DNA from: a virus
Length of the DNA stretch: 64,000 nt
Virus record (IMG/VR): IMGVR_UViG_3300040801_001435
Reading direction: 5' to 3' (one strand)
Program-made: the position numbers and the translations under genes
Shown: positions 1 to 64,000 of the stretch, piece by piece
How the letters are laid out: every line of letters begins with the position of its first letter
How positions within the stretch are numbered: position 1 is the stretch's first letter
The notes under the pieces: model-generated
Databases searched by the model: none
What the model was told of the DNA's origin: nothing
What the model saw: the letters and a program-made list of their open reading frames with translations, nothing else

Positions 1-206
1 ATTCTTGTTAATCCAGAATCACTATACCCTCTAAATGTTTGTTTACTTAACCAAACAAATTTATAAGTTTTTTCATCCCAATAATCTAAATAATCAACAA
101 GAGGAAGATATCTAGGAATCCATGTAAAATGAGTTGTTTCTATACCATATCCAATTCCTGTTGATTCAAATTTCTTATATCCATCTTTTGGTCTTACATT
201 ATTCAT
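1..206 (-). CDS. hypothetical protein, partial (runs off window start)
   Basis: ATG at 206 just after the RF stop; open frame MNNVRPKDGYKKFESTGIG... to the window edge. Confidence 0.6.
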   Translation of the reverse strand, partial: MNNVRPKDGYKKFESTGIGYGIETTHFTWIPRYLPLVDYLDYWDEKTYKFVWLSKQTFRGYSDSGLTR

Positions 207-208
207 TA

Positions 209-889
209 TTACATCCATAGTTTATCAAATTTCCCCCGTGATATATTTTTGAATGAAGTTCGTTTTCCAGAACGATGATCTTTTACAAGGTCTTGATCAA
301 TCTTGTAAGTTCTCATTCTATCTCCTCGCACACCATATCCTATCTGTTTTAATTTAATATCAGCATGTTTATCTGCAATCTTTTCTTCATACATTTCTCT
401 GAGTTTACTGATAATTGCTTCTTTTGCATCATTTAGATTTTTCTCCCGTTCTCTTCCTTGACGAGATTCTTTTAATCCAGTTGGAATATGAATAACTCTA
501 CAAGAACATTGTTTTTTATTTCTATGTTGTCCACCTTTTCCTGTTCCACTAAACCATTGAATTTTAAATTCGTCATCTGGGACATTTAATTCATCAAAAA
601 TGAAATTTCCTTCTTCAACAACACTTACACTAACAATGCTTGTATGAACTCTTCCTCTTTTCTCTGTCGGTGGATTTCTATGAAAGCAATGATTTCCACT
701 TTCATTCATGATTCTAGAATCATTAGTTTCTATACGAACGGTCACAACATGCTTAGAGACACTAAGCACTTCATATATTCAACGTCTATTATGAAAAAAT
801 TTTTCATAATACTCAAGTAAATCTTTTGTTAAAAGTTGTGCATCTTTCCCACCTTCTGATGCCTTAATCTCCATTAGATAAGTTTTCAT
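209..889 (-). CDS. prfA: class I peptide chain release factor, RF1-like, lacking domain 1, with in-frame TGA at 779-781
   Basis: GTGKGGQHRNK (GGQ), NPPTEKRGRVHTS (RF1-type PxT), RTY motif. The frame extends upstream of the track's GTG (769) through TGA to ATG 889: MKTYLMEIKASEGGKDAQLL...; ATG overlaps the upstream stop (ATGA). Confidence 0.88.
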
Positions 890-1080
890 TCTTTTATTCT
901 CCCTATTTTTGGAATTGTTTTAACAACTACTAATTTATATTCAACATATGGAGGAATATAAACTTTTAAAAAATCCTGTATCCAATAATACATGTCATAA
1001 TCATTCATATTAAATTTATAACAATTTCTTAATATACTATCAAACTCATTTGCTGTGACAAATAATTGTTTTCTAACCAT
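886..1080 (-). CDS. hypothetical protein
   Basis: 64 aa ORF whose stop overlaps the RF start. Confidence 0.55.
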   Translation of the reverse strand: MVRKQLFVTANEFDSILRNCYKFNMNDYDMYYWIQDFLKVYIPPYVEYKLVVVKTIPKIGRIKE

Positions 1081-1152
1081 TTACAAATTTATTGATTTCT
1101 TCAAATCTATCACAAATCTTATTCCATGAGTCACCCCAATTAATTATAATAT

Positions 1153-1785
1153 TTATATACAACGTTCAATCCAATAACTTGGGTCATAGTGATATACATA
1201 TATAGGATCACTATAAAATAAATCATACATATTATCTTTTATAATAGTTAAAGCATCTTTATATCCAACATCAAATCTTTCCATAGTCGGATTTAACATT
1301 TGATCAACCAACCATATATAATCATCTGACATTTCGTTAAATACTTTATTAAAAAGTTCTCTATGTGGAATTGGGTATGTCAAGTTTCTTGGAATCGTTT
1401 TACTGAACATAATTTCTTCCATTTCAAAACTGGAGTCTAAGTGTTCAAAATCATCACACCAAACATAACATAACATCCCTCTATCCAACTTAACATTATC
1501 AATGATAATGTTATATTCACAAATATGTACTACTGAATATGGTTCTACTATACCACCGGTTTCTTCTTTAATTTCTCTTACGACAGCATCATATATGTTT
1601 TCACCTTCATCAACTTTACCACCTGGTAATTCCCATGTATTAAATCCTTTCTTTCTACACCAAACATATCCATCAGGTGTATTAACACAACATACAACAT
1701 ATTTAATTTTGTTGTCATTTTCCCTATTAAAGAATTCAATATTTAATCGTTGATCGTTACACTGTATTAGTTTTACGAAATCCAT
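1153..1785 (-). CDS. NUDIX hydrolase
   Basis: Nudix box PGGKVDEGENIYDAVVREIKEETGG. Confidence 0.9.
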   Translation of the reverse strand: MDFVKLIQCNDQRLNIEFFNRENDNKIKYVVCCVNTPDGYVWCRKKGFNTWELPGGKVDEGENIYDAVVREIKEETGGIVEPYSVVHICEYNIIIDNVKLDRGMLCYVWCDDFEHLDSSFEMEEIMFSKTIPRNLTYPIPHRELFNKVFNEMSDDYIWLVDQMLNPTMERFDVGYKDALTIIKDNMYDLFYSDPIYVYHYDPSYWIERCI

Positions 1786-2384
1786 TTATTATCTCCAAAA
1801 TATTAGAAAATGTTATTAATATGGTATCACAGTCATCAAGTCCGTATTTCCCACATTCTTTACTTATAACGTTACGAGTAATACAATCACTTGATGGTTT
1901 GCCTATTTCACATCTATTATCACAAGTATATTTAGACAATCTATAATATCCATTATTTTTCATTGATATAATATTTTCTTGTGGAACAATTTCATTATTT
2001 TCCCATTAATAACTTCTGCAAATCTATAATTTGTTCTCTTTTTCTATTTCAATTAATAAACATTTCATATTAATCATTAGTTATAATTTCTTTTAATCAA
2101 TTTCTTCCAAATAATTTTTAATATCATCCAAATCTATATCAAATGTATCTAAACGCTCAGTTTCTGTTAATGCCGCCAATTTTAATAATTTTTCAAACAT
2201 TATTTCCTTTCTGGATGATAGTTCTTCATCGAATGCATATGTTTTAAATGTTTGCAGAAGATCCAACATCTTCATCATTGTTTGTCCCTCAATGATTCTC
2301 TCATTAAATAAACACTCAATATAATTATTTAATTGTAACCAATCATATATTTTATTATTGTCTATTAATTGACTTTTACATACA

Positions 2385-2732
2385 CTACATCTTATCATGA
2401 TTAAATTCCTTTATATTACCAGATTTATCTATAGCTTTTATAACTTTTCCATACACATTGTAAGTCCAACCATTTTGCCGACCATGATTATTAGAAATCA
2501 TATATCTAATTTTATTTCCTTTAGATATATCTTTTTGTGTGATTAAATGAGCATCTATATATCTACCTTTAACTTTACAAAATACTATATCACCAATTTC
2601 ATATTCATCTCTAACCTCATAATAATTGGTTGTAGGATTTTTGAGAATTGGTAACATTGAGTTACCAAAACATTTCATACACCCTTTCTTATTGTTATTT
2701 AAATCATTTAATAATCTTTCATATTTAGTCAT
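2385..2732 (-). CDS. S24/S26 peptidase-like protein
   Basis: GNSMLP motif followed by GDIVFCK. Confidence 0.6.
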   Translation of the reverse strand: MTKYERLLNDLNNNKKGCMKCFGNSMLPILKNPTTNYYEVRDEYEIGDIVFCKVKGRYIDAHLITQKDISKGNKIRYMISNNHGRQNGWTYNVYGKVIKAIDKSGNIKEFNHDKM

Positions 2733-3178
2733 TATTGTCTCATAAAATATCTTATTAATAATTCATGTTCTGGTTGTTGAAAATTAATAACTTCATTTAT
2801 TCCAATATTTTTCGATTCTACTCCAAGAATAATAATTCCATCATTAACATTAATAGTTCTACCTACTTTACCATTTTGTGTTATAATAGCTCTATATCTG
2901 TAACTACCATCAATATTAACTAAAACACTCAATTCAGTTATATAGATTGGAACATTTATACTTCCCCATCTATTATTTTCGTCAAATACCAACTCCCAAA
3001 ACATCAAATCAAGACCATCTGGCCATGTTGAGTATGGCCATACATGCATTGTTGTAAATGGTGGGAATGTTTGTGCTAATGTTATAGAAACTGTGTTCTT
3101 CATATCATCAAATGAATATGTAATATTGCTAAAAAATAAAATAACTAATATAATAAATACTGATATTTTTGTTTTCAT
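2732..3178 (-). CDS. putative secreted protein
   Basis: Basic N-terminus, hydrophobic core, then TYS-F cleavage-like site. Confidence 0.5.
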   Translation of the reverse strand: MKTKISVFIILVILFFSNITYSFDDMKNTVSITLAQTFPPFTTMHVWPYSTWPDGLDLMFWELVFDENNRWGSINVPIYITELSVLVNIDGSYRYRAIITQNGKVGRTINVNDGIIILGVESKNIGINEVINFQQPEHELLIRYFMRQ

Positions 3179-3245
3179 ATTTAGTTTTCCTTTTATAATA
3201 GAAGAAGAAAGTATTATAATATCTCTCTTCTTCTATATTATTTGA

Positions 3246-3857
3246 TTACGGAAGGTTATTATAAAAGTACATTATAAGATCTTTGTACTCATAATTATAT
3301 GCAACTTCATCCATTTGTGTGAATACTTCCTCTGGATCCTTCCCACTTTCTAATATTGCTAATGCCGCTTTTATATGTGGTAATTTATAAAATTTCATTG
3401 CCTGAATTAATGCTCTCATATCCTGAAAAGTATCAAAAGCAGTTTCTCCTTTCAGTCCTATTGTTGCTTTGTAAATCGCTGGATCCATTGAAAGTAAATG
3501 AACCACTGTATTGATAGGATCATCTTCGGTATTGATGAATCCCATTACACGTCCCCAATTATAAAATATTGGTTTGACATTGGTTCGCCCATCAACAATC
3601 AACAGATAGTCGAGCTCAGTTTGCATTCCAGTTGGAATGTTTTTTATGGTAAACCCAACATCCCCTGGATACACAGTGGTAGCAAATATAGTTATATCAT
3701 TGTAATCTTCAGATACAACGTAAGCGTAAACATCCATTCTGGTAAATGATGGAATGTTATTATCTAATGTAAAGATTAAGTCCAATGTTGATGGCATTCC
3801 TGCCATACATACTGATGCAAACATCATCATAATTGCACACATTACAATTTTTTTCAT
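3246..3857 (-). CDS. putative secreted protein
   Basis: MKKIVMCAIMMMFASVCMA signal-peptide pattern; AGGAG RBS. Confidence 0.55.
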   Translation of the reverse strand: MKKIVMCAIMMMFASVCMAGMPSTLDLIFTLDNNIPSFTRMDVYAYVVSEDYNDITIFATTVYPGDVGFTIKNIPTGMQTELDYLLIVDGRTNVKPIFYNWGRVMGFINTEDDPINTVVHLLSMDPAIYKATIGLKGETAFDTFQDMRALIQAMKFYKLPHIKAALAILESGKDPEEVFTQMDEVAYNYEYKDLIMYFYNNLP

Positions 3858-4611
3858 TCATTTTCTCCTTTTTTAAATATTAATAATATAATTTATATTT
3901 CTATACTTACATTGACATTATTGAATAAAACTCATTATGAAATTCATCAATAATATTATTAAAATCATTAACCTTTGTTTCGTAATCCTTATTATCGGCA
4001 AACATAATTTTTGCACCAGTACTCCAAATTTCAATAAGCCACGATGGATACTCTACCCACCCTCTTGGATGAGCAATTAGTGGTATTGTACTATGATTAA
4101 TTATAGCAATTTTCAAATCACTTTCGTCTAATATCATTAAAATACTCCTCTCTTACATCAACTCCTAAATCGTTTTTCATTCCAAGAGAAACAGACTCAA
4201 TTTAATCTTTTACAAGTTTAAAGTTATACGATTTCATTAGTTGTTCTCCTATTAGTATATAACAGTTTCACCTTTAAGTTTGCCATCTACCAATCTAATT
4301 CTGAATGTTTGAATTTTTGGACGTTTTATTCCATCTGGAATTGGAGTCTTTAATATTAGTTCATTATATATTGAACCAAGAAGGGGTACAATTATTTTAA
4401 CTAATTTTTCCCATTTATTTCTTCGATACTAATATTTTTAATGCTATGTTTAATCCAATTAAACATTTTAGCATCATATTGAGCTGTTGATTTTGCGACA
4501 TTTTTATCTGGATATTCAATGCGCAAACCACTTTCAACCATCCACCAATTATTAGCAGCATGCTGCATAAGCTCTCTGTATGTCATTTTAGCTCCTTTTG
4601 GAATGACCGAC

Positions 4612-4967
4612 TTATTTACGTTTAATTTCATCACATAATTGATTGAAAATTTTTATATAAACTTGCTCTGTTAAATTAAACCCATTAATATCTATAAATC
4701 CAGAATCTCTTTCACACCACAGTCGTGTGGTGTTTTCTTTTATTTCCAACACAATATATTTTATATTATCTTGGAAAATATCGATTGTAATACACCCATC
4801 TGTTTCTGGATAAATTTCATCTTCTGTTAATTCAAATTTAATCTCACTAACAAAATCTCTTGCTAATTCATATGTTTTTCAGATATGGCAGTTGCTCCAT
4901 CTTCATTCCAATTATACATTTTACACATTTGCCACATATTGGATACAAGTTTTCTATTCTTAAGCAT
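4612..4967 (-). pseudogene. frameshifted hypothetical gene (or homopolymer error)
   Basis: GGAGG RBS and ATG 4967; frame 0 stops at 4863-4865; the -1 frame from the A5 run (4875-4879) continues TYELARDF...IKRK to TAA 4612. Confidence 0.55.
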
Positions 4968-5217
4968 TTTATTCCTCCATTGATTTAAGTTACAAAAGCA
5001 TTTCCATATTCAAGTTATTATTAATCAAATTTCAAAAACCACATAATAGCAATATTTCTCATTTAACAATATTTAAAAAAATTATAATATTCTTTTGTTA
5101 ATTTCACAAATATATTATCAAACTCTTGTGAAGATCTGATATGTTCGTTGTTATTTGCATCAGATATCATTTTATTAGTCTCCATAAGCAAGTTTTGCAG
5201 TAATTCTTCTAAGTTCT

Positions 5218-5667
5218 TTATTTTTCATTTAATACAATCTCCCAAATTGATATAAGTTGTTCAGTTATTCGCATAACATCCTGTTCAAGTTTATCATAAT
5301 TGTACCAACAAAATTCAGTTGGTGTAATCCTATTCTCGACACATTCCAAATAATATTCTTTTGAACAATAATCATATGGATATTGATTTGGAAATACAGT
5401 TTTTATAAAATCTATATCAACGCTTTTTGGATGATATGTTGATGTGAACTTTAATTCTATATTCTTTCCTATGATGTAAAATGATACATCACACCCTTCA
5501 CCATAATTATACTCATAATAAGATATAATTTCAATATCATAATATATTTCAGTTACCAATTTGAAATTAATATATCGACCAAAAATAGTTGGTTGAATTG
5601 GTGATACTTTATCATTAATCATTCTAATATCAGGTACAGTTTTTGTTAGTAAGTCTTTAAAATCCAT
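5218..5667 (-). CDS. hypothetical protein
   Basis: 149 aa ORF with GGAGAG RBS. Confidence 0.65.
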   Translation of the reverse strand: MDFKDLLTKTVPDIRMINDKVSPIQPTIFGRYINFKLVTEIYYDIEIISYYEYNYGEGCDVSFYIIGKNIELKFTSTYHPKSVDIDFIKTVFPNQYPYDYCSKEYYLECVENRITPTEFCWYNYDKLEQDVMRITEQLISIWEIVLNEK

Positions 5668-5675
5668 TATCTCTC

Positions 5676-6164
5676 CTATGATTCATACTTATCTAATAAC
5701 ATTTGAATATCATTTTTACACAATCCAATACACTCAAGGTCACGACCAGAATATCCATACTTTAATTCATTTAATGCAATTTTAAGTATTCTTATTTCAT
5801 AGTCTGTTGGAACTTGATTGAATAACTCTTCAACATCGGAATATAATAACTTTTCGATAAAATGACAAGTTTTCGATGATAACCAGCTATGAAATCGCAT
5901 CTTTTTCTCATCTTTCATCAACCTTAATGTTAAATCACATTCAGTATTTATATCTTCCAATGTTGTATAAAATTCATAGGACTCCAATCCTGTAAAATAA
6001 TCATCCAATACATTCATCAAATCAACAATACAATGAATAAGAATTTTATTAGATTCTTTATTATACAGCTCTTTAAATCGTTTGTAAAATTCATCTATTA
6101 ATATAGTTCCCATTTTATATACAACTATCACATTTTCATAAAATTCAATTATATTTCTATTCAC
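5676..6164 (-). CDS. hypothetical protein
   Basis: 162 aa ORF in a packed minus-strand run. Confidence 0.6.
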   Translation of the reverse strand: MNRNIIEFYENVIVVYKMGTILIDEFYKRFKELYNKESNKILIHCIVDLMNVLDDYFTGLESYEFYTTLEDINTECDLTLRLMKDEKKMRFHSWLSSKTCHFIEKLLYSDVEELFNQVPTDYEIRILKIALNELKYGYSGRDLECIGLCKNDIQMLLDKYES

Positions 6165-6438
6165 CCCAATCCTCTAAATCTTTTTGAATTTCTTTTGTTC
6201 TATCTGGAAGATCTTTATCTGGTGTTATAATAAAAATCGAATCTCCAATTTCAACTGTTAAATTTTTATCAGAGTCCCCTCGCATACTATACGTTTCCAT
6301 AATTGATCTTGCAAGTTCCATTGCTTGTTGTGGATTCATTTGAACTTGCATTTTTTTGCTTTTTGTATCATATGTCATTGCACATGCTGTACAAATCAAA
6401 GATATTACTAAAATTGTAAAAAATTGTTTAACTGACAT
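6157..6438 (-). CDS. putative lipoprotein
   Basis: Signal peptide ending in lipobox-like ICTAC. Confidence 0.5.
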   Translation of the reverse strand: MSVKQFFTILVISLICTACAMTYDTKSKKMQVQMNPQQAMELARSIMETYSMRGDSDKNLTVEIGDSIFIITPDKDLPDRTKEIQKDLEDWGE

Positions 6439-6468
6439 TATATAATTCTCCTTTTTAATTTAAAAAGA

Positions 6469-6498
6469 AATATTGGAATAGTTTATTATTCCAATATT
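6469..6498 (-). terminator. hairpin, terminator-like
   Basis: 12-bp inverted repeat aatattggaata/tattccaatatt, with a T-rich tail on the minus strand after the vWA gene. Confidence 0.5.
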
Positions 6499-6559
6499 TA
6501 TATACTTCTTTTAATTACCATTAAATGTTCTATTTTTACATCTTGATTACTACCATTTC

Positions 6560-7153
6560 CTATGCTCTATAAGATGTTGTACCAATTGACATTTTTTCAT
6601 ATGCTTCTGTTATGCCTCTTCCAGTTGCAGCAAAACAAATTGAATCTTTAGCATCAATTCCCATTTTTGCTCCTGTTTTAAATGCATCTTGGTTTGCTGC
6701 AAGGAAAATAAATTCCCATCCATATGTATTTTTCTGATGGGTAATCATTTCTTTAATCTTTTCTAATGAGTATTCTTTACTTTCATTTTCCTCACCATCA
6801 GTAAGAATTGCAACGATAACCTTCTCAGGACGTTGCTCTTCAGATGTATTATGAAGACGTTCGCCAACAGTAACAATTGTTCGCCCAATTGCATCATGTA
6901 ATGCTGTTAAACCTCTAGGAACATATGTTGTATTTGTTAATTCTGAAACTTTCTTAATAGGAACATTGTTATGCATAACGATATATTCATGGTCAAACAA
7001 AATCAATGTAAATGTTGCTTCTCCTGGTACTTTTTTTTGATCATTTAAAAATGAATTAAATCCTCCAATAGAATCATTTTTAATAGAACACATCGATCCA
7101 GAACGGTCAATAATTGCCACAATTTCAGATAATCCTTTTTTCATGTTTATCAC
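6560..7153 (-). CDS. von Willebrand factor A domain protein
   Basis: MIDAS DRSGSM, T(ALHDA), ILTDGEEN. Confidence 0.92.
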   Translation of the reverse strand: MINMKKGLSEIVAIIDRSGSMCSIKNDSIGGFNSFLNDQKKVPGEATFTLILFDHEYIVMHNNVPIKKVSELTNTTYVPRGLTALHDAIGRTIVTVGERLHNTSEEQRPEKVIVAILTDGEENESKEYSLEKIKEMITHQKNTYGWEFIFLAANQDAFKTGAKMGIDAKDSICFAATGRGITEAYEKMSIGTTSYRA

Positions 7154-7257
7154 TCCTTAACTATAAGATTATTTAAATATTTCTGTTCACTTTCTTTACC
7201 ATCATATTAGAACAAATTCTCCATACATAATTGACAATATAACCACCTCTACTGTTA

Positions 7258-7671
7258 TCATTTATTATGTCTTACAATCATTGTTCTTCCATTACTATTT
7301 TTAATAAAAGAAAATTTTCCTATAATAATATCTCCCTTAAAATTAATAGTTATTTTATTAGCTTCCCATTCCAAAACATCACATTTACCACGATCAAATA
7401 TTGATACTTGGTCTGTTCTTTTTCTAATTTTGAGCGGCCCTTTGAAATCAATCCACATATCATAATCATGATCTGGAGTAGGGAACGCCTCAATTTTATT
7501 AATATCGTCGTCAAGTAAATTTAAAAGTTTTCTTGTTGCCCAACTTTTAAGAACCCCTCCTTTTTCAATACGAATATCATAATGTACATCATTTTGTGAT
7601 TTTTGATGACGCTGTATTACGAATTCAGTATCAGATTTATTATATTCGAATAAATAAAATAGATGTATCAT
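7258..7671 (-). CDS. standalone LigD-type 3'-phosphoesterase (PE) domain
   Basis: FVIQRH...VHYDIRIEKGGVLKSWA matches LigD PE FVVQxH..HYDFRLE..GVLKSWA; start moved to ATG 7671 behind GAAGGAG. Confidence 0.8.
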   Translation of the reverse strand: MIHLFYLFEYNKSDTEFVIQRHQKSQNDVHYDIRIEKGGVLKSWATRKLLNLLDDDINKIEAFPTPDHDYDMWIDFKGPLKIRKRTDQVSIFDRGKCDVLEWEANKITINFKGDIIIGKFSFIKNSNGRTMIVRHNK

Positions 7672-7726
7672 AAAATACTCCTTCATACACAAAAACAAGT
7701 GTGCATGGGATACACCTGTTTTATTA

Positions 7727-8161
7727 TCATTTGTTGAGAAACGTAATAACATTTCTTACAATATCCATCGTTAATCCGTGCTTCCAAAAATCTGTTTGAA
7801 AGAATCTCTCTTTTGGGATTTTTGGAAGCATTTTATCATCTAAGACACACCATTTTTCAATGGATGTCTCAGATAACCACTTATATATTTCCAATTCTCT
7901 TGGAGGATGATATCCTCCAAGATCCGGAGTTTGGCCGATTATAAGGTTTGGATTTACCAAACCTTTTTCGACAAACCTTCTTGTAATTTCTCGCAGTGAA
8001 AATGATCGTTTCCACATACTTGAAATTATAAATCGACAGTTTGTTTCAAGTGCGATTGTATTTAGTAGTCGCACTTTATTTCCTTGTAAATAGTTGTGCT
8101 CATTTTCAGGATATACATTAAATACCCCATCAATATCAAGCACAACAATCTTATTAGTCAT
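7727..8161 (-). CDS. HAD-superfamily phosphatase (RNA-repair-like)
   Basis: IVVLDIDGV motif I, IISSMW motif II, WCVLDD motif IV; start probably ATG 8161. Confidence 0.8.
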   Translation of the reverse strand: MTNKIVVLDIDGVFNVYPENEHNYLQGNKVRLLNTIALETNCRFIISSMWKRSFSLREITRRFVEKGLVNPNLIIGQTPDLGGYHPPRELEIYKWLSETSIEKWCVLDDKMLPKIPKERFFQTDFWKHGLTMDIVRNVITFLNK

Positions 8162-8302
8162 ATGAATGCTATCCCTGATTATTCCGGGATATACATTCCT
8201 TCTATTGATCATTACTTTGGAAGGAGAATAGGCCATGAATAAAATGTCCTTTACTCCCATGCTTATATATATTTCTATATATAAATCGAAAAACTAAAAA
8301 TT

Positions 8303-8935
8303 TTATACCTTCTTAATATGTATTATTTCATATCTAGAACTGTCGTATAAATTGACAGTTTCTTGATAAATTCTTCTAAAATCCGCCGCAATAGAACTAA
8401 ATTTAAAGAATTTATTTTCAGATTTATCATGTAGTTTAATTTCATAAGACTTAACTTCAACTAATTCTTCTTTATTTTTAGGAATATCATTTAAAAATTT
8501 ACCAAAGATAAATAATTTATAAATAACAGCAAATCCAATATCTAAACATATATTATCATCATTACTATTAACAACGTTAAAAAAATTAGCTCCCATCCAT
8601 AAGTAAGGACTGGGAGATTTATTCAATCTATAATTCCAACCGAATAGATTTTCAACTGTATATAAAATATATTCCATATACCAATTTGTACATATTTGTA
8701 AATTTTTAATTAAATATCTATCCGTTGTTTTAGTTGGATCATTAGAACTATATTTTAATAATCCTAATATATACCAAGGTATTTTAGTAGTTAGAACTAA
8801 AAGTTCTAATTCTTCTCGATTGTTTATTGTTTTTTGTATTATTGCGGCGGCTTTCTTTTCAAAAGTCACCTTTGGAGAGCATGAACTAAATAATGTTCCA
8901 TACTCTCTTTTAAGATTTAAACTGAATTCAAACAT
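8303..8935 (-). CDS. divergent lysozyme-like family protein (COG5526-like)
   Basis: IPWYILGLL and ENLFGWNYRLNKSPSPYLWMGAN resemble the family IPW..IGxIH and ExYNGxGY...PSPYLWSGT motifs. Confidence 0.45.
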   Translation of the reverse strand: MFEFSLNLKREYGTLFSSCSPKVTFEKKAAAIIQKTINNREELELLVLTTKIPWYILGLLKYSSNDPTKTTDRYLIKNLQICTNWYMEYILYTVENLFGWNYRLNKSPSPYLWMGANFFNVVNSNDDNICLDIGFAVIYKLFIFGKFLNDIPKNKEELVEVKSYEIKLHDKSENKFFKFSSIAADFRRIYQETVNLYDSSRYEIIHIKKV

Positions 8936-9286
8936 TTAATCCCAATCTACTATTCTATAATCTTTTGACCAATTTTGTTCATTAAGAATATTAACAATTA
9001 TATTGGATAATTTATTACAACGCTCAATATCAGTAAATATATCATATAGTTTTGAACTATCCGAAACATCAATTATTATAGTTTCACCAGGGTTGATCTT
9101 TTCAAACATATAAATATCATGCAATAAATCTAATGATTCAAGAAATTTAATAATGTCTTGAGCATCATTATTTGTATCTGTTGCGTTTATTGCTATTTCT
9201 AATATTGATATTTCTCTATCCAAATTATTTGTAATAATAAAGCTGCTACTAGAACTATTAGCTACAAAATTTGTTCGTATTTTCAT
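8936..9286 (-). CDS. NSSS-motif family protein, copy 9
   Basis: MKIRTNFVANSSSSSFII. Confidence 0.85.
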   Translation of the reverse strand: MKIRTNFVANSSSSSFIITNNLDREISILEIAINATDTNNDAQDIIKFLESLDLLHDIYMFEKINPGETIIIDVSDSSKLYDIFTDIERCNKLSNIIVNILNEQNWSKDYRIVDWD

Positions 9287-9645
9287 CCATCACTCCATTC
9301 TCCAAATAAGAATATTTTAGAATCATGAGTAACATAATATCTAAGAATTTCATCCATATGGGTCATATCATCAATATTATCTTGTGTTTCTATTGATCTT
9401 GCTGAAATGTGTGTATTTTTTGCCTCTTTAATGACTTTCACCATAAACAATTTAAATTCGTCATCAAATACTTCGTCGGATAAATCATACCCTTCTGTAT
9501 CTAAAAAATACTTTTCTGCTGTTTCAGTAAATTTATCATAATCTTCATTAATATAATCATACAATGTTTTATCTTCAAATGTCGTATTCGCTATTATAAA
9601 TACGCTTGTGCTACTATTAGCAACAAGCGATGTTCTAATTATCAT
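9283..9645 (-). CDS. NSSS-motif family protein, copy 8
   Basis: MIIRTSLVANSSTSVFII; ATG 9645 in ATGA overlap. Confidence 0.8.
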   Translation of the reverse strand: MIIRTSLVANSSTSVFIIANTTFEDKTLYDYINEDYDKFTETAEKYFLDTEGYDLSDEVFDDEFKLFMVKVIKEAKNTHISARSIETQDNIDDMTHMDEILRYYVTHDSKIFLFGEWSDG

Positions 9646-10004
9646 GCAGAACAAATTCCAGTTACAAAACTACCAGTTGTTATTTTTTCATGGTAGTGAT
9701 ATAAAATATCGGCAATATATACATCGATATATTGATTTGATTGCCAATCTACTTCATCAACAATAAAACCTTTACTTTCAATACAATCATCTATATATGA
9801 ATTTGCTATCATTTGATCATACCATTGTTCAAATGATCCATCGTATTTATGGGAATTATTATCATAGTGTTTCATTGCAGCATCTTTAAATGACTGTTCA
9901 TTTTCTTTGATAAGATCCATGACAGTTAAATCTTTATCAGAATTATTGAAAATAACAAAACTACTGCTTGAGCTGTTTGCAACAAATGATTTTCTAACAA
10001 TCAC
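9642..10004 (-). CDS. NSSS-motif family protein, copy 7
   Basis: GTG start, (M)IVRKSFVANSSSSSFVI, GAGGTG RBS. Confidence 0.8.
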   Translation of the reverse strand: MIVRKSFVANSSSSSFVIFNNSDKDLTVMDLIKENEQSFKDAAMKHYDNNSHKYDGSFEQWYDQMIANSYIDDCIESKGFIVDEVDWQSNQYIDVYIADILYHYHEKITTGSFVTGICSA

Positions 10005-10353
10005 AGTCCACCTCACTTACTATAAAATTTTCAGTCGATTTTGATTTATTACCGAACATATTCATAAGTATTTTTGTTACATCTTCAGGATCTTCTGCAT
10101 CATTACTATCAGTTGCCCACCAAAACATATTAATGCTACGAGGATTAAAAATTGTATTTTTAGCATCTGATACCAATGTTTTAAATTCAACAGGAAGATC
10201 ATTATGATCAAGATATGTTTCTGATTTTTGCTTGAATTCATACAAGCACACTTCTTCAATAAATTCCCATAGTGTTTTACTATTTTTTGATGTGTTTACT
10301 ATTGTAAAACTGCATGAGCTACTATTTGCAACAAATCCAATTTTAATAATCAT
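9994..10353 (-). CDS. NSSS-motif family protein, copy 6
   Basis: MIIKIGFVANSSSCSFTI. Confidence 0.85.
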   Translation of the reverse strand: MIIKIGFVANSSSCSFTIVNTSKNSKTLWEFIEEVCLYEFKQKSETYLDHNDLPVEFKTLVSDAKNTIFNPRSINMFWWATDSNDAEDPEDVTKILMNMFGNKSKSTENFIVSEVDCDC

Positions 10354-10690
10354 TTCCTATACTAAACTCCCTATATTTTGGATCGAATGTGTCATTATAA
10401 TCTGAACTTTCAGTTTCTCTAATATTTCCATTATTAATTATGATATCATGTAATGTATTGTGATAACTAACTGAAAGTATAATAGATTCGTTTGGTTGCA
10501 TTTCTTCTTTTAAATCACTGTAAACATCCATTAATAGTTCATTTAATATTTCACATGTTTCACAAAATTTGTTTTTATCAAATATCGTATCAATTATAAT
10601 ATCATATAGTAGTTTTGTTTCATTACTATTATTTGTAATGACAAAACTGCTACTAGAACTATTTGCAACAAAAGATTGTCTTATTTTCAT
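10343..10690 (-). CDS. NSSS-motif family protein, copy 5
   Basis: MKIRQSFVANSSSSSFVI, GGAG RBS. Confidence 0.85.
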   Translation of the reverse strand: MKIRQSFVANSSSSSFVITNNSNETKLLYDIIIDTIFDKNKFCETCEILNELLMDVYSDLKEEMQPNESIILSVSYHNTLHDIIINNGNIRETESSDYNDTFDPKYREFSIGNDY

Positions 10691-10731
10691 ACTTCTCCTA
10701 TATACATATGTATGGCCTCTCCATCATACCA

Positions 10732-11034
10732 TTACCAATTACTAGTATCGGTTGACTGTTCTAATATTTCTAAAAATAGATCAGCAAAATCTGAAGCGTT
10801 GTATATTTCAATGAAATTAAATTCTTCACCAAAAGAATTATCTTTAAATCCTTCAAAGCTACCATCATCTAAATCATATTCAAGAGTTCGTTTTACTTTT
10901 TTCTGAATGTCTGTTGGAAAATACTCAAGATTATCCTTGAGAAATTCTTCTATTGTTTTTACATTTCCAGTTTTATTTATAACCACAAAACTACAGGAGC
11001 TACTATTTGATACAAAACTATTTCTTATTTTCAT
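10732..11034 (-). CDS. NSSS-motif family protein, copy 4
   Basis: MKIRNSFVSNSSSCSFVV; ATG 11034 in ATGA overlap. Confidence 0.85.
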   Translation of the reverse strand: MKIRNSFVSNSSSCSFVVINKTGNVKTIEEFLKDNLEYFPTDIQKKVKRTLEYDLDDGSFEGFKDNSFGEEFNFIEIYNASDFADLFLEILEQSTDTSNW

Positions 11035-11360
11035 GATTGATATGTCCATTGAAAGCGTTTAGTACCACCATGTTCTTTTAATCTTGATCTGAAAATTATT
11101 CCTATCGGATCTCCAGAATCATCTTCAAAAGTAACAGATGTTTTTCCAGGTTTTAAATTAGGATAATTTTTTGCAGAGTCCATTATATATTCTAACGGAA
11201 AGTTATACCATTCATCATCTTTCCAATCTTCGATAAATTCTTCAATAATTCCCATATGATCTTTAACAAATTCCTCAAACGGTATTGTTTCTTTTGTCTT
11301 ATTTAGAATAATGTATGAACTTGAACTACTATTTGCCACAAACTCTGATCGTATTTTCAT
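11031..11360 (-). CDS. NSSS-motif family protein, copy 3
   Basis: MKIRSEFVANSSSSSYII; ATG 11360. Confidence 0.85.
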   Translation of the reverse strand: MKIRSEFVANSSSSSYIILNKTKETIPFEEFVKDHMGIIEEFIEDWKDDEWYNFPLEYIMDSAKNYPNLKPGKTSVTFEDDSGDPIGIIFRSRLKEHGGTKRFQWTYQS

Positions 11361-11365
11361 ATTAG

Positions 11366-11827
11366 TTATCCTATTCTGGTTGCTCCAAATGTTTTCACAA
11401 CACCACATAGTCCACTTACATTCTCATCAGACATTTCTTTATAAATTTGCTGTTCTTCGTTTGTAAAATAATCAAGATCTATATCGTAGTCCATTTCAAG
11501 GGTATCATCATTCCAAAACTCTGAGTCACCTTCATGATTAGCAACATCCATTGTAAATACATCTGAATATTGAGGATCATAATCAATATATAATTCAGTT
11601 CCTTCTGCTTCAAATTCTACTCGATTAGTGTTTCCATCAATATATACTTCCAACCAATAATCATCTTTTTTTGGATATTTCAATTCTCTAACATTGTAAT
11701 TATAATGATTTGTAATTTTATGCTTCCTAAGCCATGAGTTAAATACATCTCTGTTTTTAATATAACCAATTCCACACATAAAGCTACTGGAACTACTATT
11801 TGCCACAAAACTTGACCGTATTTTCAT
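11366..11827 (-). CDS. NSSS-motif family protein, copy 2
   Basis: MKIRSSFVANSSSSSFMC; ATGA overlap with the phosphatase stop. Confidence 0.85.
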   Translation of the reverse strand: MKIRSSFVANSSSSSFMCGIGYIKNRDVFNSWLRKHKITNHYNYNVRELKYPKKDDYWLEVYIDGNTNRVEFEAEGTELYIDYDPQYSDVFTMDVANHEGDSEFWNDDTLEMDYDIDLDYFTNEEQQIYKEMSDENVSGLCGVVKTFGATRIG

Positions 11828-12321
11828 TTGTAGTTTATCCGACGAAGTTCATTTATATCTTTGTCTGAAATGTCTTTTCCAAAAGCTTTCATACATAATT
11901 TATATATATGAAAATTTGGGGCATATTGATATATCCCAAATAAACGTACAGGATTATCACCAAGGTACATTTCTCTTATAGCAAATGCTACAGCGGGAGA
12001 TCTTGATACTCCAGCTTTACAATGAACGATAAAAAAGTCAACATTGTTTTTGTACGTTTCTACAAAATTACGAATTTGTATAGCATGATTCAAATCCATT
12101 AAAATATCATTTTGCAGAGTTCCACCACCACAATTAAGAGATTCTATATCGGAAACTTCCAAAGATAAAACCCCTTTGAGACTATCATTAGGAAAAAATT
12201 TTGCTGGACCGTCACCTTCAAAAGTATCATACATACTTATAATTGCATATACGGAATCGGATTTTTTATATGCAAACTTTTCTGCTTGTGCTCTAGACAT
12301 AATTTTGACAGAGGTAAACAT
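11824..12321 (-). CDS. protein tyrosine/dual-specificity phosphatase-like (CX5R)
   Basis: VHCKAGVSRSPAVA P-loop. Confidence 0.85.
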   Translation of the reverse strand: MFTSVKIMSRAQAEKFAYKKSDSVYAIISMYDTFEGDGPAKFFPNDSLKGVLSLEVSDIESLNCGGGTLQNDILMDLNHAIQIRNFVETYKNNVDFFIVHCKAGVSRSPAVAFAIREMYLGDNPVRLFGIYQYAPNFHIYKLCMKAFGKDISDKDINELRRINYK

Positions 12322-12432
12322 TTCAATTCCTTTACTATTGATCGTATGACAAATTTATTATGAATTACATGGATATTGTAATAATCATAATATCCGTCAA
12401 TTAATTCAGAAAATCCATAACCTATTTCGTCA

Positions 12433-12723
12433 CTAGTCATATGTAAAATCAACTTTTGACATATCAATCCCAACACGTTCCATAAACTCTTCCATATCAA
12501 AGTTATCCATAAAAGTATTACCAGTCAATGTATTAGCTTTGCGATCTATTGATATTCTCCACCAATCATATTCATCAGTAAAGAAATCTTCTCTGGGAAA
12601 TTTCATTTTTGCATAATCAATATGATTTTCAATCATATAAATTTGCTTAGCAGTAATATCATCTAAACTAATAACAAAACTACTACTTGAACTATTTGCT
12701 ACGAAACAAGTTCTACATTTCAT
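12433..12723 (-). CDS. NSSS-motif family protein, copy 1
   Basis: MKCRTCFVANSSSSSFVI; ATGA overlap. Confidence 0.85.
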   Translation of the reverse strand: MKCRTCFVANSSSSSFVISLDDITAKQIYMIENHIDYAKMKFPREDFFTDEYDWWRISIDRKANTLTGNTFMDNFDMEEFMERVGIDMSKVDFTYD

Positions 12724-12974
12724 ATGTTTTTCCCTTCAGTTGTTAGAAAGTGTTTAAAAAGTTTATAGTCTATTTTGATAAGAGTTTCTAAATAGATTTT
12801 TTGAAAATCTGATAAACTATCAATTAAACAATTATAGTTGCTACTATAATTCTGAACGGGTTTCAATTGACACATACATTCATTACAACATGTGTTATAT
12901 TGAAAGTGGACAGGAAAATCTTCCTGTTGTCCACTGTACTTACCTGTTATATTTCCACAAACAATACATTTCAT
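12720..12974 (-). CDS. small Cys-rich (Zn-binding) protein
   Basis: CIVC and CCNEC; ATGA overlaps at both ends. Confidence 0.6.
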   Translation of the reverse strand: MKCIVCGNITGKYSGQQEDFPVHFQYNTCCNECMCQLKPVQNYSSNYNCLIDSLSDFQKIYLETLIKIDYKLFKHFLTTEGKNI

Positions 12975-13450
12975 ATTTTTACCAAAGTTCTCTTCGTGTC
13001 CATTACATCATTTTCCCACATTGCCATATCTGATACTCGATCATATACACGATCAAATATATCAATTCTTTTTTCGTCGATTCCTCCACGAAATTTCTCA
13101 CCACGTTTTAATTTCATAGCTACATCAACTTTATATCCTTTTTCCAAGAATTTTCTGATGTTTTTGATTTTGACATCAAAATCATGTTCTTGCATAACTG
13201 ATGAAATTTGTACTTCCTTAGTTTTTATCTTCTGTTGTTTTTGGTTCTTTTTCTGGTCGAAGTTTTTCTTATCAATGTCCATGATTTTACAAATTGGAAT
13301 ATCAGCATCTTTGACAAGAACTAATGGAATTCCAATTTGTTTTGCTTCATTGAAAGCATATTGAAATGTAACATACCCTCTGTTGGTATTTGTATTGTCA
13401 ATCAACAATACTTTTCTTCCAGCATTAAATGAATTCTTTTGTAGTTTCAA
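12971..13450 (-). CDS. infC: translation initiation factor IF-3
   Basis: VLLID...LVLVKDADIPICKIMD...KEVQIS...EHDFDVKIKNIRKFLEKGYKVDVAMKLKRGE; TTG start behind GGAGATG. Confidence 0.9.
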   Translation of the reverse strand: MKLQKNSFNAGRKVLLIDNTNTNRGYVTFQYAFNEAKQIGIPLVLVKDADIPICKIMDIDKKNFDQKKNQKQQKIKTKEVQISSVMQEHDFDVKIKNIRKFLEKGYKVDVAMKLKRGEKFRGGIDEKRIDIFDRVYDRVSDMAMWENDVMDTKRTLVKI

Positions 13451-13655
13451 CTACATCTCCTGTTTTTTTATCAACATTAAAAACTTTACCAATAAATATT
13501 TCTGAATTACGAATAGCACAAAACTTTGTTTGTCCTATTCTATATCCATTAATATGTTTTTCAACGAAAAATGATTTCATTCTGGAAACAGAATCTTTTC
13601 CAGAATATATTTTATGAACTCCAGATTTATCAGAAATAATACAATATCTAGTCAT
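13425..13655 (-). CDS. hypothetical protein
   Basis: 76 aa; ATG overlaps the TAA of the frameshifted upstream gene. Confidence 0.6.
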   Translation of the reverse strand: MTRYCIISDKSGVHKIYSGKDSVSRMKSFFVEKHINGYRIGQTKFCAIRNSEIFIGKVFNVDKKTGDVVETTKEFI

Positions 13656-13974
13656 TAGAATCCTCTATTATGTGCAACAATTTCGCCGTATTCATTGTCA
13701 TCATAAACGCTAAAATTGTCAAATATACTTTGCCTAAATTTATAAAGAACATCCTCAAGCTGTTCATTTGTAAGTTTATGAAGATCATTCCTTAAATTAA
13801 TTAGATCGTCTCTTCTATATTCTGGTTCATCATCAGATATATTTAAAATTTTTTTGTACTATCTGATAAAAGATCATTTGTAATGTAATTTTCTCGAATG
13901 TAATCATCTATATAATCTTCAGCAACACTTATTGCTGAAGATCTTTTATATTCAATAGTTGATTCAATACTCAT
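13655..13974 (-). CDS. hypothetical protein requiring a -1 shift at A AAA AAA (13849-13855)
   Basis: ATG 13974 frame stops at 13843-13845; the -1 frame ILNISDDEPEY...NRGF ends at TAA 13655-13657, overlapping the next ATG. Confidence 0.65.
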
Positions 13975-13986
13975 TAGTTATATCCT

Positions 13987-15132
13987 TTACACATCGTAAA
14001 CTGGACAATTTCGTTTATTTTTAATTAATGTATTTCTCCATTCAATAACTCTGGGATTAAACCACACGTCTTTCAAAAAGTCGCCGCAATCAACCACAGA
14101 AATACCTTTCTCCCATCCAGGAGTTCCTTCAATAAATGAACAAGGGAAAAATTCACCATCAACATTAATATATGAAGAAAACAATCCGGATTCACATGGT
14201 TCACATGTCAACTCATAGATTTTTTTATTAGGCATATCTTCAACACTCTTCATGAATTTATTAGCACAACAGCTATCAAATCCAAGAGGAACATTTTCTT
14301 GTAAGCAGTATTTAACAAGTTTTTTAAACTCATCAAATTTAACCTTATTAAATCCAACACCTCTTCCTTTCTGTTTCAATCCAAGAAGAACAATTGCATT
14401 TAGATTATCTTTAAGACCACTATAGTTAGATAGATAATCTTCAACAGTTTCATATACATGATCCAAAGTTTCATCTGAAATCATGATATGAATATTTACT
14501 TGATTAAGACCTGATTTTTTAAGATTTGAAATACCATCATAACATAAGTCTTTATCATCATATCTACTTACACTTACTGCTCCACACACACTTGCTAATT
14601 TTTCAGCAAGTTCTGTATCACAATCAGACACAGTAGTATTTGGAACATATCCTTTTTCACGGCAATATTTGAAAATATCATACCATTCAGGATTGCTACT
14701 ACAATCACTATCCACTCCAAATGCTACTTGTGTAAGAGCAAAAGGATACTTATCTATCACTTTTTTAAAGACATCAAGTGACATATTAGAACCCCGATTG
14801 GGTGTATTATTTTTGTAACAAAATGTACAAAGTTTTCCCCCAGGCCCTTTGCATTTAGTGGTGATTTCAATATCAGCAATTTCAGGGCCAAAAGGACTAA
14901 ACATAGGATCGTGAGCATACGATCTACCAAATCGTATAAATGCTCCTGTTTCTTTGTTAAAGTCATAATTGTATTCTCTTGATGTGATGCTTTTGTGTAT
15001 TTCATTATTAATCGGCGCATAAAAATTACGGTTTTTCATAAATCGCCGAATATGTTTTCTGATATATTTCCTATCAGCACCAGTATATTTACAAATTCTG
15101 TCAGTCATAATCTTTCTAATAGAAGTCTTCAT
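13987..15132 (-). CDS. radical SAM enzyme with C-terminal SPASM/twitch-like region
   Basis: DIEITTKCKGPGGKLCTFCY (CX7CX2C); C-terminal CEPCESGLFSSYINVDGEFFPCSF...RNCPVY. Confidence 0.85.
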   Translation of the reverse strand: MKTSIRKIMTDRICKYTGADRKYIRKHIRRFMKNRNFYAPINNEIHKSITSREYNYDFNKETGAFIRFGRSYAHDPMFSPFGPEIADIEITTKCKGPGGKLCTFCYKNNTPNRGSNMSLDVFKKVIDKYPFALTQVAFGVDSDCSSNPEWYDIFKYCREKGYVPNTTVSDCDTELAEKLASVCGAVSVSRYDDKDLCYDGISNLKKSGLNQVNIHIMISDETLDHVYETVEDYLSNYSGLKDNLNAIVLLGLKQKGRGVGFNKVKFDEFKKLVKYCLQENVPLGFDSCCANKFMKSVEDMPNKKIYELTCEPCESGLFSSYINVDGEFFPCSFIEGTPGWEKGISVVDCGDFLKDVWFNPRVIEWRNTLIKNKRNCPVYDV

Positions 15133-15147
15133 TTACTTAAGTCCTTT

Positions 15148-15921
15148 CTAATATGATGTTATGGTATATGTTTCTTTAAATTTATATATGATATCAACAA
15201 AAGTATTTGGAATATATTTCAAAGTTTCTTTAACAATCCATTCCGGGATATCATCATAATATGCTTCAGCTATTGCTCCTGCAATAGAAGCCTGTGTATC
15301 AGCATCTCCCCCAAGAGATATCGCTAATCTAATTGCATCTTCAAAACTTTCTGATTCAAGAAAACAGATAATTGCCTCTGGAACAGATGTAGCTGCTCTT
15401 GAAGAAAAATTATAGGATGGCCGAATACTATCAACTGTTCTATCGAAGTTGTATGGTGAAATCGTTTTACAAACATCTCTAATTTCAGATTTTTTATATC
15501 CTTCAATAGACATATAAATACAATATGCTACTAAATTGGCACAACAAATAGCATCAATATTATTATGGCTGCACTTGGCTGATTTTCTAGCTTCGATAAT
15601 AATATCTGTGTCTTCAAATGACCATCCAATTGGAGAAATTCTCATTGATGCACCATTTCCCCAACTATCACTTTCAAATGGATTTTTTATCCATTCTTTG
15701 AACATTTTGCCATATCCTGCATCAGGATATTTTTTTCCATACTTGACATACTTTTCTTGATAATCATACGTGTTATCAAGAATTGCCTCAGCAGTAGCTA
15801 TTGTTAATACAGAATCATCTGTAAATTTACAGTCTGAATGAAATAAATCAAAGTCTTTTGACTTGATTGTACTTCGTTCAAAACGACTACCAATAACATC
15901 ACCGATTATTGCACCGATCAT
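15148..15921 (-). CDS. ADP-ribosylglycohydrolase (DraG/ARH family)
   Basis: GAIIGDVIGS, FTDDS, GNGASMRISP, GGDADT. Confidence 0.93.
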   Translation of the reverse strand: MIGAIIGDVIGSRFERSTIKSKDFDLFHSDCKFTDDSVLTIATAEAILDNTYDYQEKYVKYGKKYPDAGYGKMFKEWIKNPFESDSWGNGASMRISPIGWSFEDTDIIIEARKSAKCSHNNIDAICCANLVAYCIYMSIEGYKKSEIRDVCKTISPYNFDRTVDSIRPSYNFSSRAATSVPEAIICFLESESFEDAIRLAISLGGDADTQASIAGAIAEAYYDDIPEWIVKETLKYIPNTFVDIIYKFKETYTITSY

Positions 15922-15931
15922 AGTTGTCCTT

Positions 15932-16216
15932 TCATTTTGTTGGTTTAAACAGTGGGTCTTTTTTACTTATCCATGATATCCATTTATTAACATCTTCATT
16001 TTCAAGTAAAAGGTCTATTGTATAATAATTTTCAGCAAGTTCTTTATTATCAAATATTTTATGCATTTGATAATGACAAGCAGAACACAATGCTGCTGTT
16101 GTATTCAATTGTTCTTTTGTAAACTTTCGAGTAAACCTTTTATTATGTTTTTGTTTAGGAATTAAATGATGTCCTTCTATTTTACAATTATCTCTTTTAC
16201 AAAGCGAACATTGCAA
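15932..16216 (-). CDS. HNH-like endonuclease
   Basis: CSLC...EGHHLIPK...LCSACHYQMH; TTG start at 16216 behind AAGGAG. Confidence 0.7.
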   Translation of the reverse strand: MQCSLCKRDNCKIEGHHLIPKQKHNKRFTRKFTKEQLNTTAALCSACHYQMHKIFDNKELAENYYTIDLLLENEDVNKWISWISKKDPLFKPTK

Positions 16217-16602
16217 ATAAATATTCTCCTTTCGAAATAAAAATATCGGGATAACATACAGCATTAATAGGCCCAGTTCGTTATACTTAACAAACGTAAA
16301 GTTGACTTGTTAAGGGGGTTTAACCCTCGAACTGTGTACTTTCCGTGTTATGTATCCCGATATGTTAAGAATTTCTGTTGTAATGGTTAGATTATACAAA
16401 TTTTTTGCGTATCTCGAAATACCTGACTATTAGCTAAACTATATTGAAAATAATAAATATAATATACTCTAAATATAAGTTTAAACTAATAATAATTTAC
16501 AAGCTAAATAGCCACTTTACAAAGATAGTCACAGTGCATATGTATCCAATATTATTAGAAATTCTAAAATTTTAGTTTCTCTATATTATAAGGGTGGCGC
16601 AA

Positions 16603-16628
16603 GTAACTATTTGAAATGGCAACTATAT
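16603..16628. repeat. 26-bp dispersed repeat, copy 1
   Basis: gtaactatttgaaatggcaactatat; 25/26 identical to 57910-57935. Confidence 0.9.
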
Positions 16629-16674
16629 TAGTATTTCAAGTGATTTCCGTATTTTATCTGATATCACTCGTTGT

Positions 16675-17091
16675 TCATGATACGCAATTTTTAATATAAA
16701 AACTTGTTATTAAAAAAGAGCCATTTGTATTTTTAAGCCCGTATGGAACAAGTTGTATTTTAATATTTGGTATATCCAACAATTCTGCAAAATCAGGCCC
16801 ATGAAATCCTGTAAGTGGTCTTATTTTGAACCAACATGTGTCTTGATAAAAATACATATTTAAAATAATACAACATGCATTAGATATTTCTATTACACAA
16901 TGTCTTTGTCTAATATTATCATATGGTATACTATCATGTATCATTGGGAATCCACTTTCGACAAATAGCGTTTTATTTTTAATTTTTGGTTCTAATTGTT
17001 CTTTAAATTGTTTCTTATCCAAAAATATTTTATCTTTATTATTTTCATCAAAAGTAAAAAGATCACTCATTCGTAGTAAATATGTTTCCAT
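16675..17091 (-). CDS. hypothetical protein
   Basis: 138 aa, AGGAG RBS. Confidence 0.65.
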   Translation of the reverse strand: METYLLRMSDLFTFDENNKDKIFLDKKQFKEQLEPKIKNKTLFVESGFPMIHDSIPYDNIRQRHCVIEISNACCIILNMYFYQDTCWFKIRPLTGFHGPDFAELLDIPNIKIQLVPYGLKNTNGSFLITSFYIKNCVS

Positions 17092-17469
17092 ATATCGTTA
17101 TTCTCCTGGGATATTGGACTTTCCAATATTCCTTATTTAATTCCGTGTAAATATTCAACCATTTGTGATTGATACTGTTCTGTTGGTTCAGGTAGTTCCT
17201 TTTTTAATATATTATACATTCTTTTAAATTTTATTTTATCAAGCCAAGATGCGTGTTTAATAAGCACATCTAGGCACAACATACACAAATACCCCGAATG
17301 AGTATTATGTGAGTTACTATACCAGTCAAATGATGCATTGTAAATATCTACAATTTCATATGACTTAGACTGTTCCAAAATCCTATCAATGATCGGTTTA
17401 AATATCACGTTGTGAGTTCCTTTCTTTGTAGTTAGTTCAGTTTACACAGATATTTAAAAATTTCTATAG

Positions 17470-18102
17470 TTATTGTTTAATTATACAATTTTCTTTTTTG
17501 AAAGTTAACATTAAAAGTCGTGGTATTTCTCTTGCTATTAATCCATCTTCAGATAATCCATATGGACATGTCCATGCACCATGCAATTTATTTGGAGACA
17601 TATCTACACTTTCAAAATCTGATAGAATATCTTTAAATTGGGATCTTATACTGGATATATTTTCTTTACCTTTCAGATGAACTATTATATGAAATGATCT
17701 TTTTCCAGTATAATATATTGTTTGATTTTTAAAACCAACTTTCAATAGATAATCGTATATAAACATTGTATCTTCTTTATTTTTACTAAAATCTTCACCA
17801 TCGATATCAACAATACATATATTTTCTAATTCTTTCATAGTTGGATAAAGAACAAGCGTTCTTCCAGTTATTATTTTTTCATAATTATCGTTTGTTAATA
17901 TAATTTTACCATCTTTGAAATTTCGTCTGATAATTGTTTTATTTGTATCAATTGCTATTCTAAACATTATATAGCGATCTTGTGTATATGCTAATATTTT
18001 ATTCTTATTTTTGATATAATGTTTATAAATTGTATCTTCTGGCAATCCTTTCGGATAATACTTATTTCTTAATATTATTGTTTGTGGATTATTCGGAAAC
18101 AT
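17470..18102 (-). CDS. AEP-superfamily primase/polymerase (LigD Pol-like)
   Basis: CIVDIDG (motif I DxD) and YYTGKRSFHIIV (motif II). Confidence 0.75.
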   Translation of the reverse strand: MFPNNPQTIILRNKYYPKGLPEDTIYKHYIKNKNKILAYTQDRYIMFRIAIDTNKTIIRRNFKDGKIILTNDNYEKIITGRTLVLYPTMKELENICIVDIDGEDFSKNKEDTMFIYDYLLKVGFKNQTIYYTGKRSFHIIVHLKGKENISSIRSQFKDILSDFESVDMSPNKLHGAWTCPYGLSEDGLIAREIPRLLMLTFKKENCIIKQ

Positions 18103-18508
18103 CTAATTCAAAATGACTTATTAATTCTATTAAATCTTGGTGTTCTTCACTGAAATCAATTTTAACATTTAGTTTTTTATTGCATTGACACTCGTATATT
18201 AGATTATTTACCGATTCCAGTAATTGATCGTTTTCTTTTAATTGTAGTATTCTTAATTTACTAGCAAATATAAGATTGCAATCATATTGTCCTGTATTTG
18301 GATTAACTACAGGATACATTAAATTTTCACTGTCCAAAAATGCATGATTACCTACTCTATTAAGAAGCTCTTTTCTGTTATCAATATTTTCAAAAAAAGT
18401 TTTGAATTTAAGAGGTACACTTAAATTCACTGTTTCGTTTAATATATTTTGTAGTTTTTGTTTATCAAATAAGTCACCTTCTGATAAAACTTGCTTAGAT
18501 ATTATCAT
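18089..18508 (-). CDS. hypothetical protein
   Basis: 139 aa, AAGGTG RBS. Confidence 0.6.
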   Translation of the reverse strand: MIISKQVLSEGDLFDKQKLQNILNETVNLSVPLKFKTFFENIDNRKELLNRVGNHAFLDSENLMYPVVNPNTGQYDCNLIFASKLRILQLKENDQLLESVNNLIYECQCNKKLNVKIDFSEEHQDLIELISHFELDVSE

Positions 18509-18526
18509 TATTTCACCTTTAAAAAA

Positions 18527-18551
18527 ATCCAGGGAACATTTGTCCCTGGAT
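18527..18551 (-). terminator. intrinsic terminator
   Basis: atccaggga/tccctggat stem followed by T7 on the minus strand. Confidence 0.75.
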
Positions 18552-18558
18552 AGTATTG

Positions 18559-19401
18559 TTAACCTTCAAATGGAAGATTGGCAGGAAATCCACCAAACCC
18601 ATTTGAAACATTTTGTTGAAATCCGGCAGCTTGGTTATTAGGCTGCTGATATCCCTGATTATTTGGTTGTTGCTGATATCCGCCCTGTTGTCCAGTAGGC
18701 TGCTGTTGATATCCCTGATTATTTGGCTGCTGTTGCTGATATCCATTGTTATTAGGAGCATCTTGAACAGTTCCGATATCGTTAATAGGAACTTCTTTTT
18801 CTTTTTCAATCCCATACATTGCAATAAACTTGAGAATTTCTCCCAATGCAATTGCATCCATCGGAGTCATATTTGTAGGTATCAATGTTTCATTAAATTT
18901 GAAATTAAGAGATACCTTTCTTTCAGGATTGTTTTGTCCATCTTTTCCCATAAATGTTGATACAAATATTTGTTTGAACATTTTCTGGTTAGACCCATAT
19001 TTTGATTTTGAACTATCGGATATAACCGAAAACTTACCAATTGTTCTTGCCCAGAATGTAGGATCATCTTTTTTTTCTGGGATAGGCCCCATCCATTTAC
19101 CAAGCATTTCTAAATTTGTTCCCAAAGCAAGCAACTTTTCAAGGTCAATTTTAAAGTTTTCAATAATACCATTATTCAATTTTTTACTTGCAAATGTTCT
19201 TCCTCCTTGAGGATTTTGAACACCTTGTTTAAATCCTAAAAATACAAAATGTTTACTTTTGTACCACGGAAGTTCCGGATCATCATCTCTAATAAGTGTT
19301 ATATCTATAAGATTTGATCCACTAAAAGAACGTCTAAAGATTTTTGTCTGATTATTATTCTGATATCCACCATTCTGCTGACCTTGATAATTATTCTGCA
19401 T
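18559..19401 (-). CDS. Gln/Asn-rich protein, possible ssDNA-binding protein
   Basis: Q/N/G/Y-rich N- and C-terminal arms around a folded core; ends ...GFGGFPANLPFEG. Confidence 0.5.
   Translation of the reverse strand: MQNNYQGQQNGGYQNNNQTKIFRRSFSGSNLIDITLIRDDDPELPWYKSKHFVFLGFKQGVQNPQGGRTFASKKLNNGIIENFKIDLEKLLALGTNLEMLGKWMGPIPEKKDDPTFWARTIGKFSVISDSSKSKYGSNQKMFKQIFVSTFMGKDGQNNPERKVSLNFKFNETLIPTNMTPMDAIALGEILKFIAMYGIEKEKEVPINDIGTVQDAPNNNGYQQQQPNNQGYQQQPTGQQGGYQQQPNNQGYQQPNNQAAGFQQNVSNGFGGFPANLPFEG
18633..18755. repeat. intragenic tandem repeats (GYQQQP units)
   Basis: gatatccctgattatttgg exact at 18648-18666 and 18708-18726, plus degenerate units. Confidence 0.85.
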
Positions 19402-19810
19402 TATTACACCCTTTATTTATTTTTATTGTATTCTTAATTTTAGATAATAGTGTTTTTTCTAATTTTTTAAATTCATCTTTAGTTTTATAACATTTATCAA
19501 AGAATTTAGTATTCTTAACATGACGTTCTAAATCAATTAATATGTATATCAATGTACTAATATTATCATAGCCATGTATTGTTAAATTAAAATCTTGTGT
19601 TTCATGAATTTCTGATATTTCAGACGTTCTACAATTGTTCAATAGTTCTATACATTCTTTAATTGACGTTAACAAATCATCTACAAATTCATAATATTCG
19701 TAATCTTCATCATATCTTGATAAATAGTTTTGCAATTCTTGTAATTCAATTATACTTGAAATTCGTAAACATGGTACTTTTATTTCAATAGTATCAAATC
19801 CTACATACAT
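19391..19810 (-). CDS. hypothetical protein
   Basis: 139 aa; paralog-like to the adjacent 19801-20091 (IEIKVPCL vs IELEIPEI). Confidence 0.55.
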   Translation of the reverse strand: MYVGFDTIEIKVPCLRISSIIELQELQNYLSRYDEDYEYYEFVDDLLTSIKECIELLNNCRTSEISEIHETQDFNLTIHGYDNISTLIYILIDLERHVKNTKFFDKCYKTKDEFKKLEKTLLSKIKNTIKINKGCNNAE

Positions 19811-20090
19811 GTATATTCTCCATTCACTATATCCAAATCATTTATTTTTTCACAAATGTCAATTGCTTCTTTCAAATATCCTTTTAGATTATGTATGAAT
19901 TCATCATTATTGTGTAATTCATTAATGTGTTTGTATAAATCTATAAACTCATAATATGATGTTAGTTTAAAACATGGATCATTTTCATCATATTGTATAT
20001 GATATGCTAATTGATTAATATGTTTATAATCTTCTTTTCTGAAAATAATTTCTGGAATTTCAAGTTCAATTACTTTCTTTTTTAAGTACA

Positions 20091-20840
20091 TTATACAGAA
20101 ACTTCCACTAAATGATCTGGTGGCAAACCTTCTAGTATCGTCATAGTTTTTTCTATAGTTTCTCTACCAGATTGTTCTAATCTTTCAAAATTTAATCGGA
20201 TATTTCCTATTGGTGATGTTAGATCTTGAAATTTAGATCGTAGATTGGCAAGCCATATTTGTGTATTTCCTAAACACAAAGGTTTAAATACCATTTGATA
20301 CATATCTGAATATATTGTTTGTAGCTCAGTGTGTACTGTATCATATTCTATAATCGCACTATAAATTTCAAAGTCAAATTCTATTTTATCAGGTAATATT
20401 GGTTTCCATGTATTTCTTGGACTAGCATAAGCGAGTATATCACTATATACTTGATCTGCAAAAAACATTTCAATACCTTGTGGGTCTGATGACGATATTC
20501 GATTTTGTCTTATATTTTCCCTACTATATTTTGTATCATAAAACGGATCAGTATATTTATCTGAGGAATAGTATTCGTTTGGAAATGCGTTTGTTATATC
20601 TATTATTTGTTCATCAACTGGTAACTTATAGATCCATAAACCAGATCCAAATGATCGTTTTTCAACAAGATCATTAGATGAAATATATGTTTGTTTCTTT
20701 AGTGGGACAAATTGTGAAAATAGTGGAAGAACATCATTTTTTAAACCATCCACTATTTCTTCATCCGTAAGTTCAAGTTGATTGAACTTAATACCAATAT
20801 TGCGTTTAATGTAATTTAATATATCATTCCAATTTTGCAT
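20091..20840 (-). CDS. head completion/neck protein, T4 gp13-like
   Basis: N-terminal YIKRNIGIKFNQLELTDEEI and C-terminal SKFQDLTSPIGNIRLNFERLEQSG fit the gp13 pattern. Confidence 0.7.
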   Translation of the reverse strand: MQNWNDILNYIKRNIGIKFNQLELTDEEIVDGLKNDVLPLFSQFVPLKKQTYISSNDLVEKRSFGSGLWIYKLPVDEQIIDITNAFPNEYYSSDKYTDPFYDTKYSRENIRQNRISSSDPQGIEMFFADQVYSDILAYASPRNTWKPILPDKIEFDFEIYSAIIEYDTVHTELQTIYSDMYQMVFKPLCLGNTQIWLANLRSKFQDLTSPIGNIRLNFERLEQSGRETIEKTMTILEGLPPDHLVEVSV

Positions 20841-21246
20841 TTTTACTTATTACTTCCGCTACAAGTTGCTTTGCTCTTTTTTCTGCCATAGAACTAACAA
20901 CTCGTTTTCGACCTGACCGTTTTTTCGGCGGTGGTTTATTTTCAAAGAAATGCCTAAGTTCCAAATTAGAATCTGTTATAAACTCCATTGTTGTTTCATG
21001 ATAATTCTGACTTTTATCAGAATCGTCTTTTTTAATTGGAACTAGATGCAGGTCATATCCTAAATTATCAAAGATTCTAGAAAGTGGTTTGATGCCTAAA
21101 TTTTTTTCATGTTTAACAAAATTATCATATGTTGGTCTAGCTTGAGCTCCCATTGTTACCGAACATATTTCTTGTTCTCCATAACCATCTCCTTCTAGAC
21201 TTCTGAAAAATTCACGTATTAGGCCATTTAGTCCTTCAACTTTCAC
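20824..21246 (-). CDS. possible HTH DNA-binding protein
   Basis: XRE-like tail NLGIKPLSRIFDNLGYDL. Confidence 0.35.
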   Translation of the reverse strand: MKVEGLNGLIREFFRSLEGDGYGEQEICSVTMGAQARPTYDNFVKHEKNLGIKPLSRIFDNLGYDLHLVPIKKDDSDKSQNYHETTMEFITDSNLELRHFFENKPPPKKRSGRKRVVSSMAEKRAKQLVAEVISKNAKLE

Positions 21247-22222
21247 ACATCCCCCTTGCCTCTAATGTTCGTATTAACTCCTGGGATCTTGTTAATTGAC
21301 TATTAAAATCAATTAATTTAAAATTATCTTCTATTAATTGTATATTATTTGTTATCACTTCTGGCATATATGTTGTACTTGATTTTATTTCCCAGGGGGT
21401 TGTTGGAAGCGCACAATTTTGAATGAGTTTAATTGTTTTAACATATCCTAATCCAGATACACCATCAATTTTATCAGCTTTATCGCCAGCGATTGATAAA
21501 ATCATTGGAATGTGTTTACTTGTTAATATGCCAGGTTTAAATTTATCATATAAATATTCAATGGCTGTAGAATCATCATATAATGATATTTCAAATTTTT
21601 TCTTACTACTAAAATATCTATTAATACATTGATATGTGTTTTTAAATTGACAACATTGTAACAAATCTTTATCACTTGATAAAATAATGCATAATGTATT
21701 ATCGTCATCAGTATCAAAGTATTTATTTTTAAGAACATAATATGGTATCATGTCACTTTCATATTCTTTTAAATAAAAAACTTTTGATAGTCCTGGTTTA
21801 TTCATTTTTTCTTCTATAATCGAAAAATAATGATTTTTTATTTCATAAAATACCATTAATTCTTTGTCGTCTGTAATTATATCAGACATTCCTTTTCGAT
21901 TACTTTTATATGAAGTTGATGTAAATTTATTTTGTATATTTTTACCATCGTCATAAAATGTTACAAAATAACGTTGAACATTTTTGAAAGCCCCATATAA
22001 GTAATTAAGAAATTCTGCATATTCTTTAATCATTTTTTCACTTGGTGTATTATTTTCCATATAGTGATTGATTTCAAAGAATATGTTATTTCTATTATAA
22101 AATCCTTTACATATAGATTGTAAATCTATAAAAAATACAAGTTTTTTAATATTTTCTGTAATCAATTCTTTTATTTTGTTTATTGGTACTGCATATTTTA
22201 TATATATTCTTTCGTTATACAT
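21236..22222 (-). CDS. 5'-3' exonuclease / flap endonuclease (T4 RNase H-like)
   Basis: FFID, FYDDG, EYESDM, SSDKDLLQ, AGDKADKIDGVSGLGYVK (H3TH). Confidence 0.88.
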   Translation of the reverse strand: MYNERIYIKYAVPINKIKELITENIKKLVFFIDLQSICKGFYNRNNIFFEINHYMENNTPSEKMIKEYAEFLNYLYGAFKNVQRYFVTFYDDGKNIQNKFTSTSYKSNRKGMSDIITDDKELMVFYEIKNHYFSIIEEKMNKPGLSKVFYLKEYESDMIPYYVLKNKYFDTDDDNTLCIILSSDKDLLQCCQFKNTYQCINRYFSSKKKFEISLYDDSTAIEYLYDKFKPGILTSKHIPMILSIAGDKADKIDGVSGLGYVKTIKLIQNCALPTTPWEIKSSTTYMPEVITNNIQLIEDNFKLIDFNSQLTRSQELIRTLEARGMCES

Positions 22223-22480
22223 TTTTATAATTTCTATAGAAAAATAAAACTTGTTTTACTGTGCTTTCATTACGAAAGCACAATAGTTATATTTAGAAAA
22301 CTATGTGTTTACCATAAACGTTTGCTGATGTAGCAAAAGTCTTTTTTATTTCACAATGATTGCGATACTGTCTTTCAAATTCAGCAACGACTTCGGATGG
22401 TTTATCAGACACTTTGACGTTTTTTAACAATTGACAAATAACATCATCTGAAATATCAGGTCTCTCTATAATATTACTTA

Positions 22481-23347
22481 TCATTTACGAATTATCCTTT
22501 CTTCTGTAATCAATTTTGCCCAAACAGGAACGTTGGTCATTCCAAACTGATGTGCTGTGTTTGGTAAGTTTTTCTTCCAAACATCATTCCAATAAGAAAC
22601 AACACTTGTACAAATATCAGAATATCCACCATTACCGGGAATGGGTATTTCGAAGCATGCTTTATCATGTACCATTCTTTTATAAGCCAGCCGAACTGCT
22701 TTGGTTTTTTCGAAATTATCTTCTGGAGCACAAATAGCAACTGAACATTTGACTGTGCTATCACCTTTTGTCCAAATGAACGATACAATACCAGCATCTT
22801 TTAGTTTGATATGTGCTGCTCTGAAATCAAAATGGTTCAAGAATGCTCTTCCGTATTTACCATCGCCACCAAAATAATGCTTTTCATATTCACGAGTATA
22901 TGGCCCATTAATGCTGATTGCATGAATGTCATCAAATGTGATTGTATCTAAGTCATAGTCGGTCATATCTGGTGATATGAACTGGCATGATATGGTATCA
23001 TCAATAATTTCAATCAATTCGACGATGTAGCATATATCTGCCGATTCGTTAATACATATCAACATTTCAAATTCGAGCAATCTTTTCAAAAGTGCTTCTT
23101 TTGAAGATAGATGTTCACTGTTGAAATTTGTTGATTCTTTGTAATTTTCGTATTTTTTATATGGGATTCCAATAAAATCATTTTCTGTTTTTACAATATG
23201 ATCTTTCTCGATAACCCATAATACCATAGGAACGAAATCATAAAATTCACGAATCACCAAGAACATATCTGATTCTTGAACAACTACACCTTCAACAGTC
23301 GTACCGTCTTTCAAATAAAATTTCTGTAACATAATAAATCCTTTCAA
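22481..23347 (-). CDS. hypothetical protein
   Basis: 288 aa ORF. Confidence 0.65.
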   Translation of the reverse strand: MKGFIMLQKFYLKDGTTVEGVVVQESDMFLVIREFYDFVPMVLWVIEKDHIVKTENDFIGIPYKKYENYKESTNFNSEHLSSKEALLKRLLEFEMLICINESADICYIVELIEIIDDTISCQFISPDMTDYDLDTITFDDIHAISINGPYTREYEKHYFGGDGKYGRAFLNHFDFRAAHIKLKDAGIVSFIWTKGDSTVKCSVAICAPEDNFEKTKAVRLAYKRMVHDKACFEIPIPGNGGYSDICTSVVSYWNDVWKKNLPNTAHQFGMTNVPVWAKLITEERIIRK

Positions 23348-23412
23348 TTATAGAGTATAGTGTTACTTTCACATATTTCTTATTTCTATGTATGAATGTT
23401 AAATATTAAAAA

Positions 23413-24660
23413 CTATGTTTTGAATTGTATAAATGTTGTTCTATTAATAAGTTGAGCAAAATGTTCTTTATCGGCTTTTCTCATAAATATATTAGATATT
23501 GCAATTGGTGTATAATCATATTTTCCAGACTTTTCAATATCATATTTATTTCCAAAAGATGGATAATCAGGTAAACTATTTGTTGTTTCTGTTATTATAA
23601 ATCGTTTAATATGTTCTTTTGCTATTTCCTTATTTGTGTCATATCTTTTTTGTGCATCATCTGGTGAATCTGGAACATAAATTCGACTATATGTCGTTGA
23701 TTGATTAATTGAATTTGATGATATTCCACCGTCCTTTGATACTCCTATTTTTCTACCATCTGTTAGTTGAACATCTTTAACACTACTTTTCTTTTTTGGA
23801 ATTTTTGATTGTGGTACTACTTTATGTGCGTATCGCATATTACTAGTAACAAATACAGGAACATGTCCATCTTTATTATATTTTTTAGAAATATCTGTGA
23901 ATGGAATTTCTTTAACTATTTTTGTCAATCTATCCATATCTGGAAATAAATTAATTTTTTGACTTTTTTGATCTTTTAATTTTAATATATTAATATAATA
24001 ACCTACAATTTCATTTTTTGTTTTCCCATCAAACGAAAAGTTATCAAAATAATAAAATGTGAAATTATTTGTTGGTTTATATATATCTATTAAATAGCTT
24101 GGAATATTTGCGTCATTTGACATTTTAAGTAACATTTGTTCATACTGAAAATTGTTCTTATTTTCAGTAGCACCAAAGTGTTTAAAATCAAATACATCAC
24201 CATAATTTTCAGTAAGCCATCCTTCATAATTTTTGAGAGCCTGATATGCCGTTATGTTATTTTCAATTGTATTATATGTATTTGTTGTTCCCATATAATA
24301 TAAAATAGGATGTACTAATACTAATGTTACATGTATATGGTTCTCATTAAAATTAAGAGGCCCTTGTGGTTCAACGTTAATACATAATAATGTTTGATTA
24401 AATATTGTTTTCCATTCTTTATCATGAAATTGACTTATTTCATCAACTATTCTAATATTTAGTTTTATTTCTGGAAAATCATTTAAAGAAACACGTTCCA
24501 TAAATGATTTTACAGTAATTTGTGGTAAAAAAATTTTAAGTATGGCTATACCAGCCATACTATAAACAGGGGATCTTAAAAAACAGCAAAAATTACAATC
24601 TACTACTTTTTGCTCTTCTATTTTTGCTGTTATTTCATAGTGAAATTGTGCTGAATTCAT
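23413..24660 (-). CDS. hypothetical protein, possibly tail/baseplate hub-like
   Basis: 415 aa, beta-rich N-terminus; no diagnostic motif, so the function is a guess. Confidence 0.3.
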   Translation of the reverse strand: MNSAQFHYEITAKIEEQKVVDCNFCCFLRSPVYSMAGIAILKIFLPQITVKSFMERVSLNDFPEIKLNIRIVDEISQFHDKEWKTIFNQTLLCINVEPQGPLNFNENHIHVTLVLVHPILYYMGTTNTYNTIENNITAYQALKNYEGWLTENYGDVFDFKHFGATENKNNFQYEQMLLKMSNDANIPSYLIDIYKPTNNFTFYYFDNFSFDGKTKNEIVGYYINILKLKDQKSQKINLFPDMDRLTKIVKEIPFTDISKKYNKDGHVPVFVTSNMRYAHKVVPQSKIPKKKSSVKDVQLTDGRKIGVSKDGGISSNSINQSTTYSRIYVPDSPDDAQKRYDTNKEIAKEHIKRFIITETTNSLPDYPSFGNKYDIEKSGKYDYTPIAISNIFMRKADKEHFAQLINRTTFIQFKT

Positions 24661-26528
24661 AATTGATTCATAATTTCCTCAAATTGTTCATATGTTATAA
24701 TTTTTGTTCCATTTTTCTCTGCTTTCATCATTTTGTTTGATTTCTTATTTGGATTATCTGTCACAAGTAACTGTGTTTTTTTTGTAATTGACTTATCTGC
24801 AACATGTCCTTTATTTTCAATATAATTGAAATACCAATCTCTTCCACGATCATAAGGATCTTTCCCAGTAAAACATATATTAATTGATTCTTTGTTAGTA
24901 TCTATTTTTTGCACATTGTCGTCAATTTTAATTATTTTAAGCAACGCATCAATATATGTTTTATTATCATGGAGATAATCAAAAATATCTCTTGCTCGTT
25001 CTATTCCTATATTTGGTATTTCCATTAGCCGTTCTTCAGAAATCCGCCGCAATAAATCAAAACTAACAGATTTAAGAATATCTTTACTAAGAGATCTACC
25101 AACACCATCAATATTGAAACTTGCTAACACTCTCCAATTAGGAACAGGATTATTTTTAACTTTATCAACTTCTAAAATGAAGTTTTTAGAAGAAACATCG
25201 CCAAACTTATCAAGTTTAATTATATCACTGTATGTCAAATTGAATACATCAACTAAATTAGAACACCCCAAGTCAGTAATTAATTTACTAACTGTGCTTG
25301 GGCCAATATTTTCAATTCCTATCTTTTTGATACTGTCTGTTAATCGTTTTTGTAATGTACTTCCACATACATCATTTAAACATCTTAAATTTGGACCATC
25401 CCATGTTAATATGGATTCACATGAGGGACAATGTGTTGGTGGAACTATTTTCTTACTATTCTTTCCTCTTGATATTAAACTGTGATACTGTGGGATTATT
25501 TCACCAGCTTTTTGTAAAATAATTTTATCACCAATTCTAATATCATTATCCATAACAAATTTCCAGTTATGTAAATTGACACGTTTATTAATATTTCCTG
25601 CTATTTCTACAGGTTCAACAATACCAACAGGAGTTATTGCAGATTTTCCTATACTTAATTCAATATCTATTATAGTTGTTTCACCAGTTGGATTTTTAGG
25701 TTTAAGTGCTAATTCTCCTCTTGGATGATGTGACGTATTTCCTAAAGACTCCTTATATTCTTTATCTTTAAGTTTTATTACAATACCATCCATAGGAAAT
25801 CCAAGCGATTTAAATTGATTTTTAGCATATTCTATTGCATCTGACATATTTACTAAATTGGTTTCTATACTGTATGTATTGAAATCTACAAAATGTATAT
25901 ATCCTAAAAACTTAGAATCAACAGTGTCTTTACCTAAAATTCCACCAACTGCACTTCTTGATGTTTTATATTTATCTCCATTTCCTCTAACAAACAATGA
26001 TCTATTGTTTTCAAAAACATCATCTCTAATTAGAATTTCGCCACGAACATCTTTTTGGACATCTGGTAAATGTATTACTATTGGTGTACCTTCGTTATCT
26101 TTTGTAATACACACGATGATACTAATTTTATCACTAAGATCAATTCCAACATCTTCTTTTGCTCTTGCTCTTGTATATAATAGTAATTTTTCATGCTCAA
26201 AATTTGCACTTATACCATCATATTTCGGTTCAATTATAAAAAGTTCACTTTCTGATCTTGCATATTTTTTTGCCCATAATAAAACATTATTAATATCATA
26301 TGCTTTATCAAGAGATATCATTGTTACTGATTTCTTTATTTTCTTCTTTTTGTCACTATTTGGAATTTCTTCTAAATAATTAATAATAAGTTCATTATTT
26401 GGATCAAGTTTTTTAAGTGCTTCTATAAGATTATCATAATCAATGTCAGATATTTCAGGAGTACCATTAATAAATTGTTGATTATGATATTCTATTGTTT
26501 CTTCAAGTAATTTAATTTCTTTTTTCAT
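24657..26528 (-). CDS. ligA: NAD-dependent DNA ligase
   Basis: ISDIDYD, EPKYDG, RGE, DGIVIK, TSHHPRGELALK, Zn finger CPSC...C, HhH repeats, C-terminal BRCT. Confidence 0.95.
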   Translation of the reverse strand: MKKEIKLLEETIEYHNQQFINGTPEISDIDYDNLIEALKKLDPNNELIINYLEEIPNSDKKKKIKKSVTMISLDKAYDINNVLLWAKKYARSESELFIIEPKYDGISANFEHEKLLLYTRARAKEDVGIDLSDKISIIVCITKDNEGTPIVIHLPDVQKDVRGEILIRDDVFENNRSLFVRGNGDKYKTSRSAVGGILGKDTVDSKFLGYIHFVDFNTYSIETNLVNMSDAIEYAKNQFKSLGFPMDGIVIKLKDKEYKESLGNTSHHPRGELALKPKNPTGETTIIDIELSIGKSAITPVGIVEPVEIAGNINKRVNLHNWKFVMDNDIRIGDKIILQKAGEIIPQYHSLISRGKNSKKIVPPTHCPSCESILTWDGPNLRCLNDVCGSTLQKRLTDSIKKIGIENIGPSTVSKLITDLGCSNLVDVFNLTYSDIIKLDKFGDVSSKNFILEVDKVKNNPVPNWRVLASFNIDGVGRSLSKDILKSVSFDLLRRISEERLMEIPNIGIERARDIFDYLHDNKTYIDALLKIIKIDDNVQKIDTNKESINICFTGKDPYDRGRDWYFNYIENKGHVADKSITKKTQLLVTDNPNKKSNKMMKAEKNGTKIITYEQFEEIMNQL

Positions 26529-27661
26529 ATTAGTATCCTCAATTTATTATATTTAGCAACTCCAAGAATAACTCCTAATATACACCATAGAAAAAATATT
26601 ATTGATAATAATGGTATAAACATTTTATTTCTCCGTATCATCTTTAAATTCAATTAATTTTACTGATATATCTTCATTACCAAAATTTTCAGAAATAATT
26701 GATGTTATCCAGTTCTCAACTTCTTTTACACCAGATCCTTTAATATCTTCCCAAAATTCATCACATCCTTCTTTTAATTCAATACTAAATTTATATGTTT
26801 TCATTTATAAATTCCATAAGTTCATCAGTATCGTTAATAAGATATTTATAATCCCCTTCAGATATAATTCCTTTTTGTACAAGAACATCTGTTAGTTTTG
26901 CTACATAGGTTCTCACTTTTTTAAGCTGCTCTTCTTTATCTAAAGCATATAAATAATCAGAAACATGTGTATCAACAGGGTACGTTGATCTTCCTCCCAT
27001 CCAAGACTCTTGTTTAATTTCTATTTGCATAGTTCCCATCCGTATTCTGATAGTTTAGATATACATGCCTCATACATAACATTATATGAAAATTGATCAA
27101 TATCATTTATTGGAATATCCAGTAAATGTGTTGTTGGTATAACATCACAACTTGGATAATCCTTATGTTTCCATTTGTTAGATGTAATTATCTTTTGTAA
27201 CACTTTATCCCAATTTAAATAAAAGTCATTTGGATATTGATCTATATTAACATATGGGTTGTCTTCAAGAATTTCATTAATATCGTTTTCAAATTGAGAA
27301 TCATTAAGATATTGTCTCATTGCTTAGATATTATCTCCGATTTTAAATTTTGTCGTTTTAGCATTTCTTTTACTAATTCAAGTTCTCGTACATCACATTC
27401 AGATTGGGCTTTACCCATTTTCAACTCAGCGTATGTGCAATATGCCGAATAAAAGCACATACCAATAATAAACATTTCTTTTTGATCTGGTGTCATCTGG
27501 TTAATAATATTAATCCGTTCTTCATCAACTTTTGCTATTTTAGGACTATCAAACAATATTGTTCCATTTTCGTCGGTCTCGTATATATCTTTCAACATTC
27601 AAATTGTTCCTTTCATAATAAAATTGTACCTATACACATTGTGTATAGGATTTGTTTATAG

Positions 27662-29305
27662 TTATTCCCAACGAGTGATGATAACACTGCGGGTATTTCC
27701 CTCATTTGTATGGACAGTAAATTGATGACTCCATGTTTTATTTACAGCATCCATCATAATACCACAAGCGGATGCATTATAGTATCCTTCTAATGTCTGT
27801 GATTTACTATATGCTTCGATTGCGGCTCTTATTTCATGAAATTCACCTTTCATAATTGATGGAAATAGTGCATTTCCAACATGTCGATAATTTTTATCTT
27901 TTGCCCCTTTAAGGATAAAGATAACACCTTTAGTTTGATTAGAATAATCACCAAACCACATTGATGGTTTAGTTGTTATTCCAGTTACTTCTACCTTACC
28001 ATATGTTGGTAAATTCCAATCTGACGCATGAGACCCACCCATATATACATACCATGAAAATGGGTTACGCAATTCATTGGTATCCCATTGAATTACAGGA
28101 GGAGCATCCATATTAGATGCTGTAACTATTGCACAATATCCAGCAATCTGTTTAATATGGAATTCAATCTTAGAAGCAAAGGGAAGAACTTCTCTTTCAA
28201 ATTCAACCCATGATATATTACTACTAAAGTTCGGAACAGAGAACCCTAAATCACGTTCAATACGGTATCTTTGTGATTTTTCTTTTGGTGTAATATTGCT
28301 GAAAATTCCAAGATCATTAGACCTCTTTGGTGTCTTTGCATTTCCATCCCATACAAGCACCAATTCGTCAAGTCTTGCAAATCGTCTTGATAATGACCCT
28401 TCAGCACCCAATTTCTGAACAATCTTATTTGCTTGCTCAAGATTTCCAGCAGAAGGAGCCACTTGAGGTCGCATGTACTGTCCTGGTTTCATTTTATCAT
28501 TGAATCTTCTTTTAACAGCAGTAAAGTCATAACCGTCAATAATATCCTGAAGAAGGGAACCAATAACGCTACTTCGGACGTTGCAAAATCCTGTTGGTGC
28601 ATTTGCAACAAATTTCCAGATGATATTGTTTTTATTGGTTGTTTTTGCTCTTTTTATGTCTGTGTGAATGTCTTTAAGCCATTTTGCTCTTGCAAGAGAA
28701 TTATCACTATTAAACAATTTGTCTGTTTCAAGAACTTTAATAGCAACATCAACACAATGTTCTGAAAAATCTTGCAATGCTCTTGACAATGTTTTATAGT
28801 TCTCTTTAAGTTCTGCCATTCGTTGATCTGCATTTTTGATAGGACTTTTATACAGAATATCCGAATGAGGCATTACAGACATGTGTTTCCATTCACCAGT
28901 TTTGGGAGTTCCCCAGACTTTATCAGAAGAAACAAAAACTCCAGTCACTGTTGAATTTTCAACAATAGTTTTCAGTGTTCCTATTGCATTTTTGAAAAAA
29001 GATGGTGCATTATATTTATCCCACATTGCTGATTTAACGTTTCCTTTTTTGTCAATTGTTACAAGTCCACCAAATCTTTCAACAAAATTAGTACATGTGC
29101 GACATGTATAATGCTGTCGCGCATCATATGGAAGTGAGTTAAGAAACAACCCAAATAAATTTGTAACATTTGTTGTAAACAATTTTTCTGAAGATCCAAC
29201 GTTTGACTTGAATGTTACATTAAGATTTCTAAGAAACGTTTCATATCCATCATTGGGTCTTTCTTCAGGTGTGGCAACTCTTGTGAAAACACTGATATTA
29301 CGCAT
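27662..29305 (-). CDS. large hypothetical protein
   Basis: 547 aa, RQHYTCRTC motif, own AGGAG RBS and promoter-like motif. Confidence 0.75.
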   Translation of the reverse strand: MRNISVFTRVATPEERPNDGYETFLRNLNVTFKSNVGSSEKLFTTNVTNLFGLFLNSLPYDARQHYTCRTCTNFVERFGGLVTIDKKGNVKSAMWDKYNAPSFFKNAIGTLKTIVENSTVTGVFVSSDKVWGTPKTGEWKHMSVMPHSDILYKSPIKNADQRMAELKENYKTLSRALQDFSEHCVDVAIKVLETDKLFNSDNSLARAKWLKDIHTDIKRAKTTNKNNIIWKFVANAPTGFCNVRSSVIGSLLQDIIDGYDFTAVKRRFNDKMKPGQYMRPQVAPSAGNLEQANKIVQKLGAEGSLSRRFARLDELVLVWDGNAKTPKRSNDLGIFSNITPKEKSQRYRIERDLGFSVPNFSSNISWVEFEREVLPFASKIEFHIKQIAGYCAIVTASNMDAPPVIQWDTNELRNPFSWYVYMGGSHASDWNLPTYGKVEVTGITTKPSMWFGDYSNQTKGVIFILKGAKDKNYRHVGNALFPSIMKGEFHEIRAAIEAYSKSQTLEGYYNASACGIMMDAVNKTWSHQFTVHTNEGNTRSVIITRWE

Positions 29306-29357
29306 ATTATTCTCCTTTGTTATTAGTAATAAAAATATCGTTATAATGTTCTTATTT

Positions 29358-29909
29358 CTATATCAATTTCATAAATTTTAAAATGGTTGATGTTCTTGGT
29401 TCAGCAATTCCTGTTCCACAACAATATGGGGTTCCGTCAATCATTTTGCGAATATCATATGACCCTAATTCATAACCACTACATTCGATATCATATATTC
29501 CGTCATACTTTATAACATCTGTATCAAGTTCTATTATAGTTTTAAAAAAATCTTGTGCGTCATGTATTATATTGAATAGATCTTCTTTTCTGTCAGATCC
29601 TATTATAATTAGTTCTATTTTTAAAAAAATTCGTAACCTCAAATCATCTAATATTGGTTCATCTCTAAAACATGGTGTTATTCCCATATATTTACCATAT
29701 TGTATTTTCTTTTCTTTCCATAATTGTATAAAACTATTTTCAGCACTTCCAACATATGTTTTATCATTATGGAATATATGTGATCTATCTTTTGGTTTTG
29801 TCATTTCAGCAACATCGGTGTCAACCAACATCGGTACAGTTGTTGGAGTATATTTTTTGTTCTCATAAAATATGATTGCTTCTTTAATTAAATTTAATGA
29901 TACGTTCAA
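29358..29909 (-). CDS. minimal class II aminoacyl-tRNA synthetase-like catalytic core
   Basis: GSAE, motif-2-like TPCFRDE...FLKIEL, motif-3-like GTGIAEPR; only 183 aa. Confidence 0.7.
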   Translation of the reverse strand: MNVSLNLIKEAIIFYENKKYTPTTVPMLVDTDVAEMTKPKDRSHIFHNDKTYVGSAENSFIQLWKEKKIQYGKYMGITPCFRDEPILDDLRLRIFLKIELIIIGSDRKEDLFNIIHDAQDFFKTIIELDTDVIKYDGIYDIECSGYELGSYDIRKMIDGTPYCCGTGIAEPRTSTILKFMKLI

Positions 29910-30154
29910 TTTCTTTCTCCTGATAAAAATGCCCGTTTAGTAATTTCAGACATTTTTATTAAATCATTGATATTTATAGAAGGATGGTGTTTAATTAAAT
30001 ATTCATTTATTGCTCCAATTAAATCACTAAGTTCAAGAAGAATCATTAATGATGATTTTTGTTCTGAAGCGTCGTACACTTCATCTAATTCTTCTTTGAT
30101 TTTAGATATTTCACCAACCTCGCCTCTTTTGATTTTTTTAATATGATATCCCAT
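29906..30154 (-). CDS. MazG-like all-alpha NTP pyrophosphohydrolase
   Basis: KIKEELDEV...LELSDL acidic pattern; start probably ATG 30154; ATGA-coupled to the aaRS-like gene. Confidence 0.6.
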   Translation of the reverse strand: MGYHIKKIKRGEVGEISKIKEELDEVYDASEQKSSLMILLELSDLIGAINEYLIKHHPSININDLIKMSEITKRAFLSGERN

Positions 30155-30387
30155 AATAATATAAATAAAAAAATTGCTCCTATAATAGGAGCATGTTTGT
30201 TTTTTACCACCATACATATTCATGTGGATTTTCTTCATCAACCACTATTGTTATTCTTTCTTCGTCTGTTAATACAGTTTCTGCACATTTATCAATATAT
30301 CCACAAAAACTACATTTGGTGTATTGTTTTGTATCTATTTTTAAATTCAATTCAAATGCAATGATGCATTTTTTACATATTGTACAT

Positions 30388-30789
30388 TCACGTTCCAACC
30401 TTTTTCACACCCGTTCCTTTACAATGTTGACATAGTTCTAATGGTGAATTTATAACAGCCATTATTTCTTCTAAATAATTATCTATTTTTTCCAATAATT
30501 CTCGTTCTGAATCTGCGGTTAATCCATCAATTATTGTATATCCTTTATATTTTTCTCGATCATGAGTCATTTCAAAACATACAACATTAAGTTCTTGTTT
30601 ATAACTGGTTTTTAAATTACTTAATGTAACATATTTAATAGGATCAAATAGTTTTAATGTTTTTTTAACCCCAAAACAAAAATCACAATCGGATGTTATT
30701 GTTGCATATTTTGGATCAATGTTTAACTTAATATAATCTCTAACAAGATCATACATATTTTTTGATGATATTTTATATTGTTTATTCAT
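30388..30789 (-). CDS. hypothetical protein with C-terminal DnaJ-type CxxCxGxG
   Basis: CQHCKGTG. Confidence 0.6.
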   Translation of the reverse strand: MNKQYKISSKNMYDLVRDYIKLNIDPKYATITSDCDFCFGVKKTLKLFDPIKYVTLSNLKTSYKQELNVVCFEMTHDREKYKGYTIIDGLTADSERELLEKIDNYLEEIMAVINSPLELCQHCKGTGVKKVGT

Positions 30790-31312
30790 CTATTCTTCCG
30801 ATAAAATTGACATTAAATAATTCACTGTCTTTAATCATCATCTCTTTTTCCTCATCGCTATAATCTTCAAATTGTACGATTTTTTCTTTGATAACATCAA
30901 TTTCATCTGAATCTCTCAATTCATTAAGTTTTCCAGTTAATATTGCGTTGTTAAGTTGTTCTTTAAGATCAGGTATTGTTTTACATGGAATTCTATCTCT
31001 AAATGGTATATTTTTCATATCTATACACATATTTCCATTTTTATACCGACACCTACAAAATGGAAGAACACACGGGTATTCTTTTAAAGAATCTCGTAAT
31101 TTGTCTGCTAATTTTGATTTTGATGTTGCCAAAATTGAATGACATTTTTCACATTTATATTCAATTTTGCCTTTTGTCGCAAATTCATAATCACCATCAT
31201 AGTAAAATGTTGAGCCACATGGATCAAATCCACAAATTGTTCGTTTAGTTATAACATTAGTTTTAGTTTCAATAATTGTTGTTGGTTTATTACAATGTGG
31301 GCATGTTATCAT
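30782..31312 (-). CDS. Cys-rich Zn-ribbon protein
   Basis: CPHC, CEKC and further Cys. Confidence 0.55.
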   Translation of the reverse strand: MITCPHCNKPTTIIETKTNVITKRTICGFDPCGSTFYYDGDYEFATKGKIEYKCEKCHSILATSKSKLADKLRDSLKEYPCVLPFCRCRYKNGNMCIDMKNIPFRDRIPCKTIPDLKEQLNNAILTGKLNELRDSDEIDVIKEKIVQFEDYSDEEKEMMIKDSELFNVNFIGRIDE

Positions 31313-31549
31313 TTTGATGACCTTTCTTTAATTCTATTGATCTGGATCGTGCTCCAACAAATTTATATACTACCTCGCCAGTTTCAAAATTTCGTCGAAA
31401 TGCTCTATAAACAAGATAAAATTCATGTATTGTTGTTGGTTGTTCTGTTCTTAGTGTCATTTCAGATGGAACAGGATATATTATTTCTGATCCCACTTCT
31501 GGATAATCAGATGGTAGTATAATATATTCTTTAATTGGGTTCAAATCGT

Positions 31550-32383
31550 TCATAAAGATACCGTTCGATATTCATGTTCTGCTATAGCAGACACATTATC
31601 AACTATTTTTTTTGGATCACATAAATATAATCCACTTCCACTAAATTGTCCTATTTCTAGAACATACCAATTTTTATCAAATTTTGCCTGACATATATCA
31701 AGAATCCAAACTGGATCTGGATTAAATTCAGAGGCAACTCTTTCAGCAAGATCCCATGCTTCGTTAGGGATGTCTATTGATCTTATTGATTGATCACACA
31801 TACGATACATACTTGCTGTGATAGGTTTGCCACCACAAATTACAAATCTATATTCACCAAGAATCGTTATCGGTTCAGCAACAACAATTTCTAAATTATC
31901 GTTATTATCTACGGCTAATGTTTCAATATCTGTGTGGAAATGTTCCCACATAAGTAATTTGCCTGTGAATGATTTATCATTATCACATGGTCTTGTAAAA
32001 ATACAATCATCAATAGCATATGTGTCAAATATCTCTTTATGTGTTTGTCTGAAATTGGCAACTGTTGTTATTTCATATTTTTGATTCAAAATGAAATCTT
32101 TAAGACTCGCATAATAGTTTTTACAATCGTATTTTGGATTGTTATGACCAATTACTCCTGGAACCCATCCAGGATAATCTTTATGAAGAACTTCACAAAG
32201 AGATATTGTTGCAATTACAACACAAGCACAATTTAGAGGAACATCGATTAATTCATTTTTGTTATATTCATAAACATTGCCAAGTGTTATTACTTTATAA
32301 TCATTATCAATTAGATATTGTTTAATTGCTTTAATATCGTCATCGTTTCTTTTGAAATCACCAAATACCCAAATTGGTTTCAT
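31550..32383 (-). CDS. ATP-grasp protein (DUF4343-like)
   Basis: IFTRP..NDKSFTG, EYRFVI, WILDI, LEIGQFSGSGLY. Confidence 0.8.
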   Translation of the reverse strand: MKPIWVFGDFKRNDDDIKAIKQYLIDNDYKVITLGNVYEYNKNELIDVPLNCACVVIATISLCEVLHKDYPGWVPGVIGHNNPKYDCKNYYASLKDFILNQKYEITTVANFRQTHKEIFDTYAIDDCIFTRPCDNDKSFTGKLLMWEHFHTDIETLAVDNNDNLEIVVAEPITILGEYRFVICGGKPITASMYRMCDQSIRSIDIPNEAWDLAERVASEFNPDPVWILDICQAKFDKNWYVLEIGQFSGSGLYLCDPKKIVDNVSAIAEHEYRTVSL

Positions 32384-32620
32384 GTTAGTTTAATCCCTTG
32401 TTCATTTTTTATGAGTTCTAAGAATTTATCAACATTAAATGTTTCTATATTATCAATATATATTTGATCGTCTTCACAATATATTCCACCACCAATACCG
32501 TCTGCCTGTTCTATTAATTTCAATAAGTTTTTTAATGATACAATGTCGATGTGTATATTATCAAATTCTATACGAGTTTTATAATTTTTTATAATTATTC
32601 GTGTTATTATAATGTTCATA

Positions 32621-33058
32621 TTAAAACCCAGTTTGTCTTGTATAAAAGTTTATATTGCCTGTACCAATAACTGACAATTCTTCATCAGTGTGTGTTACAC
32701 CTTCGTCTATATATTCAAGTATTTCAACTTTCATTTCAACAGTACCATCAAAATCTGGTATAAGTGTTGTAGTCCAACCTCTTTCTTTATGATAATCAAA
32801 ATCTGGATTATATGCCAATACTTCATCTAAAAGAAATACACTTACAAGTCCAGCATCAGCACAAAATTCACCAATACTTTCACCTGTATCTGAATTAAAT
32901 GTTGTACACGACCAATCGCCATATAATGTGTCTCGTGTAATATATGTATGTATTCCAAGTACTTCCATATTTGATCCATAATTACATTTTTCCCAATCAC
33001 TATCTTTTTTCATTATGTAACATGGGTCTGTTATGATTATATCGCCTTTAAATTTCAT
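32621..33058 (-). CDS. hypothetical protein
   Basis: IIITDPCY...YGDWSC...FCADAGLV. Confidence 0.65.
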   Translation of the reverse strand: MKFKGDIIITDPCYIMKKDSDWEKCNYGSNMEVLGIHTYITRDTLYGDWSCTTFNSDTGESIGEFCADAGLVSVFLLDEVLAYNPDFDYHKERGWTTTLIPDFDGTVEMKVEILEYIDEGVTHTDEELSVIGTGNINFYTRQTGF

Positions 33059-33830
33059 GATTATTATTCTCCCAATTTAAATTTGCAGTTTCTGTTTTTC
33101 CACAATATTGGCATTGTCTTTTAGGTATTTCCCCTTCAAAATAATACTTGAAATCATGACCAATTGTTTCACACGTCTCGTTGAATATTTTATCAAATTT
33201 ATTTATAACATCAGTAAAAATATCATCTTGTGTAATTTTTTTAATCTGTAAAATTATCTCATGAGCAACATTAAGTGCTCCCATTGGTGATACATGTAGT
33301 TGTATATATTTATACTCTTTATCATTTTCTTTAATTTCAAGAATATTATCAAATATTGGTGATAAATCTATAGAAATATGGTTATCATGTCCAACATATA
33401 CTTGTCTACTCATTGAATAATTCATTTTTGTTTCTATATTCATTTGTATACTCCTGCTTTTTCAAGAAATTTGTAACAAGCAATTTCTCTATTTATTATA
33501 TGATTACTTGGTGTATTAACATTTTCCTTACAGAATTCACATTGCATAGTTTTGAAATCGTTTTCGTCATCAATATGCCATAAAAAATGATTTCCTTTAG
33601 AACAATATTCCTCTTTTACGAAACTCATTAGTGTGTTAAGAGTATTATCAAGAAGAGTTCTAAATCCAGCGTATTTATTTTCTTTACCAAATTTAATAAT
33701 ATTGATTAATATTCCAATAAGATCTTTTTCTGTTATATTAATTGAACTAGATAATTCACCTTTGATTAATGTTACAAGTTTATTTTTATCTAATGTTATA
33801 ATGTTCCCATTATAATCAGCATATAATTGT

Positions 33831-34295
33831 TTAAACATTTGTGTACTCCGGGAACTTTTTAAAAATTAAATCCAGCTTGTCAATTATAGTGTATGCATAT
33901 GAACTAATTTTTTCTATTGGTGAATTACAAAGTGTTTGACATAATTCATATAATCTATTCATACATTTGATATCTGTTCTTGCAATATCCCATAAGTTGC
34001 TAAGTTCATCTAATACTATTTTATAATCATCGATATAATTCATTATTCTTTCAAATGATCTCTGTTTACATACGTCAATATACTCTTTTTTATTTTTGTC
34101 TGTTATATCCATTTGACATGCTCGTAATCCAGATTACAAAACATAGATCATACAATCATCCGAGTCAGTTCCATAGTCAAAATTATAATATCGTCGAACA
34201 ATTCTACTCGGTTTTGATTTTGCTCTATGTGATATAATTACAACAACTTCGTCACCGATATTATATTTCTGTCCTGGTAGTTTTTTAAGTTCCAA
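33831..34295 (-). pseudogene. gene interrupted by an in-frame TAA at 34134-34136
   Basis: TTG 34295 frame (KYNIGDEVVV...MIYVL*SGLRACQMDITD) is continuous with track ORF 33831-34112. Confidence 0.5.
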
Positions 34296-34474
34296 AATAG
34301 TTTTTCACCCTTAGTAGTTTTTTAATCATAATATCTAATTGTTCTATTGGAATATTTTCTTCTGAAAAAGTGCAATTACATTCTTCTGGACAATTATAAA
34401 ATGTGTCTCCTGTCTCTATATTAAAACATGGCTCTCCATCTTTATTAAATGTTGGCTCAATGTCAATATAGAAG

Positions 34475-34828
34475 TTATCTGTTTTGATTATAGTTTCCAT
34501 ATCTATCCTTAAACATTTTTATAATATCGTTAGATTTACTATTTCGTGCTAAACATCCCATAATAACTAATGAATTATCACACATCCCTTCTGGGTAATA
34601 TTCTAATTTACCATTTTCAAAACATTTGATAAGTGTGTCTTTATATTTAAAAATAATGTCAGTGTGATTAATATACCCGTGTTTAATTAATAATCGAATT
34701 AAATATATAGCTGATTCATTTCCGATAATTAAATTCGTTGGATTTTTAATATATTCAACCATAAATGAAAACCATTCACCATCAGGCATAACCATTCCGT
34801 TTATTGGATCATATTCAATAGTTATCAT
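34475..34828 (-). CDS. hypothetical protein, tandem paralog B
   Basis: MITIEYDPINGMVMPDGEW. Confidence 0.7.
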   Translation of the reverse strand: MITIEYDPINGMVMPDGEWFSFMVEYIKNPTNLIIGNESAIYLIRLLIKHGYINHTDIIFKYKDTLIKCFENGKLEYYPEGMCDNSLVIMGCLARNSKSNDIIKMFKDRYGNYNQNR

Positions 34829-35123
34829 ATGATTCCTTTCTATTTAGTTTAAACATTTTAGCAAGTATAATTTCTTCATGGTCGCAAAACCCTAATGGCC
34901 AATCAGATAAATTTCCTTTAGCATCAATAGTTAATATAGTATCTTCAAATTTTATTTGTAATGAGTTACAATCAATAATTCCTTTAATGATAAATAATCT
35001 AAGAGTATATATTCCGAGAGCTCCACCAATAACACAATTGTGTTTATTTTTAAGTAAATATTCTTCCCATTTACTATCTGGGACAACATCACCATTTATT
35101 GGGTCATATTCAATAGTTAACAT
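34815..35123 (-). CDS. hypothetical protein, tandem paralog A
   Basis: MLTIEYDPINGDVVPDSKW. Confidence 0.7.
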   Translation of the reverse strand: MLTIEYDPINGDVVPDSKWEEYLLKNKHNCVIGGALGIYTLRLFIIKGIIDCNSLQIKFEDTILTIDAKGNLSDWPLGFCDHEEIILAKMFKLNRKESYDNY

Positions 35124-35791
35124 GTAAAACCTTTCAGTTATCCTACAAACATAACTTCGTCTGATATATAATTAAAATTACATTTCGAACAGACATATTT
35201 GCATTGATCGAACCCATCTTTTCCTTTTATTTTTATTTCTTTATAATGTTTAATACTTTTGCATTTCGGACACATTTTTGTTCCAGGTTTAAGTTTCTCT
35301 TCAACTAATACAGATACTAATTCTGCTAATTTAATTGTTTCTCCGTTGTTGAGTTCCATTAAAATACCAACAACGTTTAATGGGTTTGTTTTCAAAATTA
35401 ATTCCTCTCGGTTATCGTGTTATTTATTTAAGCATTTTATTGCGCCACACTGTGCCTCCATTAAGTATAATATCAAATTTATCGTTAATTAAATAAATAT
35501 ATCCAAATGTGTCTATCTGCAATTTTGTATATACTGATAATTCACACAGGTCAATCGGATTTGTATTCCTGAAAAAGTAATCTGTTATTATATCCAGAAC
35601 TTTGTGATACCATCTCTCCCGGACAACTCTGAAATTGATTTGTTGACCCTTTATCTGCAATACTGGCTCTTGATTTTGGTCCATTTTTGTATATCCCCAC
35701 ATTTTCAATTATTTTAAGCATTCTTTTTAATTCGCGATTAGATCTTAGTTTTGCTTTATCTGACATTTTGTCTCTTAAAATACTAAAAGGT

Positions 35792-36313
35792 TTAGCCATA
35801 ATAATTCTCCAAATCAAGTATTCCGATATTAATAATATTTAATTCATCAATGTATTTTAATTTCAATTTTTCCAGTGGATGTTGATTGGTATTTGCCGTC
35901 TCCCATTTTGATTTTATTGTTTTCATTGAATTATAATTTTTCAATCGCTGTTTCATCGGTATTTGATCGTCACAAGATTTTGCATAACCACAGTTGCACC
36001 AATATGTATAATTAGTTACAGATATATCAAAATATCTAACTTTAACTAATATACTATTACAATCTGGACATAATTCTTTGCCCTTTTTGATATTGTCTAT
36101 ATAACCATTCGCATAAATTTTAATTAAAGAATCATCTATGATTTCTATCTTTTTTTCAAGTATATACTTTAACCAAACAAGACCAGATTCACAATATCCG
36201 CAAGAATCACACTCGTATGTTTCATAATGTTCTGAAATTGGAGTTGATATTTGTACTTTGATATTATCATTTGATACACCACATTTTGGACATTTCTGTT
36301 CAATTATACTCAT
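35792..36313 (-). CDS. double Zn-ribbon protein
   Basis: CPKC, CDSC, CPDC, CNC. Confidence 0.6.
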   Translation of the reverse strand: MSIIEQKCPKCGVSNDNIKVQISTPISEHYETYECDSCGYCESGLVWLKYILEKKIEIIDDSLIKIYANGYIDNIKKGKELCPDCNSILVKVRYFDISVTNYTYWCNCGYAKSCDDQIPMKQRLKNYNSMKTIKSKWETANTNQHPLEKLKLKYIDELNIINIGILDLENYYG

Positions 36314-36350
36314 TATAAATATCTCCTATATATCAGATATTTCAAATATC

Positions 36351-36644
36351 TCATTTTTTACGAAGTGCCTTTAATTTTGCGATAGTTTTATTTGTTTCCA
36401 ATTTAAATAGAATATTATATACTTTTTCAATTTCATTGAATCTGTCTTCATATCTTTTGAAATTTAAAGTATTCCATTTATCAATAGCTTCATTAATTTT
36501 ATTTGATGTTGGGCCTTCCGCATTACAACCATCACAGTACACATTATGTCTATATTCAACAGTGTGACATCCTTGCCAACTGTCAGTTTCCAAGGCAACA
36601 TCATTGGATCCACAAAATGGACACTCTAAGATCTTTTGTTCCAT
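36351..36644 (-). CDS. Lar-family restriction-alleviation-like protein
   Basis: LECPFCGS...CDGCNAEGP....EAIDKWN. Confidence 0.7.
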   Translation of the reverse strand: MEQKILECPFCGSNDVALETDSWQGCHTVEYRHNVYCDGCNAEGPTSNKINEAIDKWNTLNFKRYEDRFNEIEKVYNILFKLETNKTIAKLKALRKK

Positions 36645-36898
36645 AATTCAATCGCTTCTAATTCAGTAGTAGCACCAGGGCCTTCACCAGTACAATCATT
36701 ACAATACATTGCAGTTCCATTATATGCAATATTTGAAGATTCCCCACAAAATGGGCATGGTAGTATCTCTGGCATTTTTTCTTCTACATCAAATGTTTCT
36801 TTGATGTAGTCATGCAATGTAATCATTCTTTCAAGTTTTGATGACCATAATTTTGTAAGATTTATATCTATGTGAATTGTCCCTATAGCCATTACCAT
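36626..36898 (-). CDS. Lar-family restriction-alleviation-like protein
   Basis: LPCPFCGE...CNDCTGEGP....EAIELWNKR. Confidence 0.7.
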   Translation of the reverse strand: MVMAIGTIHIDINLTKLWSSKLERMITLHDYIKETFDVEEKMPEILPCPFCGESSNIAYNGTAMYCNDCTGEGPGATTELEAIELWNKRS

Positions 36899-37098
36899 AT
36901 CTCCTTTCCTTGTGGTGGACCACTGTTGATTTCTTTGTGAATATTTTCAGGAGTAATTTTATCCAGCAACTTGTCTATTGGTTTTCGTTTTACTCCTAAT
37001 CTATCAAGTTCTGCGTCAGTAAAACATGTTTTAGATCCATTATTAATAAGATATTGTAATGTTTCTCGTATACTTTCTTTAATTGATTTTCTCATGCT

Positions 37099-37350
37099 TT
37101 ATTCCTTTCCATATACACTATATAATAGTCCCTTTGCTTTTTTAGTCAATTTGTATGATTGGTCTTCATTTTCAATGATCAATCCTAAATTAATAGCATG
37201 TTGTGGTTTACTTTTAAGAATAATGTTATCAAGTGTTTTTGTTCAATTGCATAAATAAGCATTTGTGCCAATTCTGCTTCAGATTCATTTTTTCCTAATA
37301 ATCCATATGGGTGTTCTGTTGGAATATTAAAATCTTCATAAAGTAATCAT
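37099..37350 (-). pseudogene. frameshifted small gene
   Basis: AGGAG RBS and ATG 37350; protein-like segments (YEDFNIPTEHPYG..., TLDNIILKSKPQ...YGKE) lie in different frames, joined at the A5 run 37236-37240. Confidence 0.45.
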
Positions 37351-37468
37351 ATAATCTCCTTAGTTGAAAAATAAAAAACATAGTATATCTGATCCACATA
37401 ATGCTTATTTCTATATATTAATTGAAATAATTAAATAGATATTCATAATTATTTATTAAAAAAATATT

Positions 37469-37491
37469 ATTGCGGCAAATTTCGCCGCAAT
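37469..37491 (-). terminator. hairpin built on the CGCCGCAAT motif
   Basis: attgcggc-aaatttc-gccgcaat just downstream of the 37498 stop. Confidence 0.55.
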
Positions 37492-37888
37492 TAACCATTA
37501 ATATTTAACATATCGTGGAATTTCTTTATTTTCATTCAAAAGGTATTGTCCAAGAAGCCACTTTCGCATAAATATATCATAACACTTTTTACAAAAAGCC
37601 ATATCAAATGCTGTGTATATTTTTCTATCAGTAACAACTTTAAGTCCATCAACTCTCATTTCATAGTAGTCTGTTCTAATACGTTCATGTTTATATAATA
37701 TATTATCACAATTAATACATCTAATTTCAGATAATGTAATATTTGGTGTATGATATTTCTTTTTGAGTTTTTCAAAAAACGCAAGTTCCTTAATATGGTC
37801 ACATTTGTGTGACGATACTTTTTCTTTATTGTCAAATAATTCATAACAATATTTACATTTAAACACTTTCTGTTCAACTAAAAAATCA

Positions 37889-38179
37889 TCAACATTCATA
37901 CAAGTTCCTCCATATTTTCATAAATTCATTACAATAAGTTTGACCAAATACTTCTTCCACTGAATTTTGGATTAGGAATTTAAGTTTTCTTTTGTTAATT
38001 CCTAATCCAATAGCTTTATTTGTGAAATCATCCCAATCACAAACAAGATTTCTTTTTTTCATTTCTTCCAAAATAATTTCAAGTGGTATTCCATAAGTAT
38101 TATACAAATAGAATACATCACCAATTACTAATTGTCCATCTGTTGTGTTACCAACAACTTTAGTTGGACATTTTCTCAT
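37889..38179 (-). CDS. alanyl-tRNA synthetase-like helical fragment
   Basis: GDVFYLYNTYGIPLEIILEEMKKRNLVCDWDDF vs AlaRS AFKLYDTYGFPLDLT....RGLxVDxxGF. Confidence 0.7.
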   Translation of the reverse strand: MRKCPTKVVGNTTDGQLVIGDVFYLYNTYGIPLEIILEEMKKRNLVCDWDDFTNKAIGLGINKRKLKFLIQNSVEEVFGQTYCNEFMKIWRNLYEC

Positions 38180-38730
38180 TTGTTAACTCTTTCACAAATC
38201 CATCAATAATATTTCTGACATCATCTGAACAATCATTATCCAAATATATTTTACAATGTCCAGTAACTTCAAAATATTCAATTGTTGCTTCACCATCATT
38301 TATTGACCATGTGGTTGGAATTAATATTGTTTTTGGTGGAATCATTGATATTTCAACATCCAACTTTTGTGTGTCCTCATTAAATGTTGTATTGACTTTA
38401 AATTCATTTTTATCAATATTTTGATTTATTATATCGGCAATATATTTATCAAAATCAATTTTATAATTATGTGCTGATGAAACATCATTAATAGCACGCT
38501 CTATATGGTTTCTACAATATTCTACAAACTTTTTTGCGTGTATTCTTTTCATAATTTAGACACATCAATACTCAATGTTATTTTTTTAATAGTTTTAAGC
38601 GGTATTATAGTCACAATTGTATCCATATAATAACCATTATCATAAAACCGATCTTCCCAAGTAAAATTTTCTATTTGCCCATTTTGTACTGCATTTTTTA
38701 AACTATCGTGTGATATGTCTTGTTGTGTTC

Positions 38731-39357
38731 TCATTTCTTTCTTCCATGATTTTTAGCAATAACTGGTTTTTTGTCCATTTCTTCTTTAATTTGTTCAAAC
38801 GATACCGGATAATAATTCCAACATTTAACGCCAACATCAAGTGACTTGCCCAAACTACACCAATCTTTTATAAGGTCGAATCGCTTAGCATGTTCTTGAT
38901 TCATATTATCAATTCTTCTCATTATCCAATTAATTGCTATTTCAACTTCTTGATAATCTATATTTAAGTCTCCATGACTATGGCCGTGAATTAACCAAGA
39001 TCCATAATGTGATCTTGGCCATATTTTCATTGCATAGTGACAAAATACCAAATGTTCTTTATTGAATTTCTTTTCAAATATTTCTCTATATGATGGATCT
39101 TTTTTCATCCAATAGTCATGAGATCCTCTTACGAAAATATGTTGACCATTCAATCTTTTGATTATTTTTTCAGTTTCGTCTTTGTCTGCAAAACTGAAAT
39201 CACCAACATGTATTGTTAAGTCTCGTTTCGTAACAATACTATTGTGGTTAGATATTAATGCGTCATGCATTTCTTCCATTGATGTAAATGGTCGTCCATC
39301 ATATTTAATAATGTTTTTATGAAAGTAGTGTTCATCTGCTGTTGCAAAAAGGTTCAT
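38731..39357 (-). CDS. calcineurin-like metallophosphoesterase
   Basis: ADEHYFH, HVGD, RGSHD, CHY, HGHSH. Confidence 0.9.
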   Translation of the reverse strand: MNLFATADEHYFHKNIIKYDGRPFTSMEEMHDALISNHNSIVTKRDLTIHVGDFSFADKDETEKIIKRLNGQHIFVRGSHDYWMKKDPSYREIFEKKFNKEHLVFCHYAMKIWPRSHYGSWLIHGHSHGDLNIDYQEVEIAINWIMRRIDNMNQEHAKRFDLIKDWCSLGKSLDVGVKCWNYYPVSFEQIKEEMDKKPVIAKNHGRKK

Positions 39358-40442
39358 AGTATTTGTTTCCCTTCATTTCTTTTAATCTTCAAATCTTCAA
39401 TGGAAATTTTTCCATAAATTATATCATCAAGCAATTTATTATATTGTCTATATAGTTCTTCAATTGCTACTTTAAGTCTGATTTTTACAATCATTGATTT
39501 ATATTGGTTTGAAAAATACAAACTAGTTAAACTCCCAACTATACAACCAATTGCTAATCCAATTGTAAAATATTGCACAGTGATCTCCTTATCTTTTTAT
39601 AATATTATTTATAAAATCATGCTTTACTTTTCTAAGATTAATGTACGATGGTTGCATTCCAAGTTGCTGTATAATTTCTACAGCAGTTCCATTTATTAAT
39701 CCTTCCATTGCGCTATTTATAAGATCATTATCGGCACAAACTTGTTTTTCTTTATAAATTGCTATTGAAGTTCGAATACATGTTTTTAATCTATCTTTTA
39801 TCCATGCTTCTCTATCACAGTCAACGATTTTTGATTGTGTTTTAACACAAACTTCATTAGGATTAATTTTTGGTGAACAATTATCAGGCAATTCACGAAT
39901 ATCATATCCGTCCAACACCATTATTATATACCTCCCGTTATTGATAGTTGTCCAAATGAATTAATATTCCATGTTAGAGTTGCATCAGAGATATTTTGTA
40001 ATATTGTTTTTAGACCATCGATTGATGTTATTTTTGTTCCGTTAAAAGTAAACGCAGTACCATTGATTCCATGATCTTCTGTATAAAATATATCACCATA
40101 TTTTTTAACTAATAAATCATGATCACAATAGCTACATGTTATAACAAAATCTGTCCACTCTTGATGATATTGTTTATGGTCTACAAAATTTACTTTTTCA
40201 CAATGACAGCACTCAACGTTCAATAATATTCGTTTATATAGAAAATCTCTGGATATATTATCTGGCAGTTCAATTTTAGACATCTTTAATTATACCTTTT
40301 TTAATTAGATAGTCAACAAGACAAACTATTTGGGAACTTCTCATTCCTTCTTTAATTTTTGTTCTTTGGTCAATATATTTATCCTTATTAGTTTCCCATA
40401 ATTCTTGTAATTCGATTAGTACAGTTTCTCTTAATTTATCCA

Positions 40443-40670
40443 TTAGTTTTCCTTATATACAATATTATATGAATAGTTTGTATAATCTAAGATAGTTCCA
40501 TCATACAGATAAATAATAATGTAATCGGCTGTATCATGTACATCTTTAATGTCTTTCCCTGAATATGTAGCTATGATGGATCCTTCATCATGTATAGTTA
40601 CATGATCTATTTTTTTGTTGCATCCTATAAATAATACAACAATTATCAGTAGTAATATTAGTCTTTTCAT
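40443..40670 (-). CDS. putative lipoprotein
   Basis: MKRLILLLIIVVLFIG-C lipobox. Confidence 0.6.
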   Translation of the reverse strand: MKRLILLLIIVVLFIGCNKKIDHVTIHDEGSIIATYSGKDIKDVHDTADYIIIYLYDGTILDYTNYSYNIVYKEN

Positions 40671-40820
40671 TTTAACCTTTCAATTATAACTATTGTTTTA
40701 ATAAGAACACGTCCTTTTTCAGCATATCTTGAACAAAGTTGAGTTTCACTCTCACTTTTTCGAATCTATATCCTTTGCAATTGTTACATAATACAATTTC
40801 ATTAGTTTCTTTTTTACTTA

Positions 40821-41339
40821 TCATTCGTTACCACTTTTAGGGATAATCATATCGATATCTTCCCTGTCACAATCCGGTTTAACGTATTCTTTTTTAAGTT
40901 TTTCAAAAACTCCTCTCCATTGTCCTTCAGACACACCTCTTGGGTCGGACAATCGTCTATTTAACTGCCATTCTTCACCAGAACCAAAATCAAAGACAGT
41001 AATATGGACATTTTGATCTGCTTCTTTTGCCATATCAATATATTTCTTGCGTCGTGCCAAGTCACAGTTAGTTCTATCAATTATAACAGTATGTCCAAGT
41101 TTAAGGTATTCCTGTATGATAGTTTTTTCTATTTCTTGATAGATTGCTTTATGCTTTACATTGTATTTTCCATAGTCACCTTCAATGAATACAACAATAT
41201 CATCCATATTAACACTTTTGATATGGTCGTTTTTGCACAAATTTTTAGTTAGTGTAGTTTTACCACAGCCAATATTACCAACCATCATATATAATTTAGA
41301 CATATTTATCCTCCAACATAAATTTTGGGCGTATTTCAT
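40821..41339 (-). CDS. P-loop kinase (polynucleotide kinase-like, AAA_33)
   Basis: MVGNIGCGKTT, VIIDRTN..LARR. Confidence 0.8.
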   Translation of the reverse strand: MKYAQNLCWRINMSKLYMMVGNIGCGKTTLTKNLCKNDHIKSVNMDDIVVFIEGDYGKYNVKHKAIYQEIEKTIIQEYLKLGHTVIIDRTNCDLARRKKYIDMAKEADQNVHITVFDFGSGEEWQLNRRLSDPRGVSEGQWRGVFEKLKKEYVKPDCDREDIDMIIPKSGNE

Positions 41340-43267
41340 CTAATGTTTCAAGATATTTGTCAAACTTTTCTTTAAGTTGCATATGTTATACTCCATATAG
41401 TGATGCTCTATTTATAAACTTATCTAAAATAACATCTGCCGTTTCAGATATACCCTTTCCACAATCTAACATGTCGATTATTAATTCTTCACTCCAACTT
41501 TGATTTGTTATTGTTTCAAAAAATGTTTCAATAACAACATGTTCGCAAGTTGGATATTTTTTAATCATTTCTACCAATGTTCTTGTATGATCACCAAATT
41601 GACTCATTGTGGAAACCTCCTTTATGTTTAAAAATAACAAATTGATCGTTTTGAAATACTAATGTATATTCGCCTTTTTTCCAATAATCATATGTTTTTT
41701 GAGCTTTAACAATCACCCAATGTCATTAAGTTCACAAATAAGTCTTGTATTTGTATAACAGAAATCGCGTATTTGACAACTCTTTTTTAATATTCATCAA
41801 AGTTAGGTTGTTTTTCAATCTCTACTGAAGTTTCAAATTCTTTAATATCATGTATGAATATAGTAATTCCGGTTTCATGTATATCAGATTCAAATGCTAT
41901 AGATTTCATATTAGACACTGTTGGATAGTTATAATGAATCTCTGTAACGTTTCTATAGCATTTTTTTAAGCCATCACACATTAGTACAATAACTTTACTT
42001 CCAAAGTTCATAATACATCCCTTCTATTCAATATATTATTAGTACAGTATTTTTAATACTACCTATCATACATTGCATACACATTGTTATTTCTCCACAA
42101 ATTTATTACACATAGTTACAACACCATTATATTGTGTCATATCACTACCTTTACAATCAAGTAAACATCTATTTATAATATGTTGTTTTTCATTTCCTAT
42201 GGAAAATTGATATGTCCACAGGTGTAAACATTTTTTACATAAACATTTATCAGGCATAATACTACCTTTAAGTATACATTTTGGACATGGTATGTATCCA
42301 GGTATTGGTGTTTTATAATCAAATATAAATTTACGAGTAAATTTACCTGGTGATATACCATGTCTTCTTAATTTAATAAAATATGCTATACAACATGGAG
42401 GATAATCATAATATCGCCCCAATGTTGCATCAGCATCAAATTGTGTTATTTTTCCAAATTTAACCAATCTCCTTAGAAATTGGTGCAATTTCTTGTTGGT
42501 CATAAATAAATATTTCCGATAATGTTTCTTTCAGAGAATTCATTTTAAAATTCCTCCAAAATGTTTTTAAGTTTTTGTTTAAGTGTAGATTATTTAAACA
42601 AAATAACATAAATTCATATTCAACTTCTTTTGGCACACTAACATTAAACATGAACATTCTAATCCAATGATTATATATATTTCCATAAAAAGAATGTATA
42701 TTATCATGTGTTATAATATGTGTTTCTGTTTTATCATTTTCAAATGTTATTACTGCTGCATTATATGGTAATTTAAGATGAAAATGCTTTCGTAGATCAT
42801 CAACATATGTATCCCATGTTACATTTTCATGGTCTATAATTCCTAATGCTGCTATTGGATAATTTTCGAAAAAATGATTTAAATTAACATTGTTGTGAAT
42901 ATCATTATCAAAAAACGATACATATTTACGTATCCATAGTGATATATTTTTCATTTTCCAATCCTTTCTCTGTGCCATGTGTCTGCTGCTGTGTCTACCA
43001 TACCGTCTCGAATCCCCTTATGGCTTCTATGAGTTTCCGATCCCAATACTTTTTGTTTATATATGTACATCTTTCAACAAATTGTTGACATTCGTTAATA
43101 CGATTTTCAATCTTTTCTAATGATGATGTCATAATAATCTCCTTTTATGAATAATAGTTTACTTTTTCTTATTTCTATATGTGTGTGTTGAATCTTTCAA
43201 AATTAATCCATATGGTATTGTCTTCTTTTTAATAAATTTATCTAAATCAAATAACCATAGTATATAA

Positions 43268-43726
43268 TTAAGATACTGCCAAATATTCATGGTCTTTTTT
43301 AAGCTCATTAAATGGTAATTTTGCCGCAGCTTTTGCCATTTTGTCACAAAGTTCATTTTCTGTATGTCCGGCATGTCCTTTAATCCACTCAAATTTAATT
43401 GTGTGTCGTTTTTGTTCTTTTATCATCTCTAACCATAAATCTTTATTTTTAACGTTTTTCCATCCACGTTTAATCCAACCATCTATCCAATTTTTATTAT
43501 ATGCATTTGTTACATATTGACTATCGCAGTATGTAACAACTTCTGAAGGATTTTTAATAGACTGTAATCCTCGCACAAGTCCCATTAGTTCCATTCTATT
43601 ATTTGTTGATAATTCGAAACCTTCAGAAGCAGTAGATACTATGGCGCCATTTTGTTTAATAATATATGCCCATCCACTTTTTCCAGGATTTCCTAAACTA
43701 CTTCCATCTGAATATATTTCAATCAT
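43268..43726 (-). CDS. rnhA: ribonuclease HI
   Basis: YSDGSSLGNPG, TNNRMEL, CDSQY, NKDLW, WIKGHAGHTENELCD. Confidence 0.97.
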   Translation of the reverse strand: MIEIYSDGSSLGNPGKSGWAYIIKQNGAIVSTASEGFELSTNNRMELMGLVRGLQSIKNPSEVVTYCDSQYVTNAYNKNWIDGWIKRGWKNVKNKDLWLEMIKEQKRHTIKFEWIKGHAGHTENELCDKMAKAAAKLPFNELKKDHEYLAVS

Positions 43727-44919
43727 TATATAAATCTCCCAAACCTATCAACTTCCGTATATGGAATAAGTGATACAGTTCTTCCTGGTTTTTGACTACT
43801 TACTGTAATTGGACAAATTCTTCCAAAATGTGTTTCATGAATTGTTTGTATTTCTTTTGGAGGATGTTCTACACCAGGAGATACCATATTAACTTTATGT
43901 TGAGGAATACTACTGAAGAAATTTACTGGTTCATATATATAATTTCCTGATAATCCTCCCATTTTCTTTCCAGCGGTATTAGTTTGTTGTTTTTTACCAG
44001 AAGCTCTAAAATATTTAATTATAGACATATTATCTATTTTTATTTCATCATATAAAATCCCTCGCCAAACTTGTTTAGCGAAATTTGCGATTTTATCAAA
44101 AAATGGCCGCAATAACAACTCAATAAAAATTAATCTTTTATTAGCCAAGTCAACAAAGTTAAACGTGTCTTTATGAATATATTTATTAAGTGCCCATACT
44201 AACAAATATTCCAAATCAGAAGAAGAATAACAAGTATTATACAATTCATCTGTATAATAGTCAAAAATTACATCAGATATAAATTGTCTTGCTTTATCTA
44301 TATCATCAATGTTATTATTTCCAAAAGCATTTCTAAAATAAGTTACAATTTCCTCATCCGGATGAGTATCATGTTGTTTTTTGTGATTTTTAAGAAACGC
44401 ATTATATAATTCTAAACTTTCAACCTTTTCAAAAAATAATTGAAAGAAATATGATAGTGGTATATTTATTCCAGTTAAAATTGCAATATCATCTTTAAAA
44501 TAAATAGTTAAACCATTCAACAATCCATAGAATTGTATACTTTTTTCTTTGATAATAATAGGATAATCAACAACATACATTGCTGGAACATATATTGTTC
44601 CATTTAGATTGAATGTGCATCCATCTAACAATGTTGGTATTAGAATGTTTAAAAATGTTTTTTCATATTTTTCTTCATCTGTTGTATATGCGTCAGTTTT
44701 TATTATTAGTTCGCTAAAACAACTATTAAATAACCCGATATAATTTATCCGTTCTTTGAAATCTATATTTTTAACATTAATATATCTATTACCAAATTTC
44801 AATAAATATTCCATAGCAACAGAAGCAAAATATGGTATTATGCTATATTGATATTCTCTGAAATTAGTAACAGATAATATATCAGTATTTGGTTGTTTTC
44901 TTTTTTGTAGTGTATTCAT
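43726..44919 (-). CDS. phage RNA polymerase beta subunit, N-terminal part
   Basis: Ends with IHETHFGRICPI...GR (beta VHPTHYGRVCPI region); coupled to the beta-C gene. Confidence 0.75.
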   Translation of the reverse strand: MNTLQKRKQPNTDILSVTNFREYQYSIIPYFASVAMEYLLKFGNRYINVKNIDFKERINYIGLFNSCFSELIIKTDAYTTDEEKYEKTFLNILIPTLLDGCTFNLNGTIYVPAMYVVDYPIIIKEKSIQFYGLLNGLTIYFKDDIAILTGINIPLSYFFQLFFEKVESLELYNAFLKNHKKQHDTHPDEEIVTYFRNAFGNNNIDDIDKARQFISDVIFDYYTDELYNTCYSSSDLEYLLVWALNKYIHKDTFNFVDLANKRLIFIELLLRPFFDKIANFAKQVWRGILYDEIKIDNMSIIKYFRASGKKQQTNTAGKKMGGLSGNYIYEPVNFFSSIPQHKVNMVSPGVEHPPKEIQTIHETHFGRICPITVSSQKPGRTVSLIPYTEVDRFGRFI

Positions 44920-46880
44920 TACAATTGTAATGCCTTTAATAGTGTTGTCACTACTTTCTTTGTTCCAACTTCCATCGTAATATCTGTTGGCATTTCATAA
45001 TATCCTTTTTCTATAAGTTGTTCTAATAAATTTTCTTTTCCAGCAGTATAGTCAGATTTAACAGTATATAATTCATGAAGTGCTTTAGGACATCCAGAAC
45101 TTAATATAGCTTCGGCTTCCATTTGTCCTACTCTAACGCCACCTTTTAGTGCTCTACCCTTCACTGGTTGTTTTGTAATAGATTTATATGGACCAACATT
45201 TCTAGATGCTATTATTTTTTCTGATATTTTATTTAATTTAACAGTATAAATTGGTGCACACATTATCCCATCAACAGTCTTATCTATTGCTGGAAATGGT
45301 AGCTCAATACGCAAACATTGACGCATATATTGTAAAAACTTTCTGCTTTGAAATACTGGTTCATTCAATTGCACTGAGTTGTTTTTAATCTTTTCAATAT
45401 TGATGTGTTTAAATGGTGGTGCTTCAACAAACAAATTGGAAGCAAATATGCTATCTATAACAGTTTTTCTAATAGACGTATCATTATCCATATTATTAAT
45501 CAATCTTTCAACATCACTACTATATTCAATATCGTTGAAATTATCAATGATATTTAGTTTAATCCATTTAAGTGTATCTGTAATTTTATCAGGATTTGTA
45601 CGAATATAGTTATCACAAATCATCATATTTTTTGATATTAATGCTTCAGGCATGACACTTATATTCATTCGACTTGGAACACCAAATGAATTAAACATTA
45701 CATCAATTGGTTTATTTGTTATTGTTGATATTGGTCTTAATTCATCTGGTAGAATATGTCCAACAACACCTTTTCCTGCATATCTATTGCATATTTTATC
45801 ACCAACTTTTGTATTTTCTTCTTTATAAATATCACACTCGATAATATATACAGCATTCAATATATCGTTTCTATTGGTTGTTATATTATCTTGTCTATTT
45901 GAAAATACAAAGTATTTTGCCATTATAAATTTGCAATATTCGTCACTGAAAGTATTGTTCAAGTCGAAAAATGCATTCATTGCATATTTCTTAAAATACA
46001 AAATATGCATGTTCTCTAAAACATTTTGTAAGTTATCATCAATAAGTCTAACATCATCTTTCAACTTATGAATTCTATATCCTTGAATAATACCACTGTT
46101 TATTTTTGTTTCAATTGGTTCTGTAGAGAAATTTGATGACCCATGATCAAATCCTATCATATCAGATAGATTCATTGATTTAAGCATTATTGTCATTTTT
46201 TGCTTTATATCGCTCATTGAATGATAATCTGATATTTTTGGTTCTATTTTCATTGCAAATATATTATTTGTTATTTGCTGACCAATAGCAGGAAAATATT
46301 TGAAAGATTCTACATCATTTTTATATATTGGTTGAAATATTGAATGTTCAAATACCGGAATAATAACTCTATCTATATACCGGTGTTTTGCTTTATTTGC
46401 AAAACTTTCAGATATAACAATTCCATCTTCATGATTATATCCAAAAAATGGCATCATTGCTGTATAAGCATTATATCCAAATGATGGTACTCCTGTTCTG
46501 AAACAATCATATTCGTATATAATGTCACCTTTCATAAAAGGTGTATTTGATGGTAAACAAAATCGTAAACTTGAACTGAAAATACCTATAGATTTTTTAA
46601 TAAGAGGTATTTCTTTAATTTCTATTTTATTCAATCCTGTATAGTGTATAACAATAATGTCATTATTTTTATAAATAACATTCCCATCATCTTTTGCTAT
46701 ACATATTCCAAGTGGACTATTATTTGTTATATCTCGATAATCTGTTGATGTCACATATGGTATTTCACAATTAGTGTGTGTTAGTGCTTGTGTTATTTGT
46801 TTTGCTGCCATCTGCATTCTTGTGCTATCACAAGAACCATCAAACGGCTGGCCTGCTAGATTTGAGCTTACTATCGACAT
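44919..46880 (-). CDS. phage RNA polymerase beta subunit, C-terminal part
   Basis: RMQMAAKQITQA, GYNHEDGIVIS, GDKICNRYAGKGVV, GVPSRMN, KGGVRVGQME. Confidence 0.93.
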   Translation of the reverse strand: MSIVSSNLAGQPFDGSCDSTRMQMAAKQITQALTHTNCEIPYVTSTDYRDITNNSPLGICIAKDDGNVIYKNNDIIVIHYTGLNKIEIKEIPLIKKSIGIFSSSLRFCLPSNTPFMKGDIIYEYDCFRTGVPSFGYNAYTAMMPFFGYNHEDGIVISESFANKAKHRYIDRVIIPVFEHSIFQPIYKNDVESFKYFPAIGQQITNNIFAMKIEPKISDYHSMSDIKQKMTIMLKSMNLSDMIGFDHGSSNFSTEPIETKINSGIIQGYRIHKLKDDVRLIDDNLQNVLENMHILYFKKYAMNAFFDLNNTFSDEYCKFIMAKYFVFSNRQDNITTNRNDILNAVYIIECDIYKEENTKVGDKICNRYAGKGVVGHILPDELRPISTITNKPIDVMFNSFGVPSRMNISVMPEALISKNMMICDNYIRTNPDKITDTLKWIKLNIIDNFNDIEYSSDVERLINNMDNDTSIRKTVIDSIFASNLFVEAPPFKHINIEKIKNNSVQLNEPVFQSRKFLQYMRQCLRIELPFPAIDKTVDGIMCAPIYTVKLNKISEKIIASRNVGPYKSITKQPVKGRALKGGVRVGQMEAEAILSSGCPKALHELYTVKSDYTAGKENLLEQLIEKGYYEMPTDITMEVGTKKVVTTLLKALQL

Positions 46881-47034
46881 ATTTATCCAACTCGTTTAAG
46901 ATATCTGTTACATATTGTTCAATAATAATTGGTTTAATCTTTTCACCTCTAACGATTCTAGTTAATAATCTAGTTATATGATTCTTTATCTCATCTCTTG
47001 GTTTTAACATTTTAAATTATCCTCGTTAAAAAAA

Positions 47035-47054
47035 TTGGGGCAATATTGCCCCAA
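47035..47054 (-). terminator. intrinsic terminator
   Basis: Perfect palindrome ttggggcaatattgccccaa, with a T-run 3' on the minus strand. Confidence 0.75.
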
Positions 47055-47066
47055 TATCATTATTAT

Positions 47067-47618
47067 TTATCCTAACGTAGGAATAGTACCATTATTCAAT
47101 AGTTCAACTACTGCTTTTTCACATTTTTCATCATTTTCAATATTATTCTTAGCATAATATATATGATCGACATTTTGCAAAATGTTTCGTGCCATTTTTC
47201 TTGAAATTTTACTCAAATCATTAAGGACTGTTGCTATTAGTTCTTTATTCTCGCCTTTTTCGCCCTTTTCAGTTTCATACTCATAGCTATTGAGTTCTCC
47301 GGCAACAAATACCATATCACCAACACTCATATTTTCTAAAGCATAAATTGCGGGTTGGCCCCAACATTTAACATCTAGCCAACAAGTCTTCATTGATTTT
47401 GCTACTTTTCTTGCTTCATCTTTTGCTTTTTTAATTTCTTCATTACTCATGCCTGGAGTTATATTTAGTGCCTCATTATATTTTTTTACACTAAATACCT
47501 CTTTGTTTGTTGCCATACGGAATTTAACACCAGTTGCATCATCACTACTTTTCTTAGGAAGTTCTTTAGGTTCTGTTCCAATGTGTCCAAGTCTGATATC
47601 AATTTGAAAGCTATGCAT
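47067..47618 (-). CDS. ssb: single-stranded DNA-binding protein (OB fold)
   Basis: GHIGTEP, KFRMATN, WLDVKCWG, VGDMVFVAGELN; no acidic PF tail. Confidence 0.75.
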   Translation of the reverse strand: MHSFQIDIRLGHIGTEPKELPKKSSDDATGVKFRMATNKEVFSVKKYNEALNITPGMSNEEIKKAKDEARKVAKSMKTCWLDVKCWGQPAIYALENMSVGDMVFVAGELNSYEYETEKGEKGENKELIATVLNDLSKISRKMARNILQNVDHIYYAKNNIENDEKCEKAVVELLNNGTIPTLG

Positions 47619-47630
47619 TTGTTTTCTCCT

Positions 47631-50600
47631 TTAGATTAACCGACCATAACATAATTTGAAGTAAACATTCATGTCGGTTTGTTCAGATATTTCAAAATTA
47701 AAATTAGGAAGTGTTTTCCTATTAGGCTGAAATAGTGCTCCTAAGAATGGATCAATATTTACAGCTATACTTTTATCATTGAGTTTTTTGGTTATTTTTT
47801 TATTTTGATTATATCGCCAAAACTCAACAGGGTCATTTTTGTTATTTGTTAGAAACATATTTGCAAATATCATTTCTACAAACGAAGAATATGGTGTACC
47901 AACAGATAAAATATATTCCATCATTTTTTGATAATATACACTGGGATGTTCAACTGTATATTTTCTTGTAGTCTCTTTAGTAATTAGTAGTTGATTTACA
48001 CCATTAATAATTGAAATAACATCATCGTTATATATTTCATAATAATTATCGTTATATATTAATGTTGTTCCATCTTTTTTTTCAAATCCATTTAGATTAT
48101 ATATTTCTTCTGGGAAATCATCATTATTAAAATGACATAATATTTTATTATCATTTAATTCGATATCTACTAAATGATTCTTCATAAACGATATAATTTC
48201 TTTTTTTACGTTAATATTTGCTGCACCACTAGTATGAAATGTTTGCATTGTTAATTGTGTTAATCTTTCAGATATGCTTTGTGCTGCAATTATACCAACA
48301 TATTGTGATACAAAGTTACGTTCACCAAAACACTTTTTACACATTTTAAATTTAGGATTAATGCATGTTATTGGAGATCGTATATAAACGTCTTTGCCGA
48401 TAAAACTTATTGCAGTTTCTAAATCAAATGTGCCTGAGTTATTATCAATGACATAATTTTTACCAACAAGTGAATAAGCATGATTTTCATTAATAACATG
48501 TATTTTTAAATAATTTGTTGTACAACAATCATCCATATCTATCTCTAAAGGACTTAATGCCATTGCCAATGATCTTTCCATATAGCCGCTATCAGGAGTG
48601 GCTTTACTTTTATCACCAATACCTTTTCGACTTCCTGGAGCACCTCTGAAGAATTCCTCTTCAGTAAATCCTATTAATAGATTTGATTTTATTGGACTTT
48701 TAATGATTTTGTTATTATCATCAGAAACATATCCGGCGTTTATACATATTTTCGCTAATTGATTAGCGTTAACTCTACTACCGGATTTATAAACATTTAA
48801 TAATTTATTGGTATTGCTACAAGATTCTATACATTTTTCTACAAGTGCTTTATTTACACAATATCCTACCATTATATTTTGTTTTGGTAGATTTTTAAAC
48901 ATCTGTTTATGTTTGTCATTGACAAACTCTAACATATCATCTATGTTCATTGATGGCGTATGGCTTGTAGAACTTATGAAATACATTAATTTTTTACTCA
49001 AATCAGTTAGTCTATCATAATAAATTGCTGATGTCTCTGAGTCTTTTAAAATCTTTTCACTTATTTTTCTTGATGTTTTTTTATCAATAATAAAGTCTAT
49101 TTCAATATCATCAACGAACCCACACCACTTATTTAATAAACATAATCCATATGGATATATATTGTCATTAAATTTAACAGGTTGATTCAAATTATTATCA
49201 TATAATTCATCTGATTCTGGCAAAGTTTGTAAATTTTCAAGTTCAATTATTGGTTTATCATTACATGAAATTTGTGTTGATAGAACATATGCGCCGTATA
49301 ATGCTTCATGTCTTATTGAAGAAAGAATCCTGTTATCTGATTGGTAATGTGTTATATTTTTAACAAATGCATTTTCTTTCATTTGCTTCAATGATTCTAC
49401 ATCATGTACATAATATAATGCTAATTGATCACCATCTAAATCAGCATTCATCATTTCTAAAATTGGCGGCGATAATGCTATTGTTGTATAATCGTTATCT
49501 TCTGGAACAATTTCAACAACAGGTATGCTATGCGCCCATAATGTTGGTGGTCTATTCAAAAACACCAATCTATATAGTTGAATAGTTTCATCTTCATTTT
49601 CACAAAACCAATCCAAGAATTCTTGAAATTGTTCTTTTGATTTGTCAGACTGCATAAATTCATCATAACAATAATCATATTCCAATCCACGAATACGTGT
49701 CATATAGTACATGAAATGTGGTTTCCATAATGTATATAATATATCTTTACTTACTTTAATTTGATATGTTGGTAATGATGGATCACATCGTATAACTGCT
49801 CTTGCGCTAAAATCAACATTTTTACCAAGAACACTACCACGAATTAATCCTTTCTTTCCAGACAATTCATCATAATATGATTGATATATAACATTAACAT
49901 AATATTGATATTTTGATGCTTTTATATCATATTCAATTATAGTTGGGTCTATAAATGGGGAAGCATAATATTCATCAATATCATGTATATTCATTTTTTT
50001 AAGAAGTATATCAATCCACATTTGTTCATCATCATTAATACGACTAGCTATTGCCGCATTTGTTCTTTCGTATATTAATAATGTTGTATAGAACTTATTT
50101 ATTGGTGGTGTTCTAACCACTTTTGTTTGTGGATCATAAAATAATGCTCTCAAACTTGGTGGAATAACATGAATAAATGACATTACACATTTATCATAAA
50201 TATTTTCTATAACTGGCACTTTAATATATTTAGCTATTATTTTTAAGCATAAATAAAAACTATATATACCTGTTATATTTATTGGTAATAATAAAAACCC
50301 AGCATGATGAATAAATCGATTAAATACTTTAACCTCTGATAGGTCGTTACTTATTCCTATATATCTTTCGGTGTTTGTTAAATAATCGGCTCTATTTGGG
50401 TTTAATATTATACTATGTGTATTTCCTAATATTTTTGTTAATAGTGCTTTCGTAGTTGGTTTGAAACATGGAAATGTAAGATTGATCTTTCCAAAAACTT
50501 CATATCTTAATTCATTAGAATCACAAACAACGCCACACTTTGGACATTTTTGCTTTTCAAATAATGATCTGTCTCTATAATATTTACATTCTTGTCCGCA

Positions 50601-50729
50601 TGTATAGTTATTAACAGGTCCGAATATTTGTTCTGAAAACAGTCCAAATGGATCTATTTTCATATTCTTTAGAGTACCTTTTGGAGATGTTACATATCCT
50701 CCTAGTTCTGGATATATTATATCATTCAT
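47631..50729 (-). CDS. phage RNA polymerase beta' subunit (compact, unsplit)
   Basis: GLFSEQIFGP, Zn ribbon, GKKGLIRGSVLGKNVDFSARAVI, NRPPTL, NADLDGD, bridge helix, trigger loop TQLTMQTFHTSG. Confidence 0.95.
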   Translation of the reverse strand: MNDIIYPELGGYVTSPKGTLKNMKIDPFGLFSEQIFGPVNNYTCGQECKYYRDRSLFEKQKCPKCGVVCDSNELRYEVFGKINLTFPCFKPTTKALLTKILGNTHSIILNPNRADYLTNTERYIGISNDLSEVKVFNRFIHHAGFLLLPINITGIYSFYLCLKIIAKYIKVPVIENIYDKCVMSFIHVIPPSLRALFYDPQTKVVRTPPINKFYTTLLIYERTNAAIASRINDDEQMWIDILLKKMNIHDIDEYYASPFIDPTIIEYDIKASKYQYYVNVIYQSYYDELSGKKGLIRGSVLGKNVDFSARAVIRCDPSLPTYQIKVSKDILYTLWKPHFMYYMTRIRGLEYDYCYDEFMQSDKSKEQFQEFLDWFCENEDETIQLYRLVFLNRPPTLWAHSIPVVEIVPEDNDYTTIALSPPILEMMNADLDGDQLALYYVHDVESLKQMKENAFVKNITHYQSDNRILSSIRHEALYGAYVLSTQISCNDKPIIELENLQTLPESDELYDNNLNQPVKFNDNIYPYGLCLLNKWCGFVDDIEIDFIIDKKTSRKISEKILKDSETSAIYYDRLTDLSKKLMYFISSTSHTPSMNIDDMLEFVNDKHKQMFKNLPKQNIMVGYCVNKALVEKCIESCSNTNKLLNVYKSGSRVNANQLAKICINAGYVSDDNNKIIKSPIKSNLLIGFTEEEFFRGAPGSRKGIGDKSKATPDSGYMERSLAMALSPLEIDMDDCCTTNYLKIHVINENHAYSLVGKNYVIDNNSGTFDLETAISFIGKDVYIRSPITCINPKFKMCKKCFGERNFVSQYVGIIAAQSISERLTQLTMQTFHTSGAANINVKKEIISFMKNHLVDIELNDNKILCHFNNDDFPEEIYNLNGFEKKDGTTLIYNDNYYEIYNDDVISIINGVNQLLITKETTRKYTVEHPSVYYQKMMEYILSVGTPYSSFVEMIFANMFLTNNKNDPVEFWRYNQNKKITKKLNDKSIAVNIDPFLGALFQPNRKTLPNFNFEISEQTDMNVYFKLCYGRLI

Positions 50730-51196
50730 ATAGGATCCGTTATATCACTAGTATCCTTTAAAATATCCATAATAACTTTTTCAGCTAATTTTTCTTGTGT
50801 TCGTTTTCTACTGTGTGTTGTTGCTTTAAATTCTGCATTTTTATTATATCTTGTTTGTTCTAATGCTGCTTCATCTGTTACAAGATATGTATTTTTGAAT
50901 ATTGCTGGCGTTTTAATTGGAACACGTCTCAGCAAATGTTCGTCGGCATTTAATTTATTTTTAAATATATACGATGGTGTGAATTTAAATCGCAACGCAT
51001 CAATCCCACGTCGTTTATCAAAATATTTAAAACAAATAAATTTGCCTAATCCTCGTACAGTACAACTACTATCGAGAGTTGTTTTTTTTACAATTTCTTG
51101 GAATATATCATCTATTATCGAATGTATTTGATGGTCGGGAATATCTTTATATTTTTCAGATATTGCTAGTTCACAATCTTTTGGTAGGGTAAACAT
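50726..51196 (-). CDS. HU/IHF-like DNA-binding protein
   Basis: IIDDIFQEI...VRGLGKF...RFKFTPSYIFKNKLN. Confidence 0.6.
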   Translation of the reverse strand: MFTLPKDCELAISEKYKDIPDHQIHSIIDDIFQEIVKKTTLDSSCTVRGLGKFICFKYFDKRRGIDALRFKFTPSYIFKNKLNADEHLLRRVPIKTPAIFKNTYLVTDEAALEQTRYNKNAEFKATTHSRKRTQEKLAEKVIMDILKDTSDITDPI

Positions 51197-51199
51197 ATA

Positions 51200-51634
51200 T
51201 TATTTCCACAGGACACATAAAAGTGTATTATTTTCAATAATAATTTTACTTTTTAATAGCACAACATATGCTATTCCATCTCTAATATATCTAATGTCAA
51301 TATCTTCGGAAACATTGCTAAATATTTTCATAAATAAAAATTCATCGCTTTTTATGGTTTTATTATCAATGGGAAGTTTCCATGCTTGTCCTTGTTTAAG
51401 AACTAATGGTTTTTTATGTGTGTTTTGTATAGATCCTTCTTTACCTGAGATCAAATTAATAAAGTCGATTTTATAAACTTGATCTGTTCCGAAATCCACA
51501 TGGATTTCTATTGGTGATTGCTCTATTTTTGGTTCTTCAATCACCATATTTTCATCATCATATGTCATTATAATCTCCTTTTTGAACAAAAAGAATATTT
51601 CTGTATTAAAATTATTCTGAAATAAAATATCCAC
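51200..51634 (-). CDS. hypothetical protein
   Basis: ORF with an internal AAGGAG-ATG start near 51567. Confidence 0.55.
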   Translation of the reverse strand: MDILFQNNFNTEIFFLFKKEIIMTYDDENMVIEEPKIEQSPIEIHVDFGTDQVYKIDFINLISGKEGSIQNTHKKPLVLKQGQAWKLPIDNKTIKSDEFLFMKIFSNVSEDIDIRYIRDGIAYVVLLKSKIIIENNTLLCVLWK

Positions 51635-51649
51635 CCCAAAGGGGCTTCA

Positions 51650-51691
51650 TCATTTTCCTCTGTAGATTTTAATCTTTTTCATGATCTTCAT
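51650..51691 (-). CDS. minigene 3 (MKIMKKIKIYRGK)
   Basis: AAAGGAG RBS, 13 aa, followed by hairpin gcccc-tttg-gggt. Confidence 0.55.
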   Translation of the reverse strand: MKIMKKIKIYRGK

Positions 51692-51737
51692 TAGATATCT
51701 CCTTTCTGTGTAAATAATATTAATCTCTTTTCTCTGG

Positions 51738-51767
51738 TTATCGTCCTATGAAAATCTTGATCTTCAT
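51738..51767 (-). CDS. minigene 2 (MKIKIFIGR)
   Basis: Shares ATGAAGATCA start and KIKI..GR/K end with minigene 3; weak RBS. Confidence 0.4.
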   Translation of the reverse strand: MKIKIFIGR

Positions 51768-51787
51768 TTCTGTTAAACTAAAAAATC

Positions 51788-51894
51788 GAGCTGCAACTAT
51801 TTCTATCCCTCTTAGAAATTTCCTCTTGCAGCCCGAATACTTGTAACCAATTAGGGGTGTTGTTCCCTAATCGCAGGCCATATTCATTGGCCTG
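51788..51894 (-). ncRNA. GC-rich three-hairpin RNA element
   Basis: Stems caggcca/tggcctg, attaggg/ccctaat and gggctgcaa/ttgcagctc (G-U works only on the minus strand). Confidence 0.5.
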
Positions 51895-51908
51895 GCGCCT
51901 TCGGACTT

Positions 51909-51944
51909 TTACTTGCTTGTGATGATCTTAATGTTTGAATACAT
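51909..51944 (-). CDS. minigene 1 (MYSNIKIITSK)
   Basis: AAAGGAG RBS; TATAGAAAT motif about 42 nt upstream. Confidence 0.5.
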   Translation of the reverse strand: MYSNIKIITSK

Positions 51945-51989
51945 GAATACAATCTCCTTTCCTCGTATTTAGGTCCATCTTGTATATTT

Positions 51990-52469
51990 CTATATATTTT
52001 GGTTGATTATTAAAGAAACTGAAACATCTTTTACACGACCAAATTCAAGTGCTTCTTGTTTGTCGTGTAAAAATATATCAATTGCTTTATTATATCGTTT
52101 GTTCATAAGATCGTTTACAGTATATATTCCTCTATATTCTGGATCTATTTCATCACTATACACATACACTTGTCTTCCAGCAGTCCATCCATATTTGTGA
52201 TATAAATCTCTTGATACAGCAATTGTTCTAGGTGCAACTTTTGTTCCAAATGCTGTTATTGTTGGTGTGCTATCGGTTTGTCCCCTTTCAGCATTATATG
52301 CTGTTACTGTTACAAAAGCATGATGTTTGTTTTTAACCGTTATCGTTTTTGTCTGTTCAAGAATAGCTGTTCTATAACTAATCTCTGATGTCTTTCGCAA
52401 CACGTTTGTTATTCGTGCATCCAAATAACAAACGGATAATATTAATAATATTAATGTAATTATTCGCAA
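51990..52469 (-). CDS. 3D-domain (MltA-like) cell-wall protein
   Basis: N-terminal hydrophobic segment; VTAYN..GQTDSTP, IAVSRDL, DLMNKRY..AIDIF. Confidence 0.85.
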   Translation of the reverse strand: MRIITLILLILSVCYLDARITNVLRKTSEISYRTAILEQTKTITVKNKHHAFVTVTAYNAERGQTDSTPTITAFGTKVAPRTIAVSRDLYHKYGWTAGRQVYVYSDEIDPEYRGIYTVNDLMNKRYNKAIDIFLHDKQEALEFGRVKDVSVSLIINQNI

Positions 52470-52483
52470 AATTAAATTCTCCT

Positions 52484-53317
52484 TTATGTGTATATTTTGT
52501 CTCCATATATTTCGCTGAGAATGTTAAATAGTTCTACAGTATCACATTCCCAATATTTTCTGTATTCTGTTCCTCCATAATAATCACTGTCTGAAAATTC
52601 ACCTTCTGATACACAATTGTTATAAATTTTCTTATATTGTAAAAATGATATTGTTGGATCGATTTGTTCTATTAATGAATCAAAATCATCAAAACTAACT
52701 GATTCTCCTGATGATATTGTTGTTAGTGTGTTAGACCAGCATGATCCGCTTGTTCCACCACCAGACCATGTATCTGACCTGAAATTATGAGTTATACCAT
52801 ATTTATCAAGAAACATTTGATAATCTGATTTTCTCTTTGACTGTTTTGATACTATTTTGACATCACATCCAAACAATTCTTTAATTTCAGATAAATGTTC
52901 ATTGGGATCTATAAGATCAGTATTTTCAATAGTTATCTTACTATTTTTATCCCGACGATATTTATCATTATACAAACATATTTCTTTATCGGGCATAAAA
53001 TATATAATATCAATATTTGATAATTTAGATGAAATTATCTCTGACATTGCTTTTATAAATTCTAATGTTGGAACAAATCCATCAATAATTAAATGCTTTG
53101 TATTCAAATTGCTGCAATATCTTCTAAGTCTATCACAAAAATGTGCATAATACACGCCTGTGCCATTAAACCCTAAATCAATATCAACATATTTTGCCTT
53201 GGTAGGACCTGACTTTCCATATCGTTTCCATCGTTCTTCTTTCAATGAATCATATAGTTTTGTAGTTTCATAAGTCTTACCACTTCCTGGTAGTCCAATT
53301 GGGAATGTTAATCGCAT
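52484..53317 (-). CDS. P-loop kinase-domain protein
   Basis: IGLPGSGKT, LIIDG. Confidence 0.65.
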   Translation of the reverse strand: MRLTFPIGLPGSGKTYETTKLYDSLKEERWKRYGKSGPTKAKYVDIDLGFNGTGVYYAHFCDRLRRYCSNLNTKHLIIDGFVPTLEFIKAMSEIISSKLSNIDIIYFMPDKEICLYNDKYRRDKNSKITIENTDLIDPNEHLSEIKELFGCDVKIVSKQSKRKSDYQMFLDKYGITHNFRSDTWSGGGTSGSCWSNTLTTISSGESVSFDDFDSLIEQIDPTISFLQYKKIYNNCVSEGEFSDSDYYGGTEYRKYWECDTVELFNILSEIYGDKIYT

Positions 53318-54168
53318 GTAACATCCTTTCCTAGTAAAAAGTTAAAGTTTATCAATTTCATTCCGGCACTTCTTACGTGTCCATTACCTCCATATTTTCT
53401 AGCAATTTTTGAAACATCAACATTGTCGGAGTTACTTCGTAATGATACTCCAGTGTAATATTGTCCAATTCGATATGAACATACAACATCGATTTTAGTC
53501 CAGTCAATAACATCTTTCAGAAAAGGTGATATATCGAATGACACGTTAATTATTTGCCATATATAACCATCAATTTCTTTTGTGTATGATGTATTATTAA
53601 TAATGTACTCAATATATTGTTTAAGATAAGTATAAATTATTTTACCATCATTCACATACTGTTGATAATCGTTATTATATATCTGTTCAGTCCAAAAATG
53701 TGACTTTGGATTATAAATATCAGGAATATTTTTTAATCCATATTGTAAATATATAACATCAATAGTATAATGATCCCACACATCATATCTGCCTAATAAT
53801 TTTATTATATCTGGCATTTCTTCATTGGGATAAAAATACATCCATGTTAAATCACACGCTGCAAATTCTTGTTTTGTATTGCGTAATCCACTGATGTTTA
53901 TAAGACCAATATCATATATTTGTTCGATCCTATTTTTATGATGATCGATCCATATGAAATTTGTATTCCGATCAAGCCATTGCATTTCTTCTATTGATAA
54001 TGTTAAGTCAACAAGAACAACAGTTGATCCAATATCTATATCGTTTATTATTTCTTCAGTATAATTATATCCTATAAGTTCACAGCATTTGTAGTGTTTA
54101 TTTACTATTGCTGCACTACAAATGCCATCGAAATCTGAACTATGATATATACAATATATTTTAGACAT
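53308..54168 (-). CDS. DHH/DHHA1 phosphoesterase
   Basis: YHSSDFDGICSA, VDL, IDHH, SLRS...GGNGHVRSAG; start ATG 54168. Confidence 0.9.
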   Translation of the reverse strand: MSKIYCIYHSSDFDGICSAAIVNKHYKCCELIGYNYTEEIINDIDIGSTVVLVDLTLSIEEMQWLDRNTNFIWIDHHKNRIEQIYDIGLINISGLRNTKQEFAACDLTWMYFYPNEEMPDIIKLLGRYDVWDHYTIDVIYLQYGLKNIPDIYNPKSHFWTEQIYNNDYQQYVNDGKIIYTYLKQYIEYIINNTSYTKEIDGYIWQIINVSFDISPFLKDVIDWTKIDVVCSYRIGQYYTGVSLRSNSDNVDVSKIARKYGGNGHVRSAGMKLINFNFLLGKDVTCD

Positions 54169-54466
54169 CCGTATAATGATCAGAACATCCGTCTGTGCCA
54201 CATGAACATAGCGGTTTTGATTCTAGATCAATAATTTTTTCATCAAGTGTATTGTTAATCTTTTGAAGTTCTTCAAGTTTGTTATTAACGTCAGTAAGTC
54301 TACTATTTAGTTCATTACATTCTTCAACCTTTCTATTATATGCCGTTGTATATTGTTTGACAAGTGTTGATAGCTTGTCAATATCCAAAATCAATTTCAA
54401 TATATATTTTGTTTGTAAATCTAGATGTTCTCCTACTGTGGGTGTTTCTTCTTTATTACTCATTAT

Positions 54467-55129
54467 TTATTCTCCATTATATTTAAATTTATTTTTCCAA
54501 AACATTATCATTGTGGATTCAAATGTATTTGGGTTTTCTTTTGCCCAATATACATAATGTTTAAACATTGGATCTATTAATTGTTGTCCAATGTTATTTT
54601 CTGATCTAAATAATACGATGTCATTTCTTTTATAGAATGATAATTTGTTGAATTTATTTACATGTATCAATTGTTTATCATTATAATATGCGTGTGTATT
54701 CCAAAAAATAATACTATGTGCTAATTCAATTTGATGGTTTTTAATTAAGTTTTCTTTCAATTTTGAATTCTGTAATGTTGATATAGCCCATTCAATTGGA
54801 GTAAGTCTGAAAATTTCATGTGTAAAATAATGAATATTATTTACTGTCCAATCGACATTATTTTGTGTGCTACAATGTATTTCAGCAAAAGTTCCTTTCT
54901 TTGCCAAGTTATCAGTTCCTGGTTTAAATCGAATATATCCGTCAAAATATATTTCATCAGAAACCGTTAAGTCATACACACAACTATTTATGTCATCACA
55001 ATTAGGAGCATACACTATAATTGATTTATTTGCAATAGTTTTGTAATTACTTTCTTCAAAATTTTTTTTTGCAAGAGCAGCTAAAGACGGCTCCTCCGAA
55101 ATAAAATTCGGTTTGATATTTTCTACCAT
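54467..55129 (-). CDS. hypothetical protein
   Basis: 220 aa, GAGG RBS. Confidence 0.65.
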   Translation of the reverse strand: MVENIKPNFISEEPSLAALAKKNFEESNYKTIANKSIIVYAPNCDDINSCVYDLTVSDEIYFDGYIRFKPGTDNLAKKGTFAEIHCSTQNNVDWTVNNIHYFTHEIFRLTPIEWAISTLQNSKLKENLIKNHQIELAHSIIFWNTHAYYNDKQLIHVNKFNKLSFYKRNDIVLFRSENNIGQQLIDPMFKHYVYWAKENPNTFESTMIMFWKNKFKYNGE

Positions 55130-55141
55130 AACATCCTCTTA

Positions 55142-55199
55142 ATTTCTATATGACATATTGAAAAATAAAATTTTAATTTTAATTTTAATGTATAGAAAT
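55142..55199. promoter_or_regulatory. divergent pair of TATAGAAAT motifs
   Basis: Minus copy 55142-55150 faces gene 55129; plus copy 55191-55199 faces gene 55228. Confidence 0.6.
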
Positions 55200-55227
55200 T
55201 AGTATAATATATCATATTTTTAACATA

Positions 55228-57798
55228 TTGAAAATGGAGAATAAATTGATCACGTTAAAGCCAAACGAAGTTTTGAATTTTATTAATAATACAAGTGTAC
55301 ATGCTAATATACAAATGCAATATGCTATACATCCATTTATAATAAATAAAGATAAAAATGAAGAGTATCACTCAAGAAAAATCAACCTTTCAAGAGAAAT
55401 ACGAGCAAATAGATTTGGTTATAATGGATCATATTGTATCATGAATGTACCAAAAGAAGAACATAATATGAATCATTTAATTTGGCGTATTCATTTAGGA
55501 CGAATGATTACGTATTATCGTGACGTTGATAAAAAGTCAACTAATAGAAACATTCAAGATTTTGATAACCCAGGTGTACACTCTTGTTTCAGAAAAACAA
55601 AAGATACATTTGGAGGAACAAATATTTTATTTTTAGATGTTGATAATAGTGATCCAAATACTGAATATACCAATTTATATGATTTTATTAAAACACATAA
55701 CAATTATGCTATGATTTATACATCATATAATCATACAGACAATCATCATAAATTTAGAGTTATTTATCTACTTGATGAAATCATTACAACTGAAGATAAA
55801 ATGAAAGCAATCTTTAGTGAAATTTCTAAAGGTATTAATTGTGACTCAAGTTGTTTCACTTGTGATAAAGGATTCTTTGGAAATACTAATGCTATGTTTT
55901 TCATACCAGATCAAATTACACCTTTAATAGTGTCGAATTATGAAATCCCGCCGCAATCAAACAACAAACAAAGAGTTAAAATGAATACAATAACATCGGA
56001 TATTCAACTTAGACAAATAAACAAAAGAAATTTCAATATATTTAAAAAATCATGTTATGTTTTTAATAATATGTCAGATAAATCAAAAGTTAATCATCAA
56101 GAGTGGTTTACTATAGTTAATAATTTATCTAAATTTAAAGGTACATTGAAACATACACAACAAAATATAATTGGTAGATGGCCTAATTTAGATAAATTTA
56201 TTTCTACTTGGAATTATCAATCTACTAAAAATCCAGGATATATTTCTTGTGATTGTAGATATAAAGATAAATGTAGTTTATTAAAATTTAATCCTAATGT
56301 TAATTCTATATTTCAATTCCTTACAAGTAGATCCCCTTTAAATCCTAAATACATGTCAACAGTTAAATCAGATGATATTGAATTAAGTAATTTAGATACA
56401 GTTTATAATAATGTTGAATCTACATTTTTAGACATTGTTAATAATAAACCTAATGGTAAATTATACGTTATTCATGCTGAAACAGGTTTAGGCAAAACAC
56501 ATATTCTTAAAAAACATGCTATACCTGCACTTTATTGTTTTAAAACACATCAGCTATCTGATGAATTTGAAATTGGTACAGCATTTCCAGTTATCAATCC
56601 AGAATTTCCATTTTATGAAGATATACAATATTGTTATGAAAATGGAATATCATCATCACATATAATTAAAGACGCATTTGAAAAACATCCTACAGATCCA
56701 TCTGTTATACATTATCAAAATCAATTAATAGCTTTTAGAAACAGCAACATATCAAAAATAACACATTCAAGATTAGTTAGATCAAACAATATTTCTGATA
56801 TTGCAAATCACAATACAATTATTATTGATGAAGATATATTAACTAATTTAGTTGAAGTTGGAACAATTGGTATGAAATATTTATTTAACATGTTGAAGGT
56901 TCTTCCAAAAGAAATTTCAACTGCAATTAGAAATGAGTTGATGAATCATAAATTTCCTGTTGGATGTAACGAAAATGTTATTAATGATACTGTCAAATTT
57001 CAACTACAGAAATTCATTCGTGAAAAATCTAAGTCAAAGGAGACATACACAGGGCTTGTTAAATTTGTTGAAAGTTCACACTATACATATAGCGCATATA
57101 GTGACGGGCTATCTCATGCCAAAAGTTTTGTTCCTGAAATTATGAAACTTTTAGCATCTGGTAAAAAAATAATAGTTCTTTCGGCCACACCTAATAAAAA
57201 ACTATATGATCATATATTTAAAGATAAATTAGAATTCTTTTCATTCCCAAAAATTAAGGAGAGAGGAACATGTACAATTTTCAAACCCATTTCTTGTTCA
57301 ATTTTTAAATCAACGATCAACAGGGCAAGTTCAGATAGTGTTAAGAGAATTATTCATGATATTTGTGATCATTTTGGAATACCTCGAAAGAACATAATAT
57401 CATATAAAATGCTTAAAGATAAATGTGACATTGATATTTCAGGATACTTTTTTAATATTGAAGGGTTTAATAGTTTATCTGGTCAAAATATTCTTGTTTT
57501 TGGATTACCAATGCTTCCACTTAGAACATATTTTGTTATTGCAAATGCTCTTGAAATCAATATTAACGATTTCTGTATAGGAAAACAAAACATTTTTGCA
57601 GACGGGTATATTTATCACGGAAGAACATTTGATAATGATCTACTACAAGCATTTCACATACATATGATTGAAAGTGAAATTGTTCAATCAATTGGTCGTG
57701 CAAGATTATTGCGGAATAATTGTAATGTTATCGTTGTATCAGATATTCCATTTGGAAATAAATATTATGATGTCCTACCCATCAACATAGAGTACTGA
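55228..57798 (+). CDS. AEP primase fused to SF2-type helicase (replication initiator-like)
   Basis: FLDVDN and YTSYNH...HKFRVI (AEP); AETGLGKT, IIIDED, LSATP, QSIGRAR (SF2 motifs I, II, III, VI). Confidence 0.75.
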   Translation: MKMENKLITLKPNEVLNFINNTSVHANIQMQYAIHPFIINKDKNEEYHSRKINLSREIRANRFGYNGSYCIMNVPKEEHNMNHLIWRIHLGRMITYYRDVDKKSTNRNIQDFDNPGVHSCFRKTKDTFGGTNILFLDVDNSDPNTEYTNLYDFIKTHNNYAMIYTSYNHTDNHHKFRVIYLLDEIITTEDKMKAIFSEISKGINCDSSCFTCDKGFFGNTNAMFFIPDQITPLIVSNYEIPPQSNNKQRVKMNTITSDIQLRQINKRNFNIFKKSCYVFNNMSDKSKVNHQEWFTIVNNLSKFKGTLKHTQQNIIGRWPNLDKFISTWNYQSTKNPGYISCDCRYKDKCSLLKFNPNVNSIFQFLTSRSPLNPKYMSTVKSDDIELSNLDTVYNNVESTFLDIVNNKPNGKLYVIHAETGLGKTHILKKHAIPALYCFKTHQLSDEFEIGTAFPVINPEFPFYEDIQYCYENGISSSHIIKDAFEKHPTDPSVIHYQNQLIAFRNSNISKITHSRLVRSNNISDIANHNTIIIDEDILTNLVEVGTIGMKYLFNMLKVLPKEISTAIRNELMNHKFPVGCNENVINDTVKFQLQKFIREKSKSKETYTGLVKFVESSHYTYSAYSDGLSHAKSFVPEIMKLLASGKKIIVLSATPNKKLYDHIFKDKLEFFSFPKIKERGTCTIFKPISCSIFKSTINRASSDSVKRIIHDICDHFGIPRKNIISYKMLKDKCDIDISGYFFNIEGFNSLSGQNILVFGLPMLPLRTYFVIANALEININDFCIGKQNIFADGYIYHGRTFDNDLLQAFHIHMIESEIVQSIGRARLLRNNCNVIVVSDIPFGNKYYDVLPINIEY

Positions 57799-57799
57799 C

Positions 57800-58400
57800 A
57801 TCAAAATTTCGAAGGAACCCGATCACACGGGTTTGACGGTTATCTCATTTTGAAGGGACTTATTTCGACTGTGTTCAGATAAGTCCCTGATTTTATTTAT
57901 AGCAAATCTGTAACTATTGGAAATGGCAACTATATGGCATTCTGAATTCCATTCAGAGAAAAAATTTCATTTTCAAAACATTATTAAGCATTTGATTTTT
58001 CAAAATTTTTGAGTCAAAATTTGTATATTCTCCCCGTCATATAGAAATCTCTAGAATAAATAATTTATTTATAATTTTTTGAAAATTATAAATTTGTGTA
58101 AACTAGATAGTTTGAATATCTAGTTTAACTAAAGTTACTATTTTTATACTAAACTAGCTATTTTAGAATGATTAGCTTTAAGCTAGATAATACGATAATA
58201 TAGTTAACTAAATTAGCTATTTTGTGCTAAACTAGCTAGTTTGACTAGTATAGAATAAGTAGTTACAATGCACTATGATTATCATGATAAAAAAGATAAT
58301 CTAGCTAAATTTGCTAGATTACTATTTATATTTTTATTGAATTTATATTTGTAATTAAGAGATATTAGATTGATCCTCAGATTATCAAATAATCTGCTTT
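57800..58400. other. putative replication origin
   Basis: 600 bp non-coding; hairpins 57816-57833 and 57854-57888; 26-bp repeat; ten CTAG sites in 58051-58317; AAACTAGCTA twice. Confidence 0.5.
57910..57935. repeat. 26-bp dispersed repeat, copy 2
   Basis: gtaactattggaaatggcaactatat. Confidence 0.9.
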
Positions 58401-59720
58401 TCAAAGCACGCAGCTTTTAGTAGATTTAGGTAATATTATACATGATATTAAATCTTTATAAAATGGATAATCATCAAACATATCGATTTGATTAATAATC
58501 ATATGTCTTTTGATCTCTAAACATATGCTATTAACAACAGCACCTGTTAATTCTCTTTTACAAAGATCTGATTTTATCTGTCCACGGATATTATCTTCGA
58601 TATTTAGATTGTATTTATTAACATGTAAATCGAATAATTTGTCAATTTCCTTTTCAGATGGATATGAAAAATTAACGATTCTGTCTATTCTTCCAGGTCT
58701 GATTGCTTGATCTAAATCTTCTGTTTCATTAGTTGTACAGATACATATTACATCTGGATATTTTTTACTATCTTCTAATGTTTTTAAAAAATCATTAGTT
58801 ACACGATATGATGAAACTGCATCTCTTTTAATAACATCGGCATCTTCAAGAATAACTATAGATGGACCAAAATGTTGTGCAATTTCAAAAACATCTGTTA
58901 AACTAATTGCTCGTCCCATACCATTATTTAAATTATATACTTTGAAACAAGTTGCACCATATGATAATGCTTTTTTGATTATGGCATTACATGTTGTTGA
59001 TTTTCCAGTTCCAGGAACACCTTTGATTATGATACCTTTATGTATATGTAGATTATTCAGTTTCATTTGATTGTAATGTTTTACTAATGATAGTATACTT
59101 TCAACAACATTAACAGTCTCATCAGAAATTACAATATCATTAATATCAAATAGAATTGCACTATCAATAATTTCAAGACTACTTTTCACTTCAACAAGAC
59201 TATTTTTGAAAAATGAATGTGCTTTAACTAAATCATTTTTAATTTTAACGACTCTTTCAAAATGATTTTTATGACAAACTATCCAATAACGTCCTTTAAA
59301 ATCAGCATTAGCGTCTTCATACCAATTAGGCATTATTATGAATTTGATCCCATCAATTTCGACAAATACGCTTTTAAGCATTGTTGTAATTGACTGATCT
59401 CCTATTCTCAATTCAGTTTCATCTGTATATGATGATTTTAATATTTTTCCGTCAAAAGCATATTCATTTTCAGAATCAATGAATAGTTCATGACTTTTAA
59501 TTGACTCATCATCTATAATTTTGCCTATTATGTAATCTCTTTCAATATCAGTACTTAAATCTTTAAACAGTGAAAATTTACATTGTTCTGGAGGAATTCT
59601 AAGAATAGAACATAATTGTGATTTATTTTTTTGTCCAGGTACAAAATCTGTTAGCTCGATAATGTTATCAACTATAAATTCGAGCGATTTATATAATTGT
59701 TCTTTTTTCCATTTTTCCAT
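58401..59720 (-). CDS. AAA+ ATPase
   Basis: KGVPGTGKS, VILEDAD, TTN, RPGRIDR. Confidence 0.92.
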   Translation of the reverse strand: MEKWKKEQLYKSLEFIVDNIIELTDFVPGQKNKSQLCSILRIPPEQCKFSLFKDLSTDIERDYIIGKIIDDESIKSHELFIDSENEYAFDGKILKSSYTDETELRIGDQSITTMLKSVFVEIDGIKFIIMPNWYEDANADFKGRYWIVCHKNHFERVVKIKNDLVKAHSFFKNSLVEVKSSLEIIDSAILFDINDIVISDETVNVVESILSLVKHYNQMKLNNLHIHKGIIIKGVPGTGKSTTCNAIIKKALSYGATCFKVYNLNNGMGRAISLTDVFEIAQHFGPSIVILEDADVIKRDAVSSYRVTNDFLKTLEDSKKYPDVICICTTNETEDLDQAIRPGRIDRIVNFSYPSEKEIDKLFDLHVNKYNLNIEDNIRGQIKSDLCKRELTGAVVNSICLEIKRHMIINQIDMFDDYPFYKDLISCIILPKSTKSCVL

Positions 59721-59760
59721 ATTAATCTCCTATTGGGTTAAATAAAATATTTAGTTGTCA

Positions 59761-59803
59761 ATTTCTATATTAGATTTTATAATTTAAAAATTTATATAGA
59801 AAT
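59761..59803. promoter_or_regulatory. divergent pair of TATAGAAAT motifs
   Basis: Minus copy 59761-59769 and plus copy 59795-59803 between divergent genes. Confidence 0.6.
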
Positions 59804-59834
59804 ATGCAAAGTAACATTTTATTTTAACATTATT

Positions 59835-61454
59835 ATGGAGGAACAAGTGCGACTATCACAACGACTGATAATAATAGACAACGGATTAGATTTTAAAGGA
59901 ATATTACATTGTGGTGTATTGCGTGTTGTTGATAAATTTTGTTTTGAACTGAAATTAAGACGGTTTAAAATTATCAGTGATGAAATTTTCGCAACAGTTA
60001 AATCTGAAATAAATAAACACTCATTTGATAGAGTTGATTTGATTGACAAGATTGATAATGATATATTGTTCACTCATTTAATGTCGTTGTATGATTGTGA
60101 ACAATATTATCAATTTTTAGGTAAACAAATTAATCATATTTTAACGAATGACCCGGATAAAAGCAACAATAAATATTATCGATTTATTATTGATAATAAA
60201 CTTAAAGTTATTTTATCTCTTATTGATGCTAAACGATTGTATTCTGATATCCAATCTTTTGTAAATAATTATATGACGCTTGATAGTATTTATAAACTAA
60301 TTATGACGCAACAATTGTCAGATACTTCTATTGAAGATCATCATGATCCTGAATATTATGATTATGTAAATAATGTTGCTGCTGATGTAAAAGAAACTCT
60401 TCATGAAAAAGATCTACAAAGTGGGATCATTGAACAATCGTATTTTGATGATGTATTGGATTTATGTTTAAATAATGCTGTTAAATCATATATTTTACAT
60501 GAGACACTAACATATTTTGGAACGAATTCCGCCGCAATAAAACACGAAGACAATAAAATAATATTACCAAGTCTTTTCAGAAACATACCATTTTTCCCTT
60601 CAAGTTATCTTAAAACATTAATTATATCTCTGTCAAAAATAGGCGAACATAAATTAGATCATTATATAGGACAGATTATTGTTTATCTTAAAAGTAATAA
60701 TAAAGACCAAGTTAAAATATTTATAGCTACATTTTTATTGTTTTTATATTATTTGGTTAAAACTTATAAAACACATCCAGGAGATGTCTTGTTGTCATTA
60801 GAAATTTGGATTTCTAAAATTGAAACTCAAACTAAATTATTGAATTATTATACACAAGATAATAATTTAACATTTGAAGTTATTTCTGTTAAAGAAGAAA
60901 ATGAATTTGATAAGATATCAGAAATATCAGAGAAACATAAATATCTACTTAGAGTTTCTCCTGATGAATTTGTAACTACTGTTTTTACCGAATATATCGA
61001 TTTAAAAGAAAATAAACAAAAACCGATGTCATTTAATTTATCACATCCAACGGTTATTAATATTACTCGTTACTTTTTTAATGATAACGTGACTATGCTT
61101 ACAAATTATAGACCAAATCAAGAATCAAATCCAGAAGTGATAACTTTTGCATATGGGTATTTTCTTAACTTTGTTTCTAGTTCTGATTTGTCTAAAGATA
61201 TTCTTCTAAAAAATACAACTATTCCAATCACGGTATTAAAACTATTTCCTATATTATCGAATAATATTAATAGTAAAAATTTTAATAAAGACATTGTAGA
61301 TACGTTTGTTTTTTATAAAACTGTTTGTGGGTTTTTAGAAGACCCTTCTATATTTCAGCATATTGATATATTGTATATAGTATTTCAAATTATTATTCCT
61401 TATTATTATCATATGTATGAACAGACAACTTTTACTGATTACTTTTTGGGATAA
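59835..61454 (+). CDS. large hypothetical protein
   Basis: 539 aa, no recognised motif. Confidence 0.75.
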   Translation: MEEQVRLSQRLIIIDNGLDFKGILHCGVLRVVDKFCFELKLRRFKIISDEIFATVKSEINKHSFDRVDLIDKIDNDILFTHLMSLYDCEQYYQFLGKQINHILTNDPDKSNNKYYRFIIDNKLKVILSLIDAKRLYSDIQSFVNNYMTLDSIYKLIMTQQLSDTSIEDHHDPEYYDYVNNVAADVKETLHEKDLQSGIIEQSYFDDVLDLCLNNAVKSYILHETLTYFGTNSAAIKHEDNKIILPSLFRNIPFFPSSYLKTLIISLSKIGEHKLDHYIGQIIVYLKSNNKDQVKIFIATFLLFLYYLVKTYKTHPGDVLLSLEIWISKIETQTKLLNYYTQDNNLTFEVISVKEENEFDKISEISEKHKYLLRVSPDEFVTTVFTEYIDLKENKQKPMSFNLSHPTVINITRYFFNDNVTMLTNYRPNQESNPEVITFAYGYFLNFVSSSDLSKDILLKNTTIPITVLKLFPILSNNINSKNFNKDIVDTFVFYKTVCGFLEDPSIFQHIDILYIVFQIIIPYYYHMYEQTTFTDYFLG

Positions 61455-61496
61455 AAATAATTCACTATGTGTCCAAGTGACACATAGTATTTTTTT

Positions 61497-61705
61497 GTAA
61501 ACAAACAGAGAGCCCATGACATCCGAAGACATCATGGGCTCTCTGTTTGGGAAGACAACACCTCTAGTTTATTAGTGTCTCATAGTCCGAAGACTACAGA
61601 GGAGGACTCGCTTGCGCGAAACCTACCAAATGATAGTCATTTCACGCAAGGTTGACCTTGAGACATAAAATTAAAGAGCCTATTCAAATAGACTCTTCTT
61701 TTTTT
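61497..61705 (-). ncRNA. unidentified structured RNA
   Basis: Two cUUCGg tetraloop hairpins, a multibranch core, G-U pairs valid only on the minus strand, upstream TATAGAAAT at 61716-61724. Confidence 0.65.
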
Positions 61706-61983
61706 CACCTTTATAATTTCTATATGTATTTTTTAATTATACAAATTAATGTTTAGCTGTAGATATTACTGGAGCAAAATTTCCAGTTTTAATTGCTTCG
61801 GTGATATGTTTATCTAATTTATCTCGTTCCATCATTATTTTATTTAATGATATTGGATCAGCAACATCAACAACATATATTAGCAAGTCAAGTAAACTTA
61901 ATAGATACAATAATTCTGTGTCTATAAGTGTTCCACTTGAAATCTTGCTAATAAATAATTCTATTGTGTGTTTTATATTTTCT

Positions 61984-62337
61984 TTATTTTTGTCCAACAA
62001 GTTTTTCTAATGCTTTCATATTAATATTGAATACAGATGGTATATTTTCTCGCAATAGTTCTGAAATCAATTCAGATTTGATTTTGTTTGTGTTTTCTCT
62101 AAATCCTTTCAATTCATTTCTTAGTGTACGTATTTTTACTTGTTGATCATGTTCCAGTTCTTTACAGCGAAGAAATTCCGAAATTAAATGTTGTGTTGAT
62201 TCTGATATTCCTAAATCTTCTCTTTTAGTAACAGTAAAGTCAGTTTTTTTAAAGACAGATTTTTTCCACATAGTTTTAGTCTCCATAGTATTGTCTAAGT
62301 TTTTTGTAATTGATTGTGAAAAATTCGGTTTTACCAA
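61984..62337 (-). CDS. small coiled-coil protein
   Basis: Heptad-rich; paralog-like to adjacent 62276-62563 (ELLRENI vs DLLRKLM). Confidence 0.55.
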   Translation of the reverse strand: MVKPNFSQSITKNLDNTMETKTMWKKSVFKKTDFTVTKREDLGISESTQHLISEFLRCKELEHDQQVKIRTLRNELKGFRENTNKIKSELISELLRENIPSVFNINMKALEKLVGQK

Positions 62338-62620
62338 GGCTCATTAATTTTCTGAGTAAATCGTCTCGCAGGGATTCTTTTCTCTTTTTTATTTTTCTGA
62401 TAGTCTTTTTTGCATCATTAATACGTTGTCTTTCTCTGGATACATCTCTGTTTAGTACGGACATTGCTTGCACAATATCAGAAATAGACTCTGTGGAAGA
62501 TTTTTCTCTAAAAAATTCATTAGCCTCTGCTGCATTTACTCCTTTAAAGAATTCACTAGTCATAGTTTCTCCTTTTGTTTAAAAATAAAAAATAATATGA
62601 TTAACCACAACACTCGATAT

Positions 62621-62643
62621 ATTTCTATATATTATACAGAAAT
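62621..62643. promoter_or_regulatory. divergent pair TATAGAAAT / TACAGAAAT
   Basis: Minus copy 62621-62629; plus copy with 1 mismatch 62635-62643. Confidence 0.5.
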
Positions 62644-62655
62644 ATATAAATTATT

Positions 62656-63132
62656 ATGATTAGAAAAAAGAAGCGTGTTAAACGCAAAAAAATATATTAT
62701 ACATATAAAGGTAATCGTTGCAGTAAAGGTGAATATCGAATAGCAACCATACTTGAAAAATTAAATATTCCATTTACAAGAGAACAAACATTTTCTACAT
62801 GTAAATCTCCTAAAAACAATCCTCTTAGATTTGATTTTTTTATTAAGCAATATGGTCTTCTTATTGAGTTTCAAGGACATCACCACTATAAACCAATAAG
62901 TAAGAGAAAGAAAGATATTGCCACACATAAGCGGACTGTAATACATGATCAAATCAAAGAAGCATTTGTTAGAAGACATAAATACAATTATGCTAAAATA
63001 CCATATAAATACATTGATAGATTAGATAGTATTATTAAATCATTAGTTCGTAACATGGAAGAAAAAAATAAAGAGGATGTATATATTTATGACGAAGCTA
63101 ATAAAGAAACAGATAACAACTCAGATAAATAA
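62656..63132 (+). CDS. PD-(D/E)XK / Vsr-like endonuclease
   Basis: SKGEYRI...LRFDFFI...LIEFQGHHHY. Confidence 0.7.
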   Translation: MIRKKKRVKRKKIYYTYKGNRCSKGEYRIATILEKLNIPFTREQTFSTCKSPKNNPLRFDFFIKQYGLLIEFQGHHHYKPISKRKKDIATHKRTVIHDQIKEAFVRRHKYNYAKIPYKYIDRLDSIIKSLVRNMEEKNKEDVYIYDEANKETDNNSDK

Positions 63133-63418
63133 TTTTTTCAAAATAACAGATATTCCAATTGGATCACTTCTTATAGATGTTTGTGATCAATCGTCTATAG
63201 GAAACGAAATAACTTGCAAGTTTGTATATTTAGTTGATTTAGAAGCGCCTGTAGAAAAGGAAATGTATTATATTTTTATGACATCTGAATGCTCTGAACT
63301 TAATTGCGATATTAGTGATCTTAAATTTATTTATAAATTTGGAAACAAATACTTATTTGAAAATCCATATCCATGTTCTATTGAATATCTTAAACAGATG
63401 GGTGATATCTGTGAGTGA
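63077..63418 (+). CDS. hypothetical protein
   Basis: ORF in the plus-strand operon. Confidence 0.5.
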   Translation: MYIFMTKLIKKQITTQINNFFKITDIPIGSLLIDVCDQSSIGNEITCKFVYLVDLEAPVEKEMYYIFMTSECSELNCDISDLKFIYKFGNKYLFENPYPCSIEYLKQMGDICE

Positions 63419-64000
63419 CGATGTTTATGTTATTGATAAATTTGGTAGGAAAGTTAAATTGGATTTAGTTATTGACGAAGACAGCAAACAGGTTCAAGTT
63501 AAGTTATCCCGCCGCAATAAAACAAAAATTCCAGATATTAAAGAAAATGATATCATTTTACGAAGAACAGAAAGTAATTAAGCAAACCCAAACAAAGAAC
63601 TACGATATAGACGACTACAGAAATCCACCAAAGAAAAATATCATTGGATACAGGACCAAAGTTATTGATCCTGACCTCAATGGAAAAAGAGTTCTCATTC
63701 GTTTAGCTTTACTTAAAAATGGAACTACTAAAGCTATTTCTAAATGGGTTGCCCGGCAAGCTGATTAACAATAGGTTCAGCATTAATATTTTCTATAATG
63801 GGAAACTGTTGTACATGTCTTTCTTGTTCACGATAGAATCCAGTTTGCATTTCCTGTAAATCATAGCAGTTTGAAAAATCAACACCTCTTTCAATTAGAT
63901 ATTGTTTGACAACTTTAGCTAGTTTTTCATCTTCTCTTATTGGTTTATTAAATTTTAATTTTATTTGTCCAACTTGGTGATATGGCTGTGTGCAATTTTC

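Follow-up and report, generated by a model that had tools for sequence, protein, structure and literature searches.

Can a phage gene with a stop codon in the middle of its reading frame still make a working protein, and if so, what might the stop be for? The question is raised by positions 209-889 (minus strand) of a 64,000-nucleotide stretch of viral DNA (IMG/VR record IMGVR_UViG_3300040801_001435), hereafter the window. A preliminary description had read this segment as an RF1-like release factor whose synthesis needs read-through of an in-frame UGA, which could act as a sensor of host RF2.

A release-factor gene interrupted by TGA

The segment is a single RF1-type release-factor gene interrupted by an in-frame TGA, and the original observation is confirmed: the ATG at 889 overlaps the preceding stop (ATGA), the TGA lies at 779-781 and the same frame continues behind it. 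The features are as follows:

209-889, minus strand: whole recoded gene for an RF1-type factor without domain 1, 226 residues (ATG 889-887, in-frame TGA 781-779, TAA 211-209)
782-889, minus strand: 5' segment of 36 codons, corresponding to strand 1 and helix 1 of release-factor domain 2 (PCRF match, structure model, dN/dS)
779-781, minus strand: in-frame TGA, codon 37, in a conserved Trp column and followed by A at 778
212-778, minus strand: 3' segment of 189 codons in unchanged frame, with PPT at 665-673 and GGQ at 527-535 (dN/dS 0.152)
899-903, minus strand: Shine-Dalgarno (SD)-like GGGAG 5' of the ATG, read from the sequence
886-1080, minus strand: upstream ORF of 64 codons, whose TGA stop overlaps the ATG of the factor (ATGA)

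The stop stands in the context CGT TGA A and frame 0 continues; a GTG follows four codons 3' of it, and at the TGA the window gene has neither a frameshift nor a CTT nor an internal SD. Translational coupling of the 64-codon ORF and the factor gene via the ATGA overlap is possible.

For domain analyses the TGA was read as Trp, giving a protein of 226 residues. Pfam PCRF (PF03462) matches residues 3-88, thus spanning the TGA position (2.2e-18), and RF-1 (PF00472) matches residues 100-206 (2.5e-18). Among NCBIfam models prfA scores best (152 bits, followed by prfB with 98 and prfH with 39), and both PPT (residues 73-75) and GGQ (residues 119-121) are present, in line with the earlier assignment to the RF1 (PxT) type. 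All these scores are far under the full-length cut-offs (400 bits for the prfA equivalog) because domain 1 is missing, as had also been noted: the match to the prfA model, 347 positions long, begins at position 105. The accompanying comparison with PrfH holds for the missing domain 1 only, since the PrfH model itself (TIGR03072) gives 39.2 bits where 166.65 is the cut-off. The best structural-sequence relatives are solved RF1 chains (best E 1e-31), and alignments to them place the TGA at the Trp in "...QGWKFEV" or "...RRWRVEI", which bears out the proposed position on a conserved Trp. PPT, together with the conserved Thr in HTS, predicts that the factor releases at UAA and UAG but not at UGA. 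PPT is kept in nearly all relatives. The window protein is very divergent (tree branch length 2.11) and has His where relatives have Gln; in RF1 that Gln reads the third stop-codon base. Rare tripeptides replace PPT in a few relatives, namely SPT (L207, L228), PAN (L001), PDS (L002) and PVT (L115), SPT combining an RF2-type first residue with an RF1-type third residue.

An AlphaFold (AF2) model built from 19 family sequences has a mean pLDDT of 88.6 and exceeds 93 over residues 1-44, which form strand 1 and helix 1 of the codon-reading domain; Foldseek superposes it on ribosome-bound RF1 with TM 0.84-0.88. This confident modelling and the superposition indicate that the segment 5' of the TGA is part of the fold rather than a leader. 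With the window stop inside an essential domain, only the read-through product could work.

The window itself has 28% GC, no tRNA genes and, in positions 1-2500, no Rfam families; no near DNA match to it was found in the phage collection. Its gene content is consistent with a jumbo phage: two large genes match phage RNA polymerase beta subunit, split as in jumbo phages, and there are matches to NAD-dependent DNA ligase and to NUDIX hydrolase (44919-50747, 24660-26543 and 1153-1785, all minus strand), the three matched genes being free of internal TGA. Independent copies speak to the accuracy of the stop. The identical gene, TGA included, lies on three more JGI contigs (L083-L085), and two DNA runs of a microbial-mat metagenome, which may themselves come from the source sample, yield contigs with 0 differences over 583-850 and 647-829; the case in which reads would carry TGG is thus not what independent metagenome contigs display. 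Two metatranscriptome libraries from that mat sample gave contigs over just 100-327 and 373-540, none of which reaches the TGA; they may reflect transcription or DNA carry-over.

Conservation of the stop in a standard-code genome

Two IMG/VR scans with family alignments each returned more than 500 relatives, and the best 80 of each were taken. Together with loci from other assemblies, these best relatives make a set of 113 unique genes, on contigs with GC of 0.29-0.63, many of them above 100 kb. Exactly one in-frame TGA is present in 110 of the 113, at the Trp column, two in one gene and none in two genes (P0012 and P0007), which have TGG instead. When the first 74 unique genes are aligned by codon, the TGA of 73 falls in a single column, where the other gene has TGG; in genes from the second scan the TGA is at codon 36-39. 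The stop in the read-through genes is always TGA, never TAG or TAA, and no in-frame CTT TAG or CTT TGA occurs in the 113 genes of this main clade. About 36 conserved codons precede the TGA in all relatives listed; every one of these has the ATG, with a clear SD of the AGGAG/GGAG type 5' of it in most. Pairwise dN/dS in the relatives is 0.152 on the 5' side of the TGA and 0.152 on the 3' side. This is the pattern of read-through genes, a conserved in-frame stop with purifying selection on each side, and the three findings that could have undone the original reading (TGG in all close homologs, TGG in the reads, an unconserved upstream segment) did not materialize. The two TGG members show that the gate is dispensable. 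Kept in nearly all of these genes, the TGA has the look of a means of control rather than of damage to the gene.

In a tree of the family, whose deep branches are not resolved, cellular RF1 forms one long branch and the TGA state spans the phage family. A scan of genome contigs, in an outcome biased by the search patterns, returned mostly cellular RF1 of Patescibacteria. Gated phage-type factor genes were also seen in L115 (245 kb, in a Rhodospirillales MAG) and L116 (171 kb, in a Methanobacterium MAG), probably phage contigs mis-binned into cellular MAGs. Gene callers shorten the genes of this family, to database entries of 146-196 residues, and the family is therefore mis-annotated in public data.

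Outside this gene, TGA is an ordinary stop, as the preliminary description had held. It terminates 27 of 93 ORFs in the window, 147 of 484 in G002, a complete relative of 362.8 kb, and 32% of ORFs across 54 flanking loci, and the other long genes of the 64-kb window have no mid-gene TGA. Reading TGA as sense changes the coding coverage of the window from 0.847 to 0.841, without gain; in G002 the coverage moves from 0.824 to 0.857 (0.846 with TAG as sense), a marginal gain. Eight TGA-joined ORFs of G002 have no Pfam matches, and in a crude, noisy count of neighbouring ORFs separated by a single stop (20-kb flanks, GC about 0.42) TGA is not more frequent than TAA or TAG. A tRNA(UCA) is absent both from the 818 tRNAs around the relatives and from the 44 of G002; the latter do include tRNA-Trp(CCA).

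The more drastic explanations of the stop can be weighed on this ground. If the phage or its host read TGA as Trp throughout the genome (table 4), the stop would be accounted for at once, and RF1 genes do occur in TGA-recoded Jade phages; moreover, one database copy of a relative, seemingly full-length, was called under code 4. Such a code is nevertheless extremely improbable: it is contradicted by the long window genes and by the TGA stops and coding coverage given above, and a 735-kb relative follows the same standard-code pattern in 50 kb of flanks around its factor gene. Neither of the marks of a code 4 phage, many genes with in-frame TGA and a tRNA(UCA), is found. A split gene with restart, a selenocysteine UGA, a dead gene and a sequencing error are, even as a group, very unlikely. 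The GTG downstream of the TGA in the window could serve a restart, but the first in-frame start after the TGA is 4 to 157 codons away across the genes, mostly without SD, and no restart codon is conserved. A hairpin 3' of the TGA in some single-sequence folds (z from -3.6 to +0.7) could recall a SECIS element, against which argue the absence of a consensus structure and of an Rfam match, and the residue aligned is Trp. A dead gene would not be under equal selection on both sides of the TGA, and an error would not recur in independent contigs. Conservation of the TGA, the dN/dS of 0.15, TGA stops elsewhere and the lack of tRNA(UCA) exclude error, pseudogene and general recoding as candidates.

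If the stop is read through, Trp is the likely residue at the UGA, since both exceptions have TGG there and cellular RF1 has Trp. An A after UGA makes a classic leaky context that tRNA-Trp decodes. Among the 73 main-clade TGA genes, 52 have A at +4, 19 have G, 2 have C and none has T, and in 70 the codon before the TGA is GGN. In the sister clade described below, the +4 base is C in 21 genes and A in 14, again never T. A +4U reportedly lowers read-through in bacteria (PMC5289835). No conserved stimulatory RNA structure was found, RNAalifold on 31 diverse genes giving no pairs, and read-through may therefore be just a low basal leak. An apparent CGCC/GGCG pairing was explained by codon usage.

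Related gates and known precedents

Other relatives carry equivalent gates of other kinds. Homologues from huge phages (LR756501-4, LR745206) and related contigs are interrupted by a single in-frame TGA or by two, in other columns, at codons of about 31-59. In this sister clade (76 loci, 64 unique genes), one or two in-frame TGAs are present in 22 of the 64, while 40 have a CTT-stop +1 frameshift, with TGA in 26, TAG in 13 and TAA in one, and only two genes are open (ungated). An SD-like GGAGG or GGGGG stands just 5' in 30 of the 40 frameshift genes, usually 3 nt before the CTT as in prfB. In L276 the cassette (GGGGG, 3 nt, CTT TGA C) is at codon 36, close to the main-clade TGA position. The prfB-type +1 gate is thus absent from the window and present in 40 unique sister-clade genes. 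These cassettes are the strongest argument, though an indirect one, for a stop codon that acts as a sensor and not as a mere brake.

Stop-codon feedback in a release-factor gene is, to our knowledge, a textbook case only in bacterial prfB. The prfB gene (RF2) is likewise cut early by a stop, passed by +1 frameshift (an SD-like element, then CUU UGA C), its output depends on the speed with which the stop is read, and the sister-clade phage genes carry the same cassette; the window gene, in contrast, runs straight in frame, and its factor is RF1-type (PPT), so that a UGA gate would report RF2. Leaky UGA read by tRNA-Trp is itself not unprecedented: it makes the A1 protein of Q-beta and occurs at UGA-A contexts in E. 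coli. These cases are alike in the same-frame continuation, the UGA, the following A and the expected Trp, but there the product is a C-terminal extension of a complete protein whereas here the stop is inside an essential domain. All CUU-stop sites in RECODE belong to prfB (PMC10885494). Phage genes for RF1 and RF2 are already known (PMC7162821). Jade phages, which use code 4, likewise have a phage-borne RF1-type factor tied to UGA decoding, their RF1 being reported as standard-code and as belonging to a module that also comprises a UGA suppressor tRNA and TrpRS (10.1101/2021.08.26.457843); however, their genomes are full of in-frame TGAs, whereas here TGA is a stop in the genome and this gene alone is interrupted. 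PrfH (RFH) and ArfB are short paralogues, likewise without domain 1, but the window factor keeps an RF1-like codon-reading domain with PPT. No link of the window factor to RtcB was seen among its neighbours, which were not searched specifically. Our literature search, whose coverage mostly excluded subscription journals, returned no description of stop-codon gates in phage RF1-type genes.

What the stop codon may sense

We consider it probable that programmed UGA read-through yields a working RF1-type factor made of domains 2, 3 and 4, and that the gate senses termination capacity. The UGA at codon 37 would be read as Trp by an ordinary tRNA-Trp(CCA), supplied by host or phage and competing with host RF2, so that the majority of ribosomes would stop after a peptide of 36 residues and a minority would make the full factor. 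Slow termination at UGA, when RF2 is limiting or busy, would give more factor and fast termination less. The gate would thus do by read-through what the prfB switch does by frameshift, with the difference that, since PPT predicts UAA/UAG specificity, it would read RF2 and not its own factor, and would not be true autoregulation. We infer the response to RF2 from this arrangement; what the phage gains from sensing RF2 is a matter of conjecture. As a guess, the factor could provide extra termination at UAA and UAG and so unload RF2 during heavy phage translation. A gate tuned to inhibited RF2, one of the two conditions first imagined, would be less easily understood: about 30% of phage genes end in TGA and phages need RF2, which makes inhibition of RF2 by the phage unlikely. 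We therefore favour a homeostatic role, under saturation of RF2, over a response to its destruction.

A wider proposal, which we advance tentatively and think may well be wrong, extends this to the whole family as a "termination homeostat": stop-codon gates would monitor host RF2, RF1 or both and dose an RF1 without domain 1 accordingly. The gates would be either UGA read-through or a +1 frameshift at CUU-UGA, CUU-UAG or CUU-UAA, the gate codon setting which host factor is watched, and the domain-1-less RF1 would terminate at UAA and UAG without the usual interplay with RF3 and L11.

Two other functional accounts need to be considered. The UGA could be a fixed attenuator that trims output to a constant small fraction and senses nothing, abundant factor being harmful, for example if without domain 1 it is not recycled normally. 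The combination of a strong SD with an early stop would fit, as would the position of the gene among many, strongly transcribed tRNA genes in most relatives and the failure to find a stimulatory RNA structure; yet a weak SD would be a simpler way to attenuate, a mere trim would not call for TGA every time, and the sister clade carries the prfB cassette, a feedback device in prfB itself (PMC10885494), so that we regard this account as unlikely. Less likely still is a gate opened by time, in which a phage tRNA-Trp, or a suppressor missed by ARAGORN, raises UGA decoding later in infection, so that the factor would appear late. Recoded phages are known to have modules that change the code (Borges 2021 preprint), and relatives do have tRNA-Trp(CCA), in some cases directly 5' of the factor gene (L002 9911-9984, L015 8908-8980). 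Furthermore, U11:A24 is found in 15 of 21 unique phage tRNA-Trp(CCA) from L001-L082 and G002, against 35% U:A in other phage tRNAs, and G9 in 4 of the 21. U11:A24 is the state of the Hirsh UGA suppressor, and U11:A24 and G9 are each found in known UGA-misreading tRNA-Trp mutants. These states are also natural in many bacteria, and the enrichment is merely a hint at a gate opened by the phage. Against such timing, the 64-kb window lacks any tRNA, tRNA(UCA) is missing from the flanks of relatives and from G002, and general UGA suppression would lengthen about 30% of the phage proteins, those whose genes end in TGA.

The unique phage RF1-type genes with related gates, well over 100 in number, include prfB cassettes with an amber or an ochre stop as well as plain UGA read-through. 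They open to testing the question of how phages monitor and adjust host termination capacity, along with those of what a release factor without domain 1 is able to do and how read-through and frameshift gates were exchanged in evolution. The family-wide proposal, if true, would make this the first cross-factor, virus-borne version of prfB feedback.

The surroundings of the gene in relatives bear on translation as well. In most of them the factor gene lies within a large tRNA island, the 818 predicted tRNAs being spread over 66 of 82 loci (L001-L082; for example L011 2979-15698 and L009 3861-13096). ARAGORN predicts a two-piece (permuted) tmRNA adjoining the factor gene in L006 (10651-11164), L050 (10651-11114), L043 (11177-11598), L079 (11262-11631) and L005 (1711-2116); in L006 and L050 it begins inside the last 10 nt of the factor gene. 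This suggests that tmRNA and factor gene form a termination and rescue module. Some relatives also have predicted amber (CUA) or ochre (UUA) suppressor tRNAs, or tRNAs with odd anticodon loops, predicted as two- or four-base anticodons (L005 17158-17236, L006 14130-14206, L043 15700-15846, L079 14031-14105, L003 3057-3130, L053 3757-3828, L074 2679-2751 and 6746-6834). In these suppressor-bearing relatives TAG is the rarest stop, at about 9% of ORFs.

Follow-up and report, generated by a model that had tools for sequence, protein, structure and literature searches.

The DNA considered here raises the question of why a GC-rich word, CGCCGCAAT, should recur in the genes and spacers of an AT-rich phage genome, and mostly on one strand. 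The window, by which we mean the whole 64-kb stretch that was analysed, comes from an uncultured AT-rich jumbo phage, and was extended through other assemblies of the same phage to give a 109-kb composite. We find that the word is a real DNA-level signal of this genome, and neither a coding nor a chance feature.

Copies and consensus

A preliminary description of the window had placed seven exact copies of CGCCGCAAT on the + strand and one on the - strand, and all eight are there, as are near-copies at 44106 (+), 27819 (-) and 37469 (-), each present as an 8-mer. It gave about 0.04 expected copies, and by dinucleotide shuffles we obtain 0.03 for the window. It had also suggested a Markov-model test of over-representation, and in an unbiased order-2 scan of k-mers CGCCGCAAT and its sub-words rank top by a wide margin at k=7-10 (P~1e-17). 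Outside the window the other assemblies of this phage have five more exact copies with full flanks, four of the five on the + strand, and the composite has 13 exact copies in all (11 +, 2 -) where about 0.05 would be expected, a mean density of about 1 copy per 8 kb over genes and spacers. Assembly from k-mer repeats is rejected as a source of these copies, since no two of them have more than 21 nt in common.

The copies in the window, with the arms of an associated hairpin and one near-copy, are as follows.

8378..8402, + strand: core 8384-8392, antisense in the 210-aa gene 8303..8935; matrix score 29 bits
8831..8855, - strand (the minority strand): core 8841-8849, sense in the 210-aa gene 8303..8935, read as AAAI; 37 bits
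14076..14100, + strand: core 14082-14090, antisense in the radical-SAM gene 13987..15132
25039..25063, + strand: core 25045-25053, antisense in the NAD-dependent DNA ligase gene 24657..26528
37469..37476, - strand: 8-mer complement, the left arm of a hairpin, pairing with 37484-37491
37477..37501, + strand: core 37483-37491, intergenic, the core doubling as the right hairpin arm; 30 bits
44105..44113, + strand: near-copy GGCCGCAAT with A-rich flanks, left out of the member count; 10.5 bits
55943..55967, + strand: core 55949-55957, sense in the AEP primase-helicase-like gene 55228..57798
60524..60548, + strand: core 60530-60538, sense in the 539-aa gene 59835..61454
63504..63528, + strand: core 63510-63518, at the 5' end of the 98-aa ORF 63472..63768

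Conservation extends beyond the core to give a consensus of about 25 nt, RAAWYC-CGCCGCAAT-MAAMCA..AA, with the flanks at -6 to -1 and +9 to +18 conserved above the 99% null. The similarity of the flanks that had been remarked on earlier is thus beyond chance over a span of -6 to +18, and the C reported five bases after the core is present in all eight window copies. The family is a sharp one: a matrix scan gives 13 sites at 29-39 bits with the next best at 16 bits, and there is no degenerate cloud around it. The near-copy at 44105..44113 is possibly a decayed or minor site. The word is asymmetric, with a non-palindromic core, no dyad symmetry, and A-rich flanks to both sides on the one strand. 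Folding of the 45 nt to either side, as RNA or DNA, gave no common structure except for the hairpin at 37469/37484, which, with the run of T that comes after it on the - strand, makes an intrinsic terminator for gene 37498..37899. The copy at 60524..60548 has 21 identical nt in common with one at -17270, outside the window.

Placement and reading frames

Ten of the 13 copies in the full composite are in coding sequence, five in the sense and five in the antisense direction, and three are intergenic. There is no significant clustering near the primase or origin-like region (scan statistic P=0.67), and the spacing is no more even than random. The preliminary description had every frame in use, which is correct for the three antisense frames and two of the sense frames; the third sense frame is used in no ORF but an alternative, overlapping one, and in that frame the usual AATAA flank would give a TAA stop. 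The copy at 55943..55967 has the variant AATCAAAC, and thereby no TAA stop.

The claim that coding cannot explain the word is well supported. Coding copies use rare GC-rich codons, and synonymous-codon shuffles within the genes of the first 104 kb lead one to expect about 0.3 coding copies, as against 8 observed. In the radical-SAM gene the copy encodes DCG where the homologue of Klebsiella phage KP15 has EAN, in an ungapped block, and in the ligase gene it encodes LLRRI, which pairs with RLLEA of Thermus LigA in a gap-free alignment. As both of these copies fall in ungapped conserved blocks, they were written by substitutions and not inserted. The same gap-free protein alignments lead us to reject a mini-insertion or copy-paste origin of the flanks.

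Orientation and a sister word in a relative

The strand bias claimed earlier is not significant in the window alone (7:1, p=0.07) but is so in the 109-kb composite (11:2, p=0.022), and there is no switch of orientation along these 109 kb of an incomplete genome.

A distant relative, the 109-kb IMG/VR contig G001, has a sister word, aaWTTT-GCCGCTT-CCAAAA, in 30 + and 12 - copies where 0.75 are expected per strand, at a spacing of 2.6-3.6 kb. More than half of these (24 of 42, or 57%) are intergenic, and at least 17 lie on the coding strand 18-41 nt upstream of a start codon and are followed by a Shine-Dalgarno sequence; these copies also have an additional conserved upstream block, AATAATCTA. 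The core extension is GCCGCTT in G001 and GCCGCAAT in the window phage, so the specificity differs from one phage lineage to the other. In the 109 kb of G001 the AEP primase-helicase has no homologue. Divergent pairs of copies are seen in both phages, at 37469/37484 in the window phage and at 8027/8060, 18770/18800 and 109085/109121 in G001.

The block of RNAP and ligase genes is inverted between the two phages, yet the genome strand that bears the word is the same for this block as for the co-oriented one. Within the - gene territory of G001 the sister word is 5:0 on the + strand, that is, always against the genes. Copy orientation is independent of gene strand in both phages, and pooled over the two genomes the bias is 41:14 (p=0.0004). 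In each of them T also exceeds A at the four-fold sites of the word-rich strand: the transcription-independent AT skew at these sites is -0.095±0.022 in the window phage and -0.062±0.019 in G001, and the GC component is not significant in the window phage. The strand asymmetry presumably reflects replication. The earlier reading of the word as an oriented DNA-level signal is thus borne out by orientation independent of genes in two phages with the same skew.

Searches in other genomes

Among cultured phages we found no nucleotide relative, and the relatives at protein level are at most 32% identical. The extended word gave 99 singleton hits in a pattern scan of IMG/VR, 51 singletons in a set of JGI metagenomes without this phage, and singletons only among the matches listed for GTDB genomes. 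All of these are at chance level, and so no host or other carrier is indicated. The closest protein relative (L100-L103, 47% RNAP identity, 21% GC) lacks the word in 23 kb and shows no enriched counterpart of it there, and none of 77 further RNAP relatives has an analogous GCCGC word. A weak excess of TTCCGCAA in one contig (L196) was rejected as a candidate, as it did not extend to the 89-kb record of L196.

Contig ends

Of the 47 independent contig ends, three lie no more than 10 nt from a copy, where 0.12 would be expected (P=2.5e-4), a signal that consists of three events noticed post hoc in assembled contigs. One of the independent contigs, L106 from JGI, ends 4 nt past the core at 63510-63518. 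None of 49 other GC-rich islands has a contig end, and a generic effect of GC islands is unsupported; site microdiversity could be an alternative source of the signal. Logan DNA contigs span the copies at 8384, 8841, 14082, -30310 and -34778 unbroken, and any interruption would therefore be one-stranded or partial. Logan RNA contigs over 8000-27999 are too sparse to reveal the starts or ends of transcripts.

Possible function

Our tentative preference, which we hold at somewhat below an even chance, is that the word is a site oriented along the genome axis for a strand-specific DNA enzyme of the phage, for nicking or priming. The reader would be phage-encoded, acting on one DNA strand and recognising the word of about 25 nt. 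Its most likely action would be a site-specific single-strand interruption like those at the nick words of T5, phiKMV/LUZ19 and tf/Rembedalsseter. A closely related option is that the word might be a fixed priming point for the phage AEP primase-helicase on the lagging-strand template. The contig ends are the one hint that the DNA may be physically interrupted at the sites, and Pfam and PHROG scans of about 50 proteins revealed no HNH, GIY-YIG or other obvious candidate for a nickase.

A transcription signal, in the form of a promoter, operator or activator site for one of the multisubunit RNA polymerases of the phage or an associated factor, is an alternative although an unlikely one. The position of the G001 copies before start codons, with the AATAATCTA block, is what one would look for, a length of about 25-30 nt is typical of promoters for phage RNA polymerases, and the window phage encodes split beta/beta' subunits. 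However, in the window phage itself no copy is in a promoter position, and of the 10 copies (out of 13) that lie within genes half are antisense; under this alternative these intragenic copies would have to promote or obstruct transcripts that are internal or antisense and that might serve as primer RNAs. Positions upstream of genes are already filled by another word, TATAGAAAT, which follows gene orientation (36 -, 10 +). The five G001 copies in - gene territory all point against the genes. Spacers are also so short that any intergenic element would be 20-40 nt from the next start anyway.

The preliminary description had offered Chi-, KOPS- and parS-like sites as analogies for a protein-binding site, and of this the oriented signal stands but the particular analogies fit poorly, parS being palindromic and Chi and KOPS words of 5-8 nt without conserved flanks. 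Control of a host enzyme appears improbable: in this view the phage would have gathered, in the active orientation and in the manner of phages LLS and MD8, a Chi-like word that acts on RecBCD/AddAB or a KOPS-like word that guides a translocase. Like Chi and KOPS the word is over-represented and strand-biased, and on a G/T-rich strand of leading type, and the complementary strand includes GCGG, the core of Firmicute Chi words. Yet about 25 nt are constrained here, the difference between GCCGCTT and GCCGCAAT shows specificity following the phage lineage, and the extended word, which was used in the scans in place of the core alone, is found in genome, viral and metagenome records only as chance singletons. 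We consider it about as improbable that the word is bound in double-stranded form by a protein that serves DNA architecture, segregation or packaging (an HU partner, a ParB-like protein or a terminase small subunit), for which no fixed strand would be needed. Such a site would suit a long, specific and dispersed word, and the divergent pairs (37469/37484 and three in G001). It does not suit a word without dyad symmetry and with both flanks A-rich on the same strand, an orientation bias of 41:14 (p=0.0004) that is retained across an inverted gene block, or the absence of clustering (scan statistic P=0.67).

If the preferred reading, a site for a strand-specific phage enzyme, is extended to both phages, then a lineage of RNA-polymerase-encoding jumbo phages may carry a fast-evolving word of about 25 nt along the replication axis, of GCCGCAAT and GCCGCTT types, that marks interruption or priming of one strand by the enzyme, and selection for polarity may have rewritten the word into conserved enzymes after inversion of a 90-kb block. 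We regard this fuller account as possible but doubtful.

To our knowledge site-specific single-strand interruptions and oriented phage words have been known since T5, and their reader and purpose are still unexplained. What this case adds is a long and very sharply defined word in an unrelated lineage of jumbo phages, together with a sister word in a relative. The inverted gene block with retained polarity along the genome is a natural experiment that makes the question testable, and having two phages allows one to follow how word specificity co-evolves. For annotators there is also a caution, that islands of rare codons in the genes of AT-rich phages can be DNA signals.

Comparison with known systems

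The organiser sites parS, NBS, matS and SBS are palindromic, and differ in this from the word described here, which has no dyad symmetry. The stoperators of cluster A mycobacteriophages, 13-bp asymmetric repressor sites, are similar in being dispersed in both spacers and genes at two to three dozen sites, but their orientation tracks the direction of transcription and that of our word does not. Phages saturated with Chi sites (LLS, P1, MD8) resemble the window phage in that the word is the most over-represented in the genome and has a strong orientation bias independent of genes: Chi is oriented 20:3 in coliphage LLS and 32:0 in Pseudomonas phage MD8, where it is the top octamer (PMC12315714). 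Chi is, however, a host word of 5-8 nt without conserved flanks, read by RecBCD or AddAB, in contrast to one with about 25 nt constrained that differs between two related phages.

The NrS-1 AEP primase-polymerase reads an 8-nt template word (PMC8718748). Template words of this kind (TTTGGTTA or GTGR for NrS-1, GTG for ORF904 of pRN1) are strand-specific and are read on a single-stranded template by an AEP enzyme that is fused to a helicase; in our case an AEP-helicase fusion is encoded in the window, and the skew of the word-bearing strand is consistent with its being the lagging-strand template. They are only 3-8 nt long, as against about 25 nt, and at 1 copy per 8 kb, far below Okazaki spacing, our word is too sparse for ordinary Okazaki priming.

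The closest documented parallels are the consensus words that go with nicks in T5, phiKMV and tf-like phages. Phage tf has 14 copies of TACTRTGMC, on one strand only and every one nicked (PMC3517423); in Rembedalsseter WACTRTGAC occurs 13 times, with each copy nicked, an uneven spread and 88% of the copies in coding sequence (PMC11780129); and in LUZ19 the intergenic nick word CCTACTCCGG has no relation to transcript levels (PMC3604761). There are differences: tf and Rembedalsseter are strictly one-stranded, whereas in our phage 2 of 13 copies, and in G001 12 of 42, are on the minority strand; our consensus is longer than the tf 9-mer, and its carrier is a jumbo phage that is unrelated to these phages and encodes multisubunit RNA polymerases of its own; and nicking at our word is a proposal. 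The nick words (those of tf and Rembedalsseter, CGACNNNNNCCTACTCCGG of phiKMV/LUZ19, and R/GCGCRGG of T5) are, like ours, dispersed, over-represented and asymmetric, at 1 per 3-25 kb, and unevenly spread over coding and intergenic DNA on one strand, or nearly so, despite convergent transcription units. The T5 word, like ours, has a core that is GC-rich relative to the genome, and in nick-word phages, as in the window phage and G001, relatives keep the same word or a variant of it.

Gene content of the phage

The source of the window is an uncultured jumbo phage, with a GC content of 28% in the window, small densely packed genes predominantly on the - strand, and no nucleotide-level match to the window among cultured phages. 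The public runs that contain it are microbial-mat metagenomes and metatranscriptomes, all of one study.

Genes encoded in the window
split multisubunit RNA-polymerase beta' and beta subunits
NAD-dependent ligase
13987-15132, - strand, radical-SAM enzyme
AAA ATPase
AEP-primase-like helicase fusion
FEN, DHH, ADP-ribosylglycohydrolase, RNase H and a Gad1-like protein

The 133-aa protein at 30388-30789 (- strand) matches the C-terminal half of the Gabija anti-defence protein Gad1 (Pfam PF25705, E=1e-35), and the N-terminal part may be encoded by the next ORF upstream, 30782-31312. Over its full length the radical-SAM protein shares 47% identity with KP15_135 of T4-like Klebsiella phages (173 phage records), a closer link between this uncultured low-GC jumbo phage and the enterobacterial Straboviridae than would be expected. 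Precomputed Pfam hits show an intein carrying a LAGLIDADG endonuclease domain, inserted in the ribonucleotide reductase large subunit that is encoded some 24-26 kb to the left of the window (12693-14870 of L173, another assembly of the phage).

Distribution and anatomy of the word

The GC-rich word CGCCGCAAT is present at every position given in the preliminary description, seven on the + strand and one on the - strand, and its three 8-mer near-copies are real. Dinucleotide shuffles give an expectation of 0.03 in the window against the 8 seen, and the suggested Markov check bears out the over-representation, as in an unbiased order-2 scan CGCCGCAAT and its sub-words rank first at k=7, 8, 9 and 10, with the next-ranked word several orders of magnitude behind.

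The phage was assembled as fragments in several samples, and contigs from these, chained via proteins at the window edges at 99.95-100% identity, give a composite of 109,330 bp (-35198 to 74131 in window coordinates, negative being left of the window start). The word continues outside the window as predicted, with five further exact copies that retain full flanks, making 13 in all, 11 on + and 2 on - (binomial p=0.022).

Copies of CGCCGCAAT beyond the window
-34778, + strand
-30310, + strand
-17270, + strand
-8314, - strand
66625, + strand

The aligned copies are conserved between positions -6 and +18 relative to the core, with the consensus RAAWYC-CGCCGCAAT-MAAMCA..AA and many flank columns above 99.9% of the null. 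Both A-rich flanks are on the same strand, so that the site has no dyad symmetry. The copies (11 at first, later 13) score 29-39 bits on a position matrix, and next in rank are just three weak variants of the GGCCGCAAT type, each on + and scoring 10-16 bits; given this gap the word is a discrete family, without a cloud of decaying copies. No secondary structure is common to the copies; the sole exception is the copy at 37483, whose pairing with a complementary 8-mer forms the terminator hairpin of gene 37498..37899.

Ten of the 13 copies are genic, five sense and five antisense, using five reading frames. Synonymous-codon shuffling inside genes gives about 0.3 coding copies, against 8 in the first 104 kb. 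The ligase copy encodes LLRRI; Thermus LigA has RLLEA at this place, within its helix-hairpin-helix region, and the alignment is ungapped. The radical-SAM copy encodes DCG where the KP15 protein has EAN, in an ungapped block that is otherwise conserved. From these alignments the word, flanks included, arose by substitutions using rare GC-rich codons, and its conserved flanks reflect function and not shared descent from an inserted cassette, which the ungapped alignments rule out. The word is neither a coding feature nor an insertion.

A sister word in a distant relative

The nearest protein relatives are very divergent (RNAP beta' 45-47% identity), and the closest, L100-L103 (21% GC), has in its 23 kb no CGCCGCAAT copy and no analogous enriched word. 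An IMG/VR profile search gave 80 loci, of which a k-mer screen flagged one strongly. This contig, G001 (109 kb, 24% GC, beta' identity 46%), has as its top word GCCGCTT(CCAAAA), with 30 copies on + and 12 on - against 0.75 expected per strand, and a consensus of aaWTTT-GCCGCTT-CCAAAA. The two words share one architecture, in which a 5' flank of A/T and then pyrimidine leads into a GCCGC core, followed by a short variable stretch and a run of A.

Other RNAP-encoding relatives have conspicuous words of their own: L182 (IMG/VR 3300025605_000018) has five copies of the palindrome ATATTCGGCCGAT, GATCGTCC lies within a 69-nt unit repeated seven times in tandem in L237 (291-712), and in L194, L209 and L217 a single strand carries 12-21 copies of AGTGAACCA over about 20 kb.

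Orientation

The orientation of the word is independent of gene direction: the composite has four + and no - copies in + gene territory, and six + and one - in - gene territory. In G001 too it is set by genome strand and not by genes: the - strand gene blocks at 89-100 kb contain five copies, and all five are + oriented.

A separate gene-upstream word, TATAGAAAT, preceded by an A/T-rich stretch, tracks gene orientation and probably serves the phage polymerase as its main promoter. Over 109 kb TATAGAAA is counted 36 times on the - strand and 10 times on the + strand, the same tally being given for TATAGAAAT, and in G001 it has 6 copies, all on the gene strand.

Examples of TATAGAAAT upstream of genes
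3898, 8272, 29355, 37408, 43172, 51987, 55143, 59762 and 61717, - strand
55191 and 59795, + strand

By tblastn the - strand RNAP/ligase/SSB block and the + strand block of the window phage (compared as -35 kb to 55 kb and 62-68 kb) both fall on the + strand of G001, so that one block has been inverted between the phages. The word is on + in both blocks despite the inversion, which would indicate that selection acts on its polarity itself.

Skew at four-fold degenerate sites was separated into transcription-linked and strand-linked parts. The word-rich strand has a strand-linked T>A excess in both phages (-0.095±0.022 in the window phage, -0.062±0.019 in G001), and for the GC component G001 gives +0.096±0.049, with no significant value in the window phage. 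The leading-type strand, which is the lagging-strand template, is marked by T>A and G>C, and it is there that Chi, KOPS and primase words concentrate. The skew suggests, with few minority-strand genes behind it, that the word-rich strand is of this type.

Contig ends

Three of the 47 true ends of independent contigs on the composite are within 10 nt of a copy, with 0.12 expected (P=2.5e-4), a pattern noticed post hoc in contigs from two samples.

Contig ends near copies
-30301, L173
-17268, L119
63522, L106

None of the 49 other GC islands (at least 8/10 GC) has a contig end, and k-mer repeats are excluded as the cause of the breaks, as the copies have at most 21 nt in common. Other contigs, including assembled Logan contigs of the source runs, read through copies. 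The pattern is consistent with a discontinuity, partial or confined to one strand, that reduces spanning coverage, and microdiversity could also produce it.

About 3.0-3.2 kb left of the window start, four contigs from different samples and runs have their ends within 125 nt of one another (L107, L113, L114, L115, L117), L117 having a 113-nt deletion there. Assemblies are broken here by an indel polymorphism or a repeat, at which the window's source contig probably ends. In all four runs the segment 16405-16690 is a separate contig with a depth of about 25x, the phage being at about 6x. It differs at several bases, has loose ends on either side, and is common to the phage and a more abundant genome or element.

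Interpretation and known systems

We tentatively favour the word being the site for a putative phage-encoded, strand-specific DNA enzyme, which would recognise it and then nick or prime one DNA strand; Pfam and PHROG scans of about 50 proteins gave no nickase candidate, and no reader protein came out of the analysis. The 25-nt extent, sharp family, lineage-specific core, low density and contig-end hint favour such an enzyme, and count against a Chi- or KOPS-like host signal, which we consider improbable. That the word is a transcription signal is unlikely, if a good deal less remote: 57% of G001 copies are intergenic, and at least 17 are 18-41 nt upstream of a start codon, with an additional AATAATCTA block. 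Pooled over both phages the strand bias is 41:14 (p=0.0004), and a binding site indifferent to orientation is likewise improbable.

With regard to known systems, nick-associated words are found in tf (14 copies, one strand; PMC3517423), in Rembedalsseter (13 copies, all nicked, 88% coding, unevenly spread; PMC11780129) and in LUZ19, where the word is intergenic and bears no relation to transcript levels (PMC3604761). Host Chi accumulates in phages without recombination modules (LLS 20:3, MD8 32:0; PMC12315714), and NrS-1 has an AEP primase-polymerase that reads a specific template word (PMC8718748). Oriented dispersed phage words are thus already known as a kind, with function mostly unknown; what is new here is the lineage, a word of this length and sharpness, its diverged sister and the inverted-block evidence for a polarity that may be under selection.

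What the first reader, a model, noticed from the sequence alone, without database searches (positions are those of the whole stretch)
8936..12723. Array of nine coupled acidic genes sharing an N-terminal MKIRxxFVANSSSSSF motif
Seen: nine 96-153 aa ORFs (starts 12723, 11827, 11360, 11034, 10690, 10353, 10004, 9645, 9286) open with (M)(K/I)(I/C)(R/K)xx(F/L)V(A/S)NSS(S/T)(S/C)(S/V)(F/Y). The seven contiguous copies extend this to hhxNx(S/T)xxxx(T/S/L/P)hx(E/D). The bodies are otherwise unalignable by eye and very D/E-rich. Most are linked by ATGA or short overlaps. The Ser runs mix AGY and TCN codons, arguing for selection on the peptide rather than a DNA microsatellite. Inference: a constant leader on variable cargo. 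Options are (a) leader/substrate for a modifying enzyme (RiPP-like), (b) a sorting signal such as capsid packaging or injection, (c) a structural strand that assembles hetero-oligomers, or (d) a 5' homology cassette for shuffling acidic anti-defence or DNA-mimic proteins. This is the best candidate for an undescribed system in the window.
Basis: partly seen in the sequence, partly recalled or inferred. Interest (0 to 1): 0.92.

Follow-up and report, generated by a model that had tools for sequence, protein, structure and literature searches.

The report
Tagged phage proteins with radical-SAM partner
Nine neighbouring small acidic phage genes all begin with the same 16-residue serine-rich tag, and across phages and bacterial islands such tagged proteins nearly always sit beside one dedicated radical-SAM enzyme, so this is probably an undescribed protein-modification system.

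Summary
Nine minus-strand genes (8936-12723) start with M-K-I-R-x-x-F-V-A-N-S-S-S-S-S-F. They are acidic (pI 4.3-5.0) and mostly translationally coupled.

- **Family size:** a profile search finds 6303 protein clusters with this tag, and no library names the family.
- **Tag position:** the tag sits at the extreme N-terminus in 297 of 298 genes. N10, S11 and S12 are invariant.
- **Bodies:** they fall into many sequence-unrelated groups, including 777- and 1254-residue LRR proteins.
- **Structure:** in two AlphaFold models residues 1-10 are unplaced and residues 13-20 form the first strand.
- **Neighbour:** the only widely conserved neighbour is a co-oriented twitch/SPASM-like radical-SAM enzyme with a CX7CX2C motif (window 13987-15132). 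It is present in 37 of 61 viral loci and 27 of 35 genome loci.
- **Co-variation:** the tag variant (GFVSN or DFVTN) is uniform within a genome and follows the two deep enzyme clades.

Best reading (about 0.55): the tag marks client proteins for this enzyme. The chemistry is unknown, and no modification or binding was shown.

E. coli phage RB16 and Klebsiella phage Matisse carry the pair, so it can be tested.

This scan had already noted the same system on other DNA. I found no paper on it.

The parts
8936..9286 (-). Tagged protein 1 (116 aa, pI 4.33). Its body clusters with copy 10343-10690.
   Evidence: matches the family profile at E 9.5e-17
9283..9645 (-). Tagged protein 2 (120 aa, pI 4.30). 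Its tag is the variant MIIRTSLVANSSTSVF. The body is weakly A-type.
   Evidence: E 3.9e-19
9642..10004 (-). Tagged protein 3 (120 aa, GTG start, pI 4.52). The body is weakly A-type.
   Evidence: E 4.8e-19
9994..10353 (-). Tagged protein 4 (119 aa, NSSSCSF variant, pI 4.51). The body is weakly A-type.
   Evidence: E 5.9e-20
10343..10690 (-). Tagged protein 5 (115 aa, pI 4.35).
   Evidence: phrog_7397 at E 2e-4, N-terminus only; E 1.3e-20
10732..11034 (-). Tagged protein 6 (100 aa, FVSN and NSSSCSF, pI 4.32).
   Evidence: E 3.7e-18
11031..11360 (-). Tagged protein 7 (109 aa, pI 5.01). This is the canonical A-type body and was modelled by AlphaFold2 (pLDDT 89.6).
   Evidence: body alone E 5e-26
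11366..11827 (-). Tagged protein 8 (153 aa, pI 4.46). Its body is unrelated to the others in the window.
   Evidence: only the tag matches the family (E 1.6e-5)
11824..12321 (-). CX5R dual-specificity-phosphatase-like gene embedded in the array. Its stop overlaps the start of copy 8. It is not a conserved partner elsewhere.
   Evidence: Pfam DSPc E 4.2e-6; a homolog occurs in only one other locus, L045; junction -4
12433..12723 (-). Tagged protein 9 (96 aa, pI 4.55). It has the B-type body (conserved Q27, W55, T70, D73, N74) and was modelled by AlphaFold2 (pLDDT 81.7).
13987..15132 (-). Radical-SAM enzyme (381 aa) on the same strand, upstream of the array. It has an invariant CX7CX2C triad (C94, C102, C105) and four invariant C-terminal Cys (C288, C313, C331, C376), which suggests one auxiliary cluster. 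It is the predicted partner of the tag.
   Evidence: Pfam Radical_SAM E 3.7e-6; phrog_7293 E 6e-106; alignment A4; PDB profile hits SkfB 1.5e-5 and BtrN 2.5e-4; adjacency

Best explanation
The nine genes encode client proteins of the co-encoded twitch/SPASM-like radical-SAM enzyme at 13987-15132.

The shared 16-residue N-terminal tag is M-K-[IVF]-R-x-[DG or x]-F-V-[TSA]-N-S-S-S-[STCA]-S-[FY]. I read it as the enzyme's recognition and reaction site. Residues 1-10 would be a free, flexible peptide that enters the enzyme. The invariant N-S-S-S lies at the junction with the first beta-strand of each body.

One enzyme would thus mature many unrelated, mostly acidic effector-like proteins. This is the logic of 'one maturase, many leader-bearing precursors', applied to whole folded proteins.

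The chemistry is not known. The nearest solved relatives are a thioether-forming enzyme (SkfB) and an alcohol dehydrogenase-type enzyme (BtrN). Oxidation of a Ser side chain, a cross-link or an epimerisation are therefore the candidates.

**Shown:** the tag, its position, its invariance, the variable bodies, the conserved enzyme neighbour, and the tag-variant/enzyme-clade match.

**Inferred:** that enzyme and tag touch, that the tag is chemically modified, and that the proteins act in phage-host conflict.
For: 1. The enzyme is the only widely conserved neighbour. Loci were collected by the tag alone. A homolog lies co-oriented within 8 kb in 37 of 61 viral loci and in 27 of 35 prokaryotic-genome loci, often starting 9-25 nt after a single tag gene. 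Only 172 of 50,697 cultured phage records have this enzyme at all.
2. Two of four contigs without a nearby enzyme carry it elsewhere, and all four are incomplete.
3. Matisse and RB16 carry the enzyme plus two tagged proteins about 20 kb away.
4. The tag begins at a start codon in 297 of 298 genes. N10, S11 and S12 are 100% conserved in 442 non-redundant proteins.
5. The bodies are unrelated by BLAST and hhalign, have two different predicted topologies, and include LRR giants.
6. In both AlphaFold models residues 1-10 have pLDDT of about 45-50 while the rest is confident.
7. All paralogs in one genome share one tag variant. The enzyme tree splits with 100/100 support into a GFVSN clade (which includes the window) and a DFVTN clade.
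8. The enzyme belongs to the twitch/SPASM group, most of whose known members modify peptides or proteins (SPASM Pfam hit in homolog L030).
Against: - No modification, binding or processing has been observed.
- The complex prediction gave no verdict: 0.35 against a control at 0.56.
- No RRE-like domain was detected in the enzyme.
- No peptidase or exporter is conserved nearby, so this is not a classical RiPP.
- In cultured T4-like phages the enzyme and the tagged genes are about 20 kb apart.
- 24 of 61 viral loci show no enzyme within 8 kb.
- The tag/enzyme-clade match rests on essentially one deep split, so it could reflect shared ancestry.
- Position 14 tolerates S, T, C and A, so that residue at least is not an obligatory reaction site.
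Confidence: 0.55

Rival explanations
1. Adaptor model. The tag is a docking strand, not a substrate. Tagged proteins would be interchangeable targeting or regulatory subunits that bind the radical-SAM enzyme through the N-terminal peptide. Their variable bodies (acidic domains, LRRs, Zn-ribbons) would recruit different host or phage targets that the enzyme then modifies.
For: The linkage and co-variation evidence is the same as for the best explanation. LRR bodies are typical protein-binding modules. One enzyme is paired with many diverse bodies. The free N-terminal peptide in the models could dock by strand addition.
Against: A docking strand would be expected to conserve a hydrophobic pattern rather than an invariant N-S-S-S. 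The complex prediction gave no specific interface. I know of no precedent among twitch/SPASM enzymes for exchangeable targeting subunits (my own knowledge).
Confidence: 0.17
2. The tag acts independently of the enzyme. It could be a sorting or assembly signal (packaging into the capsid for injection, like T4 internal proteins), or a strand that drives oligomerisation. The radical-SAM gene would then be only a frequent neighbour in accessory regions.
For: The tag is always at the extreme N-terminus. It heads variable, acidic cargo in tandem arrays in early-gene-like regions. In T4-like phages the tagged genes lie near baseplate genes and far from the enzyme.
Against: The enzyme-tag pair also occurs as a two-gene cassette on contigs assigned to bacterial genomes (27 of 35 such loci). 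In the four I annotated it lies beside R-M, WYL, STAND-NTPase or integrase genes and, in one, next to an ordinary metabolic gene, with no virion gene seen nearby. Tagged genes also occur on three contigs binned with archaeal or Nanoarchaeia MAGs, though without the enzyme within the flank. No conserved (L/I)-x-E cleavage site follows the tag; that stretch is a confident helix. The tag variant tracks the enzyme clade.
Confidence: 0.13
3. One ordinary, very divergent domain superfamily. The tag would simply be its best-conserved first strand and loop, for instance a ligand- or phosphate-binding serine nest. The enzyme would make a small molecule that these proteins bind or carry.
For: Residues 13-20 are the first strand of an alpha+beta sandwich in both models. 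The B type is ferredoxin-like (Z 5-6.7) and the A type is weakly RRM-like. Small residues are tolerated at position 14. The LRR hits start only near residue 178, which leaves room for a small N-terminal domain.
Against: The body groups show no profile-profile similarity, and the two models have different connectivity. The ten most conserved N-terminal residues are not part of the modelled fold.
Confidence: 0.1

Closest known systems
RiPP radical-SAM twitch/SPASM maturases with adjacent leader-bearing precursors (SkfB/SkfA, SuiB/SuiA, CteB, PqqE/PqqA). The 'one enzyme, many precursors' logic is also that of the prochlorosins (ProcM/ProcA), which I cite from my own knowledge.
   Same: A radical-SAM core plus a C-terminal auxiliary-cluster domain. 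The best solved-structure match is SkfB (E 1.5e-5). Co-oriented adjacent genes, often several paralogs, share a conserved N-terminal sequence and vary downstream.
   Different: - The clients are folded proteins of 96-1254 aa, not short peptides.
- The conserved piece is only 16 residues and runs into the first strand of the fold.
- No peptidase, exporter or detectable RRE is present.
- The cluster motif is CX7CX2C.
- The system is mainly phage-encoded.
Anaerobic sulfatase-maturating enzymes (AtsB, anSMEcpe) acting on sulfatases
   Same: A radical-SAM enzyme of the SPASM group that modifies a Ser or Cys in a short motif near the N-terminus of a whole protein. Ser/Cys interchange is seen at tag position 14.
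   Different: The substrate motif (C/S)-x-P-x-R is absent from the tag. Position 14 also accepts Ala and Thr. Only four invariant auxiliary Cys are present, which suggests one extra cluster rather than two. There is no significant sequence match to anSME.
Capsid-targeting sequence of phage T4 internal proteins (IPI-III), cited from my own knowledge
   Same: A short conserved N-terminal sequence on otherwise variable small phage proteins encoded in tandem, polymorphic loci.
   Different: No conserved protease site follows the tag. The pair also occurs in bacterial islands, and tagged genes occur on archaeal MAG contigs. It is linked to a radical-SAM enzyme rather than to head genes.
PHROG families phrog_7397 (tagged proteins) and phrog_7293 (the enzyme), both annotated 'unknown function'
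   Same: The enzyme matches phrog_7293 at E 6e-106. Five of the nine copies match the first 20-66 positions of phrog_7397 at E 2e-4 to 8e-3.
   Different: Neither family has a described function, and the link between the two is not recorded in the library.

Membership tests
Radical-SAM superfamily (the enzyme at 13987-15132) | A Cys triad that binds the SAM-cleaving 4Fe-4S cluster (canonical CX3CX2C) | tested here: met
   Three Cys (C94, C102, C105) are invariant in 28 homologs, but spaced CX7CX2C. Pfam Radical_SAM scores E 3.7e-6 at 27.6 bits, just under the 29.5 cutoff.
Twitch/SPASM subgroup of radical-SAM enzymes | A C-terminal Cys-rich domain that binds one (twitch) or two (SPASM) auxiliary 4Fe-4S clusters | tested here: met
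   Four invariant C-terminal Cys are present (C288, C313, C331, C376). Profile matches to BtrN and PqqE cover exactly this region. Homolog L030 hits Pfam SPASM at E 1.5e-5. The count favours one cluster (twitch-like).
RiPP maturase-precursor system | Precursor genes adjacent to and co-oriented with the maturase, sharing a conserved recognition sequence | tested here: met
   37 of 61 viral loci and 27 of 35 genome loci. Tag logo.
RiPP maturase-precursor system | A short precursor peptide whose leader is removed by a dedicated peptidase or exporter to release a modified core | tested here: not met
   The clients are 96-1254 aa with confidently folded bodies. No peptidase or transporter is among the recurrent neighbours.
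RiPP maturase-precursor system | A RiPP recognition element (PqqD-like) in or beside the maturase | tested here: inconclusive
   There is no Pfam or NCBIfam hit to PqqD/RRE in the enzyme. The conserved N-terminal 55-85 region was not modelled.
RiPP maturase-precursor system | A demonstrated post-translational modification of the precursor | not testable with these tools
   This needs mass spectrometry. The complex prediction gave no verdict.
anSME-sulfatase pair | The substrate motif (C/S)-x-(P/A)-x-R | tested here: not met
   The tag logo has no Pro or Arg after the Ser run.
T4-type capsid-targeting sequence | An N-terminal targeting peptide ending in an (L/I)-x-E prohead-protease site, and restriction to virion-forming elements | tested here: not met
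   There is no fixed cleavage motif; residues 28-34 are a helix with pLDDT above 90. On the four bacterial-genome contigs I annotated, the cassettes lie beside R-M, WYL, NACHT or integrase genes and no virion gene was seen nearby. Packaging itself was not tested.
phrog_7397 | A significant full-length match to the family profile | tested here: inconclusive
   The best match is E 2e-4 over positions 1-66 of 170. The other copies match only positions 1-20.

The most novel reading that the evidence does not exclude
A new class of virus-encoded post-translational chemistry. A dedicated radical-SAM enzyme recognises a universal 16-residue N-terminal tag and installs a radical-derived modification (for example a Ser-derived aldehyde or cross-link) on dozens of unrelated folded effector proteins. 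Phages would use it to arm anti-host proteins, and bacterial defence islands would use a sister form. The tag would then be a portable, genetically encodable handle for enzymatic protein modification.
Probability: 0.35. Interest if true: 0.9.

Novelty: new variant of a known kind. Interest (0 to 1): 0.8.

Why it matters
The tagged family is very large: 6303 clusters at 50% identity. It spans jumbo phages, classical T4-like coliphages and Klebsiella phages, contigs assigned to gut Firmicutes genomes, and archaeal MAG contigs.

Neither the family nor its enzyme has a name, a Pfam family or a paper that I could find.

If the enzyme modifies the tag, three things would follow:
- It would be the first radical-SAM maturation system known to act on whole, unrelated proteins through a common N-terminal tag.
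- It would assign a shared biochemical step to thousands of 'hypothetical' phage proteins that look like host-takeover or counter-defence effectors.
- It could give a compact tag-and-enzyme pair for protein engineering.

RB16/RB43 and Slopekvirus phages make it directly testable in laboratory E. coli and Klebsiella.

Tried and rejected
**Searches that found nothing**
- The word-index homology search with copy 10343-10690 found only itself.
- tblastn of a family member against cultured phages found nothing, probably because the low-complexity filter masks the Ser run.
- blastn of the region against phages found no match.
- Pfam and NCBIfam gave nothing for any of the nine copies.
- PADLOC has no family for the tag protein. 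Only a weak viperin-like hit (E 2.6e-4) came up, for one enzyme homolog.

**Structure searches**
- The A-type model found no significant relative in PDB Foldseek, BFVD, AFDB clusters or VIA-wide. The best results were Z 3.9 and E 0.058, and AFDB returned one uncharacterised homolog.
- The B-type model gave only generic ferredoxin-like matches at Z 5-6.7.

**Complex prediction**
- Enzyme plus copy 11031-11360 gave no verdict: 0.35 against a control at 0.56. This is neither support nor evidence against binding.

**Ideas rejected**
- DNA-level repeat or gene conversion of the tag: rejected because synonymous codons, including both Ser codon boxes, differ between copies.
- The CX5R phosphatase as a conserved partner: rejected, since it recurs in 1 of 61 loci.
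- Homology to the radical-SAM enzyme of thymidine hypermodification (M6 gp53): not supported. That enzyme is SPL-like with CX3CX2C (PMC8989533).

**Literature**
- Searches for the motif, for phage radical SAM with SPASM or RiPP, and for Slopekvirus radical SAM found no description.
- The jumbo-phage survey PMC7824862 does not mention radical SAM.

**Own genome**
- No whole genome is held for the window.


Full report
**Observation**

The window is AT-rich (about 28% G+C) and almost all of its genes are on the minus strand. Nine minus-strand ORFs between 8936 and 12723 begin with M-(K/I)-(I/C/V)-(R/K)-x-x-(F/L)-V-(A/S)-N-S-S-(S/T)-(S/C)-(S/V)-(F/Y). A six-frame regular-expression scan finds these nine and only one unrelated hit elsewhere in 64 kb.

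The products are 96-153 aa long and acidic, with pI 4.30-5.01. The genes are tightly packed, with junctions of -4, -4, -11, -11, +41, -4 and +5 nt. A CX5R phosphatase-like gene (11824-12321) overlaps the start of the 153-aa copy by 4 nt.

The tag is conserved as peptide, not as DNA. Invariant Ser12 is encoded by TCT, TCA, AGC and AGT in different copies, and Val8 by three codons.

**A very large, unnamed family**

Pfam and NCBIfam give nothing for the nine proteins. PHROGs gives only weak matches, mostly to the first 20-36 positions of phrog_7397 (unknown function), with a best E of 2e-4.

A profile of the nine proteins was searched exhaustively against 1.84 billion cluster representatives. 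It finds 6303 proteins at E <= 1e-3, mostly 100-135 aa, and nearly all start with MKIRxGFVSNSSSSSF.

I collected 442 non-redundant tagged proteins. Their residue frequencies by position are:

| Position | Residues (%) |
|---|---|
| 1 | M 98 |
| 2 | K 97 |
| 4 | R 87 / K 13 |
| 6 | D 50 / G 42 |
| 7 | F 98 |
| 8 | V 97 |
| 9 | T 54 / S 42 / A 4 |
| 10 | N 100 |
| 11 | S 100 |
| 12 | S 100 |
| 13 | S 96 |
| 14 | S 69 / T 21 / C 5 / A 4 |
| 15 | S 89 |
| 16 | F 86 / Y 14 |

The first tag residue is a start codon in 297 of 298 genes. The tag is therefore always at the extreme N-terminus.

**Constant tag, variable body**

With the first 20 residues removed, 474 bodies fall into 83 BLAST clusters, 48 of them singletons. 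Profile-profile comparisons among 13 body groups are mostly below 5% probability; only two pairs are related.

Some bodies are Zn-ribbon-like. In one Eubacteriales contig the tag heads BspA-type LRR proteins of 777 and 1254 residues directly downstream of the enzyme.

Within the window:
- Copy 11031-11360 has the commonest ('A') body, at E 5e-26 without the tag.
- Copies 9642, 9994, 10732 and 9283 resemble the A body weakly.
- Copy 12433 has a second conserved ('B') body.
- Copy 11366 has another body again.

**Structure**

The AlphaFold2 model of the A type has mean pLDDT 89.6 and pTM 0.80. Its secondary structure is strand 13-20, three helices, strand 72-79, a helix, and then two strands. 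Residues 1-10 average pLDDT 50 and are coil.

The B type has pLDDT 81.7, strands at 14-19, 56-60, 65-70 and 91-95, and a different connectivity. Residues 1-10 are again below pLDDT 50.

The second half of the tag (S13 to I18) is thus the first strand of each body, and M1 to N10 is an unplaced N-terminal peptide.

Neither model has a convincing relative. For the A type the best results are Z 3.9 and Foldseek E 0.058. For the B type there are only generic ferredoxin-like matches at Z 5-6.7.

**The conserved partner**

I collected loci by the tag pattern alone: 61 from IMG/VR and 35 from prokaryotic genomes and MAGs. Most viral loci hold tandem arrays. 54 of 61 have two or more tagged genes within 8 kb, with up to 8 in viral loci and 10 in one MAG contig.

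The only widely shared neighbour is a homolog of the radical-SAM gene at 13987-15132. It is co-oriented and usually abutting, in 37 of 61 viral loci and 27 of 35 genome loci. Two of four viral contigs without a nearby copy carry one elsewhere, and all four contigs are incomplete. For comparison, only 172 of 50,697 cultured phage records contain this enzyme.

The enzyme matches phrog_7293 (unknown function) at E 6e-106. It has an invariant but non-canonical CX7CX2C triad and four invariant C-terminal cysteines. Its closest solved relatives by profile are SkfB (1.5e-5), BtrN (2.5e-4) and PqqE (0.036), which places it in the twitch/SPASM group. One homolog hits Pfam SPASM.

**Co-variation**

Every tagged paralog in a given locus carries the same tag variant, whatever its body. 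The variants are G6/S9 (GFVSN) and D6/T9 (DFVTN). The window has its own A9 form in 8 of 9 copies.

The enzyme tree splits with 100/100 support into a clade of 14 and a clade of 50. The first holds 12 GFVSN loci, the window and one x/S locus. The second holds 48 DFVTN loci. This fits co-evolution of tag and enzyme. It amounts to about one deep event, however, so shared ancestry is not excluded.

**Context**

The window is from a large phage. It encodes multisubunit RNA polymerase beta and beta' homologs, an NAD-dependent ligase and an IF3 homolog. Around the array lie an ADP-ribosylglycohydrolase, a LigD-type 3'-phosphoesterase and a HAD domain of the RNA-repair 'Swiss army knife' type. In other viral loci the recurrent neighbours are RlaP nucleotidyltransferase, a KTI12-like kinase and RNA ligase. 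Many of those loci come from one related group of contigs.

I annotated the flanks of four contigs assigned to bacterial genomes (MAGs). There the cassette of one tag gene plus the enzyme sits in these settings:
- beside a type I R-M system and an ordinary metabolic gene (L088);
- beside a WYL regulator (L079);
- beside a SMEK-NACHT STAND NTPase and an integrase (L100);
- beside a GHKL-ATPase/UvrD pair (L095).

In eight of these loci an XRE-type HTH gene follows the enzyme. These are mobile or defence-island settings. Neither protein is in PADLOC.

**Cultured examples**

Homologs of the enzyme (46-50% identity) occur in 172 T4-like phage records: Slopekvirus KP15 and Matisse, Pseudotevenvirus RB16, and Cronobacter, Citrobacter and Enterobacter phages. 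Matisse and RB16 each encode two tagged proteins. In Matisse they are 156 and 171 aa, both start MKIRSGFVSNSSSSSFI, and they flank a 738-aa vWA protein about 20 kb from the enzyme. All are annotated as hypothetical.

**Expression**

The window derives from a microbial-mat metagenome. Contigs from two RNA libraries of the same sample match several array genes at 100% identity. The depth is low, and DNA carry-over cannot be excluded.

**Interpretation**

The best-supported reading (about 0.55) is that the tag marks proteins as clients of the radical-SAM enzyme and contains the reaction site. The rivals are:
- an adaptor model, in which the tag docks and the bodies recruit targets (0.17);
- an enzyme-independent sorting or assembly signal (0.13);
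- one divergent domain superfamily that binds a product of the enzyme (0.10).

No tool here can show the chemistry. The complex prediction was non-specific.

**Comparison with known systems and novelty**

In logic this resembles RiPP radical-SAM maturase-precursor systems, and anSME acting on sulfatases. It fails defining features of both:
- there is no short cleaved precursor, peptidase or exporter;
- the (C/S)xPxR motif is absent.

It also does not fit the T4 capsid-targeting sequence.

I found no publication that describes the tag or the pairing.

Earlier agents of this scan reported the same enzyme-plus-tag system on other DNA. I reached the reading before consulting them, and they are not independent evidence. 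This window adds the largest phage array seen here (nine copies), a distinct A9 tag variant, and an enzyme separated from the array by IF3 and small ORFs.

Noticed in passing
window 12971-13450 (-): A phage-encoded translation initiation factor IF3 homolog (IF3_N E 1.7e-12, IF3_C E 3e-11). It lies in the same tightly coupled gene run, between the radical-SAM gene and the array.
   Followed up: no
window 7258-8260 (-) and 15148-15921 (-): A LigD-type 3'-phosphoesterase, a HAD domain of the 'Swiss army knife' RNA-repair type, and an ADP-ribosylglycohydrolase flank the array. In other viral loci RlaP, a KTI12-like kinase and RNA ligase recur near the arrays. The neighbourhood therefore has an RNA-repair or counter-defence theme.
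   Followed up: partly
window 12720-12974 (-): An 84-aa Cys-rich (Zn-ribbon-like) ORF without the tag overlaps the start of tagged copy 9 by 4 nt. One body group of tagged proteins elsewhere is also Zn-ribbon-like (CxxCG...C.NGH.FC).
   Followed up: no
L030:1458-3317 (IMG/VR contig): In this locus the radical-SAM ORF is 619 aa and carries GIY-YIG and NUMOD3 homing-endonuclease domains at its N-terminus, ahead of the SPASM region. This could be a homing endonuclease fused to or inserted in the enzyme gene.
   Followed up: no
NC_028750.1 (Matisse) 67302-71672; HM134276.1 (RB16) about 67.0-71.0 kb: In T4-like phages two tagged genes lie about 4 kb apart. In Matisse, where I read the annotation, they flank a 738-aa vWA (MIDAS-motif) protein. 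The window also has a VWA-like ORF (6560-7153, phrog_7371) about 2 kb downstream of the array, with a homolog in L027. This may be a third component.
   Followed up: partly
L100:2736-5615; L079:951-1943; L088:644-4507; L095:8703-12118: On contigs assigned to bacterial genomes, single tag-gene plus enzyme cassettes lie next to a SMEK-NACHT STAND NTPase with an integrase, a WYL regulator, a type I R-M system, and a GHKL-ATPase/UvrD pair. These are defence-island-like settings.
   Followed up: partly
window 44919-50729 (-) and 24657-26528 (-): Multisubunit RNA polymerase beta and beta'-like genes and an NAD-dependent DNA ligase mark the element as a large phage with its own transcription apparatus.
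   Followed up: no
window 15932-16264 (-): An HNH nuclease-like protein (NCBIfam HlpB, E 1.1e-17) lies just upstream of the ADP-ribosylglycohydrolase.
   Followed up: no
window 9180-11671: Contigs from two metatranscriptome libraries of the source microbial-mat sample match parts of six array genes at 100% identity. This is compatible with transcription but does not prove it.
   Followed up: partly

What the first reader, a model, noticed from the sequence alone, without database searches (positions are those of the whole stretch)
51650..51994. Promoter-led unit of three related minigenes interleaved with GC-rich hairpins
Seen (minus strand): TATAGAAAT; AAAGGAG-MYSNIKIITSK* (51944-51909); three stable hairpins (51894-51788); MKIKIFIGR* (51767-51738); AAAGGAG-MKIMKKIKIYRGK* (51691-51650); then a small hairpin. 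All three peptides share a basic IKI/KIKI-x-x-(G/S)-(K/R) pattern, and two start ATGAAGATCA. The unit precedes the HU-like and RNAP beta' genes. Inference: small cationic effector peptides, a type I toxin/antitoxin-like unit, or a translation-coupled attenuator for the RNAP operon.
Basis: partly seen in the sequence, partly recalled or inferred. Interest (0 to 1): 0.65.

Follow-up and report, generated by a model that had tools for sequence, protein, structure and literature searches.

The report
Translated leader before phage polymerase genes
The stretch is a real leader, kept across related phages, in front of an uncultured phage's own RNA polymerase genes: tiny translated genes are wired to transcription stop signals, so ribosomes probably decide how much transcription runs on.

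Summary
TATAGAAAT is this phage clade's promoter word: 13 of 16 exact copies lie in the 11.5% of the window that is non-coding.

On the minus strand the promoter at 51994 is followed by:
- a ribosome site and an 11-codon ORF;
- a stem P1 enclosing two hairpins;
- an intrinsic terminator, T1, whose 5' arm overlaps the P1 3' arm;
- a second mini-ORF in two copies (mg2 without a ribosome site, mg3 with one);
- a second hairpin, T2;
- the proximal word TACAGAAAT;
- the operon gB, an HU-fold protein and RNAP beta'.

A closer relative (L169) keeps both mini-ORFs, both P1 arms and T1 almost letter for letter, but the inner hairpins are replaced or lost. Six more distant lineages keep a mini-ORF of 9-15 codons with hairpins in the same slot, five of them with a clear ribosome site and start. 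The peptides share Ile/Val-rich cores and a penultimate Gly.

Best reading (0.42): a ribosome-controlled terminator leader, like mccA and classical attenuators. The peptides may also act in their own right. A type I toxin and a riboswitch are not supported. Earlier notes from this scan describe leader-peptide attenuators before tRNA genes in other phages; I did not check them. No expression data could be obtained.

The parts
51986..51994 (-). Promoter word TATAGAAAT. It overlaps the stop codon of the upstream 159-aa gene.
   Evidence: 13 of 16 exact copies lie in the 11.5% of the window that is non-coding, oriented towards genes. The same word precedes genes in relatives L001, L005, L006, L009, L010, L012, L169 and L175.
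51909..51960 (-). Ribosome site AAAGGAGA (51960-51953) and mini-ORF 1 (mg1, 51944-51909, 11 codons, stop TAA).
   Evidence: L169 has an ORF of the same length in the same place (L169:3432-3467).
51900..51907 (-). P1 5' arm (antiterminator), starting 1 nt after the mg1 stop.
   Evidence: The nascent-RNA minimum-energy fold closes P1. With the junction it is 17 of 19 nt identical in L169.
51850..51894 (-). Hairpins P2 (51894-51874) and P3 (51872-51850) enclosed by P1.
   Evidence: They are not conserved: in L169, P2 is an unrelated hairpin and P3 is absent.
51780..51837 (-). P1 3' arm (51837-51830), overlapping the intrinsic terminator T1. T1 has an 11-bp outer stem (51836-51826 with 51796-51786), a 7-bp inner stem and U6 (51785-51780). 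The inner stem carries the promoter-like word GATAGAAAT (51807-51799).
   Evidence: The T1 fold is -45.3 kcal/mol against -40.3 for the P1 fold. The core of the shared arm (13 nt) is identical in L169.
51738..51774 (-). mg2 (51767-51738, 9 codons, no ribosome site), with the promoter-like word AACAGAAAT (51774-51766) overlapping its ATG. It is the positional ortholog of ORF2 in L169.
   Evidence: 28 of 33 nt match L169 ORF2. Its 3' half pairs with the mg3 start codon, which is unpaired with probability 0.05. AACAGAAAT lies in non-coding sequence in 4 of 6 copies, but L169 has no such word at this place.
51650..51705 (-). Ribosome site AAAGGAGA (51705-51698) and mini-ORF mg3 (51691-51650, 13 codons, stop TGA), the ORF2 copy that has a ribosome site.
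   Evidence: The peptide core K-I-K-I-Y-[RK]-G is shared with L169 ORF2.
51620..51645 (-). Hairpin T2 (5-bp G+C stem, 51645-51633) with a U-rich tail. It starts 4 nt after the mg3 stop.
   Evidence: Found by the terminator scan. Masking a ribosome footprint at the stop removes it. In L169 the matching hairpin contains the last ORF2 codons and the stop.
51597..51605 (-). Operon-proximal word TACAGAAAT, 28 nt before the gB start at 51568.
   Evidence: A variant TA[AC]AGAAAT sits before the operon in L006, L169, L171 and L172. This variant is not enriched in non-coding sequence in the window, so its status as a promoter is inferred.
47631..51568 (-). Downstream operon: gB (51568-51200), an HU/IHF-fold protein gC (51196-50726) and RNAP beta' (50729-47631).
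   Evidence: Pfam for beta'. Homology of gB and gC across relatives. HU fold from AlphaFold2 plus Foldseek.

Best explanation
This is a conserved, translated leader placed between the 159-aa gene and the gB / HU-like / beta' operon. It works as a ribosome-controlled terminator. Its parts, in order, are a strong clade-specific promoter (51994), mini-ORF 1, terminator T1, mini-ORF 2 and hairpin T2.

Stage 1. As the RNA emerges, stem P1 can close first and hold the 5' arm of T1, which acts as an antiterminator. The P1 5' arm begins 1 nt after the ORF1 stop. A ribosome that has reached that stop, or dwells on it, hides the arm. T1 then forms and a short, ribosome-bound RNA is released. If ORF1 is untranslated, or the ribosome lags at the rare Lys/Ile codons, P1 forms and transcription runs on.

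Stage 2. The 5' arm of T2 lies 4 nt after the ORF2 stop here, and inside the last ORF2 codons in L169. A ribosome finishing ORF2 close behind the polymerase therefore prevents T2 from forming.

Together the two stages would set how much transcription from the strong promoter is added to the operon's own weaker proximal promoter. They would also yield abundant short RNAs.

The shared peptide signature is a beta-branched hydrophobic core with Gly two residues before the stop. I read it as a feature that makes the terminating ribosome linger.

Shown here: the sequence elements, their conservation and the competing folds. Inferred: translation, termination by the phage polymerase, the direction of the switch and ribosome dwelling.
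For: 1. The promoter word is real.
2. Ribosome sites followed by a start are rare outside genes in this window.
3. In shuffles, a cassette gains a ribosome site, a start and an ORF of at least 9 codons with probability 0.03-0.2. Five of six relatives tested have one, which gives p of about 3e-5 by my multiplication of the values.
4. The P1/T1 competition is plausible. The nascent RNA folds into P1 (-38.0 kcal/mol). The full RNA prefers T1 (-45.3) over the P1 form (-40.3). A footprint at the ORF1 stop removes P1.
5. Relative L169 is well diverged (gC 69%, gB 49% and the 159-aa gene 62% amino-acid identity). It still keeps ORF1 at the same length, the P1 5' arm with its junction at 17 of 19 nt, 13 of 13 nt at the core of the P1 3' arm/T1 5' arm, the T1 3' arm with one G-U to G-C change, and ORF2. 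The enclosed hairpins are replaced or lost. Its folds show the same 5 kcal/mol competition.
6. L169 has no promoter word between T1 and ORF2, so ORF2 can be transcribed only by read-through of T1.
7. In L175 the mini-ORF and hairpins are the direct 5' leader of the operon, with no second promoter.
8. The slot is kept in L005, L006, L009, L010, L011 and L012.
9. The peptide signature is non-random. Gly at the penultimate position occurs in 2.4% of 880 control ORFs but in at least 6 of 8 independent lineages (p = 5e-9). The [IV]-x-[IV]-hydrophobic core occurs in 11% of controls and 6 of 8 lineages (p = 5e-5). Ile and Gly codons differ between lineages. Between L012 and L005, by my count, 5 of 6 differences in the aligned core are at third codon positions.
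10. There is a published precedent: ribosome-induced termination and RNA stabilisation at mccA (PMC4231749).
Against:
- A promoter-like word lies between T2 and the operon in most lineages, so the operon does not depend on read-through.
- In L006, L009, L010 and L011 the terminator forms in equilibrium folds whatever ribosome footprint is masked. The alternative pairings found in nascent folds differ from lineage to lineage. The switch is therefore conserved only between the window and L169.
- The two stages respond to ribosomes in opposite senses, which has no obvious regulatory logic.
- An 8-bp P1 next to a terminator arm would arise by chance at roughly 0.1 (my rough estimate, no call); its weight comes from the L169 conservation.
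- L005 lacks a canonical start codon. L001, L171 and L172 lack a clear cassette.
- Whether this phage's polymerase stops at hairpin-plus-U signals is unknown.
- The statistics on the peptide signature use a pattern defined after seeing the data.
Confidence: 0.42

Rival explanations
1. The peptides are the product. The cassettes are tiny stand-alone genes, each with its own promoter, ribosome site and terminator, that make large amounts of 9-15-residue peptides acting in trans. The target could be a host or phage protein that accepts a short beta-strand, or a cytoplasmic peptide receptor. In that reading the terminators and hairpins only give a short, stable, abundant message, as in mccA.
For: - The signature is at peptide level, with varied Ile and Gly codons.
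- Two ORFs in one leader share the signature.
- Most lineages have a promoter after the terminator, so the cassette is self-contained.
- L001 carries a 37-codon basic ORF in the same slot.
- From memory, not tested: short hydrophobic pheromones of Gram-positive bacteria, such as the streptococcal SHP peptides, have similar Ile/Val-rich C-termini ending in Gly.
Against: - Charge and most residues are not kept, and L010 and L011 lack the signature.
- There is no export segment.
- No receptor-like (helix-turn-helix plus repeat) protein or peptide-modifying enzyme was found among 18 neighbouring or mid-sized ORFs scanned.
- All three window ORFs use the rarest Lys-Ile codon pair, AAG-ATC (1 of 85 in the phage's genes), which is unlike highly expressed genes.
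- The best conserved letters between the window and L169 are RNA arms, not ORF1.
Confidence: 0.25
2. The product is a stable non-coding small RNA. The ribosome site near the 5' end serves only as a stabiliser, because a bound ribosome blocks 5'-exonucleolytic decay, as is known in Bacillus. In that reading the short ORFs behind it are incidental.
For: - ORF lengths around 11 codons are near the mean expected for a random frame in this A+T-rich sequence (about 9% stops per codon, my estimate from base composition).
- Every cassette carries hairpins beyond what a terminator needs.
- Another promoter-led structured RNA without an ORF lies at 61450-61730.
- The codon usage is not gene-like.
Against: - No ORF is shorter than 9 codons, although about half of random ORFs would be (and my estimate).
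- The penultimate Gly and the Ile/Val core are conserved.
- ORF1 has the same length in the window and L169.
- The hairpins inside P1 are not conserved.
- No antisense target of 14 nt or more was found in the window.
Confidence: 0.12
3. The three-way junction (P1, P2, P3) is a ligand-sensing riboswitch that turns T1 off when a metabolite stabilises P1.
For: The architecture resembles an ON-type switch: the P1 3' arm is shared with the terminator, and the energy gap is 5 kcal/mol.
Against: - There is no Rfam match even at E = 10.
- In L169, P2 is replaced by an unrelated hairpin and P3 is missing, while P1 and T1 are kept. A ligand pocket would not survive that.
Confidence: 0.03
4. It is a type I toxin-antitoxin-like unit, or the ORFs are chance frames in an ordinary terminator-promoter spacer.
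For: The ORFs are short and the sequence is A+T-rich, where such frames are common. Terminators are expected after the upstream gene.
Against: - The ORFs have 9-13 codons with no transmembrane-length segment, and no opposing promoter word is present.
- The conservation of ribosome site, start, length and peptide signature across lineages argues against chance.
Confidence: 0.05

Closest known systems
mccA leader of the microcin C operon: ribosome-induced intrinsic termination (Zukher et al. 2014, PMC4231749)
   Same: - A very short ORF with a ribosome site sits just behind a promoter.
- The intrinsic terminator that follows is weakened by upstream RNA and restored when a ribosome occupies the ORF.
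- The result is an abundant short ribosome-bound RNA plus a minor read-through transcript.
- Stage 1 here has the same wiring on paper.
   Different: - MccA is a 7-residue substrate of the downstream enzymes. Here the downstream genes are an HU-like protein and RNA polymerase.
- There are two ORF/terminator stages here.
- The peptides here share a C-terminal signature.
- Most lineages add a promoter after the terminator.
- Nothing has been tested at the bench.
Classical leader-peptide attenuators (trpL, hisL, the ilv leaders; modelled in PMC1183508)
   Same: - There is a leader ORF, mutually exclusive antiterminator and terminator stems, and a ribosome position that decides which forms.
- The leader is rich in one class of codons (Ile, plus Lys in this lineage).
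   Different: - The operon makes no amino acid.
- There is no upstream 'region 1' that pairs with the antiterminator 5' arm.
- The conserved penultimate Gly has no counterpart in those leaders.
- The polymerase is probably the phage's own.
pyrBI-type attenuation and TnaC-type ribosome parking at a stop codon (my own knowledge, not checked in a paper here)
   Same: - Stage 2 places the terminator's 5' arm in or just after the leader ORF's last codons. Only a closely following or parked ribosome then prevents termination.
- Conserved residues lie next to the stop codon.
   Different: - No nucleotide-sensitive pause site and no Rho site has been identified.
- No arrest has been shown.
- The peptide motif is unrelated to TnaC.
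Attenuator-derived dual-function RNAs such as rnTrpL and its peptide (PMC6614838, abstract only)
   Same: A terminated leader RNA, and possibly its peptide, could have a second role in trans.
   Different: No trans target was found within the window.

Membership tests
Ribosome-mediated transcription attenuator / ribosome-controlled terminator | A short ORF with a ribosome site in a promoter-proximal leader | tested here: met
   mg1 and mg3 have AAAGGAGA 7-9 nt before the ATG. The same holds in L169, L006, L009, L010, L011, L012 and L175.
Ribosome-mediated transcription attenuator / ribosome-controlled terminator | An intrinsic terminator between the leader ORF and the regulated genes | tested here: met
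   T1 has an 11-bp outer stem, a 7-bp inner stem and U6. T2 was found by the terminator scan. Whether the phage polymerase obeys these signals could not be tested.
Ribosome-mediated transcription attenuator / ribosome-controlled terminator | An antiterminator stem mutually exclusive with the terminator, within reach of a ribosome on the leader ORF | tested here: met
   The P1 3' arm overlaps the T1 5' arm, and the P1 5' arm starts 1 nt after the stop. This is kept in L169. It is not seen as a common design in more distant relatives.
Ribosome-mediated transcription attenuator / ribosome-controlled terminator | No promoter between the terminator and the regulated genes | tested here: inconclusive
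   A variant word, TACAGAAAT, lies at 51605. This variant is not enriched in non-coding DNA, but it is conserved before the operon. L175 has none.
Ribosome-mediated transcription attenuator / ribosome-controlled terminator | Termination efficiency changes with translation of the leader | not testable with these tools
   This needs in vitro coupled transcription-translation or reporter assays.
Amino-acid-sensing attenuator (trp/his/ilv type) | A run of codons for the amino acid made by the operon | tested here: not met
   The ORFs are Ile-rich (27% against 12% in control ORFs), but the operon encodes gB, an HU-fold protein and beta'.
Type I toxin-antitoxin | A hydrophobic toxin of about 20-60 residues and an overlapping antisense RNA with its own promoter | tested here: not met
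   The peptides have 9-13 residues. No TATAGAAAT-type word lies on the plus strand here except inside the T1 palindrome.
Riboswitch | A conserved ligand-binding core | tested here: not met
   No Rfam match. P2 is replaced and P3 lost in L169.
Secreted peptide pheromone with cytoplasmic receptor (SHP/Rgg, arbitrium) | A precursor with an export segment and a cognate receptor gene nearby | tested here: not met
   The ORFs have 9-15 codons and no export segment. No such receptor was found among the ORFs scanned with Pfam. Only 64 kb of the genome was available.
Nascent-peptide arrest leader (TnaC, Erm leaders) | Conserved residues close to the stall site and a demonstrated stall | tested here: inconclusive
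   The penultimate Gly and the beta-branched core are conserved. A stall cannot be tested here.

The most novel reading that the evidence does not exclude
The mini-ORFs encode a new kind of 'parking' peptide: an Ile/Val-rich core with Gly two residues before the stop. It would hold the terminating ribosome on the stop codon. A clade of uncultured phages would then tie the synthesis of their own multisubunit RNA polymerase and an HU-like partner to the state of host translation, through two ribosome-gated terminators in series.
Probability: 0.18. Interest if true: 0.75.

Novelty: new variant of a known kind. Interest (0 to 1): 0.6.

Why it matters
Phages that carry their own multisubunit RNA polymerase must decide how much of it to make, and little is known about how. 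A translated leader kept in front of these genes suggests that ribosome traffic feeds back on phage transcription capacity.

It also offers a compact, testable module: about 375 nt, two mini-ORFs and two terminators. The peptide signature, a penultimate Gly after a beta-branched core, could be a new nascent-chain signal.

If instead the peptides act in trans, they would be among the smallest conserved phage genes.

Either way, the clade-wide promoter word TATAGAAAT is a useful handle for annotating these uncultured genomes.

Tried and rejected
**Searches that found nothing**
- tRNA/tmRNA scan of the window: none.
- Rfam at gathering score over the window, and at E up to 10 over 1 kb: only chance-level rows.
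- blastn of the region against 50,697 phage records: no match.
- Single-protein scans of IMG/VR with the 159-aa protein and with beta': nothing. Alignments were needed.
- The metagenome scan added only two short close contigs.
- A full-text search for TATAGAAAT found nothing relevant.
- A full-text search for leader-peptide attenuation with phage multisubunit polymerases gave no matching title or abstract among the eight papers listed.

- P0006's contig had no DNA available.

**Ideas tested and dropped**
- An antisense target for the unit RNA within the window: no complementary match longer than 13 nt. One 20 of 21 same-strand match at 37887 lies inside a coding sequence and is taken as chance.
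- The leader as a decayed gA gene: no tblastn trace.
- A receptor or modifying enzyme for a peptide product: none among the ORFs scanned.
- A common equilibrium switch in distant relatives: their terminators form regardless of the masked footprint.
- AACAGAAAT at 51774 as an internal promoter: possible in the window (4 of 6 copies are non-coding), but L169 has no equivalent, so I do not rely on it.
- No complex prediction was run.

Full report
**What is there**

The window is 28% G+C, has no tRNA genes and gives no Rfam match. It encodes a multisubunit RNA polymerase: beta' at 47631-50729 and a beta piece at 44919-46880. No whole genome is held for it.

The finding lies in the 420-nt gap between a 159-aa gene, whose stop is at 51990, and the next gene, which starts at 51568. 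The region folds better than shuffles, with z = -3.9 for the whole and -4.0 for the hairpin core.

**The promoter word is real**

TATAGAAAT occurs 16 times exactly. Thirteen copies lie in the 11.5% of the window that is non-coding, oriented towards the next gene, often 30-55 nt before AAAGGAG and a start. The same word precedes genes in relatives whose beta' is only 40-47% identical. I confirmed that fold, with z = -10.

Within the finding there are three further near-copies:
- GATAGAAAT, inside the terminator's inner stem;
- AACAGAAAT, overlapping the mg2 ATG;
- TACAGAAAT, 28 nt before the operon's first gene.

**Anatomy (minus strand)**

1. Promoter at 51994.
2. A ribosome site and mg1 (11 codons).
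3. One nucleotide after the mg1 stop, an 8-nt arm at 51907-51900. It pairs with 51837-51830 to form P1, which encloses hairpins P2 and P3.
4. The P1 3' arm is also part of the 11-bp outer stem of terminator T1, which ends in U6.
5. mg2 (no ribosome site), then a ribosome site and mg3.
6. Four nucleotides after the mg3 stop, a small G+C hairpin with a U-rich tail, T2.

Folding the RNA up to the point where the T1 3' arm appears gives the P1-closed junction (-38.0 kcal/mol). The complete RNA prefers T1 (-45.3) to the P1 form (-40.3). Masking a ribosome footprint at the mg1 stop abolishes P1.

In thermodynamic folds the mg3 start codon is paired with the 3' half of mg2 (probability unpaired 0.05). 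A footprint at the mg3 stop removes T2.

**Relatives**

Searches with beta' found a small clade. A profile of the HU-like neighbour found more, including a closer relative, L169.

In all of them the order is gA (when present), gB, gC, beta'. The window's first operon gene is gB, and no gA remnant exists in the gap. gC has an HU/IHF fold with an extra C-terminal helix (pLDDT 82; the top PDB matches are HU and IHF).

L169 shares 69% (gC), 49% (gB) and 62% (159-aa gene) amino-acid identity with the window, so neutral DNA should be unalignable. Its gap nevertheless has the same plan:
- the promoter word and a ribosome site;
- an 11-codon ORF1;
- the P1 5' arm directly after the stop (17 of 19 nt identical, including the junction);
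- a different hairpin in place of P2, and no P3;
- an identical 13-nt core of the P1 3' arm/T1 5' arm;
- the T1 3' arm with one G-U to G-C change, then a U-run;
- with no promoter word in between, a ribosome site and ORF2;
- a small hairpin that contains the last two ORF2 codons and the stop, followed by a U-run.

Its folds show the same competition: T1 at -20.2 against the P1 form at -15.1.

ORF2 in L169 aligns best with the window's mg2 (28 of 33 nt) and also with the 3' part of mg3 (23 of 30). The window therefore carries a duplicated ORF2. The upstream copy lost its ribosome site and the downstream copy has one.

**More distant lineages**

L006, L009, L010, L011 and L012 each have, in the same slot, a promoter word, then a ribosome site with an ORF of 9-15 codons, then strong hairpins ending in a terminator, then a further promoter word and the operon. 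L005 has the same layout but no canonical start codon.

In L175 the mini-ORF and hairpins run straight into the ribosome site of gA, with no U-run and no second promoter, so there it is a true 5' leader. L001, L171 and L172 have no clear cassette; L001 has a 37-codon basic ORF in the slot.

In dinucleotide shuffles a cassette acquires a ribosome site, a start and an ORF of at least 9 codons with probability 0.03-0.2. Five of six relatives tested have one; multiplying those values gives about 3e-5.

**Peptide signature**

The peptides are not alike in charge, but most share an [IV]-x-[IV]-hydrophobic core and Gly as the second-to-last residue. Among 880 ATG-started ORFs of 9-15 codons in all frames of the same loci, Gly is at that position in 2.4% and the core occurs in 11%. 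The two features occur in at least 6 of 8 independent lineage groups (p = 5e-9 and 5e-5). The pattern was defined after seeing the data, so these values are generous.

Ile and Gly codons differ between lineages. Between L012 and L005, 5 of 6 differences in the aligned core are third-position changes (my count). This points to selection on the translated product or on the nascent chain.

In the window itself the three ORFs all use AAG-ATC for Lys-Ile. That is the rarest way to write this pair in the phage's genes (1 of 85; ATC is 10% of Ile codons and AAG 13% of Lys codons). This fits either slow decoding or a nucleotide-level repeat.

**Mechanism**

The best-supported reading is a ribosome-controlled terminator leader. 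Stage 1 matches the published mccA case, where upstream RNA weakens an intrinsic terminator and a ribosome on the tiny ORF restores termination and stabilises the short RNA (PMC4231749). It also matches the geometry of classical attenuators. Stage 2 resembles designs in which the terminator arm lies in the leader ORF. The conserved residues next to the stop would make sense if the terminating ribosome has to linger.

The folds and their conservation are shown. Translation, termination, the sense of the switch and ribosome dwelling are inferred.

Weak points:
- a proximal promoter-like word follows T2 in most lineages;
- distant relatives do not share one switch design;
- the two stages respond oppositely to ribosomes;
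- there are no expression data.

**Rivals**

- A trans-acting micropeptide is compatible with the same architecture, as MccA shows, and I give it 0.25.
- A non-coding RNA with a stabilising ribosome site is less likely, given the peptide signature and the minimum ORF length.
- A riboswitch is contradicted by the loss of P2 and P3 in L169.
- A type I toxin is contradicted by size and by the lack of an antisense promoter.

**Novelty**

I found no paper describing a translated leader before phage RNA polymerase genes among those listed. Earlier notes of this scan describe leader-peptide attenuators before tRNA operons in other large phages. I did not check them. I rate this a new variant of a known kind.

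Noticed in passing
window, 16 sites, e.g. 3905, 8279, 17468, 22238, 29362, 43179, 55150, 55191(+), 59769, 59795(+), 61724, 62629: TATAGAAAT is a clade-wide, oriented intergenic promoter word. In two cases (window 22238 and L001:4742) an ATG follows after exactly 7 nt with no ribosome site, which suggests leaderless or near-leaderless messages.
   Followed up: partly
window 61450-61730 (-): A second promoter-led, G+C-rich structured RNA, including a 22-bp perfect hairpin (fold z = -10). It has no ribosome site or mini-ORF. This gap and the finding's gap are the two most G+C-rich gaps listed (0.36).
   Followed up: partly
window 36898-37498 (-): A 600-nt stretch after a TATAGAAAT promoter (37415), with a ribosome site and a 4-codon ORF whose stop overlaps the ATG of a 14-codon ORF (ATGA). 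Only short pieces in different frames follow. It may be a broken gene or a recoding site.
   Followed up: no
window 50726-51196 (-): The 156-aa protein directly before beta' has an HU/IHF fold plus a long C-terminal helix. It is conserved next to the polymerase gene across the clade and may be a polymerase-associated DNA-bending factor.
   Followed up: partly
window 51799-51819 (-): The inner stem of terminator T1 is a palindrome that presents a promoter-like word on both strands: GATAGAAAT on minus and CTTAGAAAT on plus. This is not seen in relatives.
   Followed up: no
window 52484-53317 (-): A 277-aa protein with a P-loop (GLPGSGKT) lies between the DHH phosphoesterase gene and the 159-aa gene. 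It is absent from the same place in L169.
   Followed up: no
L001:4619-4732: In a relative without the cassette, the slot before the operon promoter holds a 37-codon, very basic, Ser/Gly-rich ORF. It overlaps the end of the homolog of the 159-aa gene.
   Followed up: no
L175:998-2237: A 1.2-kb A+T-rich stretch with no called gene lies upstream of the operon in a distant relative. It has two promoter words and several hairpins, and could be an origin or another RNA locus.
   Followed up: no
window 31550-32383, 15148-15921, 24657-26528 (-): Pfam finds an R2K-clade ATP-grasp protein, an ADP-ribosylglycohydrolase and an NAD-dependent DNA ligase.
   Followed up: no

Follow-up and report, generated by a model that had tools for sequence, protein, structure and literature searches.

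The 64,000-nt stretch of viral DNA analysed here (IMG/VR record IMGVR_UViG_3300040801_001435, hereafter the window) comes from an uncultured AT-rich phage, has a mean GC content of 28%, and carries the genes of a multisubunit RNA polymerase (beta' at 47631-50729 and the beta halves at 43726-46880) together with a DNA ligase and a primase-helicase. A GC-rich, structured stretch (61497-61724, minus strand) sits between two convergent ORFs, the minus-strand one (84 aa) ending at 61746 and the plus-strand one (539 aa) at 61454. The 84-aa ORF closes a three-gene unit driven by a copy of the 9-nt motif TATAGAAAT at 62629-62621, and none of the three small proteins of this unit had a family match. 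The 539-aa protein (P0001) gave no significant match in Pfam, PHROG or the PDB, its AF2 model was unreliable (pLDDT 48), and a feature-based atlas search returned weak helical-repeat look-alikes and nothing better. The exact protein is present on four JGI/IMG contigs, and its relatives are P0002, which is 59% identical, lies on a 9.2-kb Logan/ENA contig and was the one homolog found among 5.8 billion proteins, and a 585-aa protein in the related record G001 (IMGVR_UViG_3300025605_000018). The variable 58-64 kb region of the window, in which the structured stretch lies, also holds a free-standing HNH or homing-endonuclease-like ORF (62656-63132, plus strand; PHROG 559, E 2e-21), 900 nt from the structured stretch.

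The features of the locus are listed below, the pair probabilities (p) being those of a partition-function fold of 61716-61497 on the minus strand.

59835..61454, plus strand: convergent 539-aa ORF without an assigned function, listed as genomic context and not as a partner of the RNA
61463..61498, both strands: two-way intrinsic terminator hairpin, a presumed back-up stop after the RNA on the minus strand
61502..61549, minus strand: P5, the 3' hairpin, 22 bp with a cUUCGg loop and tandem G-U pairs (p 0.97-1.0)
61550..61575, minus strand: linker containing AGAGG and UCUUCCC, with a weak 4-bp hairpin (p ~0.7) or serving as a pseudoknot partner
61576..61665, minus strand: branched core, with a closing stem of 6 bp, the long arm, the C/U-rich strand of the junction and an arm capped by cUUCGg
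61665-61660 with 61581-61576, minus strand: closing stem of the core (p 0.63-0.8)
61658-61603, minus strand: long arm of the core (61650-61611 at p 0.75-0.98), including the bulged GCGUGAAAU/CUAUC helix
61598..61605, minus strand: CCUCCUCU, an anti-Shine-Dalgarno-like junction tract; CCTCCT occurs only twice on the window's minus strand
61597-61582, minus strand: GUAGUC-UUCG-GACUAU arm (p 0.64-0.89)
61673..61698, minus strand: P1, the 5' hairpin, 11 bp with a UUGA loop (p 0.8-1.0), followed by a U-rich tract at 61672-61666
61716..61724, minus strand: the candidate RNA's copy of TATAGAAAT, a full 9/9 match 21 nt after the upstream ORF's stop; presumed start region of the RNA
61736..61763, minus strand: sigma-70-like TCTACA-16-TATAAT, part of a 30-nt block shared with another promoter region
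61746..62000, minus strand: upstream 84-aa ORF, last of the three-gene unit, without a family match

Read 5' to 3' on the minus strand, the unit is thus ordered as a promoter motif, an 11-bp hairpin with its U tract, a 90-nt branched domain, a linker, a 22-bp cUUCGg hairpin and a U-rich tail. All the sequence elements described in the initial annotation, from TATAGAAAT through to the final hairpin, were located on this strand, including both of the UUCG tetraloops (one on the arm 61597-61582 and the other on the hairpin 61549-61502) and the long UUCG-capped final stem, which we count as 22 bp where 21 had been given. Over the entire window the minus strand holds just two CTTCGG hexamers, which are the two tetraloops of the candidate RNA.

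The predicted fold of this stretch is exceptionally stable. On the minus strand 61497-61724 reached -90.5 kcal/mol (z -8.9), with none of 200 dinucleotide shuffles as good, while the plus strand of the same stretch was 20 kcal/mol weaker (-70.3 kcal/mol, z -5.6). When 200-nt windows were slid along both strands of the whole 64 kb (1,277 window positions) and the folding energy was regressed on GC, 61501-61700 on the minus strand emerged as the top GC-corrected fold outlier of the 64-kb window, at -6.0 sd. The branched core by itself (61572-61668) retained a z of -4.5, so the signal does not come from the long hairpin only. The region had also been described as much richer in GC than its surroundings, which agrees with our figures of 43-50% for the structured stretch versus 28% for the window mean.

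The strand was said to be fixed by the G-U pairs, and this argument held up. The minus-strand fold contains 10 G-U pairs, of which 8 lie in helices with p>0.75, versus 3 in the plus-strand fold, and no A-C mismatch is present in the confident minus-strand helices; these observations point to a minus-strand RNA. Since G-U pairs become mismatches in a plus-strand RNA or in a DNA cruciform, they argue against both a plus-strand RNA and a DNA palindrome, and the asymmetry favours selection acting on the minus-strand RNA.

The multibranch core proposed for the RNA stood in part. The predicted domain is branched, but the four-way junction that includes the aagg-tcaa-cctt arm came out about 6 kcal/mol worse than a three-way alternative (-29.8 versus -35.7 kcal/mol), in which the long arm is lengthened (CUUG/CAAG plus AGG/CCU) at the expense of this one. 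The two halves of the suggested pseudoknot, CCUCU at 61602-61598 and AGAGG at 61565-61561, are both present on the minus strand, where the 3' five bases of CCUCCUCU could pair with AGAGG. Such a pairing would be sterically possible and compatible with the rest of the fold, and it would displace the weak 4-bp hairpin of the linker; as 5 bp between single-stranded tracts in one sequence, however, it is no more than chance would provide. We treat the branch topology and the 5-bp pseudoknot of the candidate RNA as provisional.

The motif at the presumed start of the RNA is one that the phage uses repeatedly. TATAGAAAT occurs 16 times in the window versus 3.8 expected, a count that none of 100 shuffles reached, and in 13 of the 16 copies it lies 7-57 nt 5' of a start codon, mostly with an AAGGAG-type ribosome-binding site; among these gene-leading copies are those of the two divergent gene pairs (55.1-55.2 kb and 59.76-59.80 kb). 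Related IMG/VR records carry it at a similar frequency (15 copies in 66 kb of G003 and 6 in 34 kb of G001), and in G001 it precedes genes. Because it is enriched, placed before genes and common to relatives, we regard TATAGAAAT as a lineage-specific promoter or 5'-end motif, probably a promoter for the phage polymerase. Our search of the published literature on this promoter motif found nothing relevant. The claim that the RNA has a promoter motif of its own is thus borne out in silico, with a 4-fold enrichment of the motif. The copies outside this pattern are those at 33369(+), 58040(+) and 61724-61716(-). The second of these (58040-58048, plus strand) is not followed by an ORF and runs into the non-coding 57.8-58.4 kb block; a further non-coding transcript, or a primer RNA, may start from it.

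The RNA's copy of the motif is embedded in a 30-nt block (TTGTATAATTAAAnAATAnnTATAGAAATT; 61715-61744) that is 90% identical to 17459-17488 on the minus strand, the promoter region of a 91-aa gene at 17408. This shared block, being wider than the 9-nt core, may represent a promoter subclass or a dual host/phage promoter. The sigma-70-like site within it carries little weight, since sites of this kind were no commoner in the sequence than in shuffles.

Downstream of the RNA's copy of the motif there is an SD-like AAAGGUG with no start codon within reach, and no translatable ORF with a ribosome-binding site follows. The sole ORF of at least 40 aa in the stretch begins inside the 22-bp hairpin, and coding for a small protein was rejected because no start codon is suitably placed.

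The intergenic region is also rich in termination signals, with five terminator-like sites found by a consensus scan of 61200-62000 versus 0.1 expected. On the plus strand, the 539-aa gene is closed off ahead of the structured region by the hairpin 61464-61488 and the T7 run that goes with it. On the minus strand, P1 together with UUUAAUUUUAU is terminator-like, was flagged by the scan, and lies only ~15-45 nt after TATAGAAAT; it may be the end of the upstream three-gene operon, a leaky attenuator or the RNA's own 5' hairpin, and so near to the presumed start it could stop many transcripts ahead of the core. At the other end, P5 has a GC-rich upper stem of 12 bp and a lower stem in which an A-rich strand faces a U-rich strand that runs into UGUUUGUUUAC. 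An A-U-rich lower stem followed by such a tract is the classic layout of an intrinsic terminator, and P5 is therefore the presumed terminator of the RNA, although the ordinary terminators of this phage have stems of 9-11 bp versus 22 bp in P5.

The initial annotation had considered that the structure might simply be stacked terminators of the convergent genes. A hairpin followed by a U run is seen at P1 (minus strand), at 61463-61498 (both strands) and arguably at P5, and it is lacking from 61665-61550, which comprises the 90-nt branched core and the linker and contains no U run. As each of the convergent units already possesses a conventional terminator outside the 165-nt core 61665-61502, simple stacked terminators were ruled out for this segment, which termination alone does not explain.

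Known RNA families did not account for the structure. The Infernal scan that had been suggested, run with Rfam 15 (4227 models), gave no match at gathering thresholds anywhere in the 64-kb window. A permissive scan of 61350-61850 reached at best 13-24 bits versus thresholds of 44-110, these scores coming from miRNA and sRNA models aligned to the generic long hairpin. This negative result is informative, since the same Rfam scan detected three tRNAs and two group I introns in the relative G002 (IMGVR_UViG_3300035039_000082). ARAGORN likewise found no tRNA or tmRNA in the window, and within 61350-61850 there was no self-cleaving ribozyme (hammerhead, twister, pistol, hatchet or HDV-like) and no group I or II intron even at E<=10, in keeping with the reported lack of a tRNA, tmRNA or hammerhead signature. 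The loops of the candidate RNA are UUGA, AUUU and two UUCG, with no GNRA loops, T-loops or long conserved-looking junctions, a repertoire that suggests a stable scaffold displaying single-stranded tracts, unlike a ribozyme or riboswitch.

We then looked for relatives of the RNA by several routes. A distant blastn search of 50,697 phage records gave AT-rich chance matches only, no second copy or repeat family of the RNA was present within the window, and neither the exact 36-nt hairpin nor an 18-nt pattern from the 5' part of the core had any match in IMG/VR. Through an alignment of beta' we reached 80 IMG/VR loci, of which the nearest were 40-46% identical; nhmmer with the RNA found nothing in these loci, and a covariance model (R1) with the window's core as its sole input recovered only the window itself from the 80 loci and the full records G001-G003. 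A pattern joining the junction and the UUCG loop had 1 match in IMG/VR, 10 in JGI metagenomes and 2 in GTDB genomes, all attributable to chance, and R1 was negative on those from IMG/VR and JGI. Searches of IMG/VR with the 539-aa, AAA, primase-helicase and beta' proteins, each alone, returned no relatives, and alignment A1 found nothing in the JGI metagenomes.

Synteny with the relatives showed that only core replication and transcription genes are held in common and that the 58-64 kb region is variable. In G001 a different unit, without the RNA, comes after the 585-aa counterpart of the 539-aa ORF; this places the RNA in the variable region. At that locus (L081:3190-3680, plus strand) the order is the 585-aa homolog, TATAGAAAT, a ~130-nt leader that holds two hairpins plus a terminator-like U run, and a thioredoxin-like gene; a further GC-rich structured stretch is cut by the contig end. 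The record G002 holds two GC-rich, ORF-poor islands on the plus strand (L085:4185-4400 and L089:3880-4240; z -5.1 and -6.6), each with a terminator at its end; they match no Rfam family and are not homologous to the window's RNA. Its two group I introns are adjacent, and its three tRNAs form a cluster (L088:4478-5135 and L085:11837-12157, both plus strand); the window has neither.

The reading towards which we lean, without strong conviction, is that the minus strand carries, from 61716 to ~61497, a gene for a phage ncRNA of ~215-220 nt, either stand-alone or at the end of the operon, predicted here from a single sequence. In this part the proposal of a novel phage ncRNA stands, being consistent with the fold, the G-U bias, the motif, the terminator and the lack of an ORF or family, all of them observed in silico, from which we infer transcription, the RNA ends and every functional part. 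Nothing supports the suggested labels of ribozyme and decoy: no ribozyme family matched, and UUCG, UUGA and AUUU loops are not tertiary-contact motifs. Transcription would start at TATAGAAAT (61724-61716) and would stop at P5 (22 bp, UUCG-capped) and the U-rich tail after it, the two-way terminator behind acting as a back-up. Given its place at the close of the three-gene operon, this copy of TATAGAAAT resembles an internal promoter, and the RNA may also be produced as the 3' end of the operon transcript. Its GC-rich helices with cUUCGg caps could form a nuclease-resistant scaffold in a genome of 28% GC.

As to what such an RNA might do, the most likely mode of action under the ncRNA reading, which we put forward tentatively, is that of a trans-acting base-pairing regulator. 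CCUCCUCU, which holds the anti-Shine-Dalgarno hexamer CCUCCU, and UCUUCCC are mostly unpaired in the fold; exposed in the junction and the linker respectively, they might base-pair with the GGAGG-type ribosome-binding sites found in mRNAs of the host or the phage and so block translation, and the internal purine tracts AAGG and AGAGG might mask them. No antisense or seed target inside the phage stood out: when the unpaired tracts were matched in silico to 112 phage translation-start regions, the duplex energies fell within the range of the shuffled controls.

The nearest known kind is that of the small ncRNAs mapped in virulent and jumbo Pseudomonas phages. Abundant ncRNAs of ~90-210 nt, derived from UTRs or begun at start sites of their own, are made by virulent phages, jumbo ones included: PAK_P3 produces ncRNA1, ~210 nt long, abundant and processed from a 3' UTR, and ncRNA2 of ~120 nt, and phiKZ has 5'UTR and 3'UTR RNAs as well as promoter-led short RNAs (PMC10914365). 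The candidate resembles the phiKZ and PAK_P3 RNAs in size (~90-210 nt), in its intergenic or operon-end position, in having a promoter or processing site and a terminator, in being free of ORFs and in having no known function. It differs from them in that they have been detected experimentally and are conserved within genera, whereas the candidate is only predicted; the two share no sequence relationship and belong to different phage lineages with presumably different hosts.

Comparisons with bacterial RNAs were less close. The candidate has its putative promoter at the very end of the upstream operon and would have a 3' end in common with read-through transcripts, as do 3'UTR sRNAs of the MicL/DapZ type, which have their own internal promoter and share the terminator of the mRNA. 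Those sRNAs are Hfq-dependent and enterobacterial, with short seeds and simple folds, whereas the candidate has a 90-nt branched GC-rich domain and no known chaperone or target. With the RsaE/RoxS-type sRNAs of Bacillota, which are C-rich and act by base pairing, it shares unpaired pyrimidine tracts complementary to GGAGG ribosome-binding sites; unlike them it has no Rfam match, carries these tracts in a junction and a linker rather than in hairpin loops, and has no target predicted above background. The Rfam motifs ROOL, GOLLD, manA and wcaG are likewise phage-borne, strongly folded and without a known function, but none of them matches, and ROOL and GOLLD are 500-800 nt long with many conserved unpaired positions, whereas the candidate is ~220 nt and consists mostly of perfect helices. 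Finally, a cloverleaf-like branched domain and a long stem beside a ~540-aa protein without an assigned function recall the YrlA Y RNAs; however, there is no match to Y_RNA, YrlA or tRNA, the loops UCAA, AUUU and UUCG of the candidate have 4 nt each, with neither a D-loop nor the 7-nt T-loop of a tRNA-like cloverleaf, and YrlA RNAs sit next to Ro60/Rsr, whereas the candidate's neighbour lacks a TROVE domain. A Ro60/Y-RNA pairing with the 539-aa ORF was accordingly rejected, there being no TROVE domain in the ORF or its two homologs and no PDB match.

Other explanations have to be weighed against the ncRNA gene. The element might be a 3'-end module, that is, a structured 3' UTR of the upstream three-gene operon and an insulator between the convergent units, whose hairpins would halt the polymerase, avert collisions and hold off 3' exonucleases; the copy of TATAGAAAT would then be incidental or a weak internal promoter. 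Its position exactly between the convergent ORFs fits this idea, three of its hairpins resemble terminators or could pass for them, and the other convergent junction in the window, at 57.8-58.4 kb, is likewise long and hairpin-rich. The ~210-nt ncRNA1 of PAK_P3, itself processed from a 3' UTR (PMC10914365), is a further point in its favour, and by this precedent the 3'-end module shades into the ncRNA reading. We nevertheless find it doubtful, though worth keeping in mind: P1 with its U tract and 61463-61498 already terminate both directions and leave 165 nt of branched structure over, typical terminators of the phage have only 9-11 bp, and the TATAGAAAT copy matches at 9/9 positions within a 30-nt block common to a real gene promoter.

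An unlikely reading is that of a conditional-termination switch, in which most transcripts from TATAGAAAT end at P1, and the domain beyond it responds to a signal or a protein and so sets how far minus-strand transcription extends antisense into the 539-aa gene. A terminator-like hairpin within ~45 nt of the promoter, purine and pyrimidine tracts able to form alternative pairings, and promoter-led leaders with terminators elsewhere in the lineage (for example in G001) would all suit such a device. It would, however, have no downstream minus-strand gene to regulate and would be followed by two more terminators after the core, no riboswitch or leader family matches it, and its near-perfect, very stable helices would be unusual for a switch. 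We think it very unlikely that the fold is a by-product of a relic or DNA-level element, be it the remnant of a mobile insertion (an intron, a homing-endonuclease cassette or a miniature element) or a replication or packaging site. Such an origin would account for a GC-rich island in a variable region that is absent from the relatives examined, with a homing-endonuclease-like ORF 900 nt off and group I introns in relatives, but the window has no second copy, no flanking direct or inverted repeats were seen besides the hairpins, no intron or ribozyme model matched even though the scan finds the two introns of G002, and the eight G-U pairs oppose a DNA palindrome and favour selection on a minus-strand RNA.

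Should the ncRNA gene be real, it would be a well-delimited small RNA gene with no catalogued family, defined by promoter motif, terminator and a length of ~220 nt, in a poorly known lineage of uncultured RNA-polymerase-encoding phages. RNAs of this sort are candidates for roles in host take-over or anti-defence and are almost unexplored outside model phages. An improbable extension is that it is the founding member of a new class of phage RNA, hyper-stable and branched, that acts on the host and not on phage genes, for instance by mimicking an anti-Shine-Dalgarno sequence and so titrating or hiding the ribosome-binding sites of the host, or as a decoy for an RNA-sensing defence or an RNA-binding host factor. 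If this were true, related uncultured phages would carry a non-homologous repertoire of such RNAs, of which the islands of G002 would be examples. The worth of the present prediction is that of a precise target for transcript mapping, not of a discovery.

The fold scan of the whole window also brought out a second site. The second-strongest GC-corrected outlier of the window lies at 7740-7960 on the minus strand (z -8.3), where three long hairpins fall within the ORF 7727-8260; they could be an intragenic RNA element, or the ORF could be miscalled.
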